Source: a virus
Lineage: Duplodnaviria > Caudoviricetes
Length of the DNA: 64,000 nucleotides
IMG/VR virus record: IMGVR_UViG_2588254079_000001
Span: 2,998 to 66,997 of that record
Reading direction: 5' to 3' (one strand)
Part shown: positions 1 to 64,000 of the stretch, piece by piece
Position numbering within the stretch: position 1 is the first letter of the stretch
Layout of the letters: the number at the start of each line of letters is the position of its first letter
The notes under the pieces: model-generated
Told to the model about the DNA's origin: nothing
The model's input: the letters and a program-made list of their open reading frames with translations, nothing else
The model's database searches: none
Program-made: the position numbers and the translations under genes

Positions 1-160
1 TAAACAAAAGGGGCTTTAACAACTCACTACGTGACTCACGTAAGATTTTTGCGGAAGATGGCTCCGTAACCCGGTCAAACGGCGCAACAGGCAGCCTTTC
101 AGCGGAAAACGATACGTCTTGTATGCCGTTTCGTTACCTTTGCGGCAAACTCTAAATGAC

Positions 161-460
161 ATGAATATGGAAATAGTATCTATCGAGAAAAAGACTTTCG
201 AGATGATGGTGGCGGCATTCGGCGCACTCTCGGAGAAGGTCGCCGCCCTGAGGCGCAAAAGCGACACGGGGCGCATGGAAAGATGGCTCACGGGCGAGGA
301 GGTCTGCGGGCAGTTGAGAATAAGCCCGCGCACGTTGCAGACGCTGCGTGACAGGCGGCTTATCGGCTACTCGCAGATAAACCGCAGGTTCTATTACAAG
401 CCAGAGGAGGTGAAGCGGCTGATACCGCTTGTCGGCACGCTCTATCCGCACGGCAGATGA
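161..460 (+). CDS. HTH_17/MerR-like excisionase-family DNA-binding protein
   Basis: WLTGEEVCGQLRISPRTLQTLRD...IGYSQINRRFYY motif; ATG at 161 preferred to the track start at 119. Confidence 0.85.
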   Translation: MNMEIVSIEKKTFEMMVAAFGALSEKVAALRRKSDTGRMERWLTGEEVCGQLRISPRTLQTLRDRRLIGYSQINRRFYYKPEEVKRLIPLVGTLYPHGR

Positions 461-491
461 TTTGATTTATTCACCCACTGAATCCGAAGTT

Positions 492-797
492 ATGATGAAC
501 GAGAACAACGATGTTTTTACGATGGAAGACGAGCCGATAGCCTCTGTGGTGCAGGATATGCGCAAAGGCTCGAAATGGCTGTCCGCATTTCTGGAAAGCT
601 ACCGTCCTCCGCTGGACGGGGAACGTTACCTGACGGACGGCGAGGTGTCGGAACTGCTCCGTGTGAGCCGGCGCACCTTGCAGGAATACCGCAACAACCG
701 CGTGTTGCCCTTCATACTTTTGGGAGGGAAGGTGCTTTACCCGGAAACGGGGCTGCGCGGGGTACTGGAAGCGAACTACCGCAAGCCGCTGGAGTGA
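492..797 (+). CDS. HTH_17 excisionase-family DNA-binding protein
   Basis: YLTDGEVSELLRVSRRTLQEYR...LPFILLGGKVLY motif; ATG at 492. Confidence 0.85.
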   Translation: MMNENNDVFTMEDEPIASVVQDMRKGSKWLSAFLESYRPPLDGERYLTDGEVSELLRVSRRTLQEYRNNRVLPFILLGGKVLYPETGLRGVLEANYRKPLE

Positions 798-812
798 GGC
801 GGTTTCATGAAA

Positions 813-854
813 AAGTAAACGGGTGACACCTTTTGTGGTGCTACCCGTTTACTT
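813..854. terminator. Probable bidirectional intrinsic terminator
   Basis: AAGTAAACGGGT...ACCCGTTTACTT inverted repeat between convergent genes. Confidence 0.7.
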
Positions 855-874
855 GTCTTATGGGGTATGTGCAA

Positions 875-1237
875 TCAGCAATACCCGGCTTTTCCGTTCT
901 GTATGAACATCACGTATGTCTGCCGTTTCTCTTGTGAGAGTGCCTTTCCCACCAGCCATGTGCGGAACAGGTGGGTGTTGTAGGTATTCACCCTGAAAGC
1001 GACCGGGATGATGATTTCAAGGGCGTACACGTCCGCGTGCAGCCCGTTTTCAAGCTGCATGTAGCGGCACACCTCGTAGTCGTTCAGCACGTCCGACTTG
1101 CGGACGGCTCTGATGGCGGCGTTCACTGCCGGGACGGTCGTATGGAACAATCCGGCTATTTCGGTGGCGGTCATCCACACGTCGTTACCGGTTACGCTGA
1201 CTGCCTTGTCCTCGATGATGATTGTGTCACGTTTCAT
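875..1237 (-). CDS. Small RhuM-N-like DNA-binding protein downstream of the integrase
   Basis: VWMTATEIAGLF...YALEIIIPVAFRVN...FRTW resembles the RhuM/virulence-family N-terminus; ATG 12 nt after the integrase stop. Confidence 0.65.
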   Translation of the reverse strand: MKRDTIIIEDKAVSVTGNDVWMTATEIAGLFHTTVPAVNAAIRAVRKSDVLNDYEVCRYMQLENGLHADVYALEIIIPVAFRVNTYNTHLFRTWLVGKALSQEKRQTYVMFIQNGKAGYC

Positions 1238-1248
1238 GGCTTTTCTTT

Positions 1249-2484
1249 TTAGATGGTGCAACCTGCAAATTCCTCGACGCCGTTCAATCTTGCGGCAAGG
1301 TTCTCCATGTCCTGATTGAGCTTCTCTTTGGTTATCTTTGCGTAAATCTGCGTCGTCTTTATGCTCTTGTGTCCGAGCATGGAGCTGACCGTTTCGATGG
1401 GAACACCGTTGGAGAGGAATATCGTCGTGGCTGCCGTGTGGCGGCTCTGATGCCACGTGATATGCTTGGTGATGCCGCAACGCTTGGCGACGGCACGGAT
1501 ACCGGCAAGGCACGTGTTATAATGCGGAACGGGAAATATCCTGCCGTCCCCGCACAGTCCCCGGTATTTGCCGATTATGCGGTTGGCGATGTCGAGCAGG
1601 CGGATGTTGGACACCACGCCCGTTTTCTGGCGGTTGATGTTTATCCACTCGTGTTCGTCGAAGTAGGTGCGGATATTCTCTTCCGTAAGGTTGCGCATAT
1701 CCGCGAACGACAGCCCCGTGAAGGCGCAGAACAGGTAGAGGTCGCGGTACAATTCCTGTTTGGCGTTTTTCAGTTTCCCCTCCATCAGCAGGCGGATCTC
1801 ATCTTTGGTCAGGAAACTGCGTGTTGTTTCCTCCTTCTTGATTTCATACTCGCGGAACGGGTCGCGCGTCAGCCACTCGTTGTTGATGGCGATGAATACC
1901 ATCGTCCGTAACGGGCAGACGTACAGCCACACGGTATTGGTGCAGCAGTGCTTGTCCGTGCGCAGGAACATCTCGAAGTCGGAGATGAAAGCCGGGGTAA
2001 GCTCTTTTAGGGCGATGTCCTTCACATGGTAGCGGATGTCGAGGAACTCTTGCATGTGCTTGTAAACGGTGCGGTACTTCAGCAGCGTGCCTTTGGCTTT
2101 CATGCCTGCCTCCACCTGCTTCTCGTAGTCCTCGTTGTGCTGGCGGAACACCTGCATCAGCGTGTGGTAGCGGTGTTCCAGTCCGAGAAAGGCGTTCTTC
2201 ACCTTCTCCGCCGTGACGAAGTTGTCACGCTCCATGATTTCCTGATAATGCCTGTTGATGCGTACCCGCATCTTGTCAAGCATACGGTTCGTTTCGAGTG
2301 CCGCCGTGCTTCTGCCCGTGACACGTCCACCTTTGGTGTCCCACAGTTTCGGATCGACAGTCAGTTTGCAGCTGAACTGTGTCTGGCTGCCGTCCACCGT
2401 GATGCGTCCCATGACGGGAACTGTCCCGTCCTTTTTCACTACCTGACGCTTGAGGTAGTAGATTACTGAAAATGTACTCTTCAT
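1249..2484 (-). CDS. intDOT: Tyrosine integrase, IntDOT-like (411 aa)
   Basis: Arm-binding N-terminus MKSTFSVIYYLKR; TGLSFAD has Ser in place of the first catalytic Arg, as in IntDOT; HQSRH, LGH and TTQIY boxes present. Confidence 0.88.
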   Translation of the reverse strand: MKSTFSVIYYLKRQVVKKDGTVPVMGRITVDGSQTQFSCKLTVDPKLWDTKGGRVTGRSTAALETNRMLDKMRVRINRHYQEIMERDNFVTAEKVKNAFLGLEHRYHTLMQVFRQHNEDYEKQVEAGMKAKGTLLKYRTVYKHMQEFLDIRYHVKDIALKELTPAFISDFEMFLRTDKHCCTNTVWLYVCPLRTMVFIAINNEWLTRDPFREYEIKKEETTRSFLTKDEIRLLMEGKLKNAKQELYRDLYLFCAFTGLSFADMRNLTEENIRTYFDEHEWININRQKTGVVSNIRLLDIANRIIGKYRGLCGDGRIFPVPHYNTCLAGIRAVAKRCGITKHITWHQSRHTAATTIFLSNGVPIETVSSMLGHKSIKTTQIYAKITKEKLNQDMENLAARLNGVEEFAGCTI

Positions 2485-2803
2485 TGTCCTTAATTTTTGG
2501 GTTTCAAAATTAGTTGGTGAAGAGTCCGGTGTTGGTACGCAAAACGGGGAGGAACGGCGCAATCTTTTTCCGTAACCTGATTTTTCGCATGAGTTATGGA
2601 TAACTCACTATTCCTTAGAGCCTTGTTTCGCTATTCGTACCCGTTTGTCGCATTTTCGGGCATGGTTACGAACAAGTAACGTAGCGGCGTCAGGATTTGG
2701 CTTCGGCAGGGATTGTAATGGCTTCACGGATTATCGCCACTTCAACCAAAACCCTTGTAACTCAATTCTATCACTATATCTTTCCGCATTTCACTTTTTT
2801 GTA

Positions 2804-2823
2804 GTAACTTTGCTGAATAAATC
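2804..2823 (+). other. att junction core of the CTnDOT-like element
   Basis: GTAACTTT-GCTGAAT-AAA matches the GTANNTTT core, 7-bp overlap beginning GC, then AAA; lies 320 bp upstream of the integrase. Confidence 0.75.
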
Positions 2824-3034
2824 TCTCAGATAAGAACTGCCGATGTGCGATATAAAGAATATCCGGATTGGAAGAATATAAAAGACTGGAGAAGCACTCT
2901 GAGACTGTATAAAAGGACTGAAGGCGACAAAGTCTCCCCAATCTGCATGGCAAATCAGAGAAGCTTATCGGATAATGATAGTTCGCTGCACGCTGTCAGC
3001 ATACCGTCATTTCGTTTTCTGCATCGGATTAGTC

Positions 3035-3391
3035 TTAGCCTGCGGCATATTCATAGATGTTACAGAAAGAATTGTCGTTTTCATCTTTCCGTTGTTCGGC
3101 AATAGCAAGAATTTCTGTTATTGATTCGACAGACTGACCGCTTATCACCTCAAACCACTTGAATACTTCTGTCTGGTTGACAAAATATTCCTTGTACCAT
3201 TTGTCGTCTGGAGTACATAGGTCTGCAATGTACTTGTCGGGAAAGTATTTACCCTCTTGGTCATTTGTCCAGTACTCCGCCAGACCCGACTCTTCCGATT
3301 GATAGAAATAACATAGTGTTGGGAATTTCTCACATACCAGTTCAAGTGTTTCATCACACGGAAACCAAGCTGTTTCCGTTGTGAATTTCAA
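3035..3391 (-). pseudogene. Probably 5'-truncated DUF1281/Api92-like gene
   Basis: Begins at FTTETAW, similar to the internal FDTAW of 12578..13258; no ATG; upstream sequence looks intergenic. Confidence 0.45.
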
Positions 3392-3566
3392 GAATGTCAG
3401 GCCAATAAATGTGTTATACTGTTTAGAAACGGAGTACGACGAGTAAAAAAGGAATAGGACCGGTTGTGGGAGTTCGGTGGAGCATGGCTATAAGAGTAAT
3501 CGGGCTGAATATACAATACAAGGAAATGCTATCCACCCGCTTTGGCTACAGGTGGATATGTTATTG

Positions 3567-4037
3567 TCATTCCGCACCTCTCATGATGGTGAGTTGGTCG
3601 GGACGGTTAGGAAACCAATAAGAATCACTGTCAATATATACACATCTGCCACTATTACAGAGATTCCCAAAAGCTAAGACCTCACAAGGTCCAAATATCA
3701 CTCCATAATCGTTTGTAAACGCCACCATATCTCCCACACTCAAGTCGTTTTCCGTATCCATCACCTTGGAAAGGTGGTCGTAAAACTCAATACCTTCAGC
3801 TTCACGTTCTGTTTTCCAACGCAAAAAGTCTTCTTTATGACTTCTACCGGTATGTATCGGTGATAATTCAGAAGGAAAAACCTCCGCTTCCGAAGTATCA
3901 GATGCAATCAAAATAACGCTATCCTCTTCAATGTTTTCCGGAATAGAAGCCACTTGGTAAACCCCATTAGACAGACCACTATCTGGGTCATGCCAATAAA
4001 GAAGATTACCCAACTTGATAAAATCGTATTTTCCCAT
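3567..4037 (-). CDS. Hypothetical acidic leading-region protein
   Basis: 156-aa ORF with AT-rich leader, preceded by a fold-back element. Confidence 0.75.
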   Translation of the reverse strand: MGKYDFIKLGNLLYWHDPDSGLSNGVYQVASIPENIEEDSVILIASDTSEAEVFPSELSPIHTGRSHKEDFLRWKTEREAEGIEFYDHLSKVMDTENDLSVGDMVAFTNDYGVIFGPCEVLAFGNLCNSGRCVYIDSDSYWFPNRPDQLTIMRGAE

Positions 4038-4051
4038 ATTCTTTGATTTAT

Positions 4052-4378
4052 TATTTCCCTTTGCTTGAAGCTCTTTCGGCTTCTTGCCGGGGATTGATTT
4101 TTATGCAGGATTAACAGTGGAATAAGGGCGATAAGACAAGTAAACAGTAAATGGAATGGAACGGAATACCCAACCTTCGAATGTAAGAGCAGAAGCATGC
4201 TTGTCCTTTTATACCTTGCAATGAGAAGGGGACTGAAAGTCAATCTTTGATTTGAGGAAGGCTGCCGTAAAATATCCAGGAACCGTTAGCATAGCGGTGC
4301 TTGACAATCGTCCGGACACTGTACCTTTGCATATAAAATCTCTTCGGCCAGATTTGCCGATGGTGCGATAAGGGAATA
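4052..4378. promoter_or_regulatory. Fold-back element H1, putative ssDNA promoter
   Basis: TATTTCCCTT/AAGGGAATA and GATTTTTATGC/GCATATAAAATC arms; TACCTTTG at 4322-4329 on + with CTTG 18 nt upstream. Confidence 0.65.
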
Positions 4379-4506
4379 CTCAGAATGGAAAAACATAAAA
4401 AGGGGTATCATATTATAGGCGAAATATATAACAGAGCTAATATAAGTCCTAAAAAAATATTTTTGCTATCTTTGCCAGAGTATTATATAATATTAAGAAC
4501 ATAACA

Positions 4507-4680
4507 ATGGAAAAAACATTTACACAAATCTGTGAATTGTTCGATCAATTCTCAAAAGATGCCAACCTCCAGATGGAGAAAAGCAACAAAGCTGCCGGAA
4601 CTCGTGCCCGCAAAGTATCACTTGAACTTGAAAAACTTCTCAAACAGTTCAGAAAAGAGTCACTCGAAGCATCGAAATAA
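4507..4680 (+). CDS. Histone H1-like (Hc1-family) small basic protein, 57 aa, not in the ORF track
   Basis: MEKTFTQICELFDQFSKDANLQMEKSNKAAGTRARKVSLELEKLLKQFRKESLEASK; NKAAGTRARK signature; TATCTTTG upstream. Confidence 0.85.
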   Translation: MEKTFTQICELFDQFSKDANLQMEKSNKAAGTRARKVSLELEKLLKQFRKESLEASK

Positions 4681-4738
4681 TTTTCATTCTGGTTCTGACA
4701 GTAGGAAAATGGCGAACTTCACGTGTACCATATCGAAA

Positions 4739-4768
4739 AAGCCTCTTCGCTTCACAGCGGAGAGGCTT
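4739..4768. terminator. Probable bidirectional terminator
   Basis: AAGCCTCTTCGCT...AGCGGAGAGGCTT stem between convergent genes. Confidence 0.65.
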
Positions 4769-4809
4769 CATTGATTATGACAAAGTTAAACATCAATTAT
4801 GCGAAATTT

Positions 4810-6252
4810 CTATTTCGCTTTTGGAAAAAACAACTCCACTTTCGTATGTCTGTTGGCTTCCACGGGCGTATAGTCGGCAATTCCACCTTTGCTAACTCTG
4901 ATAATCCGCTTGGCTGGTATTCCACGTTGTTCCAGTTCTGCGGTAATAAAACCTGCTCTCGATATACTCAAAGAATCATTGATACTTGATGTTCCTGTAG
5001 AACTGTCAGCAGCACCAGTTACCCTCACGGATAAACTGTATTTCTTAGCTACACGAGCCAGTTCGTCAAGATTAAGCCTCTGTGAGGTATCCGTCAGATG
5101 TGTCGTATTGAGAGCAAAAAAGAAATAGATGGGTGTACCGATGCACTCTCCATCAGCGTATGAAAGAACCGTGGAATCCATAGCGAGGGTGTCCTGATGG
5201 GCGGACTGCACATTTCGGGAAGCCGTGTAATTATATGATGGCTTTCCATTCTCTGTCTGAAGAATAGTCGTGTCAAGAGGTGACGACCCGTCCCAATAGC
5301 TATGCTTCAATCTTGCACGAAGCGAGTTCAAACCGCTATAATTATTTATAGGATATCTGCATCCGGTTATATCGTCGTTGTCAAAGATATGGCTATATGT
5401 ATCGAGTAGTCCTTCGATTTCCAGAATTTTCTTTAATTCCACGAGCGTTCGCTTATCTTGATTGTGACGTCCCACATAACGCCTGTTCTCCTCCGAAAGG
5501 AAGTTGCCATAATCGACAAGCAGTTCGTTCCGATGGATGTATGGTGCCGTATCCACTGCGCGCTTCCAGCCGACCTTACCGAGATGAAAGGTGAATCCGG
5601 CAGTCAGCGAAAGCATGTGATCGCCCAGACGGTTTGGATAGCCATATCCGTCGAAATCCTGGAATGTAGTTGTGTTAGAGAGTTCCAGCATAGCACTAAC
5701 CCGTTTGGAAATACGGTATTGTGTTAGTATGCCGTAAGAAAGCGCAAAGGGATTGTTCCCGTTGGTGGCGTTATGTAGCAGACCGACACCCATAAAGGGT
5801 GCAAGCCTCCAACGTACCTGTTCCTGTCGGGCATATCTGCGTCCAAGGAGATTCCACAGGAGATCTGCATGGATATAATGGTAGTCCTGCGTAGATAATT
5901 GTGCATCCTTAAACTGCAAGCCACTATAATTTACCCTTGCGCCGACCAAAGGAGTAAACCATTTGCCGACGGCGAGGCTGTACGAAGGTTTCACTCGTCC
6001 AAAAAGGTCTTCACAACCGAGAGGTGTACCAAGAAAAACTGTCGCACCTCCGGATATGCTAACAAACCAGTTGCCGGTTCGAGATGCCGGAAGTAGCACC
6101 CCGTTGAGATAGACGGGCTGCATCGGTTGAAGCAATTCCGCTACTTCATAATGAATAGTGTGTCGTACAGTGTCCTTCTGTACGGGTTGTACACTTGCTT
6201 GTGCCTGCAACGTGCAGAGCAAAGCGAAGATGAAAATAATTTGTTTCGTCAT
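4810..6252 (-). CDS. OmpA-family outer membrane protein
   Basis: Signal peptide, beta-barrel-like N-terminal part (GKWFTP), and C-terminal GAADSSTG...NDSLSISRA...NR OmpA-like domain. Confidence 0.85.
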   Translation of the reverse strand: MTKQIIFIFALLCTLQAQASVQPVQKDTVRHTIHYEVAELLQPMQPVYLNGVLLPASRTGNWFVSISGGATVFLGTPLGCEDLFGRVKPSYSLAVGKWFTPLVGARVNYSGLQFKDAQLSTQDYHYIHADLLWNLLGRRYARQEQVRWRLAPFMGVGLLHNATNGNNPFALSYGILTQYRISKRVSAMLELSNTTTFQDFDGYGYPNRLGDHMLSLTAGFTFHLGKVGWKRAVDTAPYIHRNELLVDYGNFLSEENRRYVGRHNQDKRTLVELKKILEIEGLLDTYSHIFDNDDITGCRYPINNYSGLNSLRARLKHSYWDGSSPLDTTILQTENGKPSYNYTASRNVQSAHQDTLAMDSTVLSYADGECIGTPIYFFFALNTTHLTDTSQRLNLDELARVAKKYSLSVRVTGAADSSTGTSSINDSLSISRAGFITAELEQRGIPAKRIIRVSKGGIADYTPVEANRHTKVELFFPKAK

Positions 6253-6305
6253 ATTCCAATGATTTCATTAGTTATACTTTTAATCTGGTGTAAAGCGTAT
6301 GCCAT

Positions 6306-7763
6306 TTACCGTTTAGATTTCTTGCCGATAGTCGAGCGCATCATGCGGCTCGCCATCCTCATACAGCGAAGTGCCCATGCTCGATTGTCCTCGTCCTCGT
6401 CGCGTCCCCATTTGAGGTCACTCCCTCCGCCTCCACCACCATGTGATTCGGCAAATGTAGTGGCATCATCTACCATTCCGAGAAATAGCATTGTCGCACA
6501 GTGCATGATTTCCGTACCCCGCTCGGCGATAGACTGTACCAGTGAACCGTCAAAGAGCTGCCGTTCTGAAACATTCATTTGTGCCGATGCGTTACGATAC
6601 TCGCTGATTACACTCTCCAGTAGGACGTCTTTAAACAAGCTATCCACTTTGGAGTGTACATCACGGGAATATTGATAGGCCTCCTCTTTGAGTTCTTCGG
6701 TACGTTCTTCAATGGCTCCCATATCCTTTTTCAGTTCGATGAGTTGCCGGTCAGCCGTCTGCAACTTTTCCTGCTTGTCTGCCAGTTGTCTGATGATTCC
6801 TTGCAGCTCTTTTTCCAACATTTGTATTTGGATTGCCAATTCTGCCGCATTGCCTTTGTTTTCTTTTAAATTGTACTCGGCTGCCGATAACAAGGTTTCT
6901 TTTTCAGTTTTCTGCTTTTCAAGATTGCTAATCATTGTCGTAAGCCCTTTGACTCTGCGTTCTGCCAACCGGATGTCTGATTGAAGTTCACCCAATACCT
7001 GTTGATGGAGTTTGATATTATCCTCGATTGTTGTACACTCTTCAGACAACATTCGGCGGTATTCCTCAGTCGTTCTGTGCCGTGCACCCGTTTCGGATAT
7101 GCTTGTTCCTCTTGACATTCCCCACTTTGTATTGACTTCTGCGAAAAAGTCCGTATGAAGTTGTTTCATTCTTGCACTATATTCAAACTTATCCTTACCG
7201 GCGAAGATTTCCTTGTACGCAAAGCGACTATCCTTGATTGGCAGAAGCGTACAGTGGATATGCGGGTTCAATTCATCCAGATGTACAATGAATGCAGCGA
7301 TGTTCTGCTCACCATATCTGCCACAAACGAATGAATAAACATCCTTGGCCCAGCGTTCAATGTCACGCTTCCGTTCGATGCGGGTATTGTCCGCACCTTT
7401 TTCAAAGTCCACCTGTTGCGTACCGAAAGCAAGTTCCTGCATTCGCTGCCGTGAACCGCCGAAGATGATATTTACCACCGTGCGGTATTTTGGTTCGAGC
7501 AGCCCCTCATTAGGATCTTTGATTCCACGGTGACTCAATATGTCCGCCATCCGTTTGGGAATGCTACGGCTTGTGTCGATGGGATGTATTTTACCTCCGG
7601 GCGCAATCTCGAAGTTCAGCCGTTTACGCGTAGGATCATAATTTCCCTTACTCATAGCGTACTTCTCTGCCTTTTCACTACGGTCACGCAGATGTTCATT
7701 ACTTTGGGCGGTGGTAATCCCTTTCGACACCTGCACGTCGAGTACCTGTTTTTGATTTGCCAT
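6306..7763 (-). CDS. mobV: MobV (Mob/Pre) family relaxase
   Basis: EHLR, NFE and VHLDELNPHIH motifs with a long coiled-coil C-terminus; start at MANQKQ (7763). Confidence 0.88.
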   Translation of the reverse strand: MANQKQVLDVQVSKGITTAQSNEHLRDRSEKAEKYAMSKGNYDPTRKRLNFEIAPGGKIHPIDTSRSIPKRMADILSHRGIKDPNEGLLEPKYRTVVNIIFGGSRQRMQELAFGTQQVDFEKGADNTRIERKRDIERWAKDVYSFVCGRYGEQNIAAFIVHLDELNPHIHCTLLPIKDSRFAYKEIFAGKDKFEYSARMKQLHTDFFAEVNTKWGMSRGTSISETGARHRTTEEYRRMLSEECTTIEDNIKLHQQVLGELQSDIRLAERRVKGLTTMISNLEKQKTEKETLLSAAEYNLKENKGNAAELAIQIQMLEKELQGIIRQLADKQEKLQTADRQLIELKKDMGAIEERTEELKEEAYQYSRDVHSKVDSLFKDVLLESVISEYRNASAQMNVSERQLFDGSLVQSIAERGTEIMHCATMLFLGMVDDATTFAESHGGGGGGSDLKWGRDEDEDNRAWALRCMRMASRMMRSTIGKKSKR

Positions 7764-7969
7764 ACGTTTTTCATATTGTTTCGGACAATCTACCGTGTCC
7801 CAGCTTGCTGCTTGTTCGGACACCCTTCCCACCAACGTCAGGCAGGTGGGGTATTAGGCTCCCCCTTCCCTTTGTTCGTGGCAGGCGGGCAAGCCCGGAT
7901 GCCTTCTATAACTGGCAGGGGGGCTTCACTGGATACAAAAGTGGATTGTTGCGGTTATACATTCTGTTT

Positions 7970-8836
7970 TCAACCTCCAATCTGATACGTTGCCTCCTGT
8001 GCCTTTGCCGCAAATGCCAGAAAAGGCTTAAAAAGCGTTTTAAGGAACTCCCTGTCATCTTCATCATAATCGGAATTTTCATCCCTATCTACATCAAGAA
8101 TAAGCCCGGCAATACCTTTCGAAGTTGCAATAAGTCCTGTCCAGTCTCCATACAATTCCAATCGGAAGTAGTCCATAAACTCTGCACTGTCATCGAATCT
8201 CGACTTACGCAGTGCCCGTTGTATAGCGGCAAATGTAATGCACTCCAAAGCTACCATACGAATCTTGACAGCTCGTTCATCATCATCCGCTGCCGGATTG
8301 ATGCGAGTGATACTGTCCGGAGATGGGCAGCTATCGCATATGCCAGCTTCATCCATTGCCCGACGAACAAGTTGCTCACACTTGATTCCGATCTCGTCAA
8401 GGGACACTTTGCCGATTATCCAATCGGACAATGCCTCACGTAGCTGTTCTGCAAGGTTCAACTTCTTCTGTCCATTGCAAGACTCCGTGGATTGGCTGGT
8501 TTGCACAGTCATGGTAATGATGACGCTTTTGGAAAGCCGGATGCGATTCAACAAGCCGAACTCTTCCATTACATCCAAAAAAGAACGGACAGTAGCCCTA
8601 TGCCAATGCCATTCCGATGAAAGGTCAGAAACAGTCACGTGGCACTGGTTGGGTTGAAGTTCGTAGCCTTTGTTCCTTAAAAAAGGGGAAACAAAACCTG
8701 CCAAAGATTTATCCAATAAATCACAGAAGGCTTCTATCTTTGTTTTTCGTTCACCGACTTTCTCCTTGAGGTAGTCAAATACTTCTCTGTCTGCCAATAT
8801 AGGGACAGCTATTTTCTGCTTGGTTTTCATTTTCAT
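7970..8836 (-). CDS. Hypothetical protein with probable N-terminal winged-HTH
   Basis: TVSDLSSEWHWHRATVRSFLDVMEEFGLL resembles a wHTH; lies upstream of mobV. Confidence 0.6.
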   Translation of the reverse strand: MKMKTKQKIAVPILADREVFDYLKEKVGERKTKIEAFCDLLDKSLAGFVSPFLRNKGYELQPNQCHVTVSDLSSEWHWHRATVRSFLDVMEEFGLLNRIRLSKSVIITMTVQTSQSTESCNGQKKLNLAEQLREALSDWIIGKVSLDEIGIKCEQLVRRAMDEAGICDSCPSPDSITRINPAADDDERAVKIRMVALECITFAAIQRALRKSRFDDSAEFMDYFRLELYGDWTGLIATSKGIAGLILDVDRDENSDYDEDDREFLKTLFKPFLAFAAKAQEATYQIGG

Positions 8837-8854
8837 TTCATTTTTTAATTATTA

Positions 8855-9412
8855 CTATTGTGCGGATATATCAGTGTTGCCGCTATCCGCATCTTGCGGC
8901 AATATCGCGTGATGATGGTCATAATAACTTTCGGCTAATAGTCTGGGGAATTTCATCCATTCAGAGATTATGCCTATGTCCTGAAATTCGGTCATAACCC
9001 GAACAGAGGGATAGAACAGGGCAGCCAAAAGAAGATAGGCGGCAGTTACCGCCGTTGTGTACAAGTGTGGAACAAAACTGATGGCCAAAGCCACCAATGA
9101 GAGTATGACAAACATACATGGTCGGTCACATAAACCTCTTAACAATCTGTCCGCTCTCCTAAATGAATATATAGTGGCACAGATAGCAGTTGAAAGAAAA
9201 ACACCGAACTCGCCAACATGTCCGCTGATGTAAACATAGTGGAAGAGCAATAGCAGAATCAATACGACCTGTACATATAGTTTACGAGCCTTTACACTGT
9301 GTATCATAGCATCGTAGAACCTTACCATAAAAGAACGGTGGCTTTTGTACAATGCTAATGGCAATACGAAAAGCGTTATACAGAAGATAAGTTGTAGTAT
9401 ATTCCAAATCAT
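8855..9412 (-). CDS. Hypothetical membrane protein
   Basis: About five hydrophobic segments; overlaps the upstream stop by 4 nt. Confidence 0.75.
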   Translation of the reverse strand: MIWNILQLIFCITLFVLPLALYKSHRSFMVRFYDAMIHSVKARKLYVQVVLILLLLFHYVYISGHVGEFGVFLSTAICATIYSFRRADRLLRGLCDRPCMFVILSLVALAISFVPHLYTTAVTAAYLLLAALFYPSVRVMTEFQDIGIISEWMKFPRLLAESYYDHHHAILPQDADSGNTDISAQ

Positions 9413-9804
9413 AAATAATAGGGTTTCTCGCGTATTTGAATGGGGGATATCATCAACTCTAATTGGACAATATTGTGGGTGGCCAATAGGATGATAACTT
9501 CGGCGTCCCTCGGTGAAAGGTATATCGCTGCTTTCTTAATACGTTGCTTGAACGTATGCTCCTGCTTACGGTAGGCTGCCAATGCCTTATCCAGTTTATG
9601 TTCCGGAATTGTCCATGTCATGCCTTTGGCGTATGAGCCTTTGTCTTTGTAAGCCCGCAGTACCAACGTGCGGGAAACAATGTAATTGATATATCCGTTT
9701 CTTGACAAAGCATACTCCTTATAGAAATTGTCATCAACAACCTCTATCCATGTCCGGTATTCCCTAATCCAATAAACCATTTGTCGGTATAGTGTGTCCC
9801 GCAT
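9409..9804 (-). CDS. Hypothetical protein
   Basis: 131-aa ORF in a tightly packed operon. Confidence 0.7.
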   Translation of the reverse strand: MRDTLYRQMVYWIREYRTWIEVVDDNFYKEYALSRNGYINYIVSRTLVLRAYKDKGSYAKGMTWTIPEHKLDKALAAYRKQEHTFKQRIKKAAIYLSPRDAEVIILLATHNIVQLELMISPIQIREKPYYL

Positions 9805-9814
9805 AACATGACCA

Positions 9815-10267
9815 TTAAAGGAAATCCATCAAGAGATCGTCTTTGTTCTTCTTATACTTGAATGTGCCACTTTTGGAATGAAGATCCAAATCAAGGCACA
9901 GCTCGCCGTACATCTGCTCAAGAGAATCATAGATGGTGACAAGAATGCTATTTACCTTACCGTCTGCATCTGTCTTGCAATTCATCTTGAACATCTGTCC
10001 AAATGCCGGGTTGGAGTATGCACAGGTGCTATGCCCGAATTTGTCAGCGTGCGTGGGGATGTGGTGGTAGAGAGTTATAAGCTCCATATCGTCCTCAAAC
10101 AGATCCATCACTTCCTCCAAATCGTAAGGGTCGCGTAGCGGGAAGGTCAGTAGAGCGTAGTCACCGTAGAATTGTGCTTCCTCCATTGTCGTCACATCGA
10201 GTAGTTGCGGTAGTTGCAGAGGGACAAATGTCATAAAGTCATTGAAAAAATGTCGTAACATATTCAT
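9815..10267 (-). CDS. Hypothetical acidic protein
   Basis: 150-aa ORF in the same operon. Confidence 0.7.
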   Translation of the reverse strand: MNMLRHFFNDFMTFVPLQLPQLLDVTTMEEAQFYGDYALLTFPLRDPYDLEEVMDLFEDDMELITLYHHIPTHADKFGHSTCAYSNPAFGQMFKMNCKTDADGKVNSILVTIYDSLEQMYGELCLDLDLHSKSGTFKYKKNKDDLLMDFL

Positions 10268-10278
10268 TTTTTATATTG

Positions 10279-11337
10279 TTAGAGCGTCTGTATGAAAATA
10301 TCCATAAGCATTCCTGGCAGTTCAGTCAGTTGACCACTTTCCGATTGCAGGATTCGGCTCAAGGTTTTGAACGCCACAGGTGTCTGTGCCGCCATCCTGT
10401 CAAGTTGTTTCCGTTCTTTATCGGAAAGCAATGTCATAGAGAATCCGTCCAGTGAAGTATAAGGGTGGATAAGCATCCATATATAAGCATGTGCTTGCGA
10501 AGAAGTCTTGATTTTTTTGTTCCGAACATCTTCTATACAAATCTGCATATTTTGTATTTGGCGACGATTGGTGCGCATTGTCAAATAAAGCATAGCCTCC
10601 CGATAGGTAATCTCCTTTCTCTCAGCGGCAAAGAATATCTGCGAACAACACTGTTCAGTACCACGTGTGATGTCAGCCATACTCTCACCTTCGAAATCGT
10701 GCAAGTGAGAGAGGAACGCACGGAATATAGCATCTTCTTTAGTGATATAAGTAATCAGTTCATTGCGGCTATGTATGCCGTTACGGATAGTTCGAGTCAG
10801 TAACATACGGTAAGCCGCAAGGATTTCCTCTTTGTTACCCTTATGAAGCGGAAGATTATCCAGTGAGTTGAAAAACGGGCGGATTTCTCCAGCGGCATGA
10901 TGCAGTTCCTCATCATTGTTATAAGGTGAGAACTCTCCTTTGAGAGCCAAAAGTTCCTGATAAGTACGCGTCTTTGAGAGGGCTAAGCGTGAGAACTCAG
11001 TGCGGATAGAATCATGCAGTCTGATACACTCTTCACGCTGATTGGAATGGGGGTGGCTGAGCGTATCATTCCGGAGATACCTAAAAACAGAGTCTTTTAC
11101 AGTTTGCCATTGTAGGATATGCTTGGTCAATACTTGAAATGAGGAATCTTTCTGACGTCGTATATTGTATAAGTACTCCCTGTATATTCCGGCAGGATCG
11201 TTCGTAGCTTCAGACAATGATTTGCCATTTCTATCGCTGCATGATATCAGGCCCAATATGGCCAATGAAACGATACATCTTCCAGTCAAAAATGATGGAG
11301 TCTTGTAGTATGATTTTAAAATTTTCATATTTAACAA
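10279..11337 (-). CDS. Probable lipoprotein
   Basis: Lipobox-like LGLISC after a hydrophobic stretch; true start may be 11328. Confidence 0.7.
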   Translation of the reverse strand: MLNMKILKSYYKTPSFLTGRCIVSLAILGLISCSDRNGKSLSEATNDPAGIYREYLYNIRRQKDSSFQVLTKHILQWQTVKDSVFRYLRNDTLSHPHSNQREECIRLHDSIRTEFSRLALSKTRTYQELLALKGEFSPYNNDEELHHAAGEIRPFFNSLDNLPLHKGNKEEILAAYRMLLTRTIRNGIHSRNELITYITKEDAIFRAFLSHLHDFEGESMADITRGTEQCCSQIFFAAERKEITYREAMLYLTMRTNRRQIQNMQICIEDVRNKKIKTSSQAHAYIWMLIHPYTSLDGFSMTLLSDKERKQLDRMAAQTPVAFKTLSRILQSESGQLTELPGMLMDIFIQTL

Positions 11338-11563
11338 TTCATATTTAACGATGCAAATCTATATATTATTTTTATTGTAAAAGCTCTTTTATATCGCATT
11401 TAGTATAATTTTTGGTATCATATTAATAATATGATTATCAATGAAAACAAGTGCAAGAAAAAAAGCTAAAAAAAGGATTCAGCGAGATTTTTGCCACGAT
11501 ATGATTTTAGATTAAAATGAAAGTGCTATATTTGCACTTGTTATCAAAACAGTGTATATTAAA

Positions 11564-12208
11564 ATGGCAAAAGTTGGCTATATATTCAAGGAAAATAATG
11601 ACAGTTTTGATGCTGAGAGAGAATGGATGCAGCGATACGGTTGTGTACAAATCGTAGAGGAAACAGTTGAACATGAAACATTGAGACCTATGTGGAAACA
11701 GCTTATGGCGAATCTTCAAAGGGGCGATGAAATAGTCATATCCAAATTCAGCAATGCTGCACGCGGTTTAAGAGAACTGGCCGCGTTCATCGAACTATGC
11801 CGTATCAAAATTGTACGTGTCATATCCATTCATGACAGAGTTGATACTCGCGGTGAATTATTCCCCGGTACGACAGCAGCCGATGTGTTGTGGATAATAG
11901 GGGCATTTCCGGAAGAAATTGCCGCACTACGAAAATATTCCGCTCATGTCGAGAAGTTACGCCAGAATATCAAAGCCCCGGCTATGCCGAAGGTATTACC
12001 TAAAGCTGAACGAGATAAGACAATCGTGGATATGTATATCAACGGGCATTCTTTCGATGACATTTGGGCTGCAAGCGGTTTTAGCAGCAAAAGTTCTATT
12101 TGGCGCATACTCAATAAATATGGCGTAAAACTTGATCGTGGCCAAACCAGCGGTCCGCGTGTCAAACAGAACCCGAAAGAGGACGGAACAAATGAAGGTG
12201 GCTCCTGA
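11564..12208 (+). CDS. Resolvase/serine-recombinase-fold protein with C-terminal HTH, catalytic motif degenerate
   Basis: VGY...RP...L..GDEIVI...AR pattern, but GYIFKEN replaces GYxRVS; TATATTTG promoter at 11527-11534. Confidence 0.75.
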   Translation: MAKVGYIFKENNDSFDAEREWMQRYGCVQIVEETVEHETLRPMWKQLMANLQRGDEIVISKFSNAARGLRELAAFIELCRIKIVRVISIHDRVDTRGELFPGTTAADVLWIIGAFPEEIAALRKYSAHVEKLRQNIKAPAMPKVLPKAERDKTIVDMYINGHSFDDIWAASGFSSKSSIWRILNKYGVKLDRGQTSGPRVKQNPKEDGTNEGGS

Positions 12209-12297
12209 TAGAATTTTCAGATAATCAGGATCGTATATTTGTTTTTCGGTTATTATTTTGTATTTTTATTATTGTTAAAACTATAAAAGTAAGACTT

Positions 12298-12402
12298 ATG
12301 GGAGATATTATAATTGTATTGCTGGTATTCTGGGTTGTCGGCAAGCTCTTGAAGGGCGTGTTTGGCGGTTTCAGTAAAAGCAGCTTCAAAGATGATAAGT
12401 AG
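12298..12402 (+). CDS. Putative 34-aa single-TM peptide, not in the ORF track
   Basis: MGDIIIVLLVFWVVGKLLKGVFGGFSKSSFKDDK after an AT-rich leader. Confidence 0.5.
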   Translation: MGDIIIVLLVFWVVGKLLKGVFGGFSKSSFKDDK

Positions 12403-12577
12403 GCCAGCCAAGGGATGGGATAAATACGGTCAAAAAAGACTGGTTCAAGAGGCGTGAAATTGTAAGAAGGAAGTGGAATGGAATAAATATAAACGGAGCT
12501 TCCGGCAACAGGAATCCAGGATATATCGGTTGAGATATACCCTGAATACATGTCGGATATTGTCTGTCCGGAGATGT

Positions 12578-13258
12578 TTAGGCTTTCCACCTATACCCCT
12601 CGTCTGTCAGTTCCAAGTATTCCTCTAATCCCGGTTTTACGAAAAAGACAATTTCAAAGGCTTCGTTACTTCCGTTATCGGGGAATGTCATGTCGGTTTC
12701 TCCATTTCGGATAGTCCCTTTGCCCACGTTGGAACCAAGGTCTTCATCCGCATAGGCATATTGAAACTCGACGTCCGGAAATATCTCGGAGAGTGTTTGG
12801 ATAAGCAGAGGCACACCTTCCCAAGCCGTATCAAACCAAAGCACGTTCGGTTCTTCAAAATTCTGATTAAAGGCATTCCATTTTGTACCCCAGTTGGCAA
12901 TAGACCATTCATACCAAGTAGGATAACCGTATTTTCCCCAGTTTCTCAGATATGTCATTCCAAGTTGTAATGCTTCTTCCCTGACTTTTTCCTCCTGAAT
13001 TTCCATCCATTGAATGACTTTCAGGTCGTCCTGTGAATTGAACGGTTTACGTTGCTGTGCTATGATATACTGCATACCAAATTCCCCAGAAGTGGACGCT
13101 TCTATCAGTAAGTCCTTTGGCATAGGGATAATGTTGTTGAAGTCAATATAGCAAGGCGTACTGTCTTCATCAGTTTTTCCTTTTAAGAAATCCATCACAT
13201 TTTGTACTGTTTCTCTGTCTGCGTTTATTTCTAAACGGTTTGTTACATAATTAGGCAT
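12578..13258 (-). CDS. DUF1281/Api92-like protein
   Basis: MPNYVTNRL, DFNNIIPMP, WYEWSIANWGTKWNA and FDTAW motifs. Confidence 0.8.
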   Translation of the reverse strand: MPNYVTNRLEINADRETVQNVMDFLKGKTDEDSTPCYIDFNNIIPMPKDLLIEASTSGEFGMQYIIAQQRKPFNSQDDLKVIQWMEIQEEKVREEALQLGMTYLRNWGKYGYPTWYEWSIANWGTKWNAFNQNFEEPNVLWFDTAWEGVPLLIQTLSEIFPDVEFQYAYADEDLGSNVGKGTIRNGETDMTFPDNGSNEAFEIVFFVKPGLEEYLELTDEGYRWKA

Positions 13259-13292
13259 GATTTTAATGTTTAAAGAATTGGTTAGTATTAAC

Positions 13293-13529
13293 TTTTATTT
13301 CCCATATTGTCGGTTCTTTACTGATTGAACCGTTTTGGGATTTATGGATGCGGTAAACGGATGTCGATACAGCTTCATACGGCAACTTTTCTTGCCAAAT
13401 TACTCTTGCGCAGGAAGGAAGAATTTTGTAAGAAATACACTTCAAGTAGCAGGATCAAGCGCGATAGCCGACCTTTGCATCTGATAAAACCAAACCGGTG
13501 ATAGGATGAAGAATAGATGGGAGATAAAA
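13293..13529. promoter_or_regulatory. Fold-back element H2, putative ssDNA promoter
   Basis: ACCGTTTTGGGATTTATGGATGC pairs with GCATCTGATAAAACCAAACCGGT; GACCTTTG at 13470-13477. Confidence 0.6.
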
Positions 13530-13738
13530 TGAAAAATAATTAATATAAAAGAAGAATGCTATTCCTTTTGCAGAAATATAAAAAAGGAATAGAATGATAT
13601 AATTATAAAAGAGGGGCTATTATTACCCTCTCAATTATAAGAGGGTATGTTCTCAAACTCGCGCCCCTTATTTGTAATACTGTAATACTGTAATACCGCA
13701 ACACCTCCGTTAAAGGTCATTACGGTATTTTTTTTGAA

Positions 13739-13993
13739 TTATTCTTGTGTTGCTTCCATAGCATTGCTGTATTCTTTGATTTGCTCCATTGTCAGCCATT
13801 CGGGTTTTTCGTTTTCTCGGAAGCTGTCGTGAATTTTCGTCATGTATTCAATTTGTGTCTTTTCAGAACCAGCCCACAAACGACGAGAACTTTTGTTTCC
13901 AAAGCCAAGATAATATTCACAGTCGGCTTGCAAACGCCCCAATAACATATACCTGAATTTTAAATCGTGCTGTAATACTTCTTCTATTGTCAT
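13739..13993 (-). CDS. LPD11-domain protein
   Basis: YMLLGRLQADCEYYLG...LWAG...KPEWLTMEQI signature. Confidence 0.8.
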   Translation of the reverse strand: MTIEEVLQHDLKFRYMLLGRLQADCEYYLGFGNKSSRRLWAGSEKTQIEYMTKIHDSFRENEKPEWLTMEQIKEYSNAMEATQE

Positions 13994-14024
13994 ACTCGTT
14001 TTCGTTTTTAATTAAGTTTTTTAT

Positions 14025-14269
14025 TTTCCCTTTTTTCAAGTCTTTCGACTTTGCCGGAAGGGTTGTTTTTCATGTGCGTCCCAAACGACGAAGCAGGAAC
14101 GCAGTGCAAGGAATCGGAAATGAAATTTTATGAATACCGAAATCTATGATTTAGGAAGATTACGTCAAATTTCATTTCGGATAGCGTAGCGATACTTGGA
14201 TAGCGTTCGTTCGCCGTAATTTTGCACACGAAAACAAGACCGGGCGAAAGTCTGGATAACGACAGGAAA
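14025..14269. promoter_or_regulatory. Fold-back element H3, putative ssDNA promoter
   Basis: GACTTTGCCGG..TTGTTTTTCATGTGC pairs with GCACACGAAAACAA..CCGGGCGAAAGTC; inner GAAATGAAATTT/AAATTTCATTTC; TAATTTTG at 14217-14224. Confidence 0.7.
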
Positions 14270-14483
14270 CATCAACATTCATTACATAAGGACTGTAAAA
14301 GAGAAGCAGGCAGTTACGCTGCTATAAAAGGGAAACAAGGAAATTAAAAAAGTGGGCACGGAGCAATCTGTAAAAAAGGGGGATGCCACCTGTCTTCGGG
14401 CAAAAGAAGATACCATACCGATATGATTTAACCGATACGGTATCTCTTTGGTAGTCATCAGTACCATACTTTCAGAAAACCAT

Positions 14484-14984
14484 TTAAAAACATTCGATAT
14501 TCGCCTCTTGGAAAATCTGCGGGGCGTGCTGATAAAGCAAAGGAAGATTCAATACCGCCATTGGATATTCCACAAATCCGCTTCTACGCTTGTAACCTGA
14601 ATAGGTCGCTAAATTATTTGTCTCCAGAAACTCCATTGCATCCGGATAATGATTCACATCAATAAATGTACGGTCTGGCAAATCGAGTGCATCCATGCTC
14701 TCCAAATTGACGGATAGCACGATATACTCTGTTTCATCTTCCACACTTTGCAAAGTAAGTGCTAACCAGCCATTGCCATAAAATTGAGGCATGAGATAAA
14801 AGCGTTCTCCACGAAACTCGTATTCTTTCCGCGTTAGGGAGCTGTCCGGCTCTACCAAGCGAAAATCATCCTCTCCAGAAACAAATTCTGTTGATGGGTC
14901 GCTGACATCCACATACGTTCCATTTACATTGTGACACAAATACTCTGCATTTTCTGAACGAACAATCACAAATTGAATTTCCAT
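14484..14984 (-). CDS. DUF4313-like protein
   Basis: Y.NGWLAL...LSVNL...FIDVN...SGFVEYP pattern. Confidence 0.7.
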   Translation of the reverse strand: MEIQFVIVRSENAEYLCHNVNGTYVDVSDPSTEFVSGEDDFRLVEPDSSLTRKEYEFRGERFYLMPQFYGNGWLALTLQSVEDETEYIVLSVNLESMDALDLPDRTFIDVNHYPDAMEFLETNNLATYSGYKRRSGFVEYPMAVLNLPLLYQHAPQIFQEANIECF

Positions 14985-15020
14985 ACTTTTAAAATTTAGC
15001 TATTAAACATCATGTTCTTT

Positions 15021-15318
15021 TTTTCCCTTTTTTCGGAAGCCTTTAGGCTTCTCCAGTCGGGATTTGATTTTTACGTGCATTCAAGATTGCCTTTAAGGAA
15101 AAGCAGGCAAGGAATTTGGACAGAATTTTTACAGTTGCGGTATGGAGCGTATACGACATTTGAGCGATTGAAAATCGGGAAAGCTACTGAAAAATTGTGT
15201 TCAAATAGCGTAGCGGTACTTGAATGTTTTTCCGTGGCAATACCTTTGCACAGGAAAAAACAAGTCCTGACTGGTAGCAGCCTGAAACGAAATAATTTCG
15301 TTTTATACAAGGGTAAAA
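15021..15318. promoter_or_regulatory. Fold-back element H4, putative ssDNA promoter
   Basis: AGGCTTCTCCAGTCGGGATTTGATTTTTACGTGCA pairs with TGCACAGGAAAAAACAAGTCCTGACTGGTAGCAGCCT; TACCTTTG at 15241-15248. Confidence 0.7.
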
Positions 15319-15402
15319 CGGAGTGATAAAAAAGGGAATGACCACAAAGAGCAGCCGACAAAAGCCGGCTTTCTTTTGTTCCTGTGGGAGGAGCTGGGAC
15401 AT

Positions 15403-15717
15403 TTAATCCGTTACATCATAATAATAGCTTAGCTCGTCATCTTTCAGATACTCCATTGCATATTGACTGGCTTGTGCCCAAAGGGTATTATACAATGTCG
15501 CAATTTCCGGCCTTGTTTCATAATGCTGCCATATCTTATGGTTAAGCACTAAAACCAGTTCCGTGAGATACTTGTAGTTCTCTTTCCACTCCTCAAAAGC
15601 ACGGCTGAAAGTGTCCTGTATCGCCGAAAGACCAAATCGGTCAGCAATGGAAAAATCATTCCAAAAGGTTGTTTGCAATTCATAACCGTTCTCTAACATA
15701 AATTCTCTGAATGTCAT
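15403..15717 (-). CDS. Hypothetical protein (mobile-element type)
   Basis: 104 aa, TTFWNDFSIADRFG...LTELVLVLNHKIW; preceded by a fold-back. Confidence 0.8.
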   Translation of the reverse strand: MTFREFMLENGYELQTTFWNDFSIADRFGLSAIQDTFSRAFEEWKENYKYLTELVLVLNHKIWQHYETRPEIATLYNTLWAQASQYAMEYLKDDELSYYYDVTD

Positions 15718-15750
15718 AATGCCTCAAATTTTAAGATTAATATTTTATTT

Positions 15751-15969
15751 ATTTCCCTTCGATACTTCCTGTACCGAAAGGTTGATTATTTTTCTGCCCA
15801 CGGGATTGGCGGCCAGAACGGGCAAGGAGGATGCGGAAAATACACTCTTCGATATTTCGGAGAGGAAGATTTTACAGCAGCAAGTGTCAGCGGTCCTTGA
15901 CAGGACGGACAGCCGGCAATCGAATTTTGCAGGGAAATAACCAGGCTTGCGGGATAGAAATATAGGGGG
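15751..15969. promoter_or_regulatory. Fold-back element H5, putative ssDNA promoter
   Basis: TTATTTTTCTGC/GCAGGGAAATAA and GCAAGGA/TCCTTGA arms; variant box GAATTTTG at 15922-15929. Confidence 0.55.
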
Positions 15970-16182
15970 TAGCTGGATGGGGCTATAAAGGAGGGCCGGA
16001 GTCTAAAAAAGGAAACTGGCACAAGCGGCCACCTACAACAGTTGGGCGGGAACATTCATAAATGTGTAAAAAGGAATAGTTTCCCACCACATTTTATGCA
16101 GAATATATACGGCATAAAACACAAGTGCCGTAACAGCCTCTTGAGAAAGCGTTACGGCATTTGTTTAAGTACAGGTTACAGG

Positions 16183-16710
16183 CTATTTTACCTGAACGAG
16201 GTTGTCCTGTAGAGTTTTCCAGCCATACACTGCGGCCACATAGGGGTGGAGGGAACGTGTAACTTGGCGAAAACCATTCTCGTCAATTTCATAGTTGTAG
16301 ATTTTTGCGGCAATCCGTTCTGCGTCGTCACGATTTTCAGCGACACGGTACAAAACATAATTCGTGCCATCATGGTGCGACATACGGCCTCGTATATCGT
16401 AGCCGTCACCGTACCACTCTGCATCATACTGTGTAGATTGTAATATCCCGGCAATGTTGTCACCCAAAATTTGATAGCCTTGTTTGCGTCCGTTCCACAA
16501 TCCTAAATCTCCAAATGCAATAATGACTCCATTGACATCCTTGTTTAGGTTCTGCCGCTCATCCCCCAATTCATTATACACTTCGTCCGACCACTCTTCA
16601 TCGCTGACCTTGTAGGCATCATCGTCCAGTTCTTCTCGCTTGAAATTTTGATAATACTCTCTTGCTGTTTCATCCAATAGAGCATCACTTGACCAAATTA
16701 TTTGTTTCAT
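16183..16710 (-). CDS. Hypothetical acidic protein
   Basis: 175 aa with LGLWNG and HHDGTN motifs; own fold-back and terminator. Confidence 0.8.
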   Translation of the reverse strand: MKQIIWSSDALLDETAREYYQNFKREELDDDAYKVSDEEWSDEVYNELGDERQNLNKDVNGVIIAFGDLGLWNGRKQGYQILGDNIAGILQSTQYDAEWYGDGYDIRGRMSHHDGTNYVLYRVAENRDDAERIAAKIYNYEIDENGFRQVTRSLHPYVAAVYGWKTLQDNLVQVK

Positions 16711-16724
16711 ACATTCTAATTTTT

Positions 16725-16953
16725 TATTTTCCCTTCCCTTCAGAGGCTTTTACCTCGTCCGGTGGGATTTGATTTTACGTGCAAACCACAAGGCGGAAGA
16801 AGAGAACAATGCAAGGAGGAAGCGGAATCCGAAGGATTTCATTTGAACGGCATTGACTGCAAATGAAACGCGCCTTGCAGGTTCACGTCCGACTTAACTT
16901 CGCACTGTAAAATTAATGGACGGCGGACGTAACCTCACTTTTGGGAAGAAATA
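16725..16953. promoter_or_regulatory. Fold-back element H6, putative ssDNA promoter
   Basis: ATTTTACGTGC/GCACTGTAAAAT, CGTCCG/CGGACG and TGCAAGG/CCTTGCA arms; TAACTTCG at 16895-16902. Confidence 0.6.
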
Positions 16954-17197
16954 TGGTTATAAGAGGGACTGGAAAGCTGCTCAGAGGTATGGAATTGAGA
17001 GAGTCTTCTTTTTTCTATTGAAAATCGTAATCTGCCTGTTCATCAAGTGGAGCTAAGTATAACAGTATTACCGGGTGAAGATTTCATTTGGAGCTTGGCA
17101 TCGCAACAGTCACTTATAAAAGTATGATGCGTATTAATCCGGTCATGAGCAAAACAAAAGCGACCAAAAGATCGCTTTGTTCATGATAAGGCAAGAA

Positions 17198-17578
17198 TTA
17201 TTTTTTGCCTTTTTTCACGGGCTTTACCGGCTTTTCAGGAACATCCTCCTTTTCGATAGGAGGATAAAACTTGACAGCCACCATAACAACACGATTGTGC
17301 TTCACACCGACCTTGTCGGTCCACTCTTCAGGCTTAAAGTAGCCTTCAATGGTGAGCATCGTACCTTTGGTCAGTTGGTCGAATGACCCAGTATTCTCGT
17401 TTTTACGCCAAGCCTCAATATTCATAAAGGCTGAAATGCGGTTGGTTTCCTCGGCATTCCTTTCCTGACGGCTTACGGCCAATGGGAAACGTGCGACACT
17501 GCTGTTGGTGAACTCTCGGATTTCAGCGTCTTTACCTAAGAATCCGGTTACTGTGAAATTGTTTTCAATCTTTTTCAT
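17198..17578 (-). CDS. ssb: Single-stranded DNA-binding protein
   Basis: N.F.VTGFLGKDAE...RFPLAV...EAW...KG..L.IEG OB-fold pattern; basic rather than acidic tail. Confidence 0.85.
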   Translation of the reverse strand: MKKIENNFTVTGFLGKDAEIREFTNSSVARFPLAVSRQERNAEETNRISAFMNIEAWRKNENTGSFDQLTKGTMLTIEGYFKPEEWTDKVGVKHNRVVMVAVKFYPPIEKEDVPEKPVKPVKKGKK

Positions 17579-17583
17579 GTTGA

Positions 17584-17818
17584 ATTGCTTTTAGAAGTTA
17601 TTAAATCAATTTTTACACTGCCTAAAAAGTAGATGTCGTTTAAGGGATGCACCAAGGATAGCGCGTCAATACGCTTTATTTTTAGCCACAGGTAAAATCG
17701 AAGGCTCGATAAAGGAAGATTGAAGCGGCTACGCCATTGGTCAAGACAACCATGTCGTTCCCGTCGGCATACTATCTTTGCAGAGGAAAAATGATGATTG
17801 CTTCGATAAAAAGCGATT
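17584..17818. promoter_or_regulatory. Fold-back element H7 upstream of ssb, putative ssDNA promoter
   Basis: ATTGCTTTT..GAAG..ATCAATTTTT..CTGC pairs with GCAG..AAAAATGAT..CTTC..AAAAGCGAT; TATCTTTG at 17773-17780. Confidence 0.6.
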
Positions 17819-18275
17819 ATGGAAAATGGGAAACAAGTAAACCGGTAATGATAAGGAAAAAGAGCAAATCCAAATGTCGGCACAAAGGCGAAACATCCGT
17901 CCGAAAGTCAGTGAAGAATAGCAAAGCCAAAGCGAGACATGCCTGGCTTGAATTGAGACTGTAACAAACAGAATACCATCCAATCAGAAAAAAGGCCACT
18001 GCATAAGGAATGTGTCAGCCAAGAGTGGACAGAAGCGTAGGTAGCCCATCCTTGGAGGATAGTGATATCCGCATCGAAAAAAAATGGAACTGGAAGGAAA
18101 AACGGCAGGAAGAACCAGACTTTTCACAAAGTGGTTTCCAATTCGCTTTGTGCGAATGGCTGGTTTCTACAAAAGGGAGTGGCGCAGCCAAAAGAAAAAG
18201 TTATAAAAGGAAAATGGAAGTAAGGCTGAAATGGGTGATTCCATTCCAGCCAGTCGATGATATTTGTCCAAGGTG

Positions 18276-18536
18276 TCATTGAAATTCAACCATCATAATA
18301 CGATGCTCGAATATTTTGGTTTTGTCGCTGGGACGTCGCTGGCAAACCCAAAGGTGTCGTGCACCGTAACCGTATGTGAAATATTCATCAAGTGGAGTTT
18401 TTTTCTCCAACTGTCTCATGCTTTCACGCAATTCCGCCTCATTGCCAGAAAAAAGAATCGTGTTAATGATTCGGAAATAAAGTTCAGTTACCTCGTCACA
18501 ATAGGGGCAAAAGCTGTGTTCAATTGTTACTTTCAT
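18276..18536 (-). CDS. Hypothetical protein with CPYC motif
   Basis: 86-aa ORF in an operon. Confidence 0.7.
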   Translation of the reverse strand: MKVTIEHSFCPYCDEVTELYFRIINTILFSGNEAELRESMRQLEKKTPLDEYFTYGYGARHLWVCQRRPSDKTKIFEHRIMMVEFQ

Positions 18537-18550
18537 GCTTCTTTTGATTT

Positions 18551-18880
18551 TTATTGTACTTCGATTATATCTTCAATTCGACCATATAGGACAGAACGTA
18601 GTGCGGTTTTGTCAATGGCATAATATTCGGCAATATGTCCGTGTTGTTTCACGAAATACCGTTTGAGAACATCGGAGAAGTCAAAACGGTAGCCCATTAA
18701 AGCGATACCTCTTTTGAAATGGCAGCACTCTTTCACATTGCGGGTGAGCCAGTTCTTTTCTTCCCGACTCAACTTGTCGCCATTATCAAGACGTTCCCGT
18801 AATTTGTAAACCTTGCTATCTTTCAGTTTTTCCAATTCGGGCACATCCCATTGGACGAATTTCATTGCTATCTGTGTCAT
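18551..18880 (-). CDS. Hypothetical protein
   Basis: 109-aa ORF in an operon. Confidence 0.75.
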   Translation of the reverse strand: MTQIAMKFVQWDVPELEKLKDSKVYKLRERLDNGDKLSREEKNWLTRNVKECCHFKRGIALMGYRFDFSDVLKRYFVKQHGHIAEYYAIDKTALRSVLYGRIEDIIEVQ

Positions 18881-18907
18881 GGTTTCTATGTTGTAAAATT
18901 GTAAAAA

Positions 18908-19039
18908 TTACTTCATCACAGTATTTAATACTCTCTCTTTGCCACAGATGAAACGAACAGTGATTTTGTTGTCGAAATCACCGACAATCGTTCCATCCGT
19001 GTGTCTCTTATAGAATAAGCAAAGTGTAGGATAGAGCAT
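18908..19039 (-). CDS. Possible 43-aa protein, not in the ORF track
   Basis: ATG..TAA frame filling the gap between two co-oriented genes. Confidence 0.35.
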   Translation of the reverse strand: MLYPTLCLFYKRHTDGTIVGDFDNKITVRFICGKERVLNTVMK

Positions 19040-19062
19040 AATTTTACTTTATCTTCTTCTAC

Positions 19063-19365
19063 TCATTCAGTTACTAATTTGACCTTCCATTCTCCCTGAG
19101 AGAATATTCTAAAGCTCACGTACTCGTCTTCAAATTCATAGGTTAGAATCTTGATATAGACTTTATCTTTGTCCTCCAACGATTCTACCAATTTTTTGAT
19201 TTCTTCTTCTGGATACACCCAACGAGAGGAAAATTCTGCATCTACACTATCACCATATCGATTGGTAAATTCGCTGAAAGTGTCATCCAAGAAAGCCTCT
19301 ATTTTGTCGAGGTCTGTTTTATTTTCCGTTCTTGCGTGGAAAATGTTGGTTGCATAATTTGCCAT
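19063..19365 (-). CDS. Hypothetical acidic protein (DUF1281-like ferredoxin fold suspected)
   Basis: MANYATN...FSSRW resembles MPNYVTN...FDTAW of 12578..13258. Confidence 0.65.
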   Translation of the reverse strand: MANYATNIFHARTENKTDLDKIEAFLDDTFSEFTNRYGDSVDAEFSSRWVYPEEEIKKLVESLEDKDKVYIKILTYEFEDEYVSFRIFSQGEWKVKLVTE

Positions 19366-19390
19366 AAATACCAAGTTTTAAGTTTGTTAC

Positions 19391-19630
19391 TTTCCCTCCT
19401 GTAGCATTTCACTTACTTTCGGGCTTGATTGAAATTATGTCGCTTCAACAGGTGGCATGGCTATGTATGCAGGGTTTCACTACAAAATACGACCTCTGCG
19501 AAGCGGAGCGTGGAGATTTTGTAGTGAACCTTCAGGTTACAACCTTGCATACAATAAAGACATGGCAAATACCTTTGCGACACAATTCCCATCGGGCAGA
19601 CCGAAAGTTGATATGCGAGCATGTGGGAGT
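19391..19630. promoter_or_regulatory. Fold-back element H8, putative ssDNA promoter
   Basis: ACTTTCGG/CCGAAAGT, GTATGCAGGGTT/AACCTTGCATAC and TTCACTACAAAAT/ATTTTGTAGTGAA arms; TACCTTTG at 19570-19577. Confidence 0.7.
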
Positions 19631-20294
19631 TTGCTCGGTACGGATGTGTGTAAAAGGTGGCTATGAAGTAAAAGAGTATCGCAGCGAAAAGAGAAAAGAG
19701 GCAAGAGCTTATCTTCTCTTTTGGCTGTATGGGTAGAATGGGAAAATCACAAAAAGTAACATGAAAATCCAGTTTGGTTTAGTTTGTTAGCCTTATATAT
19801 GCTAAACTAAATTAAACTAAATATAGGCAGGCATTTTTGGCTGCCTGTACAAAAAAGATTATCTTTGCTACAAGCAATACAACTTCAAGAGATAATAATT
19901 TGTATTCTCTTTATGAGCTGCAAATAATTTGTTAGTTAAAGTTAGGAGCAAATTCTTCGAATGATGAGAGCAGATAAAATTGCTCGGAATGCACTCTGAA
20001 AGCAAACAAACGAAAAGAAAGAAACAGAGTGCAAATAGAAAAATGAGAAATCACTTTAATTCCTATTTTTGTTCCTTATTTGTTTCTTCATTAAAATCAC
20101 CTTTCTTATAACATATTGATTATAAAATATTTAAGTATGTATTTTTAAGATGGTTAAGAATATTGCCAATAATAATCAAACTATTTATGACAATTAGTGA
20201 CGTTTGATGAAGTCTGATGTCACTCTTGTCATTTTCTGATAATACATAATCAGTAAACATTACCTTTGCTTACGAACAGTTAAACATATGGCTT

Positions 20295-20978
20295 ATGTAT
20301 TTGAAGAAATTTGAATATTTTATTTTAGATTCCAGTGTAGCTGGAACATTACTTCTTATAGCACTTGCTATACGCATTGAAGCAGTCAATGCAGGCTTTG
20401 ATCAATTCAGCTCAAATATTATTTTTATATCGGTCTTTATAATATCTACAGGATTATATATATCAATGCAAATTGCATTATACGAGATAATTATATATTT
20501 ATGTCATCATAGCAAATCTTTGTCTATCCATGAACATCTTAATGATTCTGTGATTGAACCAGAACAAGCATTTATGGAATATGAAAAACTCCGTTCGAAT
20601 ACTATTATAGAACAGAAACGTACGAACGATAAAAAGCTAGAGTTAGTACATATATACATCCATCAAACGATGGCTGCTTATACAAGCCAAGAAAATCTGC
20701 AGCGCCTCTGTGCTTATATTTCAGATTTCTTTCAGGATAAAACTGCTATAGATATTATTCCTATAAAAGTAGATTCAAAATTGAAAGCTATAGATGTTAT
20801 GCATTTGGGTTGGAACATAGGTAAAGCATTAGGTAAACGACGTTCATATACAGCAGAATTCATTAAAAAAGTATTTGCTGATACCATGAAAGAAAATGAA
20901 ATCAACACGATAATCAAAAAGATGTCTCACTCAGAAACAGAATGCCTGATTAAATTAAATCCAGATATAATTCAATAA
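20295..20978 (+). CDS. Hypothetical protein with two N-terminal TM segments (mobile-element type)
   Basis: 227 aa, DVMHLGWNIG motif; TACCTTTG promoter upstream. Confidence 0.7.
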   Translation: MYLKKFEYFILDSSVAGTLLLIALAIRIEAVNAGFDQFSSNIIFISVFIISTGLYISMQIALYEIIIYLCHHSKSLSIHEHLNDSVIEPEQAFMEYEKLRSNTIIEQKRTNDKKLELVHIYIHQTMAAYTSQENLQRLCAYISDFFQDKTAIDIIPIKVDSKLKAIDVMHLGWNIGKALGKRRSYTAEFIKKVFADTMKENEINTIIKKMSHSETECLIKLNPDIIQ

Positions 20979-21044
20979 ATCAGACTTTATATTCATAAAT
21001 ATTGCATCAACAAATATTAATCCTCAAAAGCAAAAACAGATACT

Positions 21045-21419
21045 ATGACAAAAGAACCTATCACATTCGACAAGCTTCCGCAGGCTGTAAGCTATTTAAC
21101 AGAACAAGTAGAGAAAATTTATCAATTAGTTGAAACCTTACAAACACAGAAACCGGATAATCAGCATCAACTAATTGACATAGATAAGGCTAGCATACTT
21201 ATCCAAAAATCAAAACCGACAATCTATAGACTTGCTCGTACAGGTCTCATCCCAGCCTATAAACGTGGTAAAAAATTATATTTCTATGAGGACGAGCTTC
21301 TTAAATGGATAGAGGCTGGCAAAAAACAAAGCCAACCTCTATCCTATCAGGAACAATCTGTTCAAATACTTAAGGGGATGAAACGCAAACCTAGAAATGG
21401 AGTTAATATTGGTCTCTGA
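21045..21419 (+). CDS. HTH_17 excisionase-family protein
   Basis: ITFDKLPQAV...SKPTIYRL...IPAYKRGKKLYF. Confidence 0.85.
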   Translation: MTKEPITFDKLPQAVSYLTEQVEKIYQLVETLQTQKPDNQHQLIDIDKASILIQKSKPTIYRLARTGLIPAYKRGKKLYFYEDELLKWIEAGKKQSQPLSYQEQSVQILKGMKRKPRNGVNIGL

Positions 21420-21752
21420 TAATAGTAAATTACGAAAGAATACCATAGATTGACAAACAAACTCTTTTAATCAGAACCGATATTTAGTGTGCGATAAAAT
21501 CTAATATCAAGCAGAAATTATAGAAGCACCTCTATCAAATAACTTATATAGTAACTTTAATATAAGACATAATCTAACCATAACGGCATTAAATCAATAC
21601 TAACAATCACTACTGTTCTATAAATGTTAGCAAATAGATCTTTGAAATTGCTAAAATACAAGTTTTTAAGTAATGTTTTAGAATGGTAATCATCCGATAA
21701 AATACACATTATTAAAGCCCTCCACTCTTCCGTTACTTTGCCAATAAAAAAC

Positions 21753-22091
21753 ATGAAACGAATAATGAGTAAAGAAGAGTTCCTGTCCGTTTATGAAAGA
21801 CAACAGGCCAGTGGCCTAACCATAAAAGATTTCTGTGAGAATGAGGCCTATTCATCCTCCTGTTTCCATTATTGGAAGAAGAAATTCAGCCTGAGCCATA
21901 CGGACAAGCTTCCTGATGATACATTCATTCCATTGGATCTGCGTCGCAGTGGCAATCTCCCGTCAGGTGCGGGTGGCGACGTAACGATAGAGCTTCCTTC
22001 CGGAATCAGAATCCACCTTGACAGCCATGGAAACCCTGAACTGACATTTGGATTGATACACAAATTATGCAGCCATATTCTGTCTGAATGA
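21753..22091 (+). CDS. tnpA: IS66 accessory protein TnpA
   Basis: SGLTIKDFC...FHYWKKK...IELPSGIRI. Confidence 0.8.
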   Translation: MKRIMSKEEFLSVYERQQASGLTIKDFCENEAYSSSCFHYWKKKFSLSHTDKLPDDTFIPLDLRRSGNLPSGAGGDVTIELPSGIRIHLDSHGNPELTFGLIHKLCSHILSE

Positions 22092-22095
22092 TACC

Positions 22096-22443
22096 ATGCG
22101 CTATTTCCTGTGTCCCGGAAAGACGGACATGCGCAAGGGAATCAATTCTCTGTGCGGAGTGGTTCACGACCGGATGGGACATGACGTTCGTCTGAGCGAT
22201 GTCTTCATCTTCATAAACAGAAGCAGGAGCACCATGAAGCTCCTCCATGCTGAAGACGGCGGCATGGTATTGTATGTGAAACGTCTGGAAGAGGGCACGT
22301 TCCGGCTGCCGGCCTATGACAGCCGGAGCAGGTCTTATCCGATGGAATGGCGCGACTTGGTCATGATGGTGGAAGGAATCAGTGACAATCCGAACGAGAG
22401 GCTGAAAAGGTTAAAAGCCAGTAGAATGGATGGCTTCTATTGA
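22096..22443 (+). CDS. tnpB: IS66 accessory protein TnpB
   Basis: TDMRKGINSL, VFIFIN, KRLEEGTF; the expected coupled start at 22075 reads ATA. Confidence 0.85.
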   Translation: MRYFLCPGKTDMRKGINSLCGVVHDRMGHDVRLSDVFIFINRSRSTMKLLHAEDGGMVLYVKRLEEGTFRLPAYDSRSRSYPMEWRDLVMMVEGISDNPNERLKRLKASRMDGFY

Positions 22444-22518
22444 AAGTTTTTTTTATGTATCCGATTGCGTATCTACCGAAAAATCAGTATTTTACATCAT
22501 ATAAAGAGATAGAAACGG

Positions 22519-23904
22519 ATGATTCAGCAGGATACAATGGAACAGATAATCAGGAGTCAGCAGGAGCAGATAGCCGATCTCCTGAAAACTAACCGTTCCC
22601 TTGTCGAATCCAACGGGAAACTGCTGGAACAGACGGATGCGCTGCAACGGAAGATACAGGAACTGCTTTCACAGATAGCATGGCTGAACCGTCAGCTTTT
22701 CGGGCGGAGAAGTGATAAGCTGGCAGCCCTGGATTCCAACCAGCTCTCCCTGTTCGATCCCGTTCCTGCAACCGGACAGAATGAAAACATCCGGGAAGAG
22801 GACAGTAGCGCAGCGGTTCCTTCAAAAGTAAAGCCCGATGGAAAGAAGAAGGAATCCCGACGTAACCGCGAACTCCTGGAGGGACTGCCGGTAGTTGAAG
22901 TGGTGATTGAACCTGACCGGATGGATTGGGACCGTTACAGACGGATTGGCGAGGAACATACCCGTATGCTGGAATTTGAACCGGGCAGGTTGTATGTAAA
23001 GGAGACTGTCCGTCCCAAATATGGGCTGAAAGACAACCTGAGTCTTCCCGGGGAAGGTGAATGCGGCGTAATCATTGCTCCGCTTCCACCTTCTCCTGTT
23101 TACAAATGTCTGGTCGGTTTCCACCATGCTGGCCGAAATGCTCCTGCTGAAATACGAATATCACGTTCCATTCTACAGGCAGGTCAAGGAGTTCCGCCAT
23201 CTGGGTGTCCGTCTTTCCGAAAGCATACTGATCGGCTGGTTCAAGCCTGTGTATGAACTGCTGAGACCACTTTATGACGAGCTGGTCCGGCAGATTATCG
23301 GCTACTGGTATGTTCAGGCGGGCGGGACCACTGTAAGAGTTATCAGCAAGGGAAAGGCCGACAAAGAGTATCTATGGATGCTCAAGGCGGTCATGGAAAA
23401 GCTGGTCATTTTCCATGACGATAACGGCTCCCGGGAATATACGCTGGAAAAACAGCGTAAACTGTGGAACCGTCAGTCCCCACACCCCTGCAGGATTTCT
23501 TTGAAAAGTGGATGAAAAGCACATATAATCAAAGTTCCGCCCAAAAGCCGGAAGGGACAAGCTATCTCCTATGTATATCCGTTATGGTCAAGAATGAAGA
23601 CCTGTCTCAAAGTCAGCAATATAAAGATAGACAATAATCTGTCTGAAAACGCGATACTCTTCTGACGCTCTCAAGAAAGAACTTTCTCTTCTGTGAAAAT
23701 CATGAAGCCGCGGAAAATACAGCGCTCATCTGTTCATTGCTTGCCACCTGCAAGGCACAGGAAGTCAATCCAAGAGAATGGCTGAATTATGCCATTGCTA
23801 GGCTTCCCTATTATCAAGGAAAAGACTCCGGCAGAGATATCCGAGAACTACTTCCGGATGTCTGGAAGTTGAAGAAGTCCAACGAAAATTCAATTGAAAT
23901 CTAA
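22519..23904 (+). pseudogene. tnpC: IS66 transposase TnpC, frameshifted and internally deleted
   Basis: LFGRRSDK leucine-zipper start; frame change near 23115; DNNLSEN and SLLATCK..NPREWL remnants in different frames. Confidence 0.85.
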
Positions 23905-24264
23905 TATAATAGCAAACTCTTCCTGTCAACTTTATATTCGTTAATAAGAAGAGTTTGTTGTTCTATGAATCTACAATGTGTACTTTATCGGATGCTTTTA
24001 CTAACAACAGATACGAATTTAAGTTATAAAAGAAAATATTTTTGTATTTTAAATAGTGATTTCTTCTGTTTTTGTCGTCAAACTTTATTATAGGTGAAAA
24101 GACCTAAAGTGACATAAACCAACTAATTCACAAAACTCCGTTCATGAATTAATTGGTTCATTTTATACAATTTAGGGTTACTAAACTAGGCGAATTTATA
24201 CTAGCATGAAAACATTAAGGAATTTATCTTATATTCAGTTATAATTCTTTTCTATAAATTCTAA

Positions 24265-24740
24265 TCAATACAAAAGCATTGACTCACTTTGAAATTCTAA
24301 ATCCTTTTTTCCACTATTATTAATTGTTTCTACAATACTATTTTGTATTACTTTTATAAGTACTCTCATTACAGGTATTAAATCTTTGTATTCCGAAATA
24401 TTATTAGGTGTGAAATGTATTTCGCTTTCTTTACTATGAACGATACAACATCGTATCTTATATATTAATTCAGCCACATTACTTGGATTAGAAATATTCT
24501 GATTTGTTAGGCCAAGTATGGATTTTATTTGCCTAGTTAAGGTTTGATTAAGATATTTACTTAGTTTTATATTATTAGTTTGAATGGGTTCTACAAGATT
24601 CTTAACTTCAGTGTTGTGAATACTATTAAATACTTTCGCAAATAAATCTTGTAATGACTTCAATTCTCCTTTAGATATAGTATCTACAGTATGCCTAACA
24701 TTAGATATAAAAGAGTTTCTTGTAGCTTGTCCTTTTGTCA
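24265..24740 (-). pseudogene. 3' fragment of an AT-rich HEPN-like gene
   Basis: IYKIRCCIVH (Rx4H) near the C-terminus; 5' end abuts GC-richer topB sequence at ~24740. Confidence 0.55.
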
Positions 24741-26269
24741 GATGGATACCGGACATTGATGCCGTGCTCCAGTTTAAAGTAATCGAGAGAGTGTTTCAGG
24801 CATGCGATACCATCATTGCGGCTACCGATGCCAGCCGTGACGGGGAAATGACATTCCGCTATGTCTATCAATACCTGAACTGTACACAGCCTTGCTTCCG
24901 TCTGTGGATTTCCTCTCTTACCGACGAGTCTGTGCGTAAAGGCATGGAAAACCTGAAGCCGGACAGTTGCTACGACAGCCTGTTCCTTTCTGCCGACAGC
25001 CGCAACAAGGCGGACTGGATTCTCGGAATCAACGCCAGCTATGCCATGTGCAAGGCGACTGGCCTTGGCAACAATTCCCTCGGACGGGTGCAGACACCGG
25101 TACTGGCTGCCATCAGCAGACGCTACCGTGAAAGGGAGAACCATATTTCATCGGACAGCTGGCCCATCTACATCAGCCTGCAAAAGGACGGCATTCTCTT
25201 CAAGATGCGCCGCACACAGGATCTTCCCGACAAAGAATCCGCAACAATGTTTTTTCAGGACTGCAAGCTGGCACATCAGGCACAGATCACAGGTATCAGT
25301 CACAGCGTAAAGGAAATACTTCCACCGGATCTGCTTGACCTGACACAGCTTCAGAAGGAAGCGAACATCCGCTATGGTTTTACCGCATCAGAGGTGTATG
25401 ACATCGCCCAGTCTCTTTATGAAAAGAAACTGATTTCCTATCCGCGGACTTCCAGCCGTTATCTGACGGAGGATGTGTTTGACTCGCTTCCACCAATCAT
25501 GGCGTGTCTGCTATCATGGGAGCTGTTCCCTGCAGCTAAAGGAACTGGAGGTATTGACATATCCAATTTGTCCCGCCACGTAATAAGCGCAGAAAAAGCC
25601 AATGTACATCATGCCATCATCATTACAGGTATCCGTCCCGGAAATCTGTCCGAAAAGGAAATGCAGGTTTACAGACTTGTAGCCGGAAGGATGCTTGAAA
25701 CATTCATGGCTCCATGCCGCATAGAAACGACAAATGTTGAAGCGGTTTGTGCCGCACAGCATTTCAAGGCCGAACAAACAAGAATCATTGAAGCCGGCTG
25801 GCATGACGTGTTCATGCGTTACGACATGATCCCGACATCGGGATATTCCGTCAAAGAACTCCCCGAAGTGGAGAAAGGTGATACTCTGAATGTATGCGGA
25901 TGCAACATGGTACACAAAAAAGAGCTGCCGGTAGATCCGTTCACGGATGCAGAACTGGTGGAATACATGGAGCTGAACGGACTGGGCACGGTATCCTCAC
26001 GTACCAATATCATCCGTACACTGGTTAACCGTAAGTATATCCGTTATTCAGGGAAATATATCGTTCCGACCCCGAAAGGCATGTTCACCTACGAAACCAT
26101 CCGTGGAAAGAAAATTGCGGATACTTCACTCACCGCAGACTGGGAAAAACAGCTGGCCGGACTTGAAAGCGGAATGATAACCGGACAGGACTTCCTGAAC
26201 AGGATCAGGACTCTCGCCAAGGAAATGACTGATGACATTTTCAATACCTATTCCACAAAAGAAGAATAA
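24740..26269 (+). pseudogene. topB: Type IA DNA topoisomerase (TopB/Exc-like), 5'-truncated
   Basis: AATDASRDGE, SLGRVQTP, LYEKKLISYPRT, HHAII and GLGTVSSR motifs; the N-terminal TOPRIM start is missing. Confidence 0.8.
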
Positions 26270-26293
26270 CATCCATATCAATATAACCATAAG

Positions 26294-26322
26294 AATGCAG
26301 GCCGGAAGGTCTGCATTTTTTT
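26294..26322 (+). terminator. Intrinsic terminator after topB
   Basis: AATGCAGGCC-GGAA-GGTCTGCATT followed by a T run. Confidence 0.75.
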
Positions 26323-26340
26323 GTATCCGTACAGAAAAGA

Positions 26341-26526
26341 ATCTGTTTTTCCGCTTTTAAGCGGCAAAGGTCTTGGATTGCCTGCCTTTTGCCGCAAGGC
26401 TGCCCTCAAGGGCTTGGCTGGACAGAAAAAAATCATCCTCGCTACGCTCCGGTATTTTTTCCTGCCAGGCCTTGCGCAAAAAGGCAATCCAAGAGGCCGG
26501 AGGCCTATAAAATCGGGAAAACACAT
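26341..26526. promoter_or_regulatory. Fold-back element H9, opposite polarity, upstream of the PRTRC operon
   Basis: TCTTGGATTGCCT/AGGCAATCCAAGA and GCAAGGC/GCCTTGC arms; GACCTTTG on the minus strand at 26365-26372; GAGCGTAGCG motif on minus. Confidence 0.65.
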
Positions 26527-26561
26527 CCCGATGGGATTATTCATTCATAAAATTAAGGATT

Positions 26562-26777
26562 ATGAAACTACAGATTATCGAAAGTATCAGCAAGCATGCG
26601 GTAACCCTGGTACTGGTTATCGGAATACTTATGCTGACAGACAAAGGTATCATGCCTACAGGTATGATTGCAATGCTCCTGCTCACCGGAGGAATCATAG
26701 GATTTCTTTTCAGAGCTCTTCTACTGATTGTAAGGATAGCATTTATCTTTTTCATTGTCGGACTCCTGTTTTTCTAA
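26562..26777 (+). CDS. Small membrane protein
   Basis: 71 aa, almost entirely hydrophobic. Confidence 0.7.
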   Translation: MKLQIIESISKHAVTLVLVIGILMLTDKGIMPTGMIAMLLLTGGIIGFLFRALLLIVRIAFIFFIVGLLFF

Positions 26778-26795
26778 CCAATAAAACCAACAGAT

Positions 26796-27005
26796 ATGAA
26801 AACAAGTACATGTATATCTTCTGCTCCTGTCATGCCGGCTGTATGGCCACAGAGTGAACATATCAGACCAGTCAAAAGACGTCTGCCCAATACAGTTGAT
26901 GAGCCTAAAAACATCGGCTATTATCTGGAATCTCTGCGTGATATTTCCAGCAATCCTGACAGAGAGAATGTCCTGAAAGAATTCTTCAAGGAAACTTATG
27001 TATAA
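26796..27005 (+). CDS. Hypothetical protein
   Basis: 69-aa ORF in an operon. Confidence 0.65.
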   Translation: MKTSTCISSAPVMPAVWPQSEHIRPVKRRLPNTVDEPKNIGYYLESLRDISSNPDRENVLKEFFKETYV

Positions 27006-27023
27006 CCATAAAATTTTTCAATT

Positions 27024-28046
27024 ATGTTTTTTCAATCAATTTATCAGATGATTACAGCAGGTACGGATCTGAATATCAATATCCGTAAAGTGGACAACAA
27101 CCTGAGTGTGGCAGTCATGCCAAGGCGGAACAGCCTGAAAGAGGATACGCGGCAAAACATGGTGCCACTGGTCGTAAACGGAACACCGGCAGAATTGGAT
27201 ATGGGCTTCCTGCAGACCATACTCCAACCGATACAGAAGGTACAGGGACTGCTTGTCAATGCGGAAAATTTCGAGAAACAGGCAGAAAAGGCTACATCAC
27301 AGGCCAAATCATCCAAGGCTCCAACAATACCGGCCGAATCAAAGGAAGCCAGGGAAAAACGGGAAAAGATGGAAAAACTCCTCAAGAAGGCTGATGAAGC
27401 AACTGCCGCAAAAAGGTTCTCCGAAGCAATGACATGGCTGAAACAGGCACGGGTGCTGGCTCCTTCAGAAAAACAGAAGGAGATTGACGAAAAGATGCAG
27501 GAAGTACAGAAACAGGCCAGCGAAGGAAGTCTGTTCGGTATGGCAGAGGAATCGGCGCCGGTAATTCCCCAACCACAAGGCAGCATGAACGGTCAGCCAC
27601 AGCCCGGTATGCAAACAAGCATATTCCCGGAGCAACAGACCCATACTATGAATCCTGAACCTGTCATGCAGCCTGCTCCACAACAGATTCCACAGGAAAT
27701 GCCTCAACCGGTATATGGAACGAACGGAGCATATATCCAACCTGCTCCAAACCGTCCCGTAATGCAAGGAACAGGTATGCCGCAAGGAGCTACAATGCAG
27801 CCATATCCGCAGCAGCAGGTACGGCAGCCGACAAACGGTCATATACCGAACGGAACGGTACAAGTACAGAACGGAAACGGACGGGAATACCAGACTACAC
27901 CGGCAGCCCATGATACATTCTGCTTCGATCCGGAAGACGAAAATGACAGGGAGCTTCTAAGAGAAGACCCGTATGCGGAATATCCGGATTTTCCGGCTGA
28001 GTACCGAATGAAGGACGAGGCACAGGTAGAAATGATATACTGCTGA
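27024..28046 (+). CDS. PRTRC system protein E
   Basis: MFFQSI...VPLVVNGTPAELDMGF N-terminal signature; long Q/P-rich tail. Confidence 0.85.
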   Translation: MFFQSIYQMITAGTDLNINIRKVDNNLSVAVMPRRNSLKEDTRQNMVPLVVNGTPAELDMGFLQTILQPIQKVQGLLVNAENFEKQAEKATSQAKSSKAPTIPAESKEAREKREKMEKLLKKADEATAAKRFSEAMTWLKQARVLAPSEKQKEIDEKMQEVQKQASEGSLFGMAEESAPVIPQPQGSMNGQPQPGMQTSIFPEQQTHTMNPEPVMQPAPQQIPQEMPQPVYGTNGAYIQPAPNRPVMQGTGMPQGATMQPYPQQQVRQPTNGHIPNGTVQVQNGNGREYQTTPAAHDTFCFDPEDENDRELLREDPYAEYPDFPAEYRMKDEAQVEMIYC

Positions 28047-28091
28047 TATATAAAAATAAATGACTTGTAAAACCAATAAACTATAAACAAT

Positions 28092-28313
28092 ATGGCACTG
28101 GAAATTAAAGGAATGAAAAGAGTCTTCAAAATGAGGAAGAACAGTCAGGAAACCGTACTGGACGATCCGAACGTAAACATGTCTCCGACTGAAGTGATGG
28201 ACTTCTATTCAATGAACTATCCGGAACTGACCACCGCGACCGTACACGGACCGGAAATCGAAGACGACCGGGCAGTATATGAATTCAAGACCACTATCGG
28301 AGTAAAAGGGTAA
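28092..28313 (+). CDS. PRTRC system protein C (prokaryotic ubiquitin-like)
   Basis: RVF...LDDP...EVMDFYS..YPELTTA...GVKG with C-terminal Gly. Confidence 0.9.
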   Translation: MALEIKGMKRVFKMRKNSQETVLDDPNVNMSPTEVMDFYSMNYPELTTATVHGPEIEDDRAVYEFKTTIGVKG

Positions 28314-28349
28314 GAACATGAAAAAAGAACAACGTAAAGACAAGAAACC

Positions 28350-29459
28350 ATGTACACAACTTACGGAACGGGCTTTGAAAAATTTAGCCAGACTTATCAT
28401 ATCGGAACTCGAAAATACGGACATAAGCCGGGGCATCAGGAACAGAAAGAAAAGAAGACTCCCTCCTGCAGAAAGCCTCATGGTTTTCTGAACACGAGAA
28501 TACCTTCCATCGCTCCCGATTTGTATGTTGAGAATGACAGGGATGTAACGGTAAATGTCACCACCAAAGAGAATCTTGATTTCCTGTACCGTTCAGCCAT
28601 AAAGTATGCGCAGCTCCTGGATGTGGAGCTGCCATACCATCCTGTAGGCAGGACTTCCATAAGAGAAAAAATATGCCTGCTATATAATGCATTGGATTCC
28701 ATAGTATCTCATCATGTGAATCTGGAACTTGTCGGTGACAGGCTCCAGTTCTGTATCTATCATTTCCATGAATGGCCTGATTACACCCTGTTCCTGATAC
28801 CGATAGATTTTACGGAAAGACTGAAAGGTGAAATCAAAAGGATCACACTGGAGTTCATCAGACGGTTCATCAAGTATCACAGGATGATGGATATAACCGA
28901 TACCCCTTATTTTGAGATGTCGGAAGTCTGTATCGATTATGTGGACTTTGAACAGCTTGATGAGGATGAGAAAAAGGATTTGTACAGAAAGGAAAAGCTC
29001 TTCAGGTCATATGAGAAAGGGAGAATCCATAGGAAGCTGTGCCGGATGCACTCCAGGGCTTTCTGCAGGAATCTTGAAGAACATATCCACAACTACAATC
29101 CTTCCAGCAATAAGGAAAAAAGACTTTTGGAACTGATTACTGAAGGGATGTCCCTGATTGCAAAGGACAGCCCTTATATCTTGAATTATGACTATGATTA
29201 TGCAAGCGAAAAGGAAAGGGATTTCGAACCGCCACCGCTCGAATATCAGATTCTGCTTACATATTCCATCACGGATACGGTTACCAAAGACATGGAAAGC
29301 TGTTTCAGTACTGACTGTCAGGAAACATATAATCAGACGCCCGTATCATTTACCTTCATCACACCGGAAACTGAAAAACTGTTCAGACCAGAGAATTATC
29401 CGGAACGGTTCTCAAAATGGTTTGAGAAATTTGTAGAACATGTTACCTATAATTTATAA
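28350..29459 (+). CDS. PRTRC protein F-like hypothetical protein
   Basis: Position between the C and B genes; 369 aa; start uncertain. Confidence 0.6.
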   Translation: MYTTYGTGFEKFSQTYHIGTRKYGHKPGHQEQKEKKTPSCRKPHGFLNTRIPSIAPDLYVENDRDVTVNVTTKENLDFLYRSAIKYAQLLDVELPYHPVGRTSIREKICLLYNALDSIVSHHVNLELVGDRLQFCIYHFHEWPDYTLFLIPIDFTERLKGEIKRITLEFIRRFIKYHRMMDITDTPYFEMSEVCIDYVDFEQLDEDEKKDLYRKEKLFRSYEKGRIHRKLCRMHSRAFCRNLEEHIHNYNPSSNKEKRLLELITEGMSLIAKDSPYILNYDYDYASEKERDFEPPPLEYQILLTYSITDTVTKDMESCFSTDCQETYNQTPVSFTFITPETEKLFRPENYPERFSKWFEKFVEHVTYNL

Positions 29460-29464
29460 ACATC

Positions 29465-30166
29465 ATGAATGAACTGACCCAAAATATTCAAAAAATGATG
29501 GTGCCGAAGGCGGCTATCATAGCCTACAAGTATGAAGACAGAAGAAATTCTGATACCAAGTACTTCATAGAATTGCGTCCCATCGGAAAAAGCGGACAGA
29601 TGGGGGCAGGTATCCCCGTCACATACGAATTCATGAATACCCTGCTGGAATCCTATACGGAAGAAATGAGTGGGATACCGGCAGGCAGAGTCCCTGAAAA
29701 CATGCTGGCCTGCAATCCGAAAAAAGGACAGGAGGAATATATCTGGTACAATCCGCCCGGAAAGAGACAGATGTTCTTTCACAAGGATCTCAATATACAG
29801 GACGGCATGTTCAATCTGCCGGGGATTGTCTACCATGTAAAAAACGGAAGCATGGACGTGTTCGCCTTCAAGGGAAAACGTCCGGTGGAGACGACTCCGC
29901 TGTTCCGTGCCCCGTTCTTCAACGTGACCGGTTCAAGTGTCTGCCTTGGCAGCAGTTCTTTGGAAAAGCCACAGAATCCGACTTTCCTTTCCCTGCTGGA
30001 ATACTGGGAAAAACGGTTCTGGCTGACTGAATTCTCCCATCTGGGAGGAAATGTCAATCCTACCGTTTCAAATCTTGTCATCGTCACCGAGAACATAAGA
30101 AACAATCCGTTCGACATGAACGAACTCAAGCCCATGAATAAAAAACTTAAAGACATACTTCCATGA
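29465..30166 (+). CDS. PRTRC system protein B (prokaryotic E2 family D)
   Basis: IWYNPP, LFRAPFFNV..SVCLGS and FWLTEFSH motifs. Confidence 0.88.
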   Translation: MNELTQNIQKMMVPKAAIIAYKYEDRRNSDTKYFIELRPIGKSGQMGAGIPVTYEFMNTLLESYTEEMSGIPAGRVPENMLACNPKKGQEEYIWYNPPGKRQMFFHKDLNIQDGMFNLPGIVYHVKNGSMDVFAFKGKRPVETTPLFRAPFFNVTGSSVCLGSSSLEKPQNPTFLSLLEYWEKRFWLTEFSHLGGNVNPTVSNLVIVTENIRNNPFDMNELKPMNKKLKDILP

Positions 30167-30945
30167 AAAAGATACATTTTACCGACCGCTACCTGCTCAA
30201 TCCGCGTCATCCGGTAACGGTATTTGTCATCGGAGCCGGAGGTACCGGCTCACAAGTGATAACCAATCTGGCACGCATGAGCATGGCACTTCAGGCATTG
30301 GGCCATCCCGGACTGCATGTCACCGTATTCGATCCCGATACGGTAAGCCAGGCCAATATAGGACGCCAGCTTTTCAGTGAGACGGAACTGGGACTGAACA
30401 AGGCCGTATCACTTGTCACACGCATCAACCGTTTCTTCGGATACGCATGGACTACCGAACCGCAATGTTTTCCTACCAGGAATTTTTCTGAAGACAGCAC
30501 AGCAAATATCATCATTACCTGTACGGATAATATTCGTTCACGTCTTACGCTTTGGAAGTTCCTGAAGAAAGTCCGCAAAGAAAACTTCAGTGACCATTCG
30601 GCTCCCATATACTGGATGGATTTCGGGAACAGCCAGACAAAAGGACAAGTCATCATCGGGACGGTACGTGAGAAAGTTCTCCAACCTTCTTCACAGGAAT
30701 ATATTCCCATGCCTAAAATGAATGTCATCACCGAAGAAGTGGACTATGCGAAAATCAAAGAAAAAGAATCGGGACCAAGCTGTTCTCTGGCGGAAGCCCT
30801 GGAAAAACAGGATTTGTTCATTAACTCCACACTGGCACATATCGGATGTGACATATTATGGAAAATGTTCAAGGAAGGAAAAACACTATATCGCGGTGCC
30901 TATGTAAATCTGGAAACATTGAAAGTGACCGCAATCCCGGTATAA
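30163..30945 (+). CDS. PRTRC system ThiF/E1-like protein
   Basis: GAGGTGS, DPDTVSQANIGRQ, CTDN, DFGN and PSCSLAEAL motifs. Confidence 0.92.
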   Translation: MKKIHFTDRYLLNPRHPVTVFVIGAGGTGSQVITNLARMSMALQALGHPGLHVTVFDPDTVSQANIGRQLFSETELGLNKAVSLVTRINRFFGYAWTTEPQCFPTRNFSEDSTANIIITCTDNIRSRLTLWKFLKKVRKENFSDHSAPIYWMDFGNSQTKGQVIIGTVREKVLQPSSQEYIPMPKMNVITEEVDYAKIKEKESGPSCSLAEALEKQDLFINSTLAHIGCDILWKMFKEGKTLYRGAYVNLETLKVTAIPV

Positions 30946-30949
30946 TGCA

Positions 30950-30994
30950 TAAGTGACCGTATGTATCATCTTTCCATCAGAATACGGTCACTTA
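30950..30994. terminator. Probable bidirectional terminator
   Basis: TAAGTGACCGTAT...ATACGGTCACTTA between convergent genes. Confidence 0.65.
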
Positions 30995-31003
30995 TTCTAT
31001 TTG

Positions 31004-31309
31004 CTACTTATTATTTACTATGTTCTTACCTCGCTGGAGAAGGAAACTCTGTATCTCTGAGGCGAGATAGAATGATTTCCCGTTCTTTTCCACCGAGTAA
31101 TATTTAATCTTGCCCTCTTGCCTGTAACGTGCCAAAGTTCTTTGTGACACACCAAGGAGTTCTGCCAAATCCACATTATCAAGCAGTCTGTCTCCGTTCA
31201 TACATTCTTTCAGACGGTTCATCTGGTCCAGTTTCTTTTCAATGCGAGTAAATCCCTCTACCATGGTTCCTATCAGTCTTTCGAGTATCTCATTATCTAT
31301 ATATGACAT
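31004..31309 (-). CDS. HTH_17 excisionase-family protein
   Basis: LLDNVDLAELLGVSQRTLARYR; start at MSYIDNE (31309). Confidence 0.85.
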   Translation of the reverse strand: MSYIDNEILERLIGTMVEGFTRIEKKLDQMNRLKECMNGDRLLDNVDLAELLGVSQRTLARYRQEGKIKYYSVEKNGKSFYLASEIQSFLLQRGKNIVNNK

Positions 31310-31947
31310 AATTCCAATATTATAAGTGAATAAATCGATACTCTTTTCGTGCGCACTCAAGAGTATATACTCATAATAGTGAGAATAACATGCCAAACAG
31401 ATAAAGAAGATAAAAACATTTTGTATACATCTGTTAATCAGATATATAAATTTACATCTTGATTTTTCTGCTGTAAACCGAAAGTGTAAACCATTTAAAG
31501 CATAGCTATTACCAAGTTTACATTTCTATAACGACTACTTATTATACTTTGAACTGAGCTTTTAAGAGAGGTTTACTAATAGCTTTATAACGACTCAAGG
31601 TACAGAATTTAATGCCATACAGAATGTGGTAAACTATAAAACGGGAAGAATATTTGCAGTCATAACAAAGAAAAAACTCTTAGTATGACTGCAAACATAC
31701 TAAAAATAGCTACTGCAATTATTAAGTTAAATAATAAAATACACTTACTTAATCCCTATTTTTCATAAGATACTTTTATGCTTCCTGTTACTTTACCTTA
31801 ATCAATAAAATTTGCGAAAACAAGTTGAACCATTTGAAACGAACTGGGATGATGGAAGGATATTGTGGACAAACAAATACTTTTAATTCGAGTGGTCAAT
31901 TAGAGTGGATATTAGAAGCCTCTTATTACTATACTTAAAATACAATA

Positions 31948-32364
31948 TCACTCTTTCTTTCCTCTGTGGATTCCTCCTCCAAGCCACTTGGCTGTAACAA
32001 GCCAATTTTCATAATAGTAAAACCATTCTGAAATCCAGGGAATAATTTCTGTTATTTTGTGCGAAGCATTCCATTCTTCTGATGGACGATGGTAGATACA
32101 GAGATGCTGCTTATCAGTATTATAAACATGTGGCAATCCTTTTTCTCCTTCACACAGAGATAACTTATCTAGAGCAAACACATCCACATGCTTTCCTTCT
32201 TTGTAGCAAATCTTGAATTGATAAGTTCCACTTAAAGAAGATGGTTGCACGGAATACTTCCAGCAGAAACTCGTTGGAGTTTCTGCATAGAAGTGTCCGT
32301 TGGGATATGCTTGTTGCAAAAAAGCCTTCTGCTGTATTTTTGTAAATTTCTTTTCTCTTTGCAT
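31948..32364 (-). CDS. CBASS-associated stand-alone E2-like protein
   Basis: LPHVY...HLCIY (catalytic Cys)...IPWISEWFYYYE.W...WLGGG; directly abuts the CD-NTase stop. Confidence 0.8.
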   Translation of the reverse strand: MQREKKFTKIQQKAFLQQAYPNGHFYAETPTSFCWKYSVQPSSLSGTYQFKICYKEGKHVDVFALDKLSLCEGEKGLPHVYNTDKQHLCIYHRPSEEWNASHKITEIIPWISEWFYYYENWLVTAKWLGGGIHRGKKE

Positions 32365-33588
32365 TTATTCGTCTCCATGGAATGTATGAGCTTTCACAAC
32401 CGTACCAATAGTTCCTAAAGCACCTGTTATCGTAGCTCTTAATACGTTATTATCTCTGTTTTTACGTTGATTGTCGGCAATTGCACTAAAAGTCCGCTGC
32501 ACTACATCTCTACCGAAAGGTTTGTTCATAGACTCAGCAATTAATTGCAAACCACCTCTTTTTTCAATGATTTGCTCCACATCTTGCTTTACTTGTTTTA
32601 ACCATGCAAAGAAGTTTAACTGTTTCTGCGGTGTTTCTACCCATTTGTCGGCAAAGTTCTCATCAGGATTTACGGGATTACGCACAATACACAGACCGGT
32701 ATTTGGTTCACGTTCGATATATCTCTCCATACTGTTGACTACGTTTACCAACGCATCAAGAACGTCTGTTTCCTTGTTGTAAGCACGTGCTGCTAGTGTT
32801 GTGATAATAATAGAGATTGGCTTGTTTTCATCGCCGTTAAACATTAAGTCACGGTGACGTTTAAGTATCTGTACAACACGTTGCAAAGGACTTTTCTTCT
32901 CTTTATATGCTGGCACATTGCCAACTTTAGCTTCGGAAAACAAAACTGTTCTACGAGTCAATACACTGCACCTATCCTCAAACCATTTGGCATAACCAAA
33001 CGGATTGCTCTTAAGCCATTTACTACTATCTGTCTCATATTTATAGTTAGAGAGTTCCCTGTCAGTAATACGGAGAGCAAGCTTGTCAACCTGCCCTACT
33101 GACACACTGAAATATTGCTCCCGAAGGCGTGTCTTCTCGTTGTTTACACATGGAAGGATGTCCAAGTGATATTTATCGCTTGCGTTTTCTGAATTTTTAC
33201 GATATAAAAGTGTCCAACATCGACGCCCCTCTTCATCCAATAACTTCTTGTATCGTTCTGAAACCTTCAGTCTTTCGCCAACTTTTGCTTTTAAGTTTTC
33301 CGCAGTCCAGTCAGGATGCTTTTCCATCAACTCACACACTAAGTCAATATCAAGATCATCGTTCTCATTGACTGGAGTAATCATCGTTCCTAGTAGAAAC
33401 GAACCTTGTGGTTGAATCTCAGGCTTATATGGAGCTAGCGGGGAAGATTCGTCTCCAAGGAATTTGCCTACAGCCTGATAGCTGCTTACCAGCTCGTCAT
33501 ATCTTGATTCAGGCACATCCAAAGACGCACCTAAATTCTCAAAAATTTCGTTGAATTGTTTATGTTCTTCTGTTGTTAATTCTCTCAT
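32365..33588 (-). CDS. cGAS/DncV-like nucleotidyltransferase (CD-NTase)
   Basis: QGSFLLGT, DLDIDL, HLDILP, SNPFGY, KPISIIITT and NPVNPDENFADKW motifs; C-terminal FHG-DE. Confidence 0.93.
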   Translation of the reverse strand: MRELTTEEHKQFNEIFENLGASLDVPESRYDELVSSYQAVGKFLGDESSPLAPYKPEIQPQGSFLLGTMITPVNENDDLDIDLVCELMEKHPDWTAENLKAKVGERLKVSERYKKLLDEEGRRCWTLLYRKNSENASDKYHLDILPCVNNEKTRLREQYFSVSVGQVDKLALRITDRELSNYKYETDSSKWLKSNPFGYAKWFEDRCSVLTRRTVLFSEAKVGNVPAYKEKKSPLQRVVQILKRHRDLMFNGDENKPISIIITTLAARAYNKETDVLDALVNVVNSMERYIEREPNTGLCIVRNPVNPDENFADKWVETPQKQLNFFAWLKQVKQDVEQIIEKRGGLQLIAESMNKPFGRDVVQRTFSAIADNQRKNRDNNVLRATITGALGTIGTVVKAHTFHGDE

Positions 33589-33591
33589 ATC

Positions 33592-34707
33592 TTATTCAAT
33601 TATAATTGCTCTATTTTCGGTATTATTATAATAGTCGTGCAGTATTAGTTTCATGTCAGCTTTGGGCATCCAAACGTGACCGAGCATAAACGCACACGCT
33701 ACAGGCATGGCCATGTGAACCAAAATCTCATTATAGGCTGATGATGCTTTTATTTTGTCAAGCACCTCTCTAGTGAAACTTGCAAATTCATTAAGTTTTG
33801 CTTCTGTCTTTAAAAAATCATTGTTAGGATTAGTGCATGTAACTGTCCATATTGAAACATCTTGGCTAGAATATAATGTTCTAATTCTCTCCGTGATAGC
33901 TGTAGCACTCAGCGCAAACACAAGAACAGGCTGCTTGCTCTTTTCTGCTGGTTCGATAATTCTAAACTCAATGTTCTCATCACCACTCTCCTGCCATTCC
34001 CATTTCTTGGTGTCACGATGTGGCTGATATACTTTCAATTCGCGAATGTCATTAAATAACGTCCCAAGTCTTACTAACAATGGCATATCAGCAAACGGAA
34101 ATAATGAAATGTGTTTTGTTTCTGAATACTGAATACGTTGTTTTACTTCGTAGGCAAATGCAGCCTGCAGGTTGTTATCCTCTATCTCCCAAAAATTCGG
34201 ATCAGATTCCTTCATGACATTTCCCTTCATACTAATCTCTATTGCAGAACTTGCCTCTGGGTAGTATACTGGGAATAAGACCGAAGAGATAGTATTGAAC
34301 GAGAAGTCGGGAAGATGTTTCCCGATTTTGCTATAGTATGTAACTACATGACTCTTTTTGTCGTTCGCTATACCAGTCACGAGACGAATTCTGTCCTCAT
34401 GACGCTTCTTCATCCCTTCCACAATCTCTATAGTATATTTCTCAGGGTCTGAATCTATTATTTTATGACAAGCAGGACACAACAATATTATATTATTTAT
34501 ATCCTGTGCCAATGATTCTGATTTTTCACCACCACGAGGCCCATTTGGCGAATCTCCAATGATATGGCATAGTTCTCCAAAGTTCCCATACTCCTTCGTT
34601 ATATCTCCTTCATAAAGGATTTTATTGCATCCTTCAAACTCACATCGACCTGCAGCCCTGAGCCACAACAATCGCATTACTTTTTGGGGTATATTTGTTT
34701 TTGACAT
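33592..34707 (-). CDS. cap5: CBASS effector HNH-SAVED nuclease (Cap5-like)
   Basis: GRCEFEGC...CHI...NIILLCPACHKIID HNH; SAVED-like C-terminus (LFPFADMPLLVRLG, YQPHR, AMPVACAF.LG). Confidence 0.88.
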   Translation of the reverse strand: MSKTNIPQKVMRLLWLRAAGRCEFEGCNKILYEGDITKEYGNFGELCHIIGDSPNGPRGGEKSESLAQDINNIILLCPACHKIIDSDPEKYTIEIVEGMKKRHEDRIRLVTGIANDKKSHVVTYYSKIGKHLPDFSFNTISSVLFPVYYPEASSAIEISMKGNVMKESDPNFWEIEDNNLQAAFAYEVKQRIQYSETKHISLFPFADMPLLVRLGTLFNDIRELKVYQPHRDTKKWEWQESGDENIEFRIIEPAEKSKQPVLVFALSATAITERIRTLYSSQDVSIWTVTCTNPNNDFLKTEAKLNEFASFTREVLDKIKASSAYNEILVHMAMPVACAFMLGHVWMPKADMKLILHDYYNNTENRAIIIE

Positions 34708-35751
34708 TTAATCTTCGCTTTTATTGTCATTATACATACGGCTCATTGCATCTGCTGAATCTTTCATCATTTTACGCAAAGATTCAGGTGCTATAACTTC
34801 AATCTGCTCTCCAAAAGAACGAAGCAGAGAACGAAGCTCATAATTATTCTGAACTTTGAGTGTGACTTGCCAGTAACCATCTTCCATTGGGGTTGAGACA
34901 GTTGATTGGGACTCATGCAACGGTTTTGTCACAATATATCCGTAAGCTCGATTACTGACTTTAAGAATAACCTCTTCAACAGGTGCATTACTTAGTGAGA
35001 CACCAACAACATCGCTAAAATACTCTTTGAAATCTATATCCTCGGCAAGTGGCTCGTAGGATTTAGATGTTTCCTTAAAACCCTCAATTCTGTCTATTGC
35101 AAAATTGGATAGGTATTCCGAATCTTTATGCTTTCCTATGAGAAACCATCTGTTATTGTACTGCTTCAGAAAGTAAGGAGTTATAACAATAGTTCTGGCA
35201 TCTTTACCAAATGGATGATACACTATTTCGATAACCCTTTTATTTACAATAGAGTCAAAAATTGGTTTATAATACGTGTCCATACCTTTGAGATACGGAT
35301 TATACTGAAAACTTACAACCGAATCTAAAGTTTCACCTAGTTTGCTGGTGGTGTAGAGCCTTTTCTCCAAATCATCTAACCATTCGAACTGTGGTACACC
35401 TTCAAAGCGTTTTAGGAGAATCAAGGCGTTATGTATCAAGTCAAATTCTTCTTGATTTATAGGCTGTTTTTTGATAGAAGCACCTTTTTTGTGATAACGG
35501 TAATATTTACGGTGTCCATCCTGAATAGCATCAATCAACATTGCATAACCTTCTTCACTTTCAATGAACTTCAAATCTTCTTGAACTTGACGTTTCTTAA
35601 CCCCACCTCCATCTTTAGTTTCGCCATTATACAGATAAAGAGCCTCATTACATGCGTCAACAAGGTCTTCAATGTAATAACGTCTTGACCAATTGCTCAA
35701 ACATTTGTCAAGCACCTGATATCTTAATTGTGCATTTTTATTTGTTGGCAT
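34708..35751 (-). CDS. WYL-domain transcriptional regulator (wHTH-WYL-WCX)
   Basis: RYQVLDKCL, PYFLKQYNNRWFL, FAIDRI and FGEQIEVIAPESLR motifs. Confidence 0.92.
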   Translation of the reverse strand: MPTNKNAQLRYQVLDKCLSNWSRRYYIEDLVDACNEALYLYNGETKDGGGVKKRQVQEDLKFIESEEGYAMLIDAIQDGHRKYYRYHKKGASIKKQPINQEEFDLIHNALILLKRFEGVPQFEWLDDLEKRLYTTSKLGETLDSVVSFQYNPYLKGMDTYYKPIFDSIVNKRVIEIVYHPFGKDARTIVITPYFLKQYNNRWFLIGKHKDSEYLSNFAIDRIEGFKETSKSYEPLAEDIDFKEYFSDVVGVSLSNAPVEEVILKVSNRAYGYIVTKPLHESQSTVSTPMEDGYWQVTLKVQNNYELRSLLRSFGEQIEVIAPESLRKMMKDSADAMSRMYNDNKSED

Positions 35752-35776
35752 AAGCTCATTGTTTTAATTTATATGG

Positions 35777-35817
35777 CAAAATTATGCAGAAAGAGTGCAG
35801 TCTTTCTGCACTCTTTC
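35777..35817 (-). promoter_or_regulatory. Promoter box plus palindromic operator candidate for the WYL-CBASS operon
   Basis: TAATTTTG on minus at 35777-35784, abutting TGCAGAAAGA-N6-TCTTTCTGCA (35785-35810). Confidence 0.65.
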
Positions 35818-35825
35818 AAATAAAA

Positions 35826-38800
35826 TCAATTAGAACTCTTTTTTTTAGGAATATTCTTCACAACAACCTTGGAAAAAGCATCTGCACAACTCTTAATTTC
35901 TTCATATTCTGCTAGTTCTTTTGAGGATAGCCCTTCATTGGTCCAATCCTCAATATTAGTTGCATACAAACCTTTGACAGTTTTCTCTAAATATGCAGTT
36001 GTCAGAGGAACATTCAGTGTCTCAATCTCCATATTGTCAATAATTGACTTGAAATAAGCATAATCGCCATCAATAATAAATCCCATGTCAGCAGCAATAC
36101 GATAAATTGCAATCCAGTGACGTTGCTTTGTGAACGGCGACTTTTTAGGGGTGTAACCTAAAAGTTGTATTATACTCTTTCTGAGAATATCTATCCGTGT
36201 TTCTTCTGGCAGATTTCTTATATCTTCTGGTTCTGCTGCAATTTGAGTCTCATCATTCATATGATAAGGAGTAAAATCTACAATTTTACTTGTTGCTTCT
36301 ACAGGAGTATCAGAACCAGAAATATCGTGTCCATTAGCTTCTAGGGCAGTTATTGACGAACCCGTTACGTAGAAATACATGGTAAGGATTATGTTGAGTG
36401 CGGTATCTACCTCCTGCTCTGAAGCTGTTGGAGAAATATGAGACTCTTCGTTGCGCCAGCCCTTCACCAATAACAACCACTTATAGAGCTGTTGCTTGGC
36501 TTCGTCTGTGCTCCAGCGCAGGTTCCACAAGCACTTGTGAGCATAGAGCGCATCCTTCCATGAAGGAGTGTCACCTTCATTACGAGCAGAAAGTTCTTTA
36601 CCATTGATAAGGTAGTAAAGCTTTTTAAGATACGCCTCAAACTTTGTCACTAACTGATTGAATGCGATATGCTTATCCACTAGTGTAGACTTCTTAGCAT
36701 ATAGATTCTCAAATGCTCTCTGAATGAAAATGTCCACACCGTCAAGAGAGTCAATCGACTTGGTATTGATTACATAGAATACACTATTTATAATTTCCTT
36801 CTTTGAACGCATGTGGGGCAACAATGAAGGGATGCATGAAGTCAATATCTCTTCTATCTTATCTCTTACAGTTTCCAAATTGAAACCAGTCTCTACTTCG
36901 GAGTTTTTCCCTGCTGTAACAGTCACAACTTCTTCTGGTAATGTTTCAGCTTCCGATTTAACATCAACGTTTACGCCAAGATAAGCCTTCAGGATGGCTT
37001 CTCGTTTTGCTCCGTCAAGGATGAAATCGCGAAGCATCTTGTCAGCCTTTGGCCGTACCATACGAGGTGGAATTGTTGTACCTTCTATCTTTTCGAGGAA
37101 AGCGCGAGTCTTCACGCCATCAAGAGTCAGTTTAAGGTTCTCAAACTGGTTATACTCATTGATATTCTGTTCTGTCACGTCACGTCCCATGATATGGGTA
37201 AGCTGACTGAAGTTTAAGCCTGTAGCCTCTGCAAGTATCATAATCTGCTTGTGGAGCTCACGAAGCTGGTACTCTGCAATGTAATCTTGAATGGTCTTTC
37301 CTGTCTCAAGGTGAAGATCACCACTCTCTATGTCATGCAAAACCACTATTGCCGTACGCTGGTCACGCTGTGAGAGTGAGGCAAACGTCTTGTGCAATTC
37401 CTTCAAAGCCTCTTTTGTCAGTTCACTACCTGGACCATTCATATAGAGGTTCTTGACAAACTTCACAAATTTTGAGTTGATATATTCGGCATCAATAGTT
37501 CCTGTACCTGTTTCTGTGATATAGGTATCGATTGGATAGTCAAACTCTGTAGGCTCAGAGTTACCTCCTGGCTTTGACTCAAACAATTCGCGATAACGCT
37601 GTAGTAGGGTAAGATATGTTGATTCATCAATCTCCATTTTTACCTTTGTGTAGGTATCACCATGCTCAAACTCATACTCAGTCTTCTCCCAAAGGAAGCC
37701 TTGCAATTTTGCAGCTTCAAGCAAACGAGTCATCTGCACAAAGTCCTTGGCAAACATATTGCGGTCTTCGCGAGTATCAGGCAACTTTGAGAAATTCTGA
37801 ATGTTATGAGACTTAAAGATATCACTTATGTGCAGGAAATAACGATTGATGCTATCAAGGTTCTGCTCCAGTTTATCCACAAACACTCCAAGAGGTCTGT
37901 CCACATATACTTCAAGAGCATCTTCTATATTCTGCTCCATTGTGTATGGAAAAGTATAGTACTTGATGATACCAAACGGTTTGTCTGGTCCAAACAAACG
38001 ATTGGTACGTGAAAACGACTGAATTATGTCCACATATTTCATCACCTTGTCCACATACAAAGTGTTCACCCATTTTGAGTCATAACCAGTCAGCATCTGT
38101 GTTACAACGATAAGTAGGTCAATCTGTTGTTGATGATCATGTTCTATACCCAAGTAAGGCTTCTTATGTGCCAAACGCTTAGCTACATCCTTCTTGTACT
38201 TGCCGTAAGTTGCCAATGCAAAGGTTGTTTGATAGCGAGCGTTATAGTCGGTAAGCATCTCCAGTATAGCATCTTCCTTAGCAATACCTTCATCACTGTT
38301 ATCGATATTATTGTCAAATACAGTTACGGCATTTACCGATGGGTATAGTTCCTTGAATAGTTTATAATATGCGATAGCCTCTGGAATGTTTTGTGTGGCA
38401 AGGATAGCATGGAACTTGCCATTCTTGCTTGCCTGCTCACGATGTGCCACAATATCCTGTACTACAGCTAATTGATGCACTCGTTGCTGATAAATATCTT
38501 TTGGCAGATAGTGCTCGATACCATGTGTCAACTTTCCTGTCTTTGGATCATTATATGTATCTGGCATCTGTAGTTCAGAAATAAACTTGTTATACACCTT
38601 CTTCTTTTCTTCATCCTCATCTACCTCCTCGATGGAATGAACCCCGAGTTGTGCAAAAGCTGCCTTTTCACGCAGTTCATCATCTTCGTATGTGTTTACT
38701 CGATACACATCAAATCCCAGTACGTTGCCATCAGGAATACCACTTGCTATTGTGTATTTGTGCAACATGTCACCAAAGAGTGTTTCTGTAGTTATCTCGT

Positions 38801-40151
38801 TATGTGCATTTTCTTCAAAGACTGGTGTCCCTGTGAAACCAAAGAGCAACGCACGTGGAAAAGCATTCTTGATACCAATAAGCATACCTCCGAATACACT
38901 ACGATGGCACTCATCAATGATAAAAACCAATCGTTTACGTCCGATTGCATCTATCTCGCTCTGAGCGATGCCGTTCTGCACATTGATGTTCGACATCTTT
39001 TGTATGGATGTTACAATCAGTCGGTCATCAGGATCGATACTCCTCAACTTGCTGACTAGTATAGCTGTATTCTGAGTATCCTGTATGCTATCATCATCGC
39101 CAGCAAAGCCACGGTATTCATCCAAAGACTGTATTGAGAGTTCGATGCGGTCAAGCAGGAATACCACCTTGTCTGCATCACCAGAATTTGCTATGAGCTG
39201 AGCACTCTTAAATGAAGTCATGGTTTTACCTGATCCTGTAGTGTGCCAGATATAACCACCACGATGCTGGTGAGTATCCCAGTTTGTGCGGTGAGTCACA
39301 TCGCTTATCTTGCTAGCTGCATAATACTGATATGAGCGTAGCACCTTTAGCATCTTGTCCTTTTCGTCTGCTATAGTATAGTAACCCACAAGCTGATGTG
39401 CCATAGGGATTGACAATAATTGACTAGCAATAATACGCCAATCAGTTATTTCCATATTATTGAAGTCAGCCCAATGGAATTGGAACTCAGGTTTGAAGTT
39501 ATCTTCTGCTCCTGGATTAGCAAAGTACAAAGTCTTTTCGGGTGTCATGGCCACGAAAATTTGTACTAATTTGAAGATACCACTAGAAAAAACACCTTCG
39601 TGAGTGTAACGCTTAATCTGGAAGACTGCTTGTGTCACATCCACTCCGCTACGTTTCAATTCCACATGGATTACAGGCATACCGTTGATAAGTAGCATTA
39701 TATCGCCTCGACGTTCGCCTCCCAATGGATGAGAAGCCTTGAAACGAGGTTGACGTACAATCTGATAACGGCTCTGACCAGCACATATTTCCTGTGCATC
39801 AAAGATTTTCAAATATACCTCCTTGCCACAGTTATTTGCATCTGCTGGATTATCACGCTTTATTATAACCTGTCCACCATTGATAAGACGGTTCATCTCA
39901 AATGGTGAAGCACACATGTTCACTTGGTCAATCACTTGCTGCATCTCTGTCTTTGTCAAAGGTGCATTGCCCAATCGGTTAATGTCGCGGTTATTATCAT
40001 AGAGGATATTCGCCCAGTTCTGTACAAGGTCTTCCTCTGTTGGATTCATCATGATTCCTCCATCCCATCCATGACTGGTGTGAAGAAGATTGGCAAGAGC
40101 CTGCTCAAATGCAAGTTCCTTGATGAAGAATTGAGTATTATCGTTAGCCAT
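35826..40151 (-). CDS. hsdR: Type I restriction enzyme R subunit with a long C-terminal extension
   Basis: GDIMLLINGMPVIHVELK nuclease, HTTGSGKT, DECHRS, FTGTP, MLTGYD and QSFSRTNR motifs. Confidence 0.95.
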   Translation of the reverse strand: MANDNTQFFIKELAFEQALANLLHTSHGWDGGIMMNPTEEDLVQNWANILYDNNRDINRLGNAPLTKTEMQQVIDQVNMCASPFEMNRLINGGQVIIKRDNPADANNCGKEVYLKIFDAQEICAGQSRYQIVRQPRFKASHPLGGERRGDIMLLINGMPVIHVELKRSGVDVTQAVFQIKRYTHEGVFSSGIFKLVQIFVAMTPEKTLYFANPGAEDNFKPEFQFHWADFNNMEITDWRIIASQLLSIPMAHQLVGYYTIADEKDKMLKVLRSYQYYAASKISDVTHRTNWDTHQHRGGYIWHTTGSGKTMTSFKSAQLIANSGDADKVVFLLDRIELSIQSLDEYRGFAGDDDSIQDTQNTAILVSKLRSIDPDDRLIVTSIQKMSNINVQNGIAQSEIDAIGRKRLVFIIDECHRSVFGGMLIGIKNAFPRALLFGFTGTPVFEENAHNEITTETLFGDMLHKYTIASGIPDGNVLGFDVYRVNTYEDDELREKAAFAQLGVHSIEEVDEDEEKKKVYNKFISELQMPDTYNDPKTGKLTHGIEHYLPKDIYQQRVHQLAVVQDIVAHREQASKNGKFHAILATQNIPEAIAYYKLFKELYPSVNAVTVFDNNIDNSDEGIAKEDAILEMLTDYNARYQTTFALATYGKYKKDVAKRLAHKKPYLGIEHDHQQQIDLLIVVTQMLTGYDSKWVNTLYVDKVMKYVDIIQSFSRTNRLFGPDKPFGIIKYYTFPYTMEQNIEDALEVYVDRPLGVFVDKLEQNLDSINRYFLHISDIFKSHNIQNFSKLPDTREDRNMFAKDFVQMTRLLEAAKLQGFLWEKTEYEFEHGDTYTKVKMEIDESTYLTLLQRYRELFESKPGGNSEPTEFDYPIDTYITETGTGTIDAEYINSKFVKFVKNLYMNGPGSELTKEALKELHKTFASLSQRDQRTAIVVLHDIESGDLHLETGKTIQDYIAEYQLRELHKQIMILAEATGLNFSQLTHIMGRDVTEQNINEYNQFENLKLTLDGVKTRAFLEKIEGTTIPPRMVRPKADKMLRDFILDGAKREAILKAYLGVNVDVKSEAETLPEEVVTVTAGKNSEVETGFNLETVRDKIEEILTSCIPSLLPHMRSKKEIINSVFYVINTKSIDSLDGVDIFIQRAFENLYAKKSTLVDKHIAFNQLVTKFEAYLKKLYYLINGKELSARNEGDTPSWKDALYAHKCLWNLRWSTDEAKQQLYKWLLLVKGWRNEESHISPTASEQEVDTALNIILTMYFYVTGSSITALEANGHDISGSDTPVEATSKIVDFTPYHMNDETQIAAEPEDIRNLPEETRIDILRKSIIQLLGYTPKKSPFTKQRHWIAIYRIAADMGFIIDGDYAYFKSIIDNMEIETLNVPLTTAYLEKTVKGLYATNIEDWTNEGLSSKELAEYEEIKSCADAFSKVVVKNIPKKKSSN

Positions 40152-40167
40152 ATTTAAATTCTGCTTA

Positions 40168-42762
40168 TCATAAATGATTATAGTATTCTGTTTTATATCG
40201 CTCTATCGTTAGTTTCATTGTTGACACAAGTACATCAATGTCATTAACTATTGATGTTGTGTCATCTTCTGTAATGACATAGTCACCTATGCCATCACCC
40301 CAACGAATCTCGCAGTTGTGGTTAGGTATGCTTATAAGCAAACCATGAGAACCAAGAGATTTTGAGTCTTGCAATTCTACAGTTACATCTTTCATCAATT
40401 TTTTTTCTTCTTCATTATAAAATACATCAGTAGCAAGTGTCTTGATATATATAAGTATTGGGTCTAAACAATGGCTATCTGTTGACTGTAATTGAGCAAA
40501 AATTATATGTCCTTTATCTTCATAGAATCTCTTTCTTCGAGATTCCCAAATAATATGAGGACGTTGTTTGAAATACTTTACCCATCCTATGTTGCTGGTT
40601 GACTCAACTATGTGTTTGCAGAAGTCCTCAAATGTTGCTTGATCATTCCAATCTATCCATGTTTTTATGAACACACGAACAGATTCACCAAATTCTGGTT
40701 CCTCTCGCAAATAACGCTTCATACTGTTGTCTCGGTCTCTATTAAACTCATAGAGTCGATTCTTCGATTTCCAGCAATCCGGCTGTAAGCATAACATAGC
40801 GTTATAATACAGTTCTTGTTTTTCCCATTGTCTATCAAGATTTATCCACTTTGTCAAGCAATTAGAATAACCAATAAATGTTTCCAGGTTACCATTTGCC
40901 CAATGTAACAGACATCGTATTTGTCCCCATAAATATGGATTTCTTTCAGCATTTCTTATTGCATCTGTCCAGGAAACATTAATAATACCTTCGTTGTCGA
41001 TAAGTCGCAATTTTGCCTTATCCTCTTCTTCCTCCAAAGACTTATTGTCAATACCCTTGTATGGGTGATTAAGTTGTTTGAGAAATAACAATACTGCAGC
41101 ATTGTTTTCATAAAGGTCTATACCATTATCTTCATGATAGCGCTTCATATCCGAAACCATACTGAATACAGCTCCAAATGCATCCGAAGCATCCTTCCGT
41201 TTATTGATACGGTCAGTATTGTTATCGAACTTAAATACGTTTCGAGACATACGTGTCCATTCCTCAAAGTTCAAGCACCAAGCCTCCGAGTCGGACCTAT
41301 ATGGGTAGAGCTTCAGGAAGCATTGCAATGAATACAATGTGGCAAGGGTATCATTACTAATGTTATCGCCAACTAAATGAGAGAAATAGGTGTAGTCATT
41401 GTTATCGAAGAACGAATCCAGAGGCAATAATGTTGTTACATCCGTATATTGCCCTTCACCTTTATCAATAATCCATAAGTTAATATCATTTATGAGCTCT
41501 CTGAAATCAATGATTGTGCAATAACTAGGCAATATATTGCTGTCGCTACTTCTCCAGTCAACGAGATAATTCTGGTATGCGATTAACAAATCATCTAGAT
41601 CTGATTCATTAACATTATATGAAGACTCAAACAGGGTTTCATGCAAATTATATATACGATTCTTTCTGATTTCATATAGACGCATTGCTTCCTCGTCATC
41701 ATCATCTGGTTTCTCAAAGTCATTCGACAAATCTATGCTAGGTACTTTTGCAAACAACTGCATTGCAATCATACGCAACAGAAATATCTTCAATCTTTTT
41801 TCAGTTTCCTTTGCAGCGGCAAGTCTTTCTTTTTTATTATCATCAGAAGGAATCTGCGTCATAACTGCACTTGCATACTTCTGCCAAAACAAATCTATCC
41901 ACTTTCCATCCATATTCTCACGCCAAGCATGTTCTATGTATGAATCAGCAAGTTTCTTACCATCACAATTTACTTCTCCTTGCTGCAATTGAATTTCTTC
42001 CTCAAGTGTAGATTTCAACTTGTCAAAATCAGAAAGAAGCTTCCCTCTTGCATTCATCTTAATGAACAACTCATCAGACATGCCCATCTCGCCCAAGTCA
42101 AGATGATTAAAGGTGATATTGTTTAATCTAGCCTGACAAGCATCCAAATCCAACGTCCAATCCATCTGCTCACAGATAGTGTCTATCATTACAAGCATAG
42201 AGTTGATGGTAGGATCAAAACGCCATCCCCATTGGAACCAATCTCTATTTTGGATAATTTCAGATGGTGTATAGATATGTGCCTTCAGTTTTGAGGCATC
42301 ACGCTGCTCTTCTGGTTTACTTCTCTCTTCATCAGTTTTTTTCTTTGACTCTTTTGTCTTTTCAGCAGCTTCATTCACAAATTGCTTTGCATTATGGTGA
42401 ACCAATTCTTTACAGAACGCTTCTGAGGTATTACGAGTCTCATATATCAATATAGATTCACCTTCGGCTGTCTGCAAATCGACGCCTAACACCCAATGCA
42501 GGATAAACAAGGTAGTCAAACGCTGCTGACCATCTAGAGGTTCAAAAGCGTTTTTTCTATCACTACCATACACAAAGTCAAGTTGTGTTTCAGCCTTCTT
42601 ACCTGTTACTACAAGCAAAAGGCTACGTACAAAATGGTTGCGGATTTCCTTCACCTCTTTGTTCTTACGTCCCTGTGCATAGTCACGTTGTATCTGTGGT
42701 ATGCGTATCTTACCTTTCTTAATAAGATCTGCGAAACACATTTTATCTATATTATCGCTCAT
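40168..42762 (-). CDS. DUF262 (GmrS-like) protein without an obvious HNH motif
   Basis: IPQIQRDY, DGQQRLTT and FIKMNARG motifs; start at MSDNID overlapping the upstream stop. Confidence 0.85.
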   Translation of the reverse strand: MSDNIDKMCFADLIKKGKIRIPQIQRDYAQGRKNKEVKEIRNHFVRSLLLVVTGKKAETQLDFVYGSDRKNAFEPLDGQQRLTTLFILHWVLGVDLQTAEGESILIYETRNTSEAFCKELVHHNAKQFVNEAAEKTKESKKKTDEERSKPEEQRDASKLKAHIYTPSEIIQNRDWFQWGWRFDPTINSMLVMIDTICEQMDWTLDLDACQARLNNITFNHLDLGEMGMSDELFIKMNARGKLLSDFDKLKSTLEEEIQLQQGEVNCDGKKLADSYIEHAWRENMDGKWIDLFWQKYASAVMTQIPSDDNKKERLAAAKETEKRLKIFLLRMIAMQLFAKVPSIDLSNDFEKPDDDDEEAMRLYEIRKNRIYNLHETLFESSYNVNESDLDDLLIAYQNYLVDWRSSDSNILPSYCTIIDFRELINDINLWIIDKGEGQYTDVTTLLPLDSFFDNNDYTYFSHLVGDNISNDTLATLYSLQCFLKLYPYRSDSEAWCLNFEEWTRMSRNVFKFDNNTDRINKRKDASDAFGAVFSMVSDMKRYHEDNGIDLYENNAAVLLFLKQLNHPYKGIDNKSLEEEEDKAKLRLIDNEGIINVSWTDAIRNAERNPYLWGQIRCLLHWANGNLETFIGYSNCLTKWINLDRQWEKQELYYNAMLCLQPDCWKSKNRLYEFNRDRDNSMKRYLREEPEFGESVRVFIKTWIDWNDQATFEDFCKHIVESTSNIGWVKYFKQRPHIIWESRRKRFYEDKGHIIFAQLQSTDSHCLDPILIYIKTLATDVFYNEEEKKLMKDVTVELQDSKSLGSHGLLISIPNHNCEIRWGDGIGDYVITEDDTTSIVNDIDVLVSTMKLTIERYKTEYYNHL

Positions 42763-44686
42763 AAGTTTCTGTAGAATTAGAGTTAAACACATTGAAGATA
42801 ACATCAACCGTGTTGTGTATCTCCCTTAGATAGCCATCAAAGTCAGGCATACTCCATCGCATTGCATCTATGAAGGATGATTCTGTATTAGAGTTCGAAT
42901 AGTATTTCAAGAATACATTTCGTGTACCTATTGGCATAAAGCGTTTTCCGGCCTTATCTTCGCGGATAATGCAGTGGCGCTTATATGGAAATGGTGCATC
43001 TTGATACTCTCTATTAGTCTTATAATCAAGCAATGTCAGATTGCCTATGCTATCCTTATTCTTTATTGCACCATCACCAGCAGAAAAGTATTCAAGTACC
43101 TCTTTACAGAAGTCGGTGTATTGTTTGTCAATGCCAGTTCCCCTAAGATTAGCTTCATACTTTGGAATAAAATCCATGCATTTATTGTAAAGTGGCTTTG
43201 CTGTTGCCTTTCTTTCATTCAGTTTTGATTCTATTCCAAGAATATAAGCCACATTATTCAACCAGCGCAAACGGTCTTCGTGTTCAACCAATGATGCGTT
43301 GTTCTGAGAGTCAATATGTTCAATGTCCCATTTTTCTTTCTTGAATGAGTCAAATGCAAAGCGCTGTCCCTTCTGGCGGCTTGTCTCTACATTGAACAAA
43401 AGCAATAGACGGAACACATACTTTGAGCCGTATTCAAAACCGTCAATGCTGGCTGCGTTGAGATAGTTACCTTTGTCTTTGAAACTATCCATAATTAGTT
43501 TATGGAACTCTTTCTCGGTATCATCATTTGTCCACTCTCTTCCAGAAAACTGTTGCTTGGCGTTTTCTAGCTTGTTATAGATATCAAGAGGTTGATTGCC
43601 AACACTTACCAGATAACCAACATAGTGATAGTATAAGTTGTTTTCGTACCAGGCAATCAACCTGTCATTAGTTTTTATGACATACTCCCAAGCAGCACGC
43701 ATGTTGTCAATACCGTGTTTCTTCCATAGTTGTTTAAGTTCTACAGAATCATCTTTACGTTCTTGCGCTCTGCAATAGTCATATAGGTTCTGGAATAGAC
43801 GATACGAATAATCTTTATCCGCGTGGTCAGTTGGTTTCTCTGTTACAAAGTCAAACAATACATCTATTCTCGTCTGATGACTATCATTGTTGTTGCTAAT
43901 AAAGTACCAGAACTTATCATCCTGAAACTGACGCTCCATGATGTTCCAATCCAATGCCAGTTTGTCAGCTTCGACCCGATCGTTATTAGATAGGATATTT
44001 CTATCCATGATAAACAATGCCTTGATAAGTTCTGAACTTGTAAGACTGATTTTTCCTTTGTTAAGTCTGTTAAAAACCTGTATGCTTTCAATGGCTTGCT
44101 TCTCTTCTGAAACCACATACCAAATGAACTTTACTTGCTTGCTATTATTAGGAAGAAGTAAACAGTCTTTGATTGAATTCATTACCCCGTCATAGATGTG
44201 ATTCGTAAACCATTTCTCAATCACATTCTTGGCAACAGCCAGATAGTAACTGTCTATGTTGTCTTGAGGTTTGGGGTTTTCAAAATCCAACTGAGGGCGA
44301 TTAGTATAGGTCAGATTGTAAATCTTATCGGGTGTGAATATCTTCTTTTCCAAAGGCATCAAACCATATTCAAATATGAACATCAATATCAATCTAAGGG
44401 TGGTTAAACGTTGCTGCCCATCCAAAACTTCCCAGGCATCAATCTGTACGCCATCAGTATCTGTCCACTTGCAAGGTTTTACGACGAGTGGCTGCAGGTA
44501 ATAACTATCTTCTTTATCCTGTTTAGCAAACTCACAAATGTCTTCCAATAGGTCAATAACCTGTTTTTCCTCCCAACGATAACCACGCTGGTAGGAAGGG
44601 ATGACAAAGTGATACTTTGTCGTGATTAACTCTGCAACAGGTTTTGGGCAGAAGTTAGAGTTTGATGTGTATTGAGTGTTACTCAT
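42752..44686 (-). CDS. GmrSD-like DUF262-DUF1524 protein (type IV restriction)
   Basis: IPSYQRGYRW, DGQQRLTT, FNRLN, IEHI and IGNLTLL....N motifs. Confidence 0.9.
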   Translation of the reverse strand: MSNTQYTSNSNFCPKPVAELITTKYHFVIPSYQRGYRWEEKQVIDLLEDICEFAKQDKEDSYYLQPLVVKPCKWTDTDGVQIDAWEVLDGQQRLTTLRLILMFIFEYGLMPLEKKIFTPDKIYNLTYTNRPQLDFENPKPQDNIDSYYLAVAKNVIEKWFTNHIYDGVMNSIKDCLLLPNNSKQVKFIWYVVSEEKQAIESIQVFNRLNKGKISLTSSELIKALFIMDRNILSNNDRVEADKLALDWNIMERQFQDDKFWYFISNNNDSHQTRIDVLFDFVTEKPTDHADKDYSYRLFQNLYDYCRAQERKDDSVELKQLWKKHGIDNMRAAWEYVIKTNDRLIAWYENNLYYHYVGYLVSVGNQPLDIYNKLENAKQQFSGREWTNDDTEKEFHKLIMDSFKDKGNYLNAASIDGFEYGSKYVFRLLLLFNVETSRQKGQRFAFDSFKKEKWDIEHIDSQNNASLVEHEDRLRWLNNVAYILGIESKLNERKATAKPLYNKCMDFIPKYEANLRGTGIDKQYTDFCKEVLEYFSAGDGAIKNKDSIGNLTLLDYKTNREYQDAPFPYKRHCIIREDKAGKRFMPIGTRNVFLKYYSNSNTESSFIDAMRWSMPDFDGYLREIHNTVDVIFNVFNSNSTETYER

Positions 44687-44688
44687 AG

Positions 44689-45537
44689 CTATTCTTTGTT
44701 TCTATAGAGTTGATTTAATGTTTTAGCTTTCTTCTTATCAATATTGCTTATCCAAGCTGACCAACCGTTCGAAGAACGACCGAGACAGAATACTGCAGCT
44801 CCACTTGGTGATGGAAATGACTTAGCACGCTTTACGATGTAGAAATCGTCTTCCAGTTCACAACGGCATTCTTTGAGCATTTTTGCTCTCTGTTCTGGGT
44901 GTCTGAACTTAGCACTTTCTTTCACACATATCTTGCTTCCTTCCAATACTGTCATGCCTCCATCATTATAGATACCCTTGGCAAGAATTCCATTCTCTAC
45001 GATGTAGAACATAGGCGACTTGTCTGTTACTTCAGCCTTCTCGAAGATGTTATAACCCATGAACGACACGATGAAGCGGATGTCTTCAAAGTATTCGTCA
45101 TCGGTACTTCTTTGCGACTCTGTCAAAGTAGGATTTTTGGGATTCTGCTTGTTCTCATCCAGCGTATACTGATTGACTTTCAGTGCAAGCTCCACAGATC
45201 TCTTTTCAAGATACTGCACGTCAGCCTTTGTCTTGTCATGGGCAAGCGAGACAAATACCAAAGCTCTTTGCCAGAAATCCTTCTTATTGATATGGTCACG
45301 GACTCTCTTATCAAAGTTTTCGGTCTCACCGATATAAGCTTTCGGATTTCCGCTCTCTTCTTCACCTATTAGTATATACAAAGCCGGCGTACGCAATTCT
45401 TTACGTTCATCTTCTCGCAAAATGTCTATGCGTGTACGGGGTATATTATAAGCAATCATTGTGCGGTTGCTTATCACGACGGTTTGCACTCCCTTTGGCG
45501 TTCCGTCAATCAAGTATGTTGTTATAGTCTTGCCCAT
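44689..45537 (-). CDS. GIY-YIG nuclease with DUF4357-like C-terminal domain
   Basis: ALYIL...AYIGET, YLE, and FPSPSGAAVFCLGRSSNGW motifs. Confidence 0.85.
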   Translation of the reverse strand: MGKTITTYLIDGTPKGVQTVVISNRTMIAYNIPRTRIDILREDERKELRTPALYILIGEEESGNPKAYIGETENFDKRVRDHINKKDFWQRALVFVSLAHDKTKADVQYLEKRSVELALKVNQYTLDENKQNPKNPTLTESQRSTDDEYFEDIRFIVSFMGYNIFEKAEVTDKSPMFYIVENGILAKGIYNDGGMTVLEGSKICVKESAKFRHPEQRAKMLKECRCELEDDFYIVKRAKSFPSPSGAAVFCLGRSSNGWSAWISNIDKKKAKTLNQLYRNKE

Positions 45538-45551
45538 GTTGAATATTTTGA

Positions 45552-46760
45552 TTAAACAAACATCTTATCAAGACACGATGATTTGATGCGTTTTAGTGAT
45601 TCTAGTTTCTGTTCTTCGAGAGATATTTGTTTGTCGATGGTACGGAAGAAAATAGAGATCTGTTTCTGCTCTTCATAAGAAGGGAAAACAAAGTCCATTT
45701 CCATAAACTCCTTAAAACTGATTGAACGACCATCTCGAATACCATAAGTAATCAGTTTCAAGCGATCAATGAAAGCTTTAGACATAAAGATGTACTTCCA
45801 ATAATAGTCATCGTGTTTGTCATCTTCCTTGAAACCGAATACTGTATATGCCGGAGAACAAATACCTTCAACGGACGAGTGTGCAAAGCCACCTTGAAAT
45901 GAACGAAGATGGATGACGAACTGACCTGGCAACACACGCTTGTATGTCACCTCGTTTGATTTATCATGGAAAATATCATATCCACTTTCACTTCGAGGAG
46001 CCATTCCTCTAATATCCTGACATGCTGATAGTACAGGAAGCTCTGGATGGTTCCTTTCGTCGAAGGTCTTGAACAATTCGTTGGCTGTCATTGAAGAATA
46101 TTCATCTTCAAATCCTTTGAATCTAACTCTAGGCCTTGTCTCACCTTTTTGTGGGAACATTGCATGAAGAGAAGCAGTCTTCATTTGTCGGAGAGATGCT
46201 ATTTTTTTTGATGATATTTGGATTTGCTTGTCTAGCAATTCAAAGCACTCAACAATTTTATGTTGTTCAGGAAAATTTGGCAAATACACCTTCAATTCTT
46301 TGAGGTCGGAATAAGCCAATGTCTGGCGCATACCATCACCCATTTTATAATAGACTTTGGTTATATCATCATAATAGTGAAGCAGTGTGTAGAGATAATG
46401 CGGATCTACAACTCTAGTATCACACTCCACACAGACATAAGCAGGTGTAATGATGCCTTCTTCTTCGGATATGCCAACTCGAAGACTTTTCTTGTCATTT
46501 TGAAGATCGGTCACTCGAAAAACGATAATATCTTTCTTTATTATCTGATAAGTATCGAATGAAGCAGGTAAAAGTCCTTTTTTAGATTCTATATCCTTGC
46601 GCACTATCTTGCCATAGCTCAATGACAAAAGATTCTGATGATGAACATTCTTGTTAGACTCCCTATATTGACGAGTTATTTCACCTAAGGTTGTTACCTT
46701 CCAAGAATACTTAAACTCATCGAATCTCATTGATGGTATTATGTTTGTCATTTCTTCCAT
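45552..46760 (-). CDS. hsdS: Type I R-M specificity subunit
   Basis: Two TRD repeats with P..EQ.KI helices and the RFKGF spacer. Confidence 0.92.
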   Translation of the reverse strand: MEEMTNIIPSMRFDEFKYSWKVTTLGEITRQYRESNKNVHHQNLLSLSYGKIVRKDIESKKGLLPASFDTYQIIKKDIIVFRVTDLQNDKKSLRVGISEEEGIITPAYVCVECDTRVVDPHYLYTLLHYYDDITKVYYKMGDGMRQTLAYSDLKELKVYLPNFPEQHKIVECFELLDKQIQISSKKIASLRQMKTASLHAMFPQKGETRPRVRFKGFEDEYSSMTANELFKTFDERNHPELPVLSACQDIRGMAPRSESGYDIFHDKSNEVTYKRVLPGQFVIHLRSFQGGFAHSSVEGICSPAYTVFGFKEDDKHDDYYWKYIFMSKAFIDRLKLITYGIRDGRSISFKEFMEMDFVFPSYEEQKQISIFFRTIDKQISLEEQKLESLKRIKSSCLDKMFV

Positions 46761-46766
46761 ATGTGA

Positions 46767-49264
46767 TTATAACAAAGATTGTAATTCCTTCAAACCCTTA
46801 ATGTCATATTCTGAACCCATTAATTGGTCAATCATCGAAGATATTATATTGCCATTGATAGAAATGTGGGAATTGATGTCTCTATAACTTGTTTCGTATC
46901 TGCCACAGAGATATACTAAAGATTTGCTCAAAGTATATATTTCGGATTCAAGAGTTTGCTTTATTGCATCATAAATAGGTGTAACCCACTTCAAATGCAA
47001 AAATTCGTCCACCTCTACATCTGTCAAATTCTGTATGGTATCAATTGTTTTAGACTCTAAATCAGCCTTTGCCACCTTGATAGCCTTGTTTGTCTTGCTT
47101 TGCTTGTCCCAAAGAGCAACAATCTCCTTGAGTTTTGCCTTTGTCTCAGGTTCAATAGAATCTCCCTTGGTTTTGGCATCACTTGTAATCTTCTTCTTGT
47201 TCAACTTTGGACTGTCGCCATCCTCAAGATATACCGTAGTTTCCTCTTCAGTGAAATTGTTAGGTGCATCCTCAAGATTTGAGACACATTCGTCCACTTC
47301 TGCTTGCATCTGAGCAATAGCATCAAGTTCTGACTGGAATTTCACACTCTGCACTAATTCGAATGGCAAAATACGCCCTTTAAGTCCGTCTGGAACCTCG
47401 ACTTCGTCATCACCATCCTTCTTTATCTTATAAGCCTGCTCAACGGCACGAACCGCCTCCATACCATCGGTTTGGATTGTCTCAATGTCATTGACAATTG
47501 TCTGCCAGTTGTCTGCCAATGCTTGATATGCGGTATATTTATCAACAAGTGCGATTGATTGTAGGCGGCGGAAGATTTCTTCTGCAATGGCATCCTGCTC
47601 CTTCATTTCGTTTACAGACATGACATTGGTGATAAGGTGATCATGAAGCATATCCTCGAAGCCTGCAAAGGCATCAACAAACGACTGTTTCAATGCTTTT
47701 ACGTCTGCATTTTCGTTGATAGCATCAGCTATGCTCTCCACCTTCACGCTTGCGTATGGACTGTCATCTTCATTTCTTTGGAATAGTTCGCCACGCAATG
47801 ATGGTAATGCCTGCCAATAGTTTTCGAGCGAATCAATCTCACTCTCTGGAATGCCTCCAAACATAGTAGCGTAGATGTCATACTGCACAGCAGTTTCGCT
47901 TGAATCTACATAACGGGGGATGTTAAGGTTGTAACCATTCTGACGGATTTCGTCACGAGATACTGCACGAGAGAAACCGGGGATTGACTTTCTATCACGA
48001 ACGGTATCGGCAATGCGCTTAATGTCGCAAGCACGCAGTTTGTTCTGCTTGCCATCCTTTACAAATCCCTTTGAAGCATCAACGATTAGTACATCATCAT
48101 TATCACGATGCTGCTTCAGCACCATAATGAGTGTAGGAATACCAGTGCCAAAGAAGATATTGGCAGGCAAACCAATGATAGCGTCGATGTTGTTCTTCTC
48201 TATGAGGTTCTTACGAATCTTCCCCTCGCCATCAACATCTTTTTCTGGATCACCTCGAAAAAGTACGCCATGAGGCAGAACGATAGTGAGAATGCCGTCA
48301 GGCTTGATGTGGTGGAGTTCATGGAGCAGAAACGCATAATCAGCCTTGCTCTTTGGAGCCACACCGTAATCCTTGAAACGAGAGTCCATTTCTGCATCAG
48401 TAGGATTCCAATGCTGAGAATATGGAGGATTGCTGACCACAGCATCTACATAAAGAGGCTTGCTCATATCGCCTGCCTGTACAGGCCAATCTTCATCAAG
48501 CGAGTCTGCACAGCGAGCATTGATGTTGTTTGGCTTGATACCACGCATCACAAGATTCATTCGAGTGAGGTTATAGGTATTCTCTTTCAGCTCCTGTGCA
48601 TAGTACTTAACTTTATTCTTGTCCTCGATATGCCTACCAACCGACTTGCCAATAGTGATAAGCAACGAACCAGAACCAGATGTTGGGTCGTAAATCTCGA
48701 TAGTTTCCTTTGCCTTATGGTGTTCTGCCACAATCTCCGACATAAGTATAGCTACTTCGTGTGGTGTATAGAACTCACCAGCCTTTTTGCCTGCATTGGC
48801 GGCGAAGTTACCAATCAAATATTCATAAACATAGCCAAGCACGTCATAGTCTTGACTGCCATCGGTAGGAATATCCTTAATGAGTTTTATGAAGTCTTTT
48901 AGTGCGCGAGTTTGCGAAGCTGGATTCTCTCCAAGTTTACTAAGACCGGCTTGCAAAGTCAAAAAGATCTTTTCATAGACAGAGCGATAGTTCGCACTTA
49001 CCAAACGGTCAAAATTGTTAAGTGCAGCACTCAGGTCTGCCACATTAAACATAGAATCAGGCTTCAACCATGTACTGAACAGATACTTATACTCGATAAA
49101 GTATCCGATATTGTTCTTACAGTACTCAATAGTATCCTTTGCATTAGCATCTTCATAGTCTTCAACAAGAAAAGGCATATCCTCGTCAGTCCATCCATCC
49201 TTACGAAGATATTGCTCCTCGTTGTCACAGAGAAACTTATAGAAAATAAGACCAAGGATATAAT
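46767..49264 (-). pseudogene. hsdM: Type I R-M methyltransferase subunit, 5' end removed by prophage insertion
   Basis: GEFYTP, DPTSGSG and NPPY motifs; HsdM-like sequence begins abruptly at YILGLIFYKFL with non-HsdM sequence upstream. Confidence 0.85.
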
Positions 49265-49294
49265 TAAATCCGGAAAAACCAGACGTGCCGCTTA

Positions 49295-49334
49295 ACAAAA
49301 ACGATGCGTTTCAAAAAGTACAAAAACGACGCGT
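49295..49334 (+). repeat. Direct repeats at the prophage end (possible transposase-binding sites)
   Basis: ACAAAAACGATGCGT (49295-49309) and ACAAAAACGACGCGT (49320-49334), 14/15 identical. Confidence 0.65.
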
Positions 49335-49477
49335 ACAAGAAAAACGGTGAGCGCGGTCCTATTCAGCATGATCAAAGCCCACCGTTTTTCTTTCACTTGA
49401 ACCCTCTTTAAATGGCTTTAAAATATCATTTAAAAGCCATTGCAGATTCAAAATAATTTCCTATCTTTATGCAATTG

Positions 49478-50332
49478 TTAGGCTGCTATACCTGACACCT
49501 CATCCGGCTTCGTGTACAGCATCATGTCTGTATATTTAGCTTGATAGTTTACGCTTGCACTAAACTCCACTTTCCTGCATTCCTTGAATGGGCTGCCGAC
49601 AAATGGGTTTCGGTCCATCCAGTCGCACAGTTCTAAAATGGAGGACTTGTTCGAGGTGAAGTACACGAACGAATGCCCTTTCAGAACGGTTAGTACATCC
49701 AGATAGTCAGCCAGACGCCAGAACATCTTGTAAGTACCCACCTCGGTGGAGAGGTACGGCGGATCAACCAGGAACACCACACCCGGAACATCTTTGTAAC
49801 GTTTGAATACTTCCTTGTAGTCTTCGCTGGTTATAGTCAGTCCTTCCAGATAATCCTTTGCTTCGGGATAGTCTGTCTGCCGAATCCTATTGTAGATGGC
49901 TTCTTTCTTCATTCCTTCCAAACTGGTCACATATTTCATGGCGAACAACAAGGATGCGGAAACCGTGATATAATCCACGTAACCGTGCTCTTTTTCTTCC
50001 CTCTCAATACGAGCAAACATTTTATCGCGAACCTCCCCGGTTATACGTTTGTTTCTGGGTTCCCCTTCAGCTATCCGACGCAAATCGGATAACAGCACAT
50101 TGGTGGCCGGGATATTTACAAGTCGGCAGCGGTAGTTGTCGAAGTCATTATACACAACGGTGGCATCAGGCCTGACACATTTGGTAATATGTGACAGCAG
50201 GCCCGAGCCGCCAAACAAGTCCACAAACACGGTGCTGTCCGGGAACTGTCCCAGCACCTTGATAAATTCCCTCGCAAACATGCGTTTCTGCCCCACGAAA
50301 GGAAGCGGGGCGGACAAATACATCTTTCTCAT
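49478..50332 (-). CDS. Dam-like N6-adenine DNA methyltransferase
   Basis: PFVGQK, DLFGGSG, YND and DPPY motifs. Confidence 0.88.
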   Translation of the reverse strand: MRKMYLSAPLPFVGQKRMFAREFIKVLGQFPDSTVFVDLFGGSGLLSHITKCVRPDATVVYNDFDNYRCRLVNIPATNVLLSDLRRIAEGEPRNKRITGEVRDKMFARIEREEKEHGYVDYITVSASLLFAMKYVTSLEGMKKEAIYNRIRQTDYPEAKDYLEGLTITSEDYKEVFKRYKDVPGVVFLVDPPYLSTEVGTYKMFWRLADYLDVLTVLKGHSFVYFTSNKSSILELCDWMDRNPFVGSPFKECRKVEFSASVNYQAKYTDMMLYTKPDEVSGIAA

Positions 50333-50427
50333 TTCATTCTGCTTTAAAACGGCCGCAAAGGTCCACAGAATAAACGAAAAACAGCGGGAAACATGAACTG
50401 TTCCCGCTGCAAGACATATACAGCAAA

Positions 50428-51072
50428 CTACACGTTCAACCCGAAGCGGACCGTCTCGTCACCGGCGATCAGCGCACGGGTGCCCGGGATATTATTCTCG
50501 TAGATATGTACATTGCCCAGATAGAGAGTGATCGACTTCAAGGGAAGTTCTATCTGCCGCGCCATCAGGTACAGGTGGTAAATATCGGAAGGTAGCCCGA
50601 GGTTTGCGTCACTGCTGCGCTGGTAGGCGGACAGAACCAGTTCACCGCCATCTAACTGGAACTGTACCAGACTCAAACAGGGTGCCTGGTTGCTCTCGGC
50701 ACCGGTTTCGCCCAGAAAAAGCACGTAGTTCTTGCTGTTGCGCCTCTCCCGGTTAATTTTCGCTATCAACGGAGGCAGCTTCTCGAAATAGGTCGGGTAA
50801 CTGTTCACCAGGATGGAGCCGCAATAGTCCCACCAGTTGATGCCGGCCTCCCGGTACTTCTCCACGTTGCGCTCACCCTGCATAAATAACTGCAACTCGC
50901 TGCGGAGCTTCTTGCGGGCGATATTATGCCCCTCGAATATGTCAAGCAGGTCCGCCGGTGTCAGTGACAGCTGCTCGTTCAGAAGGTATTGTATATTTCC
51001 CTTCTTGTTGGTCTGTGTTTTTCCCGTGGCAAGAATCTTGTCCAGGATACGGTAATACTTGTTCATAGCCAT
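50428..51072 (-). CDS. Short thymidylate-synthase-family protein (possibly dCMP-specific)
   Basis: APCL, YQRSSD, LGLPSD and GNVHIY motifs. Confidence 0.85.
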   Translation of the reverse strand: MAMNKYYRILDKILATGKTQTNKKGNIQYLLNEQLSLTPADLLDIFEGHNIARKKLRSELQLFMQGERNVEKYREAGINWWDYCGSILVNSYPTYFEKLPPLIAKINRERRNSKNYVLFLGETGAESNQAPCLSLVQFQLDGGELVLSAYQRSSDANLGLPSDIYHLYLMARQIELPLKSITLYLGNVHIYENNIPGTRALIAGDETVRFGLNV

Positions 51073-51144
51073 TTCCTCCTTCTAAATTTGAAACACCCTA
51101 AAGATAAGGGGAAACGGCACTCCCTACGACATAAAACAACCCGT

Positions 51145-51387
51145 TCACACTGCAAGCGTCTTGCAGTCGCTCTGGAATCGTTTCACCAAGGCATAAACCT
51201 TACGTTCGCTCACCGAATACTTTTCGGACAATACGGCCACAGCATACGAGACTTTTTCACCTTGATCGAGTAGGCGGGTATAGTCCGCGTACAGGTCGAT
51301 ATACCGGGCATCTTCCAGACGGATGCCGGCCGCCTGAAGCCTTTTCAACAGCTCCCGGTTAAAGTTTAATATCTCAATCACTTTCAT
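51145..51387 (-). CDS. Small HTH protein (Mor/C-like regulator candidate)
   Basis: LSEKYSVSERKVYALVKRF HTH. Confidence 0.65.
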   Translation of the reverse strand: MKVIEILNFNRELLKRLQAAGIRLEDARYIDLYADYTRLLDQGEKVSYAVAVLSEKYSVSERKVYALVKRFQSDCKTLAV

Positions 51388-51413
51388 ACAACAAAAAAAT
51401 TATATCTTTGCAT

Positions 51414-51547
51414 CGCCAATCATTTTTTAGACAACAAAAAAAACGTCAAACCGTGACAGAGGGTATTTGCCCCCGGTCGCGCGGTTTGGCGTTTCATGTT
51501 TATAAAAGTGATTGGCGTTACTTTTTAACAGGCCGGGGGCTTTTTTC
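51414..51547 (+). ncRNA. Putative structured ncRNA
   Basis: TATCTTTG at 51403-51410; nested stems with G-U pairs valid only on +; ends in a T7 run. Confidence 0.55.
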
Positions 51548-51566
51548 TTATCCTCCCCCGAAGGAT

Positions 51567-52052
51567 TTATTCCACCCGGTACTTCTCCGGATCAAAAGCG
51601 TCTTTCTTCCTCCAGCCGTCAGACAGCGTGTCCTGAACATGCTTCATGGCTTTCGTGTAGAAATCGGTCAGTTCCTCCAGTGTGACGAACTCCCGATATT
51701 GGGGAACCTCATCCGTACCGAACTTGAATGTCACGGGAAGCGTAGCACCACCAGTCTGTACGGCCAGATCATACGCTGCCTTATAATTGAACTGGTTTTC
51801 ACTTGACAGCCATACCGGCATACCTTCATAGAGAAAACCGGAAAGTATCTCACGGTCAATTTGCTCATTACACCAGTCTGTAATGACGGACTTTATAGTA
51901 TCCATGTGAGGTCTGCCGACAAAGCCTTCCTCCATGTAGGAGGCGGATCCGTCCTCACGTTCCTGTACATCCCAGCGGATGCGCCATCTGTTGCGTGCCG
52001 GGCTCACGCACTCGATCAGTTTTATCCCGGATGTTCCTTCTACCCGTTTCAT
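51567..52052 (-). CDS. Phage protein, DUF4376-like, translationally coupled to the RT
   Basis: VWLSSENQFNYKAAYDLA motif; ATGA overlap with the RT stop. Confidence 0.65.
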   Translation of the reverse strand: MKRVEGTSGIKLIECVSPARNRWRIRWDVQEREDGSASYMEEGFVGRPHMDTIKSVITDWCNEQIDREILSGFLYEGMPVWLSSENQFNYKAAYDLAVQTGGATLPVTFKFGTDEVPQYREFVTLEELTDFYTKAMKHVQDTLSDGWRKKDAFDPEKYRVE

Positions 52053-53353
52053 GTAAATATGTATTTAGTTCGACCCTTGCCGAAGGTTTCCGTCTTGATG
52101 GTGGTCTCGAACGGGAAGCCGTCGGGCATATCCTTCACTTGCAAGAGGATGTTCTTCATCTCCTCGCTGTTGGTAAAGAACTTTTTCGGTTCACCGTTCA
52201 TCTCAATGGCCACGATACAGCGGTCCTCGCCCTGTTCGGTCTTGATGCCCGTCTCGAAGTCCTTCACCACAATCGGTAAGTTCACCAGCTCCCGGATGCT
52301 TACCACCACCCCGGGAAAACGTTTCTTGCCGTCCTCCGGCTTGTAGGAAACGTTCAAGTCTTTAAATGATCTCATGTCTTTGCCTGTTAATTTTTTAAAC
52401 AACGTATGACAGTCGGCGTGCTTGGCCATCCCGTAGAACGACGCTATCAGCTCACGCCTCCTCCTTCTCGATTTTACCTCGTGCATTTTTCGGGCGAACT
52501 TCTGCTTGATGCGCTTGCGAAGGCGGACATGGTCCGCACCGAAAGTCACATACCCCAGAAAGTCGATGCCCTCGCCCGGCGGGAACACGCGCTCGTTCCC
52601 CTTCACCAGGAGACCGGCACACTCCATGCGCCCGTGGACGGCATCACGAATCTTCCACAGTTCCGCTTTCGTTTTACCCAGTACGACGCCGTCATCACAA
52701 TAGCGGTAGAAATGACGCACGGCATACCTGTCCTTCAGATAATGGTCCAGATACACAGACAAAAGCAAATTGCCCAGCCCCTGCGAGCTGCGCAGGCCGA
52801 TACTCAGACCTTCAGGCATCAGGCGGATAAAGCTCTCCAGCATGGTCACGAGCTTTGCGTCCTTGAACACCCGGCTGACGCAATACATCACAAAATCCTG
52901 CTTCACGCTCTCGTAGAATTTGGTGATGTCAAACTTGTAACAGTAACGTGTACCATCAGGGTCTTCGGCCATGTCACGGCGGACATACGCCAGGAGGTCG
53001 TGCATCCCCCGTCTCTTGATACTGGCGGAGGTGGTACGGATGAAACGTTTCCGCAGATGGCGGTCCACCACCGCCATGATGGCATGCACGGCGATGCGGT
53101 CCTTCATCGGGATCACCTGAATGCGGCGTAGCTTGCCGCCCTCGATGATCTCGCGTTCACGGTAGTCCTTCACGCGGAAAGTACCGGATGCGATCTGCGC
53201 GACCAGCTCCTCCAACACCTCGGGCTTATGCGCGAGCAGATAGCACCCCTGGCGGCTGCGTTTACGCTTGCTGCCGCGAAGGACCTGCCGGAAGGAAGCC
53301 TCCATGTTGGAAGGCTCCACGATCTCCTCGATGATATACCCAACCCTGCGCAT
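52049..53353 (-). CDS. DGR reverse transcriptase with C-terminal extension
   Basis: KLRRI, DRIAVHA, KFDITKFY, GLSIGLRSSQ (DGR-type SQ), YRYCDD and IDFLGY motifs; adjacent to the TR. Confidence 0.95.
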   Translation of the reverse strand: MRRVGYIIEEIVEPSNMEASFRQVLRGSKRKRSRQGCYLLAHKPEVLEELVAQIASGTFRVKDYREREIIEGGKLRRIQVIPMKDRIAVHAIMAVVDRHLRKRFIRTTSASIKRRGMHDLLAYVRRDMAEDPDGTRYCYKFDITKFYESVKQDFVMYCVSRVFKDAKLVTMLESFIRLMPEGLSIGLRSSQGLGNLLLSVYLDHYLKDRYAVRHFYRYCDDGVVLGKTKAELWKIRDAVHGRMECAGLLVKGNERVFPPGEGIDFLGYVTFGADHVRLRKRIKQKFARKMHEVKSRRRRRELIASFYGMAKHADCHTLFKKLTGKDMRSFKDLNVSYKPEDGKKRFPGVVVSIRELVNLPIVVKDFETGIKTEQGEDRCIVAIEMNGEPKKFFTNSEEMKNILLQVKDMPDGFPFETTIKTETFGKGRTKYIFT

Positions 53354-53560
53354 AAATTACTGTTTATTGCTTTTAATACGGGGCCTTCAATCCCCCGGGC
53401 CCGGCTTCTTCGAACCGTTTCCGGCCTACCAAACCCTACCCGACACTTTATTTTTCAGTTTTCCGGCCCTTACGGACCGCTGTTACTGCGGCTTGCCCCC
53501 CTCGGCACCACGGTGGGGACAAGTCCCCGGTGTTGTACGCCGATTAAAATTTCCTTTCGA

Positions 53561-53678
53561 TTGTTGTTCAGACGAGAACCGATGTTCGTGTTCGTATTCG
53601 AGGAATCGTTGTTCGCATTCGACATCGAAACACCGCCATTCGGGTTCGCGTTGTTGTTGCCACGATAGACCACACGGC
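53561..53678 (-). repeat. DGR template repeat (TR)
   Basis: AAC/AAT-rich copy of 53931-54048; all 18 differences are at TR adenines. Confidence 0.96.
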
Positions 53679-53705
53679 CTATGGGGAGGCGCCACCTTTC
53701 AAATG

Positions 53706-53713
53706 CAAAAGTA
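53706..53713 (-). promoter_or_regulatory. Promoter -7 box for the TR-RT transcript
   Basis: TACTTTTG on minus, 28 nt upstream of the TR. Confidence 0.6.
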
Positions 53714-53775
53714 CTATTTTCAAATTATTATTTAACAAACAGATACAAAACCTGACGTCAAAAAAATATTTTTCG

Positions 53776-53820
53776 ACGGGCTGACGCCCGTAATGAACGG
53801 CGTTCCCCTGCTCGGGGAAC
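53776..53820. other. Two GC-rich hairpins downstream of the target gene (DGR homing cruciform candidates)
   Basis: ACGGGC-TGAC-GCCCGT and GTTCCCC-TGCTC-GGGGAAC. Confidence 0.6.
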
Positions 53821-53869
53821 ACCGGATGTTTTGTCGCTTCGCTCCCGCTTTGACGCTTTACGCGGCCGA

Positions 53870-56800
53870 TCATGCAACCTCGCTTATCGCTTTAAACGCC
53901 ACGGCGCTCGACGCCTTAACGAGCCGGCCGCGGAAGGCCAGACGAGAACCGATGCTCGCGTACGTATACGAGGAATCGTAGTACGCATACGACATCGAAA
54001 CACCGCCATACGGGTACGCGTAGCTGTAGCCACGATAGACCACACGGCTGGAGGCAGTGGATATGTAGTAGATGTCGCAGTAATTTGTCGAGGAGGAACC
54101 CGAAACGGAACCCACCGGAATCACGTCCATATATTTGCCATGCGCCACGGCGGTAATCCAGATACCGGAGCTCACGGAACCCTTAACCAGGCGGGTACTG
54201 CCGTCAGGCATCCAGATGCGCCACTTCCCGGAATTGCCCGTGTCATTAGGAAGATCCACGCCGTCCATCATGTCATATTTATGACCATAGATGTCCTCGT
54301 AGCCAAGGCAGCAAATATTATTCACCTGCGTAACCGTGGCCCCGCCGTAGTCATCCTTCTCACGGTACCACGCATACTGGTGGACGGAGTTTTCTATCAG
54401 GCTGTTCGTCACATTAGGGTTGATTGAGGAGGCTTCCTCGTAGCCGATCGTGTCCGTCATACCGCGGCTGGCAGTACCACCCGTAGTACGGTTGTTCGTG
54501 TGAGAGCCCGCGCCGCATTGTTCCTGGCTGTCACGACGACCGTACTTCGCGTAGAAAAGATTCGCGATGCGCGAGTGCATAAGGGCATCAATCTGCTGCA
54601 TACCGCGCTGGACACTGTAATAGTGGAAATCAGCCCAGGTCATGCTCGCCGTAGTGCTCCCGCCGGTAATGCAGGCGCGAAGTTTGGAACCGACAACACT
54701 GCTGCCCACAACGGCACACAAGTGCTCGTCATTAGGCACCCATTCGGGTTCCATATCCTCGATCCTGTCACTGTTAGAAAGGACAACCTTATCGAACTCT
54801 GCCGTGTTCAGAATGGAGAAATGCAGGGCTGTAGCACGTTCCGGAACGTCTGCTATCAGATACATGCCGGCTTCAAATTTCAAGCCGATGGTCGGCACCA
54901 CAATACTCTTCAGGATGTTTCCCTCCGCATCAGCAAACACACTGCCGATAAGCCCTGTTCCTGGAACGCTCGGGAAGCGGACACGTCTGTAACCCGACAC
55001 GTCCACTTTGCACACGGAATAAGCCTTGTCCGTCGTATAGGATTCCATCAGCGTGGGCTTGCCGCTCATGATCTTGCGTTCACCCAGCCAGCCGCCCTGT
55101 GTCTCCTTGATGGCATCCAGTGTCAGTACCGTCGCCTCAGGCACCGGGGGCATTTCGTCCTCCGGATAACTGCTGTAGCAGGCGTACTTCTTGTTGTTCA
55201 AATAATCGTTGATGCCTTTGCTCCAGTAAAACGGCTCATACATCATCCAGTCTCCCTCGCTGCCGTCCAGCTTCGCCACCGTACAGTCGTTCATATCCTC
55301 CGCATCGGCATAGAAGTTCGAGCTTTCGTCATGCAGGGGGAAATAGGTCATCTCCCCGTCCGGGTTGTTCACTTCCACCTGCTGCCCGGCTATCTCCACC
55401 TTCCGGCTCGTGGGCATCTTCGTCACCTTGGCCAATACGCGGTGGCGCTTGGACAGGATGGCATTCACATGCCCGCTCATTTTGTACGTATTGCCGAATT
55501 TGTACCCCGTCTTGTTGTCCAGGTTCGAAACATTGGCATCGTCGGCCACGCTGTCGTCAAACTCGATCATCGTATAGGGCGGCTGCTTGATGGTCAGTTC
55601 CGGATAACGGGCGGCATACTTCTCCAGTTCCTCATCGGCCAGATACTTCGTCAGGGTCAGCTTGCCCCTCAGTCCCGAATGCCGGTCATCCACGGCACCC
55701 GTCTGTGTATACGTTCCGTAGTCGTAATACTTCTTCAGCAGGGTTCCGTCGTCTTCCCGGTCTATCTCCAGCACGAAGCGCTCCAGCTTGCCGCTGCCGT
55801 TCAGTCTGGCCTGGTGCAGGCGTTCCAGCATAGCGAACCCGTCGATGCCGGGGCAGTTGGTGTAGCGGTAGCCCCGCACATTATTGATCCCTTCCAGTAT
55901 CAGGCCACTATCGGACAGCTTGGTCAGATATTCCAGGAACAGTTCCTCAATCGTGTCCGGCAGGCATAACTGCACAACGGGCGCACCGGTGGCCAGTTTC
56001 ACACGGGTCAGCCCCGTACCCCTCACGTCCAGTTTCTTCAGGCGGCCCTGCCAGCTCAAGTCCAAAGTGGCCACATTCCCGTTGTCCCCGTTCCGGGCCA
56101 GCCGGTTGTTCCGCATGTTCACTTCTTCCAGAAGCAGCATACCATTGGTCGAAGCCATGAACGAGCCGTTCCGGTAACCGCTGGCTTTCTCCACGCTCAT
56201 GTCGAGTTTTACCAGTGAGGTCAGCAGACCGAAGTTGAAGCCGATTGCGAACGCATCCTCGTGCCATACCAGCTCCTTGATTTTGGCTGCACCGATAATC
56301 TTCAGCGGGTCGTTCTCACCGAAGGCACGGGTCAGCTGCAGGGAATGGAGCACGTCCGCATCCACCACGCCGCTGTCGGCCTGCACGCCGTTGCTGGTGG
56401 AGAGCTGCACACGGTACGGGATGGTCAGCCGGTACTGCATCGGTTTCAGTTTATAAGCCTTGTCCAGCGATGCCGTACTCTGGTAGAACTGGGCACCCAG
56501 CGTGGATACATAGCCGTACTCCACCTGCTTCAGGTCATACCGGCGTTGGATGAAGTAGTTCCGGTGTGCTTTCAACGAACCCTTCAGACCGTAGATTTGC
56601 GGATAGGTCTGTTTGGCACCGTCAGCACCCACCGGCATTTCGTTCAGGAACGGGTAGATGTATTTGAAGATGCCGGACTTGTTATAGAGGCGTGAGCACC
56701 ACTTCTTCATCTGTTCGGTATCGAAATGGTCAATGGCTTTCTGGATACTGAAGGCACTCATGAAGCTTGCGCCCCCGTTCCATCCGCTCACCATAATCTC

Positions 56801-59800
56801 CACAATCATGTCCCAGCAATTGGCCACGATGAGGTTCCACAGCCACGAGTTATGACCCTGCATCACATAAGCCCCGTCGCGCTTCGTCTGGCGGTTGTCG
56901 TCATACTTCCCGGTCAGGAACGACTTGTTGTCAGAACCGAGCTGGCAGTCGCCGTCATAATAGTCAATCGACCATTTCACACCGTCCCATGTGCGGATAA
57001 GCATGTTCTTCGCAAGCTGGTCCACGCCGAGGTTGAACTGCACGTACAGATAGTAGGCAATCAGGTGGGGAAGGTCGAAATACTTCCCGGCCTCTTTCCT
57101 GAACGTATCGCTCTGCCACTTGGCGGTAGGGAACTTGTCGCCGTCGTCCTCATAGTCCACCCCCTCGAACGAATGGGATTCCGTGCTGTAAACCATGTTC
57201 CTGCCCGCAGGCGTTTCCTTTACGCACCGGTAGACGAAACTCATCATGCGGTCGGTGGCCTTGTACATCTTGTCGTACTTGTCACCGGTACCGAGGTGGT
57301 CTTTCAGGTTCGGTTCTTCCTCCGCGTCACCGCCTCCGTCCGACCAGAAGGTATCTTTCGGATGATTAAATTCCAGTCCTCCGTCAAAGTTGTAGTCCAT
57401 GAAATCCTTATGCTCCGGTTCGGTACTCGGCAACCAGTGGAACAGGCACAGCGGATTGGAGTTGTTCAGCGTCTCGAAGCAGACGGGCAGGTACTGCTTG
57501 TGTCCTTCCTCGTCGGCTTCCAGGTAGTTCAGCGTGTCGCCCTCGCCCCATTTCTCGCCGCCGATGGTCTCATCCTGCCCGAAGATGGGGTAGCTGTCGC
57601 TCTTCTCGTTGTTCATGTTGTACTGGCCGTAATAGGTCAGGTCTTCGTCGGCACTCTTCGCTACGAACAGGTCGCACGGCAGGCCGTCGATGGCCGAACG
57701 GTAATCATCCTCCAGCCCATGGTCTTTGGCGTAACGCTGGGCAGGCGTAAGCAGCCCCATCTCTTTCAGTCCGTCATTGATAAGCTTCGCACCTCCGGTA
57801 TTGGTGGTCATGGACGAGTCCGAGAAGTCGCATTTGGAACATGCCAGCTTCGCGCCTACCGAGTTCCTGCGTAACTTGAAGAGATTTTTTTTGCCGGTAG
57901 TTACCACCGGATTCTTCTGCCTGCCGTTTCCGTCAATCTCCCCGTAGCTCAATGTAACCGTCCAGCCGCTTGCCGTCTTCTGGAAGTAGAAACGGAAGTT
58001 CTTTCTGGCATAGTTCACGGAAGAAGTACCCTGAATACGGACATATACGTTGGTAAGGATAAAGTCAAGCGTCCTGTCCTCTCCGTTATAGAAACGGACC
58101 TCCCTTACCAGTTTATTGGCCTTCTTGTCGTTCAGCTGGGCCAGTGCATCCACCACGTTCAGCGTGTCGCTCTCGCTCGGAACCTCACTGCCCACGCTGC
58201 CCGTGCCTATCAGTACCAGGATCGAGTTCCGGCGCTTCTTCATCAGCCCCATCAGCTTCTCCATGCTCACCGTATCTCCTTCATTCAGCACGCGGTTGTC
58301 CTCATCCAGTGAGCGCACGCCCGGTTCCCCGTCGGCATCCTCCAGGTGGTTGCGGTCCACGATGTAGTTGTTCAGCACCTCGTCCGAGGTCAGCGCCTTG
58401 TTATAGATACGCACGCTCTTCACGTTCAAGTCGGCACCTGCCGACTTAAATTCCAACTGGCTCTGAATGTCAAAATTCACCTTGTCGAGCCACTTGGAAG
58501 CAGCCGACTCTTCACCGTTCACATAGAAACCGATCAGCGTGCGCTGTTCGTTGGTCTGCACGTTCGGATAGAACACGTAGGTAATGCGGATATTCGTACC
58601 CGGCTGGAACTTGGTACCCACCGAGTCTTCATAGCGCAGCACCTGTCCGGCATCCATCGCCTCGGTCACCACACCGGTCAGGAACTTGGCCTCTTCCGGA
58701 GTCACAATCAGCCCGTACCGGTTGCCGTTGTCCAGCTGCCCCAGGCAGGTGATCAGCTCGGCATCCGTATCCGTCACGTTGGCCGTGCTGTATTCTATCT
58801 CCAGCGTCATGCCCACGTCACGGATGGCAAATCCCTCGGGCTTGTCCGCCTCGTTGAAGGGGCGGTAACCGCCGTCAGCGGTCAGGGTCATACCTGCACC
58901 ACTGGCCAGCAGCAGGCGGTCCTTGTGCCAGCCGCTACCGGCACCATATTCGTTCACGCTCCACAGCACGTCCCGGAACTCCATACGCTTGTCACCGCTC
59001 ACCCAGCTTGCCGGGTTGTTTTCCGTGTTGCTTCGCCCGAAGGCGTCAAACGTACACACGGCATCCGGTGCCAGCGTGGCTTCAATGTCCGGGTGCGATG
59101 TGGTGTTCACCTGCACCTCAAGCACGGCATCGCCGCATGACACACGGTAGTCCAACGGTTCCACGTTCACGTTCGTCCGTCCGTAGCTGCCGGTCTCACC
59201 GCGTTGCAGCAGGTCTTCCTTCACCACGCTGCCCCGGTCGGTCACTTTCACACGGGCCGTATACGCATCGCGGTCATAGCCGGCATACGTGAAGTTCCAT
59301 GCCGTGAACTGCTCTGCCTCCAGCACCGGGTGTTTCCAGTCACGCTGGAACCCCGCTGCCCGGTGGCTGAACATCAGGCCGGCATACGCTGTCACACCTC
59401 CGCCTGCCTTCAGCAGCGTAATGTAATGCACCCGGCTCACCACACCGGAGTTCTCATGCTGCGCGTAGGCTTCCACCACGTTCGTACCCTCCTGCATCTG
59501 TGTCAGGGGGATGGTCACGTTCTTCTGCTGCACACCGCTGCCGGCCGAAAGACCGAGGGTAAAGGCCTGTCCGCCGTTCACGCGGTAGTAGATGTTCTTC
59601 TCACCGCTCGTGCCCTTGGCAGTAAAGGGGATGTTCACGTCATTTTTATATCCCCCGTCGGCCAGCCCGTTGCCCGCCGAGTAGGTGGTCTCCAGCTCCA
59701 TGGCCACCATGGTCACCTTGGCCGTGGCCGTCTTCATCAGCGTGCCGTCCTGGTAAGTTGCCTGCGCTTCCACCTGTACGGTATAGGCAGTGGCATCCTT

Positions 59801-60421
59801 CAGGTAGGGCGAAGCGTCAAAGGTATAGCTCTGTCCGGCTGTAACGCCCACAAACTCCGCATCCCGGAACTCACTGATGACGGTCGAACCGCGTTTCACG
59901 ATCACGCGGGCTTTCAGGTCGCTGTAGCCGTCCACCGTACCGCCACCGGCAGTGCCCACACCTACGGAGTATTTCACCACAAAGCCGCTGCCCAGTGCCA
60001 GATACTGCGAGGCGGGAAGTCCCGCACCGCCGCTGTCCGTCAGGTCGATGTTCACCACCACCTTGTCATCGTCCGTGTACTTGGAAAAGCGCACTTCCTT
60101 CGAGCTCTCGCCGCCCTGGTTGTCCTTCTGCTTGACGGTCATCACGTACTGGGTGCCGTCCTCGCTGTCCTGCACATCCACGTCCGTCACCGTACCCACC
60201 ATCGCATCGAACACCGTTCCGGATGTAGGAGGTTTCGTCTCGCCGCTCACCAGTTCCTCGGTAGGGGTACGGTTTGACAGTTCCTTCTTCAGGAACGCTT
60301 CGATGTCATCGCCTGCATAGGCATGATAGGTGCCGTCCGGCTGTTTCTGATTCCATGGTGTTTCAAGATTCATCGGATGTTCAGTCGCGTTGATGATTCC
60401 GCTTATTTTCCTTTTTGCCAT
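53870..60421 (-). CDS. Large phage tail/adhesin protein, DGR target
   Basis: 2183 aa; Ig-like, LamG-like, CotH-like and LRR-like stretches; C-terminal CLec-type region ending VVYRG...IGSRLAF contains the VR. Confidence 0.9.
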   Translation of the reverse strand: MAKRKISGIINATEHPMNLETPWNQKQPDGTYHAYAGDDIEAFLKKELSNRTPTEELVSGETKPPTSGTVFDAMVGTVTDVDVQDSEDGTQYVMTVKQKDNQGGESSKEVRFSKYTDDDKVVVNIDLTDSGGAGLPASQYLALGSGFVVKYSVGVGTAGGGTVDGYSDLKARVIVKRGSTVISEFRDAEFVGVTAGQSYTFDASPYLKDATAYTVQVEAQATYQDGTLMKTATAKVTMVAMELETTYSAGNGLADGGYKNDVNIPFTAKGTSGEKNIYYRVNGGQAFTLGLSAGSGVQQKNVTIPLTQMQEGTNVVEAYAQHENSGVVSRVHYITLLKAGGGVTAYAGLMFSHRAAGFQRDWKHPVLEAEQFTAWNFTYAGYDRDAYTARVKVTDRGSVVKEDLLQRGETGSYGRTNVNVEPLDYRVSCGDAVLEVQVNTTSHPDIEATLAPDAVCTFDAFGRSNTENNPASWVSGDKRMEFRDVLWSVNEYGAGSGWHKDRLLLASGAGMTLTADGGYRPFNEADKPEGFAIRDVGMTLEIEYSTANVTDTDAELITCLGQLDNGNRYGLIVTPEEAKFLTGVVTEAMDAGQVLRYEDSVGTKFQPGTNIRITYVFYPNVQTNEQRTLIGFYVNGEESAASKWLDKVNFDIQSQLEFKSAGADLNVKSVRIYNKALTSDEVLNNYIVDRNHLEDADGEPGVRSLDEDNRVLNEGDTVSMEKLMGLMKKRRNSILVLIGTGSVGSEVPSESDTLNVVDALAQLNDKKANKLVREVRFYNGEDRTLDFILTNVYVRIQGTSSVNYARKNFRFYFQKTASGWTVTLSYGEIDGNGRQKNPVVTTGKKNLFKLRRNSVGAKLACSKCDFSDSSMTTNTGGAKLINDGLKEMGLLTPAQRYAKDHGLEDDYRSAIDGLPCDLFVAKSADEDLTYYGQYNMNNEKSDSYPIFGQDETIGGEKWGEGDTLNYLEADEEGHKQYLPVCFETLNNSNPLCLFHWLPSTEPEHKDFMDYNFDGGLEFNHPKDTFWSDGGGDAEEEPNLKDHLGTGDKYDKMYKATDRMMSFVYRCVKETPAGRNMVYSTESHSFEGVDYEDDGDKFPTAKWQSDTFRKEAGKYFDLPHLIAYYLYVQFNLGVDQLAKNMLIRTWDGVKWSIDYYDGDCQLGSDNKSFLTGKYDDNRQTKRDGAYVMQGHNSWLWNLIVANCWDMIVEIMVSGWNGGASFMSAFSIQKAIDHFDTEQMKKWCSRLYNKSGIFKYIYPFLNEMPVGADGAKQTYPQIYGLKGSLKAHRNYFIQRRYDLKQVEYGYVSTLGAQFYQSTASLDKAYKLKPMQYRLTIPYRVQLSTSNGVQADSGVVDADVLHSLQLTRAFGENDPLKIIGAAKIKELVWHEDAFAIGFNFGLLTSLVKLDMSVEKASGYRNGSFMASTNGMLLLEEVNMRNNRLARNGDNGNVATLDLSWQGRLKKLDVRGTGLTRVKLATGAPVVQLCLPDTIEELFLEYLTKLSDSGLILEGINNVRGYRYTNCPGIDGFAMLERLHQARLNGSGKLERFVLEIDREDDGTLLKKYYDYGTYTQTGAVDDRHSGLRGKLTLTKYLADEELEKYAARYPELTIKQPPYTMIEFDDSVADDANVSNLDNKTGYKFGNTYKMSGHVNAILSKRHRVLAKVTKMPTSRKVEIAGQQVEVNNPDGEMTYFPLHDESSNFYADAEDMNDCTVAKLDGSEGDWMMYEPFYWSKGINDYLNNKKYACYSSYPEDEMPPVPEATVLTLDAIKETQGGWLGERKIMSGKPTLMESYTTDKAYSVCKVDVSGYRRVRFPSVPGTGLIGSVFADAEGNILKSIVVPTIGLKFEAGMYLIADVPERATALHFSILNTAEFDKVVLSNSDRIEDMEPEWVPNDEHLCAVVGSSVVGSKLRACITGGSTTASMTWADFHYYSVQRGMQQIDALMHSRIANLFYAKYGRRDSQEQCGAGSHTNNRTTGGTASRGMTDTIGYEEASSINPNVTNSLIENSVHQYAWYREKDDYGGATVTQVNNICCLGYEDIYGHKYDMMDGVDLPNDTGNSGKWRIWMPDGSTRLVKGSVSSGIWITAVAHGKYMDVIPVGSVSGSSSTNYCDIYYISTASSRVVYRGYSYAYPYGGVSMSYAYYDSSYTYASIGSRLAFRGRLVKASSAVAFKAISEVA
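53931..54048 (-). repeat. DGR variable repeat (VR)
   Basis: In-frame at the 3' end of the 2183-aa gene; ungapped match to the TR at offset 370. Confidence 0.96.
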
Positions 60422-60446
60422 AATACTGTCCTTTTATAATAATCAT

Positions 60447-60641
60447 TCATTTATCAGTTTTACTGCTACCGTTCCATGCGTCCGATCCGTTCCACGGCTC
60501 GTCGCCTTTCCAGTATCCAAGTCCGAAACAGCTGCTTATCGCAGACCACACCAGTCTTGCCCCGGCATAGACTGCCGACAGGGCACGTTTCCCCACATAC
60601 GCAGCCGTTATTTCCTTACCGCCTATGGTTATCATCGTCAA
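60447..60641 (-). CDS. Small phage tail-region protein
   Basis: 64 aa, YVG...VYAGARLVW; overlaps its neighbour by 4 nt. Confidence 0.75.
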   Translation of the reverse strand: MTMITIGGKEITAAYVGKRALSAVYAGARLVWSAISSCFGLGYWKGDEPWNGSDAWNGSSKTDK

Positions 60642-61357
60642 TCCTCCTCATAAATCAGATACAGCGTATTCGCATCCTTGTCCTGCAGCGCCTCGTAAGC
60701 TTCCCCGCTCATCACCTCATGCCGGTAGGCCAGCAGTCTCAGGCTGCCGCCTGTTCCGGTATATACGGCATCACCCAGCAGGTAGAGCTTGTCCGGCAGG
60801 ATGGCTGTCCGGTCCGCATTCATGAATATGCCGGCAGGAGGCACACCCGCCACATCCCAGTCCCCGTACAGGGTGGAGTCCATGTGGTAGGCGAACTTCC
60901 CGGCATCCGCTACATACACTACGCTGCCGCCCGGTTTGGTACTCTTGTCAGGTAAAACGTTGCCTGTTTCCATCCATGAGGAAAAGCGTGCGGTAGCCCC
61001 GCCGATGGCTGCTGCCGTAGTCTGTTCCACCTTGGCAGCGGCGTTTTCTGCCTTGGCTGCCGCTTCGTTGGCCTTGGTGGCCGCTTCCGTGGCGGCCTGG
61101 GTCTTTTCCTCCAGTCCGGCTACGGCTCCTTCCGCTTTCTTGGCGGCAGCCTCGGCACGGGCGGCGGCATCGCTCGCAGGCTTCCCTATCAGTTCCAGGG
61201 GGACGTTCACCATCTTGCCGTCCTTCTCCCCGGGCAGTGATTTCACACCGCTCAGCGAGGTGACGGTCTCCAAGTCCTCCACGCCGGTAGAACTCTGGAG
61301 TACACGGTCCAGCACTTCCTGAACCAGTTCTTCTTGTGTCATTTCTGCCATACTCAT
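60638..61357 (-). CDS. Phage tail-region protein with Ala-rich coiled coil
   Basis: AEAAAKKA repeats; C-terminal YEAL..KDANTLYLI motif typical of tail fibre parts. Confidence 0.75.
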   Translation of the reverse strand: MSMAEMTQEELVQEVLDRVLQSSTGVEDLETVTSLSGVKSLPGEKDGKMVNVPLELIGKPASDAAARAEAAAKKAEGAVAGLEEKTQAATEAATKANEAAAKAENAAAKVEQTTAAAIGGATARFSSWMETGNVLPDKSTKPGGSVVYVADAGKFAYHMDSTLYGDWDVAGVPPAGIFMNADRTAILPDKLYLLGDAVYTGTGGSLRLLAYRHEVMSGEAYEALQDKDANTLYLIYEED

Positions 61358-61641
61358 TCGTTTTTATCGGTTTCTGACCCGCCCAGGATTTCGTTCAGGG
61401 CATCTATCACATTGGGAAGACAATAGCGTTCCACCGCCATGTGTATCATCCCGGTTTCCTCATCGCTGAACTCGGTCTCGCCGGTACTCTCGAAAATCTT
61501 GAACGCAAGCCGATGGGCCTTGATGCCACTGACACGCGTATACAGCAAATCGGCTATCTGCTCACGTGCATCGAAAACCTCCCTCGTCTGACGGGTTATT
61601 CCGGTGGGAACGCTGAAATTCCTGAAATCTAACTTTTTCAT
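61354..61641 (-). CDS. Hypothetical phage protein
   Basis: 95 aa in a coupled operon. Confidence 0.75.
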   Translation of the reverse strand: MKKLDFRNFSVPTGITRQTREVFDAREQIADLLYTRVSGIKAHRLAFKIFESTGETEFSDEETGMIHMAVERYCLPNVIDALNEILGGSETDKNE

Positions 61642-61654
61642 ATATATCTGTTTT

Positions 61655-64000
61655 TTAGGATGAATGATTCAATATCTGGTAACGGAATCCGTCCGCTTTT
61701 GTAATAAGTACCGTTACGGAGTCCCCGGATGCCATCTCGTAGTTTTGCAAATCTTCATTGTGGTTATAGATACCTTTTAGTATGATATTCTTTGAACCGG
61801 GTCTGACCCTGAACGTGACAATGGCTGCAAAATCGGTAGGCAAGTAACTCATGCCGAACTTGTATGCCACAGAACTTTCCGACGGCAGCGTAACCTCTAC
61901 CTTACTGTAGTTGGGTTCATTGTAATACATCAAAATGATATTGTGTTGTGAGAAATCCACCGTGTAGTTTCCACTTCCGAAGGTAAGCAGCTTGGCTTTC
62001 GTATTGATAAACGCCGGGGCAAGTAATGCCGCATTGCTGCTGATACCGTAGTTCTTCGTACCGCCGGTAACATCTATAAACAATCCATAGTTCGCTTGGT
62101 CGAAGCCGTAATTCCCGTATATATTGGGGGCTGAGTTCACGATACGACCGACAGCGGTAAAAGCTCCTCCTGCAGAAGACGGTATCACATCATCACCGAA
62201 CATCACATATCCTTTGCTGCCGCCGACACGGAAAAAATCATCATAAATGGCAAGACCGCCACCGCTCCCGTGAGAGTCGGCCACAGAACCGATACGGCCG
62301 TTCGCTATCTCAAAGCCGCCGATTTTCCCTTTGCTGCTGTCTATCTCTCCGGTAAACTTACCGTTGGTCGTTTCAATGCTGCCGTCTTCCAGTATCTTGA
62401 AGTTGCCGTTGGCCGTTACCAGTCCCTCCAGCTGTATATGGTCGGCTGTCAGCTTGATTTTGCTCACGGTATTTCCGTACTCGTCCTCTTCCTCCACGCT
62501 CACCCCGATAAGGGCAATCTTTCCTGTATTGTCCTGCGCATACAGACCGGAACCTTCAGGCTTTATGACAAGCCCGGTCTCTTTCAGCGCATTACCGTCC
62601 TTGTCGAAGACCGCCGCTGAAATCTTTACCAGCCGGTCGCTCTGTTCGAACAGTGTACGGTACTTATAGGCCAGTGCGTCCGCCTTGTTGGTGCTGAACA
62701 CCAGCAGCGAAATGTAAATCACGCCCGTAAACGACAGCTTGAAGTCGCCAGTGCCGTTCCAAAGTCCGTCCAACGTGAACATCTTCTCACCGCCAACGGG
62801 CAGGTCCTCTTCATGGCCGAACATGTTGAAGTTCTCAAACCCGGTCTTATCAGCGTTCACAAATTCTATTTTCAACCTTCCGGCCTTGATAACCCGGTAG
62901 CTGAACGACAGATACACCACGCCGGGCACCCGTTCGCCCTGGCTGTTCGTCTGCCGGTACTCCGGTACCAGCCGGAAGTCCTCCAGTTTCTGCATGATAT
63001 AGCTGTTCCGGATATAGGCATAAGGCACCTTGCCGTCGGTCCGTATCTCGGCATGGCCGTCCGGCTTCGTACCGTAAGGACCGCCGTTCGCCCAGATCCA
63101 GCGTCCGCCCAGGGTGAACAGCGTAGCCTTGCTGCCCGTCTTCCATTTGTCCATGCCGTCGGCAAAACTGCTGTTGTCCAGATAACTCTGTTCTTCGCGT
63201 ATTTCCTTGCGCAAGCTTTCCACGGCTGAATGGATTTTCCCCTCGGTTATCTCAAACCGCGTCAGGATGTCCTCGCCCGTCATCAACACGAACGTACCCT
63301 TCAGCCACACGTTGTCGGCATACAGGCCGTTTCCTTTCGGCTGTTTGTCTGCCGGGAAAGCGCTGCTCCTGATGCCGTCCAGCTTACCCAGCCGGCAACG
63401 AAGGCAGCCGTTGAAGTTCTTGGCCTTCACACCGTCCAGAATGTCGATACGGGGCTGTCCGTCCTCCGTGGCCGCAATGGATATAAGGTTCTGCCGGAGC
63501 GGGGTTTCGGTGTTGCCCATCAGCACGCACTCATCGCCTGCCTCCGGCTTCACCCCGCCAAACTCGCTTACCGGGACCAGTACACCGCCGGCTATCACCG
63601 AAGCCACCTCCACCCAGTATGCTTTTAGTTTCTTACCACCCGTAACCGCACAGCGCATCAGGTCATGGGCCACAAAGCCCGATTCCTGCTCAAACACGAT
63701 GCGGTAGTTGTCGCCCTGCTTCACCACGTCCTTGATCTTGCCGTTGGCAGCGGACACCACCAGCTGGCCGCACACGCTGCGCACCTTCTCGATCAGCAGT
63801 TCCAGCGCCACCAGGCTTTGCCGGGCAGTCACTTTGTCCACCGTCAGGTTTGTCAGTCCGGTCAGCTGGTCAATCCACAGCTGCCAGCCCTCACCGGTCA
63901 GCCCGTCCACAAACTCCGTGCTGCGCAGCAGTTCGCGGATCACGGCAGTCAAGTATTCGGCATTGCCCTCACCATCCACGATGCCGCAGGGCTTGCCGCC
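61655..64000 (-). CDS. Phage tail/baseplate protein (5' end probably outside the window)
   Basis: Open frame to the window edge; IKLTADHIQLEG and GKIGGFEI beta-rich tail motifs. Confidence 0.8.
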   Translation of the reverse strand, partial: GGKPCGIVDGEGNAEYLTAVIRELLRSTEFVDGLTGEGWQLWIDQLTGLTNLTVDKVTARQSLVALELLIEKVRSVCGQLVVSAANGKIKDVVKQGDNYRIVFEQESGFVAHDLMRCAVTGGKKLKAYWVEVASVIAGGVLVPVSEFGGVKPEAGDECVLMGNTETPLRQNLISIAATEDGQPRIDILDGVKAKNFNGCLRCRLGKLDGIRSSAFPADKQPKGNGLYADNVWLKGTFVLMTGEDILTRFEITEGKIHSAVESLRKEIREEQSYLDNSSFADGMDKWKTGSKATLFTLGGRWIWANGGPYGTKPDGHAEIRTDGKVPYAYIRNSYIMQKLEDFRLVPEYRQTNSQGERVPGVVYLSFSYRVIKAGRLKIEFVNADKTGFENFNMFGHEEDLPVGGEKMFTLDGLWNGTGDFKLSFTGVIYISLLVFSTNKADALAYKYRTLFEQSDRLVKISAAVFDKDGNALKETGLVIKPEGSGLYAQDNTGKIALIGVSVEEEDEYGNTVSKIKLTADHIQLEGLVTANGNFKILEDGSIETTNGKFTGEIDSSKGKIGGFEIANGRIGSVADSHGSGGGLAIYDDFFRVGGSKGYVMFGDDVIPSSAGGAFTAVGRIVNSAPNIYGNYGFDQANYGLFIDVTGGTKNYGISSNAALLAPAFINTKAKLLTFGSGNYTVDFSQHNIILMYYNEPNYSKVEVTLPSESSVAYKFGMSYLPTDFAAIVTFRVRPGSKNIILKGIYNHNEDLQNYEMASGDSVTVLITKADGFRYQILNHSS

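Follow-up and report, generated by a model that had tools for sequence, protein, structure and literature searches.

To our knowledge, transcription from a folded incoming single strand has so far been described only for E. coli-type plasmids. In F, ssb is one of several leading genes that have Frpo1 or Frpo2 upstream, and both elements are reported to be required for early expression (PMC9849209). As described in PMC9849209 and PMC13478746, Frpo1/Frpo2 (ssp1a/b), ssp2 of F and the ssi promoters of ColIb-P9 each consist of a long imperfect stem-loop in the template strand of the downstream genes, in whose stem both promoter boxes of the host sigma factor are rebuilt; they precede small establishment genes, ssb among them, occur in several copies per element, some of them nearly identical, and lose promoter function upon conversion to duplex. 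The window analysed here, a 64,000-nt stretch of DNA, contains an array of eight fold-back elements (H1–H8) that resemble these systems in each respect, the loss of function in the duplex and the establishment role of the genes being part of the model proposed below. Unlike Frpo and ssi, which use the sigma-70 −10/−35 boxes, the elements carry the Bacteroidota −7 TAnnTTTG with a −33 TTG; there are eight per approximately 19-kb MobV integrative mobilizable element, one per transcription unit; and the distal-arm box is the full duplex consensus, so far with promoter activity predicted from sequence. A full-text literature search returned no prior description of single-stranded DNA promoters with this consensus, in agreement with the sequence-only reading of this DNA, which had known of none.

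On its gene content, the carrier of the array is an approximately 19-kb integrative mobilizable element of gut Bacteroidales, with a tyrosine integrase (1249..2562, minus strand) and a MobV-family relaxase (Mob_Pre; 6306..7835, minus strand; NF041497 at 172 bits, cut-off 100), and without mating-pore genes, the combination that marks a mobilizable element. Its right end likely lies at 20172, where 99–100% identity to four named Bacteroidales genomes stops, and no TraJ was found near the homologous locus in two of the three genomes searched. The relaxase is co-oriented with all eight units, and its homologue was co-oriented in 42/42 relatives where one was seen. The sequence-only reading had placed an imperfect inverted repeat of 220–330 bp before each of eight minus-strand genes, with one promoter per gene. 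The repeats were borne out, with stems of 229–346 nt; the promoters number one per transcription unit rather than one per gene, as the eight minus-strand units, each headed by a fold-back, hold 11 ORFs, including one single-strand DNA-binding protein (SSB). Seven leading ORFs start with ATG, at 4037, 13258, 13993, 14984, 15717, 16710 and 17578; the eighth, behind H8, is listed from TTG 19374 and has an in-frame ATG at 19365. Terminator-like hairpins lie 3′ of several units.

All elements are given on the plus strand and all units on the minus strand. H1 (4039..4393; proximal arm 4039–4142, distal arm 4298–4393) carries the box TACCTTTG at 4322–4329 with CTTG 18 nt upstream and precedes a 156-aa ORF without a family match (3567..4037). 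H2 (13260..13557; arms 13260–13398 and 13425–13557) has GACCTTTG at 13470–13477, without a −33-like TTG, and its unit (12225..13258) encodes a 226-aa DUF1281_C protein (12578–13258) and an overlapping 121-aa ORF (12225–12590). The box of H3 (13995..14303; arms 13995–14123 and 14172–14303) is TAATTTTG at 14217–14224, again with CTTG 18 nt upstream, and the gene an 84-aa LPD11-domain protein (13739..13993; E = 1.2e-34). H4, the best hairpin (15009..15327; arms 15009–15122 and 15198–15327), shares TACCTTTG (15241–15248) and the 18-nt distance to CTTG with H1 and heads a 166-aa DUF4313 protein (14484..14984). H5 (15747..15978; arms 15747–15828 and 15894–15978; GAATTTTG at 15922–15929, CTTG 22 nt upstream) precedes a 104-aa ORF (15403..15717), followed by a terminator-like hairpin at 15353–15370, whereas the 175-aa ORF behind H6 (16183..16710) has no family match; H6 itself (16725..16953; arms 16725–16816 and 16873–16953) bears TAACTTCG at 16895–16902 with CTTG 17 nt upstream. 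The 126-aa SSB (17198..17578; PF00436, E = 5.7e-15), with a terminator-like hairpin at 17157–17178, belongs to H7 (17583..17818; arms 17583–17670 and 17736–17818), whose box TATCTTTG at 17773–17780 is without a −33-like TTG. Finally, H8 (19393..19628; arms 19393–19476 and 19541–19628; TACCTTTG at 19570–19577, CTTG 22 nt upstream) heads a unit (18276..19365) of three small ORFs (19063–19365, 18551–18880 and 18276–18536).

Minimum-free-energy folding of the plus strand as DNA yielded one long-range stem per element with 43–74 long-range pairs, spanning 322, 237, 346, 316, 273, 229, 236 and 248 nt in H1 to H8, and arm alignments of the window copies placed the stem base 1–29 nt from the start codon. 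The z-scores against 40 dinucleotide shuffles were −0.8, −4.6, −3.4, −8.2, −3.3, −2.5, −4.4 and −5.5 in the same order, and a second fold computation gave −8.1 for H4 and −3.4 for H3. Such folding of every copy had been proposed as a check by the sequence-only reading, and it showed seven of the eight fold-backs to be clearly non-random. The exception is H1, the weakest hairpin, which is not significant overall (z = −0.8), although its arms still align (score 52); the same 45-nt promoter stretch as in H1 was present in 11 of 43 pattern matches in viral contigs.

The published Bacteroidota promoter consensus combines a −7 TAnnTTTG with a TTTG near −33 (PMC7366714). As claimed earlier, a −7-like box lies on the plus strand in the gene-distal arm of all eight elements, five times as an exact match and three times with one deviation. 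Because TANNTTTG has 56 matches over both strands of the 64 kb, the distal arms, 828 nt in total, should hold about 0.36 exact boxes by chance, compared with the five observed (Poisson P about 4e-5). A CTTG 17–22 nt upstream of the box and paired with CAAG, which had been described as usual, was found in six of the eight (H1, H3, H4, H5, H6 and H8) and is absent from H2 and H7. The −7 consensus is that of ordinary sigma-ABfr promoters, and the TTG stands similarly far upstream (PMC7366714). Unlike in those promoters, the box is on the opposite strand, about 150–300 nt from the start codon of the adjoining gene, and would serve that gene only after intrastrand folding; the geometry agrees with the earlier statement that folding of the plus strand is what aims the box at the gene. 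On the minus strand, the genes' own, TANNTTTG had zero matches between 11362 and 21385. Plus-strand genes in the element do have a box 27–33 nt upstream (4467, 11527 and 20261), and the integrase has an ordinary TAATTTTG box on its own minus strand (2505–2512).

The bases opposite the box had been reported as mismatched between paired flanks, and this stood in part. Pairing dips at −3 to +1, flanking the box, and the proximal arm bulges with extra bases just before the last G of the box (78 extra bases over 39 clusters of relatives, 17 of them of the H8 type, so that counts over relatives lean on few families), whereas H7 and H8 have the box largely paired. The complement of the proximal arm lacks an intact box in all eight window copies. 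Among 43 clusters of relatives it matched three of the six specified positions in 7, four in 22, five in 11 and all six in 3, and these last three are ordinary divergent promoters. The constant feature is a proximal-arm complement without an intact box, rather than a simple mismatch opposite the box.

Conservation was assessed in relatives of the SSB unit. Among 78 upstream regions (33 distinct), the exact box stood on the template strand, at 190–209 nt, in 73/78 and on the coding strand in 1/78. An alignment of 32 rows read C-T-A-n-n-T-T-(T/C)-G-C-A, with the specified positions invariant and nn variable. Covariation among homologues, another check proposed by the sequence-only reading, was found: 88% of the cells of the stem were paired compared with 37–49% when the arms were slid, 24 pairs showed double (compensated) changes compared with 7–11 in the slid controls, and double-change cells numbered 123 compared with 22–48. 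The covariation score was reached by 0/500 shuffles. In addition, two H4 orthologues (L020 and L021) show the compensatory change ACTGG>ACGGG together with CCAGT>CCCGT. A directionality scan covered 1361 box sites from 80 loci and the window. At scores of at least 70, the partner arm lay 5′ of the box at 122 sites compared with 2 in the mirrored control, and 193 of 201 sites scoring at least 60 were co-oriented with the SSB. The plus strand folded better than the minus strand in 8/8 window copies, 33/33 distinct relatives and 5/5 copies on the plasmid pMMCAT; by z-score it was the better strand in just 6/8 window copies, and since plus-strand shuffles fold better as well, composition contributes and the strand preference is modest. 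The excess of G:T over A:C in 44 clusters of relatives (261:186) is modest too.

Similar elements recur on two kinds of conjugative element. The conjugative plasmid pMMCAT (NZ_CP072215.1) has five, with scores of 68–97, all on one strand and co-oriented with its relaxase, upstream of PcfK/J, SSB, HTH-HipA, PRTase-SLOG and LPD28/N6-methylase genes. One element (score 99) was found on a TraJ-type ICE, co-oriented with relaxase and integrase. Moreover, blastn of the 7.2 kb at 12500–19700 against PLSDB (72,556 plasmids) hit 39 records, only from Bacteroides, Parabacteroides and Phocaeicola. None was an enterobacterial plasmid and there was no sequence homology to Frpo, indicating that the likeness is one of design and not of descent.

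We consider it reasonably likely that the fold-backs are Frpo-like single-stranded DNA promoters built for the Bacteroidota primary sigma factor. The observations behind this reading are the anatomy of the elements, the non-randomness of seven of the eight, the conserved template-strand position of the box, the covariation, the lack of boxes on the genes' own strand and the recurrence on two kinds of conjugative element; judged by such comparisons, the earlier single-strand promoter interpretation appears partly supported. In the proposed model, the plus strand would be the transferred strand. After its entry into the recipient, each region of 230–350 nt would snap back into a long imperfect stem, in which the distal (3′) arm would act as the non-template strand, with TAnnTTTG at −7 and, near −33, CTTG in duplex form, and the proximal arm as the template. 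RNA polymerase using the hairpin would thus start a few bases past the box and run down the stem into the gene, which it would reach 1–29 nt beyond the stem base. In the proximal-arm complement the box is spoiled, whether through G:T wobbles, an altered base in TA or 2–4 extra bases, so that the duplex would have no gene-facing promoter and the stem would be distorted exactly at the melting region. Complementary-strand synthesis would then abolish the hairpin promoter. The genes themselves may serve establishment or anti-defence, the SSB alone being identified.

The consensus boxes are likely to fire in the duplex too, away from the gene, an activity not described in the portions of the Frpo accounts consulted (PMC9849209, PMC13478746). 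It is unlikely, however, that the boxes are nothing but ordinary duplex promoters firing rightward, whose small or antisense RNAs would be directed at the neighbouring gene's 3′ end while the inverted repeat serves otherwise. Five of the eight boxes match the duplex consensus exactly, and the plus-strand terminator-like hairpin at 15353–15370 past the H4 box would end an RNA at a length of about 125 nt, with a sub-threshold Rfam match on the same stretch (E = 0.19; 21.8 bits, gathering score 44). Such an RNA would comprise the distal arm only, which leaves selection for pairing with the proximal arm unexplained, as well as the spoiled mirror copy of the box and the extension of the stem to the start codon, and the genes would be without a promoter. 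Rightward firing may also hold in the duplex state alongside the single-strand promoter reading. The hairpins might instead be single-strand origins (sso/ssi), giving a short primer for the complementary strand and no messenger RNA. Eight copies within about 16 kb, each 1–29 nt from a start codon and pointing into the gene, and the terminator-like hairpins closing several units make this distinctly unlikely, even though RNA polymerase-dependent sso hairpins are reported from rolling-circle plasmids, F and ICEBs1 (PMC4595007), pMV158-family MobV modules carry ssoA (PMC5090054) and the first description of Frpo gave it both jobs, to go by its title (Masai and Arai 1997, cited in PMC9849209). The pMV158-type ssoA/ssoU and sso1 of ICEBs1 are likewise orientation-specific folded single strands read by the host RNA polymerase and tied to MobV mobilization modules (PMC4595007, PMC5090054), but they yield a short primer, stand before no ORFs and occur once or twice per element. 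The hairpins could have priming as an additional role.

It is very unlikely that the hairpins act as RNA, forming leaders on minus-strand read-through mRNA in which they mask the start region or serve as RNase III substrates. An RNA with both arms would occlude the start codon, given the position of the stem base, and in H3, H4 and H8 good folds were obtained for the minus strand too. The wobbles nevertheless favour the plus strand (G:T versus A:C, 49:19 in symmetric arm alignments of the window and 261:186 over 44 clusters of relatives), the reverse of what a minus-strand RNA predicts, and an invariant TAnnTTTG at a fixed place on the opposite strand would have no explanation. A promoter box for such an RNA is absent, and no Rfam family matched at the gathering score in 3500–20500 (the sole match in the window was RT-3 at 53396–53545). 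It is highly improbable that the elements are selfish, MITE-like palindromic insertions with a chance outward promoter: orientation and start-codon distance are constant and the box is conserved on a single arm. The pMMCAT copies, which fall into a near-identical trio and a pair of a second type and precede unrelated genes, would suit such insertions, but Frpo1 and Frpo2 of F are likewise reported as 92% identical copies (PMC9849209). Promoters between inverted repeats are described as common in Bacteroidales (PMC8748976), and these invertons too combine a TAnnTTTG promoter with inverted repeats and face away from the gene in one state. With a serine-recombinase-like gene read from the sequence at 11566–12208 and recombinase genes on pMMCAT, the elements might be invertons that a neighbouring recombinase flips and that were caught in the OFF state. 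This is extremely improbable, as the 73/78 and 1/78 distribution of the box reveals no flipped copies. Unlike in invertons, the repeats are 80–140 nt long, imperfect and covarying, and contain the box; the complementarity spans base to apex instead of short flanking repeats; and the arms differ between copies without a common recombinase site. Strand-changing joints were also absent from four runs of contigs, which is weak evidence.

A further, tentative and rather doubtful extension of the single-strand promoter model treats the elements as a hard-wired switch with two states, peculiar to mobile DNA of Bacteroidota. Each hairpin on the incoming single strand would be a pre-distorted sigma-ABfr promoter driving its gene. 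In the duplex, the gene-facing promoter would be gone, the same box would fire antisense into the neighbouring unit, and read-through mRNA with both arms would fold over its own start codon. If so, gene expression would be confined to the single-strand state, which lasts seconds to minutes, and the whole 19-kb hitch-hiking carrier, with nearly all genes on one strand, would act as a 'leading region', whose orphan proteins would supply gut Bacteroidales with a store of anti-defence functions as yet unknown.

The model depends on which strand is transferred. An oriT was searched for and not found. The cited pMV158-family accounts use the relaxase coding strand both for the nicked oligonucleotide and for the map 'oriT-RBS-mob-ssoA, 5′ to 3′' (PMC3105389, PMC5090054); should this MobV polarity apply here, transfer would involve the minus strand, and the model would not hold for this element. 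A general rule holds that the relaxase gene enters last (PMC11541004). The co-orientation of units and relaxase on the mobilizable element, pMMCAT and the ICE fits the relaxase-last rule and is the opposite of the pMV158 drawing.

Each of the eight minus-strand ORF starts named by the sequence-only reading was present in the window, and DNA folding placed a single long-range stem (229–346 nt, 43–74 long-range pairs) upstream of every unit, with the start codon 1–29 nt from the stem base in all eight. Against 40 dinucleotide shuffles, the plus-strand z-scores of these fold-backs, H1 to H8, were −0.8, −4.6, −3.4, −8.2, −3.3, −2.5, −4.4 and −5.5, and a separate folding run put H4 at −8.1 and H3 at −3.4. 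The z-score of −0.8 therefore makes H1 the weak member. Several units end with terminator-like hairpins, so that the array can be described as eight self-contained units with 11 ORFs. The box sequences were identical to those of the earlier reading, and all eight lay on the plus strand in the distal arm, the stem arm far from the gene. The CTTG said usually to precede the box by 17–22 nt and to pair with CAAG was found in six of the eight elements. TANNTTTG occurs 56 times in 128 kb (both strands); the distal arms, which total 828 nt by the arm alignments, were expected to hold about 0.36 copies and held five exact ones. An exact 9-nt seed repeat search returned only fragments of H3, and a MAFFT alignment of the eight paralogues (44% mean identity) was too poor for counting pairs.

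Passages of PMC7366714 give the Bacteroidota promoter consensus as TAnnTTTG at −7 with TTTG near −33. According to parts of PMC9849209, single-stranded Frpo of plasmid F folds as a stem-loop in which the −10 and −35 boxes are re-formed, Frpo1 and Frpo2 are needed if ygeA, ssb and yfjA are to be expressed early in transconjugants, and both are turned off by conversion to duplex; a portion of PMC13478746 describes ssp2, a third F promoter with another sequence and the same design. We infer that the fold-backs fairly probably function as Frpo-type single-strand promoters that use the promoter code of Bacteroidota.

The two arms of the stem are not equivalent. In local arm alignments with symmetric scoring, the box was absent from the complement of the proximal (gene-side) arm in the window copies. 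The distal box TACCTTTG, shared by H1, H4 and H8, faces the proximal complements TAATCCTG, AATCTTGAA and CACCTGTTGAA, respectively, two T positions in H1 being G:T wobbles in the hairpin; TAATTTTG faces GTCGTTTGGGA in H3, and TATCTTTG faces CTACTTTTTAG in H7. Since the proximal complement carries no box, duplex DNA has no gene-facing box. Moreover, TANNTTTG was not found on the minus strand between 11362 and 21385. The plus-strand genes of the element have ordinary boxes 27–33 nt upstream, and the integrase has a box on its own strand. Across 39 clusters of relatives, the pairing profile, in which a few families dominate, dips at −3 to +1, a total of 78 extra proximal-arm bases lie immediately before the last G of the box, and the GCA after these extra bases is 90–100% paired.

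The absence of stem covariation among homologues had been named beforehand as an outcome that would speak against the proposal, and covariation was found. An SSB protein scan with one genome per species identified 139 relatives. The 80 retained belong to Bacteroides, Phocaeicola, Parabacteroides, Prevotella and allies, Muribaculaceae, Rikenellaceae, Barnesiella and others, with a few contigs carrying Firmicutes or spirochaete bin names. Upstream of SSB, 78 regions (33 distinct) were usable. The exact box lay on the template strand at 190–209 nt in 73 of the 78 (75 with TT[TC]G) and on the coding strand in one. The window and 31 of the 33 distinct regions (L033 and L066 excluded) formed a 32-row alignment with the invariant columns C-T-A-n-n-T-T-x-G-C-A, both n positions being variable. 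Pairs were counted on the consensus of per-sequence DNA folds, with partners slid by 1–3 columns as controls. Paired cells amounted to 88% against 37–49% in the controls, a percentage that is biased because the structure was derived from the same sequences; the slid controls and the double-change counts are fairer measures. Pairs changed on both sides numbered 24 (7–11 in the controls) and cells changed on both sides 123 (22–48), and none of 500 shuffles reached the observed covariation score. RNAalifold on a MAFFT alignment of the 32 SSB-upstream regions returned no more than 20 pairs (consensus energy −3.57). In addition, the H4 orthologues L020 and L021 have changed cleanly on both sides of the stem, from ACTGG to ACGGG and from CCAGT to CCCGT. 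In viral contigs, a pattern scan matched at 43 sites within 32 stretches, with only nine distinct strings, mostly from the same element.

The directionality of the design was evaluated by testing every exact box of the 80 loci and the window (1361 in total) for surroundings that align with a reverse-complement partner. The number of aligned sites depended strongly on the side of the partner: scores of at least 60 were reached by 201 sites with a 5'-side partner and by 28 in the mirrored control, scores of at least 70 by 122 and 2, and scores of at least 80 by 39 and 0. Co-orientation with SSB was seen in 193 of the 201 sites scoring at least 60, or in 40 of the 44 clusters that they form; three of the odd clusters represent an ordinary divergent promoter pair like that at window 11354/11527. 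For background, 360 kb of a complete Bacteroides genome surrounding three TraJ genes were scanned; among the 294 boxes, one match scored 99 and one 64, all remaining boxes being at the level of the mirrored control. A scan with RNA.duplexfold discriminated poorly (239 vs. 75 at −20 kcal), and local arm alignment was used instead.

The same design was found on pMMCAT (NZ_CP072215.1), a conjugative plasmid of about 98 kb, where five elements on one strand scored 68–97 (24–31 mirrored), three being near-identical copies of one type and two of another. They precede PcfK/PcfJ, SSB, an HTH-HipA pair, a phosphoribosyltransferase-SLOG pair and an LPD28/N6-methylase operon, and nothing above 63 was found in the remainder of the plasmid. 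At 23017–23925 of the pMMCAT locus L113, the second SSB-type hairpin precedes an apparent degraded SSB 5' region ahead of the HTH-HipA pair, a sequence arrangement that suggests a duplicated promoter-plus-gene module. Small 'hypothetical protein' annotations on the opposite strand (L113 20654–20797, 21086–21247, 23854–24051 and 28699–28899) occupy gaps that hold the pMMCAT hairpins or lie just past them; these ORFs are probably not genes.

The window array sits within the low-GC part of a 67-kb contig catalogued as a virus record, and the gene content of approximately 1.2–20.2 kb is that of an integrative mobilizable element. Profile matches identified a tyrosine integrase (1249–2562) and a MobV relaxase (6306–7835; Mob_Pre and NF041497, 172 bits against a cut-off of 100), alongside a series of small genes on the minus strand. 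Families could be assigned to only four small genes (DUF1281_C, LPD11, DUF4313 and SSB); NCBIfam and PHROGs searches of the small genes gave no further functional assignment. Loci in Phocaeicola plebeius, Parabacteroides gordonii, Bacteroides intestinalis and a B. xylanisolvens MAG are 99–100% identical, in a block that begins at the edge of those four loci and ends at window 20172. No TraJ gene was found near the homologous locus in two of three genomes searched, and the mobilizable element is therefore regarded as a hitch-hiker rather than a self-transmissible ICE. Among its few plus-strand genes, one just downstream of the H1 box (4507–4680) has its own ordinary promoter and encodes a 57-aa histone-H1-like Hc1 protein (PF07432, E = 6.8e-23).

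Several other explanations of the hairpins were considered. That they are RNA leaders of the minus-strand genes is very unlikely: the plus strand comes out ahead in wobble counts from symmetric alignments (49:19 for the window, 261:186 for the clusters), a bias that speaks against a minus-strand RNA structure but is not strong on its own. Free energy was also lower on the plus strand in 8/8 window copies, 33/33 distinct relatives and 5/5 pMMCAT copies, although by z-score the plus strand was better in only six of the eight window copies and shuffled plus strands likewise fold better. Invertons, the rival most directly tested, fail on the fixed orientation of the box, which nearly always lies on the template strand upstream of SSB, and are thus extremely improbable.

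Alternatively, the boxes might be duplex promoters firing rightward, which we consider unlikely. Public RNA data do not bear on expression here: 16 runs contain the stretch, as contigs, and four transcriptome runs cover most of 12500–19700 at low depth, without strand, starts or joints. Contig ends at 15083 and 16789 were rejected as transcript ends because they coincide with overlapping continuations or gaps. It is quite unlikely that the hairpins are sso sites serving for priming only, and highly improbable that they are MITE-like palindromes.

Single-strand promoters of the Frpo kind at these sites would require that the plus strand is transferred and hence that the relaxase gene enters last, a sharp prediction of which strand the MobV element transfers. 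The transfer polarity of gut Bacteroidales elements is mostly unmapped. In the mobilizable element, a MobV homologue is co-oriented with SSB in 42/42 loci where one was seen. The pMMCAT relaxase gene shares its strand with the genes that the hairpins serve and is divergent from the tra operon, and the element that scored 99 in the background scan, which lies just beyond the tra genes of a TraJ-type ICE, is co-oriented with relaxase and integrase. The 42 loci represent one lineage, so the tally is three element kinds with three agreements. Relaxase-last is the usual rule, applied by Samuel et al. to MOB types F, P1, V, Q, H and B according to sections of PMC11541004. For pMV158, the MobV prototype, passages of PMC3105389 and PMC5090054 place the nicked oligonucleotide and the 'oriT-RBS-mob-ssoA' map on the relaxase coding strand; as read from these maps, which carry no explicit statement, the layout implies a polarity opposite to that predicted here. 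Passages of the literature on CTn341/CTnDOT and Tn4555 give no polarity.

A pMV158-like hairpin with GTGNGN in the loop was not found in window 1–20400. At about 19610–19652 (+), in the outer H8 distal arm, a 6-bp inverted repeat (CGAGCA...TGCTCG) has GTGTGT 8 nt beyond it; its likeness to the MobV nick region is loose, making it a weak oriT candidate. Three direct repeats GGCAGGNGGG lie at 7840–7925, in the 134-nt gap upstream of the MobV gene, and the block conserved in relatives stops just past them, at about 7978. This repeat region, which is unlike pMV158, is a candidate relaxosome/oriT region.

Single-strand promoters are an active topic and are taken as the means by which plasmids get their anti-defence genes expressed ahead of any host reaction. 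To our knowledge, all those described have sigma-70 boxes and come from enterobacterial-type plasmids, and searches have been based on that consensus. No literature pairing 'ssDNA promoter' with Bacteroides was found, in one of the papers that mention both Frpo and Bacteroid* the two terms occur in unrelated passages, and the titles and abstract openings of the listed papers with TAnnTTTG contain nothing on single-strand promoters. The main text of Samuel et al. (2024) gives Frpo homology and −35/−10 boxes as search criteria and does not contain Bacteroid*. The pMMCAT preprint has no passage on the plasmid oriT, single-stranded DNA or DNA hairpins, and no Rfam family matches at the array. If the single-strand promoter reading is true, this strategy evolved separately in a phylum whose primary sigma factor is a different one, and a hairpin with a distal-arm TAnnTTTG would be a signature by which leading regions and early genes could be located in gut Bacteroidales. 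Establishment or anti-defence functions would then be candidate roles for dozens of orphan small proteins, and small opposite-strand 'hypothetical' ORFs inside hairpins would be probable annotation artefacts.

A motif, TAGCRTAGCGRTRCTTG, is conserved at 4284–4301, 14189–14206 and 15212–15229 and recurs near 3915 in the related locus L027, in a hairpin that is otherwise dissimilar. It terminates in a −33-like TTG, and its first ~10 bases form an unpaired distal-arm bulge in H3 and H4; it possibly serves as an upstream recognition element or binds a protein. Should the H4 box fire in duplex, the distance to a plus-strand terminator-like hairpin at 15353–15370 corresponds to an RNA of about 125 nt; a PrrB/RsmZ match at 15245–15380 (+) is below threshold (E = 0.19) and probably due to chance. 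A ninth candidate at 11527 scored 58 but is the ordinary promoter of a plus-strand recombinase-like gene. Divergent ordinary promoters occupy 11338–11565, with TAGATTTG at 11354–11361 (−), TATATTTG at 11527–11534 (+) and a 15-nt inverted repeat (11442–11456/11532–11546), and divide the mob-side operon from the serine-recombinase-like gene (11566–12208).

To the right of the element lie IS66 fragments, a topoisomerase, a PRTRC system and a defence island. The island (32365–49298, minus strand) encodes a SMODS cyclase, a SAVED-HNH effector, a WYL regulator, type I R-M genes (hsdR, hsdS and hsdM), two GmrSD-like genes and a GIY-YIG/DUF4357 gene. A 2183-aa ORF (53870–60421, minus strand) lies within the high-GC part of the window. 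Furthermore, a full-length RT-3 RNA (53396–53545, minus strand; RF03068, 146.6 bits against a gathering score of 40.5) was found directly upstream of a reverse-transcriptase gene (RVT_1; 52049–53353, minus strand).

Follow-up and report, generated by a model that had tools for sequence, protein, structure and literature searches.

The right end of an inserted Hankyphage

The window analysed here is a single stretch of 64,000 nucleotides, corresponding to positions 2,998 to 66,997 of the IMG/VR virus record IMGVR_UViG_2588254079_000001. Positions 49264-64000 of this window are the right end of Hankyphage, the Mu-like Bacteroides phage p00, with which they share 100% nucleotide identity. Over 4101 bases the sequence is 99.8-100% identical to the records BK010646, PV107405 and OY725644, and the order of the genes is the same. 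The end of the 42831 bp records BK010646 and PV107405 maps to position 49265, and identity to the Bacteroides phage BKO1-TP1 is continuous from approximately position 49264 rightward, but gone to the left. As identity to other Hankyphage records begins at this point, the genes described below are indeed terminal, as a reading of the sequence alone had claimed; the identification with Hankyphage likewise bears out the claim that they belong to a temperate, Mu-like phage. Prophages of the Hankyphage type occur in Bacteroides, Phocaeicola, Prevotella, Segatella, Alistipes, Parabacteroides and the Muribaculaceae, and, according to the portions of the literature consulted, the phage is widespread in human guts around the world.

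Three genes on the same strand lie next to this end: a small Mor-like gene, a gene for a thymidylate synthase (TS) homologue and a gene for a D12-class adenine methylase (Table 1).

Table 1. Features at the phage right end and on the adjoining host side, in window coordinates
Feature	Position	Strand	Length, evidence or context
GmrSD-like ORFs, host side	42752-44686 and 40168-42807	both (-)	host type I restriction operon
Hankyphage right end (Mu-like)	49264..49477		between methylase stop codon and host hsdM junction
D12-class (Dam-like, alpha-type) N6-adenine DNA methyltransferase	49478..50332	(-)	284 aa; PF02086
TS-fold enzyme with dCMP-type signature	50428..51072	(-)	214 aa; PF00303, model, residue tables, tree
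Small gene, possible Mor/C-like helix-turn-helix activator	51145..51387	(-)	80 aa; first of trio

The prophage is inserted inside hsdM of a host type I restriction operon, and the same operon holds the two GmrSD-like ORFs, for which the best PADLOC matches are Orf5, HEC-06 and SspE, with a weaker type IV match. The sequence-only reading had the phage inserted upstream of these genes and supposed that they could target modified cytosine. The GmrSD-like genes are present, but the proposal of a meaningful insertion beside them is rejected: the phage landed within hsdM and, according to the available part of PMC6199706, Hankyphage inserts at random by transposition, so the adjacency is incidental.

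The adenine methylase, the small gene and their linkage

The identification of an adenine methylase next to the TS gene holds at the level of the family. The protein matches PF02086 (1.3e-9, 38.6 bits against a Pfam cut-off of 22), the DNA methyltransferase family phrog_56 (1.8e-34) and PADLOC MTase_II (2.4e-54). Its motifs are in the alpha order, with the SAM-binding FxGxG motif present as FGGSG at residues 40-44 and the catalytic DPPY, which aligns with the DPPY of T4 Dam, at residues 190-193. Because its score against the TIGR00571 dam model (24.3) is below the cut-off of 114.85, it is considered a family member rather than an orthologue of Dam. The annotation of the phage record lists no restriction enzyme.

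The small gene matches phrog_17790, a family of unknown function (9.7e-39), and the Pfam Mor family PF08765 with a score below the cut-off (0.0039, 17.6 bits against 24.9). A match to PDB Aca7 (0.046) is weak, and that to the Atlas Mor clusters (0.77) provides a lead only; the depositors of PQ571268 call the product a Mor domain protein. What had been described as a small HTH gene is therefore present as an open reading frame, but with the Mor match under the Pfam cut-off its helix-turn-helix identity is no more than putative.

Among 80 Bacteroidales loci, the methylase gene adjoins the TS gene in 71, preceded by it in 30 cases and followed by it in 41, while a methylase match is absent from nine. 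The Mor-like gene lies upstream of both, on the same strand, in 72/80, and a DGR reverse transcriptase is found in just 32/80 of those loci. From its position in this gene order, the small gene may control the trio. Nine promoter-like sites were detected in a sigma-70 scan of positions 49200-52200, compared with 3.5 expected, and four terminator-like sites in the same region, compared with 2.7 expected; neither count is relied on, as the consensus used is not that of Bacteroides promoters.

The comparison with mom in phage Mu, made in the sequence-only reading on the basis of modification genes at the genome end, also stands, since these genes lie there behind a small Mor-like gene. The resemblance to the Mu com-mom unit, which depends on an activator of the C/Mor family, lies in the placement of DNA-modification genes at the far right of the genome of a temperate, transposable phage, behind a small putative activator. 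The components are different, however, as a TS homologue and a Dam-like methylase are unrelated to Mom, and the Mor assignment is below the cut-off.

A thymidylate synthase homologue with an altered active site

The central gene of the trio does encode a TS homologue of only 214 aa, as claimed: the protein matches PF00303 with a score of 68.9 bits (5.1e-19; Pfam cut-off 24.3). An AlphaFold2 model from a 41-row alignment has a pLDDT of 93.9, superseding a single-sequence fold with a pLDDT of 35.6. The top Foldseek match of this model is the ThyA structure 6auj (TM 0.84), and the nearest sequences outside the protein's own clade are also ThyA (BLASTP, 24% identity, E 3e-16). The gene is named thymidylate synthase by depositors and by NCBI. 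These likenesses, together with the retention of the catalytic Cys, Glu58, Arg166, Asp169, His207 and Tyr209 (ThyA numbering), favour an ordinary, if divergent, TS that supplements the dTMP supply while the phage replicates. Such a role nevertheless seems highly improbable. Eight NCBIfam TS equivalog models match, each with a score well under its cut-off (the best, NF002497, at 53.8 bits against 327), and the gene has a DNA methylase as its linked neighbour, not genes of nucleotide metabolism. The host genus already has ThyA, as one named genome, the B. thetaiotaomicron control, contains its own PF00303 gene. Furthermore, the residues at positions 177 and 147 described below are not those of a TS.

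HMMER alignment with E. coli ThyA chains places 'yqrssdanlglpsdi' opposite 'yqrscdvflglpfni' without gaps, and BLASTP and MAFFT give the same register, in which Asp163 corresponds to Asn177 and Cys132, in the motif APCL, to Cys146. Both the gap-free placement of an Asp at the Asn177 site and the retention of the catalytic Cys are thus upheld by three methods. Relative to E. coli ThyA, whose numbering is followed here with that of the phage protein in brackets, Cys146 (Cys132), Glu58 (Glu59), Trp80, Tyr94 (Tyr92), Arg166 (Arg152), Asp169 (Asp155), His207 (His189) and Tyr209 (Tyr191) are kept. The changed residues are Asn177 to Asp (Asp163), Leu143 to Gln (Gln129), His147 to Leu (Leu133) and Phe176 to Ser (Ser162). 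In ThyA, Asn177 and His147 read O4 and N3 of uracil, His207 and Tyr209 bind the deoxyribose 3'-OH, and the phosphate is bound by Arg21, Arg126', Arg127' and Arg166. Three of these four Arg are changed, Arg21 to Lys (Lys24), Arg126 to Lys (Lys114) and Arg127 to Asn (Asn115), leaving only Arg166; throughout the clade the three positions are Lys, Lys/Arg and Asn respectively. The phosphate may therefore be bound differently, and the substrate itself may even be of another form.

The C-terminal lid, which in ThyA closes over the folate, is absent, the protein having approximately 32 fewer C-terminal residues than E. coli ThyA. Only 23 residues follow Tyr209, compared with 54-63 in canonical TS, and this tail is 22-34 aa long in 17/19 clade members. 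As the short archaeal TS model TIGR03283 (201 positions) aligns with the protein end to end, short length is not in itself an argument against methyl transfer.

Position 177 was surveyed in the best 150 library representatives, 56 of which cover the site, and in 120 close homologues. The representatives comprise 55 with Asp, one with Glu and none with Asn, while all 120 close homologues and all 19 clade members of the tree set have Asp. By contrast, Asn is found in each of 23 canonical controls in the same alignment run, consisting of E. coli ThyA and 22 viral TS. The Asp is consequently a fixed trait and not a peculiarity of one sequence. His147 is retained in none of the 19 tree-set members, being replaced by Leu, Ile or Met, whereas all 23 controls have His. 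Gln is found at position 143 in 56/61 covering representatives and 120/120 close matches, and position 176 is small (Ser, Ala or Cys) in 18/19 clade members. Asp169 is kept in 53/56 covering representatives and in all 119 close matches covering the site, the 120th being unaligned there.

The available parts of two studies state that the N177D substitution switches the preference of TS to dCMP (PMC13326640, PMC8670742), and the MetaGPA study, in the part consulted, names positions 177 and 147 as those that best separate contigs with modified cytosine from unmodified ones (PMC8670742). That Asp177 comes here with the loss of His147, at the second of these positions, supports reading the Asp as a sign of a cytosine substrate. 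Rules for the product are also given in the section of PMC13326640 consulted, with Leu143 indicating methyl, Asp or Glu143 hydroxymethyl and Asn169 hydroxy, but these do not fit, because the Gln at position 143 is neither hydrophobic nor acidic.

Phylogeny, selection and distribution

The residue signature marks a monophyletic clade (support 100/94), separate from both canonical ThyA and T4 gp42. The dN/dS of the TS gene is approximately 0.04, compared with 0.10 for the methylase gene and 0.22 for the small gene; it is under strong purifying selection and matters to the phage. A search of species-representative genomes with a six-row alignment identified 509 stretches encoding a relative, and viral contigs scanned with three distant members of the clade, P0042, P0106 and P0119, gave no match. 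In the distant relatives L015-L019 and L021 the TS gene is present without this methylase, and in L021 it is located within a phage replication and recombination region. A search of one literature library found no biochemical or nucleoside data for the clade and no study of the Hankyphage 'thymidylate synthase'. Judged by sequence comparison, the protein appears to represent a previously undescribed lineage.

Comparison with other modifying enzymes

Compared with E. coli ThyA (PDB 1an5 and 6auj), the Hankyphage protein has the fold and the catalytic Cys146 in common, and differs at positions 177, 147, 143 and 176, at Arg21/126/127, in the lid and in failing to reach the equivalog cut-offs. The likeness to T4 gp42 is greater at the active site: both have Asp177, Lys21, Asp169, a non-hydrophobic residue at 143, residues other than His at 147 and Phe at 176, and a short tail (28 aa in T4 and 23 aa in Hankyphage), and the chemistry proposed below would be the same. 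They are nevertheless hardly similar in sequence (BLASTP E 0.03 over 71 aa). A separate branch (99/96), distinct from the Hankyphage-type clade, unites T4 gp42 with RB69 gp48; position 143 is Gln in Hankyphage and Asp in T4 gp42, and Arg126/127 are lost in Hankyphage. Of the original comparison with enzymes of the T4 gp42 type, the residue match therefore survives and the kinship does not. Inheritance of Asp177 from the T4 gp42 family is rejected on the grounds of the separate clades and the BLASTP result, and Asp177 arose independently.

The 5-hydroxy-dCMP synthases RB69 gp48 and DLP3 gp80, as described in the available part of PMC13326640, have Asp177 in common with the Hankyphage protein and likewise lack a hydrophobic residue at 143. 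Their diagnostic D169N, seen as Asn169 for RB69 gp48 in the alignment used here, is absent from the Hankyphage clade, which is a different one, and an assignment as a 5-hydroxy-dCMP synthase is rejected, since Asp169 (Asp155) is kept. The TS homologues of T4, SPO1, Pseudomonas phage M6 and Salmonella phage ViI have also lost Leu143, His147 and Phe176, with Ala176 in SPO1 and M6. SPO1, M6 and ViI make derivatives of 5-hydroxymethyl-dU and have enzymes of the dUMP hydroxymethylase type; unlike the Hankyphage protein, theirs retain the uracil-type Asn177 and have Asp143 and C-terminal extensions of 119-157 aa.

Proposed function of the unit

On balance, the TS homologue is probably a dCMP-specialised, folate-dependent C5 one-carbon transferase, likely to make 5-hydroxymethyl-dCMP and to form, with the methylase, an anti-restriction unit that places two marks. 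We infer the substrate and product from the residues of the active site. Cys132 would attack C6 of the base and Asp163, in place of Asn177, would read the N3/4-amino face of cytosine, while Glu59, Tyr92, Arg152, Asp155, His189 and Tyr191 would maintain the catalytic machinery of TS. In TS, three elements keep water away from the exocyclic-methylene intermediate and hold the folate for hydride transfer. All are gone here: Leu143 is replaced by Gln and Phe176 by Ser, Ala or Cys, and the C-terminal lid is absent. This loss makes 5-hydroxymethyl-dCMP the most likely product, with 5-methyl-dCMP as the alternative.

The latter would be made by a dCMP methyltransferase like that described from Xanthomonas phage Xp12, retaining hydride transfer and leading to 5mC in the phage DNA. 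Studies cited in the consulted parts of PMC8670742 and PMC13326640 indicate that no change beyond N177D is needed to convert TS into a dCMP methylase. Trp80, Tyr94, Glu58 and Asp169 are kept, position 147 is hydrophobic (Leu, Ile or Met), unlike the polar Thr or Asn of T4, SPO1, M6 and ViI, and the full-length alignment of short archaeal TS models is also favourable to methyl transfer. A methyltransferase is still considered unlikely, as Leu143, Phe176 and the lid have all been lost, when judged by ThyA and the rule in the available part of PMC13326640 and not by the Xp12 enzyme itself. Furthermore, a different Asp177 lineage (P0145 and P0148), which keeps Leu143, Phe176 and a tail of 40-47 aa, looks the better methylase candidate. 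As the Gln143/Lys126-Asn127 site of the Hankyphage type fits no known product rule, the modified base might be 5hmC, 5mC or a hitherto undescribed one.

A modified cytosine nucleotide might also be destined for something other than DNA: a drain or mark on the dCMP/dCTP pool, a source of dTMP through deamination of 5-methyl-dCMP, or the outcome of activity on CMP or a nucleoside. The clade-wide replacement of Arg21, Arg126 and Arg127 is consistent with such a role, as are the lack of a recognised kinase or dCTPase in the phage and the precedent of MilA, a TS homologue that takes CMP according to the part of PMC13326640 consulted. It is judged improbable, given that His207 and Tyr209 are kept, that the L021 gene lies among phage replication and recombination genes, and that the tight, conserved linkage to a DNA methyltransferase and a location corresponding to that of mom in a Mu-like genome point to DNA as the target.

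In prophages of the Hankyphage type the TS gene probably forms, with the small Mor-like gene and the methylase gene, a single transcription unit at the right end, and we infer that this unit is turned on during lytic growth. By way of the kinases and replisome of the host, some modified dC would then enter the DNA made by replicative transposition, the methylase would add m6A, and the DNA that is packaged would be doubly marked against restriction. T4 has genes for a dNMP kinase, a dCTPase and glucosyltransferases, with b-gt located beside gene 42, and no counterpart of these is recognised in Hankyphage. No kinase, dCTPase, glycosyltransferase or polymerase is found among the 48 annotated features of the complete record PV107405, nor did Pfam identify any of these enzymes among ten hypothetical Hankyphage proteins, a search that very divergent versions could escape. 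Without a recognisable dNMP kinase, dCTPase, glycosyltransferase or polymerase of the phage's own, at best partial replacement of cytosine is expected, and host DNA replicated concurrently would be modified too. Hankyphage has been sequenced by both Illumina and Nanopore, and the accessible portion of that report mentions no oddity (PMC12135933). It is suggested only tentatively that Hankyphage-type prophages package DNA carrying both m6A and cytosine modified at C5 before replication, through an independently evolved TS lineage.

Implications

Should the protein instead prove to be a plain TS, it would be a clear exception to the published N177/H147 rule. If modified dCMP is made, the Gln143/Lys126-Asn127 signature would extend the residue code that predicts the products of TS homologues, and the 214-aa enzyme is easily cloned. 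Large lytic phages that bring their own genes for replication and kinases would then not be the only ones to modify pyrimidines at the nucleotide level, as a temperate transposable phage would do so for cytosine with one enzyme of its own and the kinases and replisome of the host. Modified cytosine would be present in a major temperate phage of the gut. That would be relevant to the host range of Hankyphage, which is unusually broad across restriction systems, to type IV restriction as an obstacle to the phage, and to the way modified bases are called in gut virome data.

Family membership and the residue at position 177

The product of the window's thymidylate synthase (TS) gene, 214 residues long as first described, matches PF00303 in Pfam (5.1e-19) and also phrog_160 thymidylate synthase. 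All NCBIfam TS equivalog models that hit it scored far below their cut-offs. The best structural matches to an AlphaFold2 model (pLDDT 93.9) are bacterial ThyA proteins (TM 0.84). The segment RSSDANLGLPSDI aligns without gaps to RSCDVFLGLPFNI of E. coli ThyA in HMMER, BLASTP and MAFFT, so that Asp163 corresponds to Asn177 and Cys132 to Cys146 (E. coli numbering hereafter), in agreement with the substitution and retained catalytic Cys reported by the sequence-only reading.

That reading also proposed following the Asp across homologues. An exhaustive HMMER search returned 676 representatives at E <= 0.001; among the best 150 of these, the site is covered in 56, with Asp in 55, Glu in one and Asn in none. 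Close homologues from a word-indexed search have Asp in 120 of 120 cases. On these alignments, Asp at 177 is a family trait of Hankyphage-type TS.

A canonical control set, consisting of E. coli ThyA and 22 viral TS genes found with P0145, a distant library representative, was put through the same alignment as 19 Hankyphage-type sequences. All 23 controls have Arg21, Arg126, Arg127, Leu143, His147, Phe176 and Asn177, and continue for 54-63 residues beyond Tyr209. All 19 Hankyphage-type sequences have Asp177, Asn127 and Leu, Ile or Met at 147, with Lys or Arg at 126; position 176 is Ser, Ala or Cys in 18, and the tail after Tyr209 is 22-34 residues in 17. Gln143 occurs in 18/19 of this set, in 56 of the 61 covering representatives among the best 150 of 676, and in 120/120 close hits. 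Glu58, Trp80, Tyr94, Cys146, Arg166, Asp169, His207 and Tyr209 are retained.

Maximum-likelihood analysis of 46 sequences puts the Hankyphage-type set in a single clade (support 100/94), apart from canonical TS and from the branch of T4 gp42 and RB69 gp48. The window protein resembles E. coli ThyA (24% identity, E 3e-16) more than T4 gp42 (E 0.03). The separate clades, these scores, the ThyA-like fold and the sub-cut-off equivalog scores indicate that Asp177 arose independently of the T-even enzymes.

A second, separate Asp177 lineage (P0145 and P0148) branches beside canonical TS (98/92). It retains Arg126/127, Leu143, Phe176 and a tail of 40-47 residues, and its members are candidate dCMP methyltransferases.

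Predicted substrate and product

According to two papers (PMC8670742, PMC13326640), N177D moves the preference of ThyA from dUMP to dCMP. In the former, the two positions that best separate TS genes of cytosine-modified metagenomic contigs from those of unmodified ones are 177 and 147; the latter associates a bulky hydrophobic residue at 143 with methyl products, Asp or Glu there with hydroxymethyl products, and Asn169 with 5-hydroxy-dCMP synthases, and gives the SPO1, M6 and ViI families as makers of non-canonical pyrimidines. The Hankyphage TS carries the dCMP marks Asp177 and non-His147, and its retained Asp169 excludes a 5-hydroxy-dCMP synthase. Its conserved Gln143 fits neither the methyl nor the hydroxymethyl rule.

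Leu143, His147 and Phe176 are missing from T4 gp42 and from the TS homologues of SPO1 and M6 (both with Ala at 176) and ViI, phages that make hydroxymethyl-dU derivatives; the Hankyphage clade has likewise lost these three hydrophobic or lid elements. Their role in ThyA is to protect the methylene intermediate and to orient folate for hydride transfer. Because of their loss, 5-hydroxymethyl-dCMP is ranked, with modest confidence, above 5-methyl-dCMP as the predicted product. Peculiar to the clade are the replacements of Arg21 by Lys (also in T4 gp42), Arg126 by Lys and Arg127 by Asn, which leave doubt about the phosphate site and hence about the exact form of the substrate. Substrate, product and entry of the modified nucleotide into DNA are all predictions.

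No dNMP kinase, dCTPase, glycosyltransferase or DNA polymerase is present among the 48 annotated features of the complete Hankyphage record, or was found by Pfam in 10 of its hypothetical proteins; a 225-aa P-loop protein gave weak AAA matches only. Modified dCMP would thus need kinases and a replisome supplied by the host, with cytosine replacement probably partial. Such a route is conceivable, since a TS homologue expressed alone in E. coli is reported to have given a detectable modified base (PMC13326640). Full-text term searches of the main Hankyphage papers (PMC12135933, PMC6199706) found no mention of the TS gene or base modification, the single paper containing both 'Hankyphage' and 'thymidylate synthase' concerns other phages, and further literature searches on these subjects found nothing.

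Right end of the prophage and its insertion site

Window 49300-53400 is 100% identical to the Bacteroides phage p00 and jmh43_hp records, i.e. Hankyphage; 21 phage records match, of which 20 cover at least 80% of this query. Phage genes and repeats were placed by mapping from PV107405 (a 42,831-bp record).

Features of the phage right end and adjoining host DNA, listed from right to left
Feature	Position	Strand	Detail
Tail-fibre gene	53870-60421	-	2183 aa; PV107405
DGR variable repeat	~53932-54047	-	within tail-fibre gene
DGR template repeat	~53562-53677	-	PV107405
RT-3 RNA	53396-53545	-	Rfam RF03068, 146.6 bits, E 1.4e-36
DGR reverse transcriptase (RT)	52049-53353	-	PV107405
DUF4376 protein	51567-52052	-	depositor label Avd; PF14301 9.7e-7
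Hypothetical (Mor-like) gene	51145-51387	-	80 aa; PV107405
"Thymidylate synthase ThyA"	50428-51072	-	PV107405
DNA methyltransferase	49478-50332	-	PV107405
hsdM	46767-49298	-	
hsdS	45552-46760	-	
GIY-YIG/DUF4357 protein	44689-45537	-	PADLOC PDC-S14
GmrSD_N+C protein	42752-44686	-	
GmrSD_N (DUF262) protein	40168-42807	-	
hsdR	35826-40151	-	
WYL/WCX regulator		-	then CBASS-like pair (SAVED-HNH effector, SMODS cyclase)

The adjoining gene does encode the adenine methylase originally proposed: PF02086 (D12 class) scores above cut-off, and DPPY at residues 190-193 lines up with the DPPY motif in T4 Dam. Identity shared with another Hankyphage record starts at about 49264, so the methylase is the final gene before the right end and the module is terminal, as had been claimed. 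The IMG/VR record (66,997 bases) terminates inside the phage. In the neighbouring DGR, the RT-3 RNA lies between the template repeat and the RT gene; the DUF4376 ORF overlaps the RT stop codon by 4 bases and travels with RT, being found in 35 of the best 80 of 509 related loci.

Left of the phage end is a minus-strand host defence island (31948-46760 plus hsdM), in which the GIY-YIG/DUF4357 gene and two GmrSD_N (DUF262) genes are embedded between hsdS and hsdR. Phage-end DNA (junction ~49264) supplies the first ~11 codons of the hsdM ORF as listed, and alignment with a solved HsdM (3LKD) pairs residue 12 of the ORF with residue 33 of that protein. On this alignment the prophage is inserted inside hsdM and has deprived the gene of its start, probably inactivating the type I system. 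The sequence-only reading had pointed to insertion upstream of GmrSD-like genes that could target modified cytosine; this position is a by-product of random transposition into hsdM, and a designed phage-GmrSD relationship is rejected. Left of the island, G+C varies from 29% to 55% across 1-kb windows of positions 1-31000, which suggests further mobile or mosaic DNA.

Linkage, spread and selection

A scan of one genome per species identified 509 stretches encoding a TS relative. Linkage was counted in the best 80 (82-100% identity), from Bacteroides, Phocaeicola, Prevotella, Segatella, Alloprevotella, Alistipes, Parabacteroides, Hoylesella, Muribaculaceae and others. Of these 80, 71 have the methylase and the TS gene side by side, in every case on one strand, and 72 have the small Mor-like gene in front, but only 32 have RT; the trio thus persists more consistently than the adjoining DGR. 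The order is Mor-like/TS/methylase in 30 of the 71 loci and methylase/TS in 41, a swap that argues for selection on the combination.

Among related IMG/VR viral loci, nine (L006-L014) have the complete array from RT through methylase, and L015-L019 (TS 68-72% identical) and L021 (55%) carry TS but lack this methylase. The TS gene follows tail genes and precedes restriction-modification genes in L018, and its neighbours in L021 are NinG, ERF and a DnaB-like helicase. On L018 (8862-14982), a Hankyphage-related viral contig, the place of the D12 methylase after the TS gene is taken by Mod and Res genes of type III-like character and by a Tsp45I restriction enzyme and its methylase, which may be phage cargo or host flank.

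By tblastn against phage records, identity reaches at least 80% in 21 records only, the other 752 matching records lying below 60%. Rough pairwise dN/dS values, with dS near saturation, are ~0.04 for TS (89 usable pairs), 0.10 for the methylase (74) and 0.22 for the small gene (162), from 400 sampled per gene. Beyond what was first noticed, the analysis describes a distinct, widespread and strongly conserved lineage of dCMP-type TS within a conserved modification trio.
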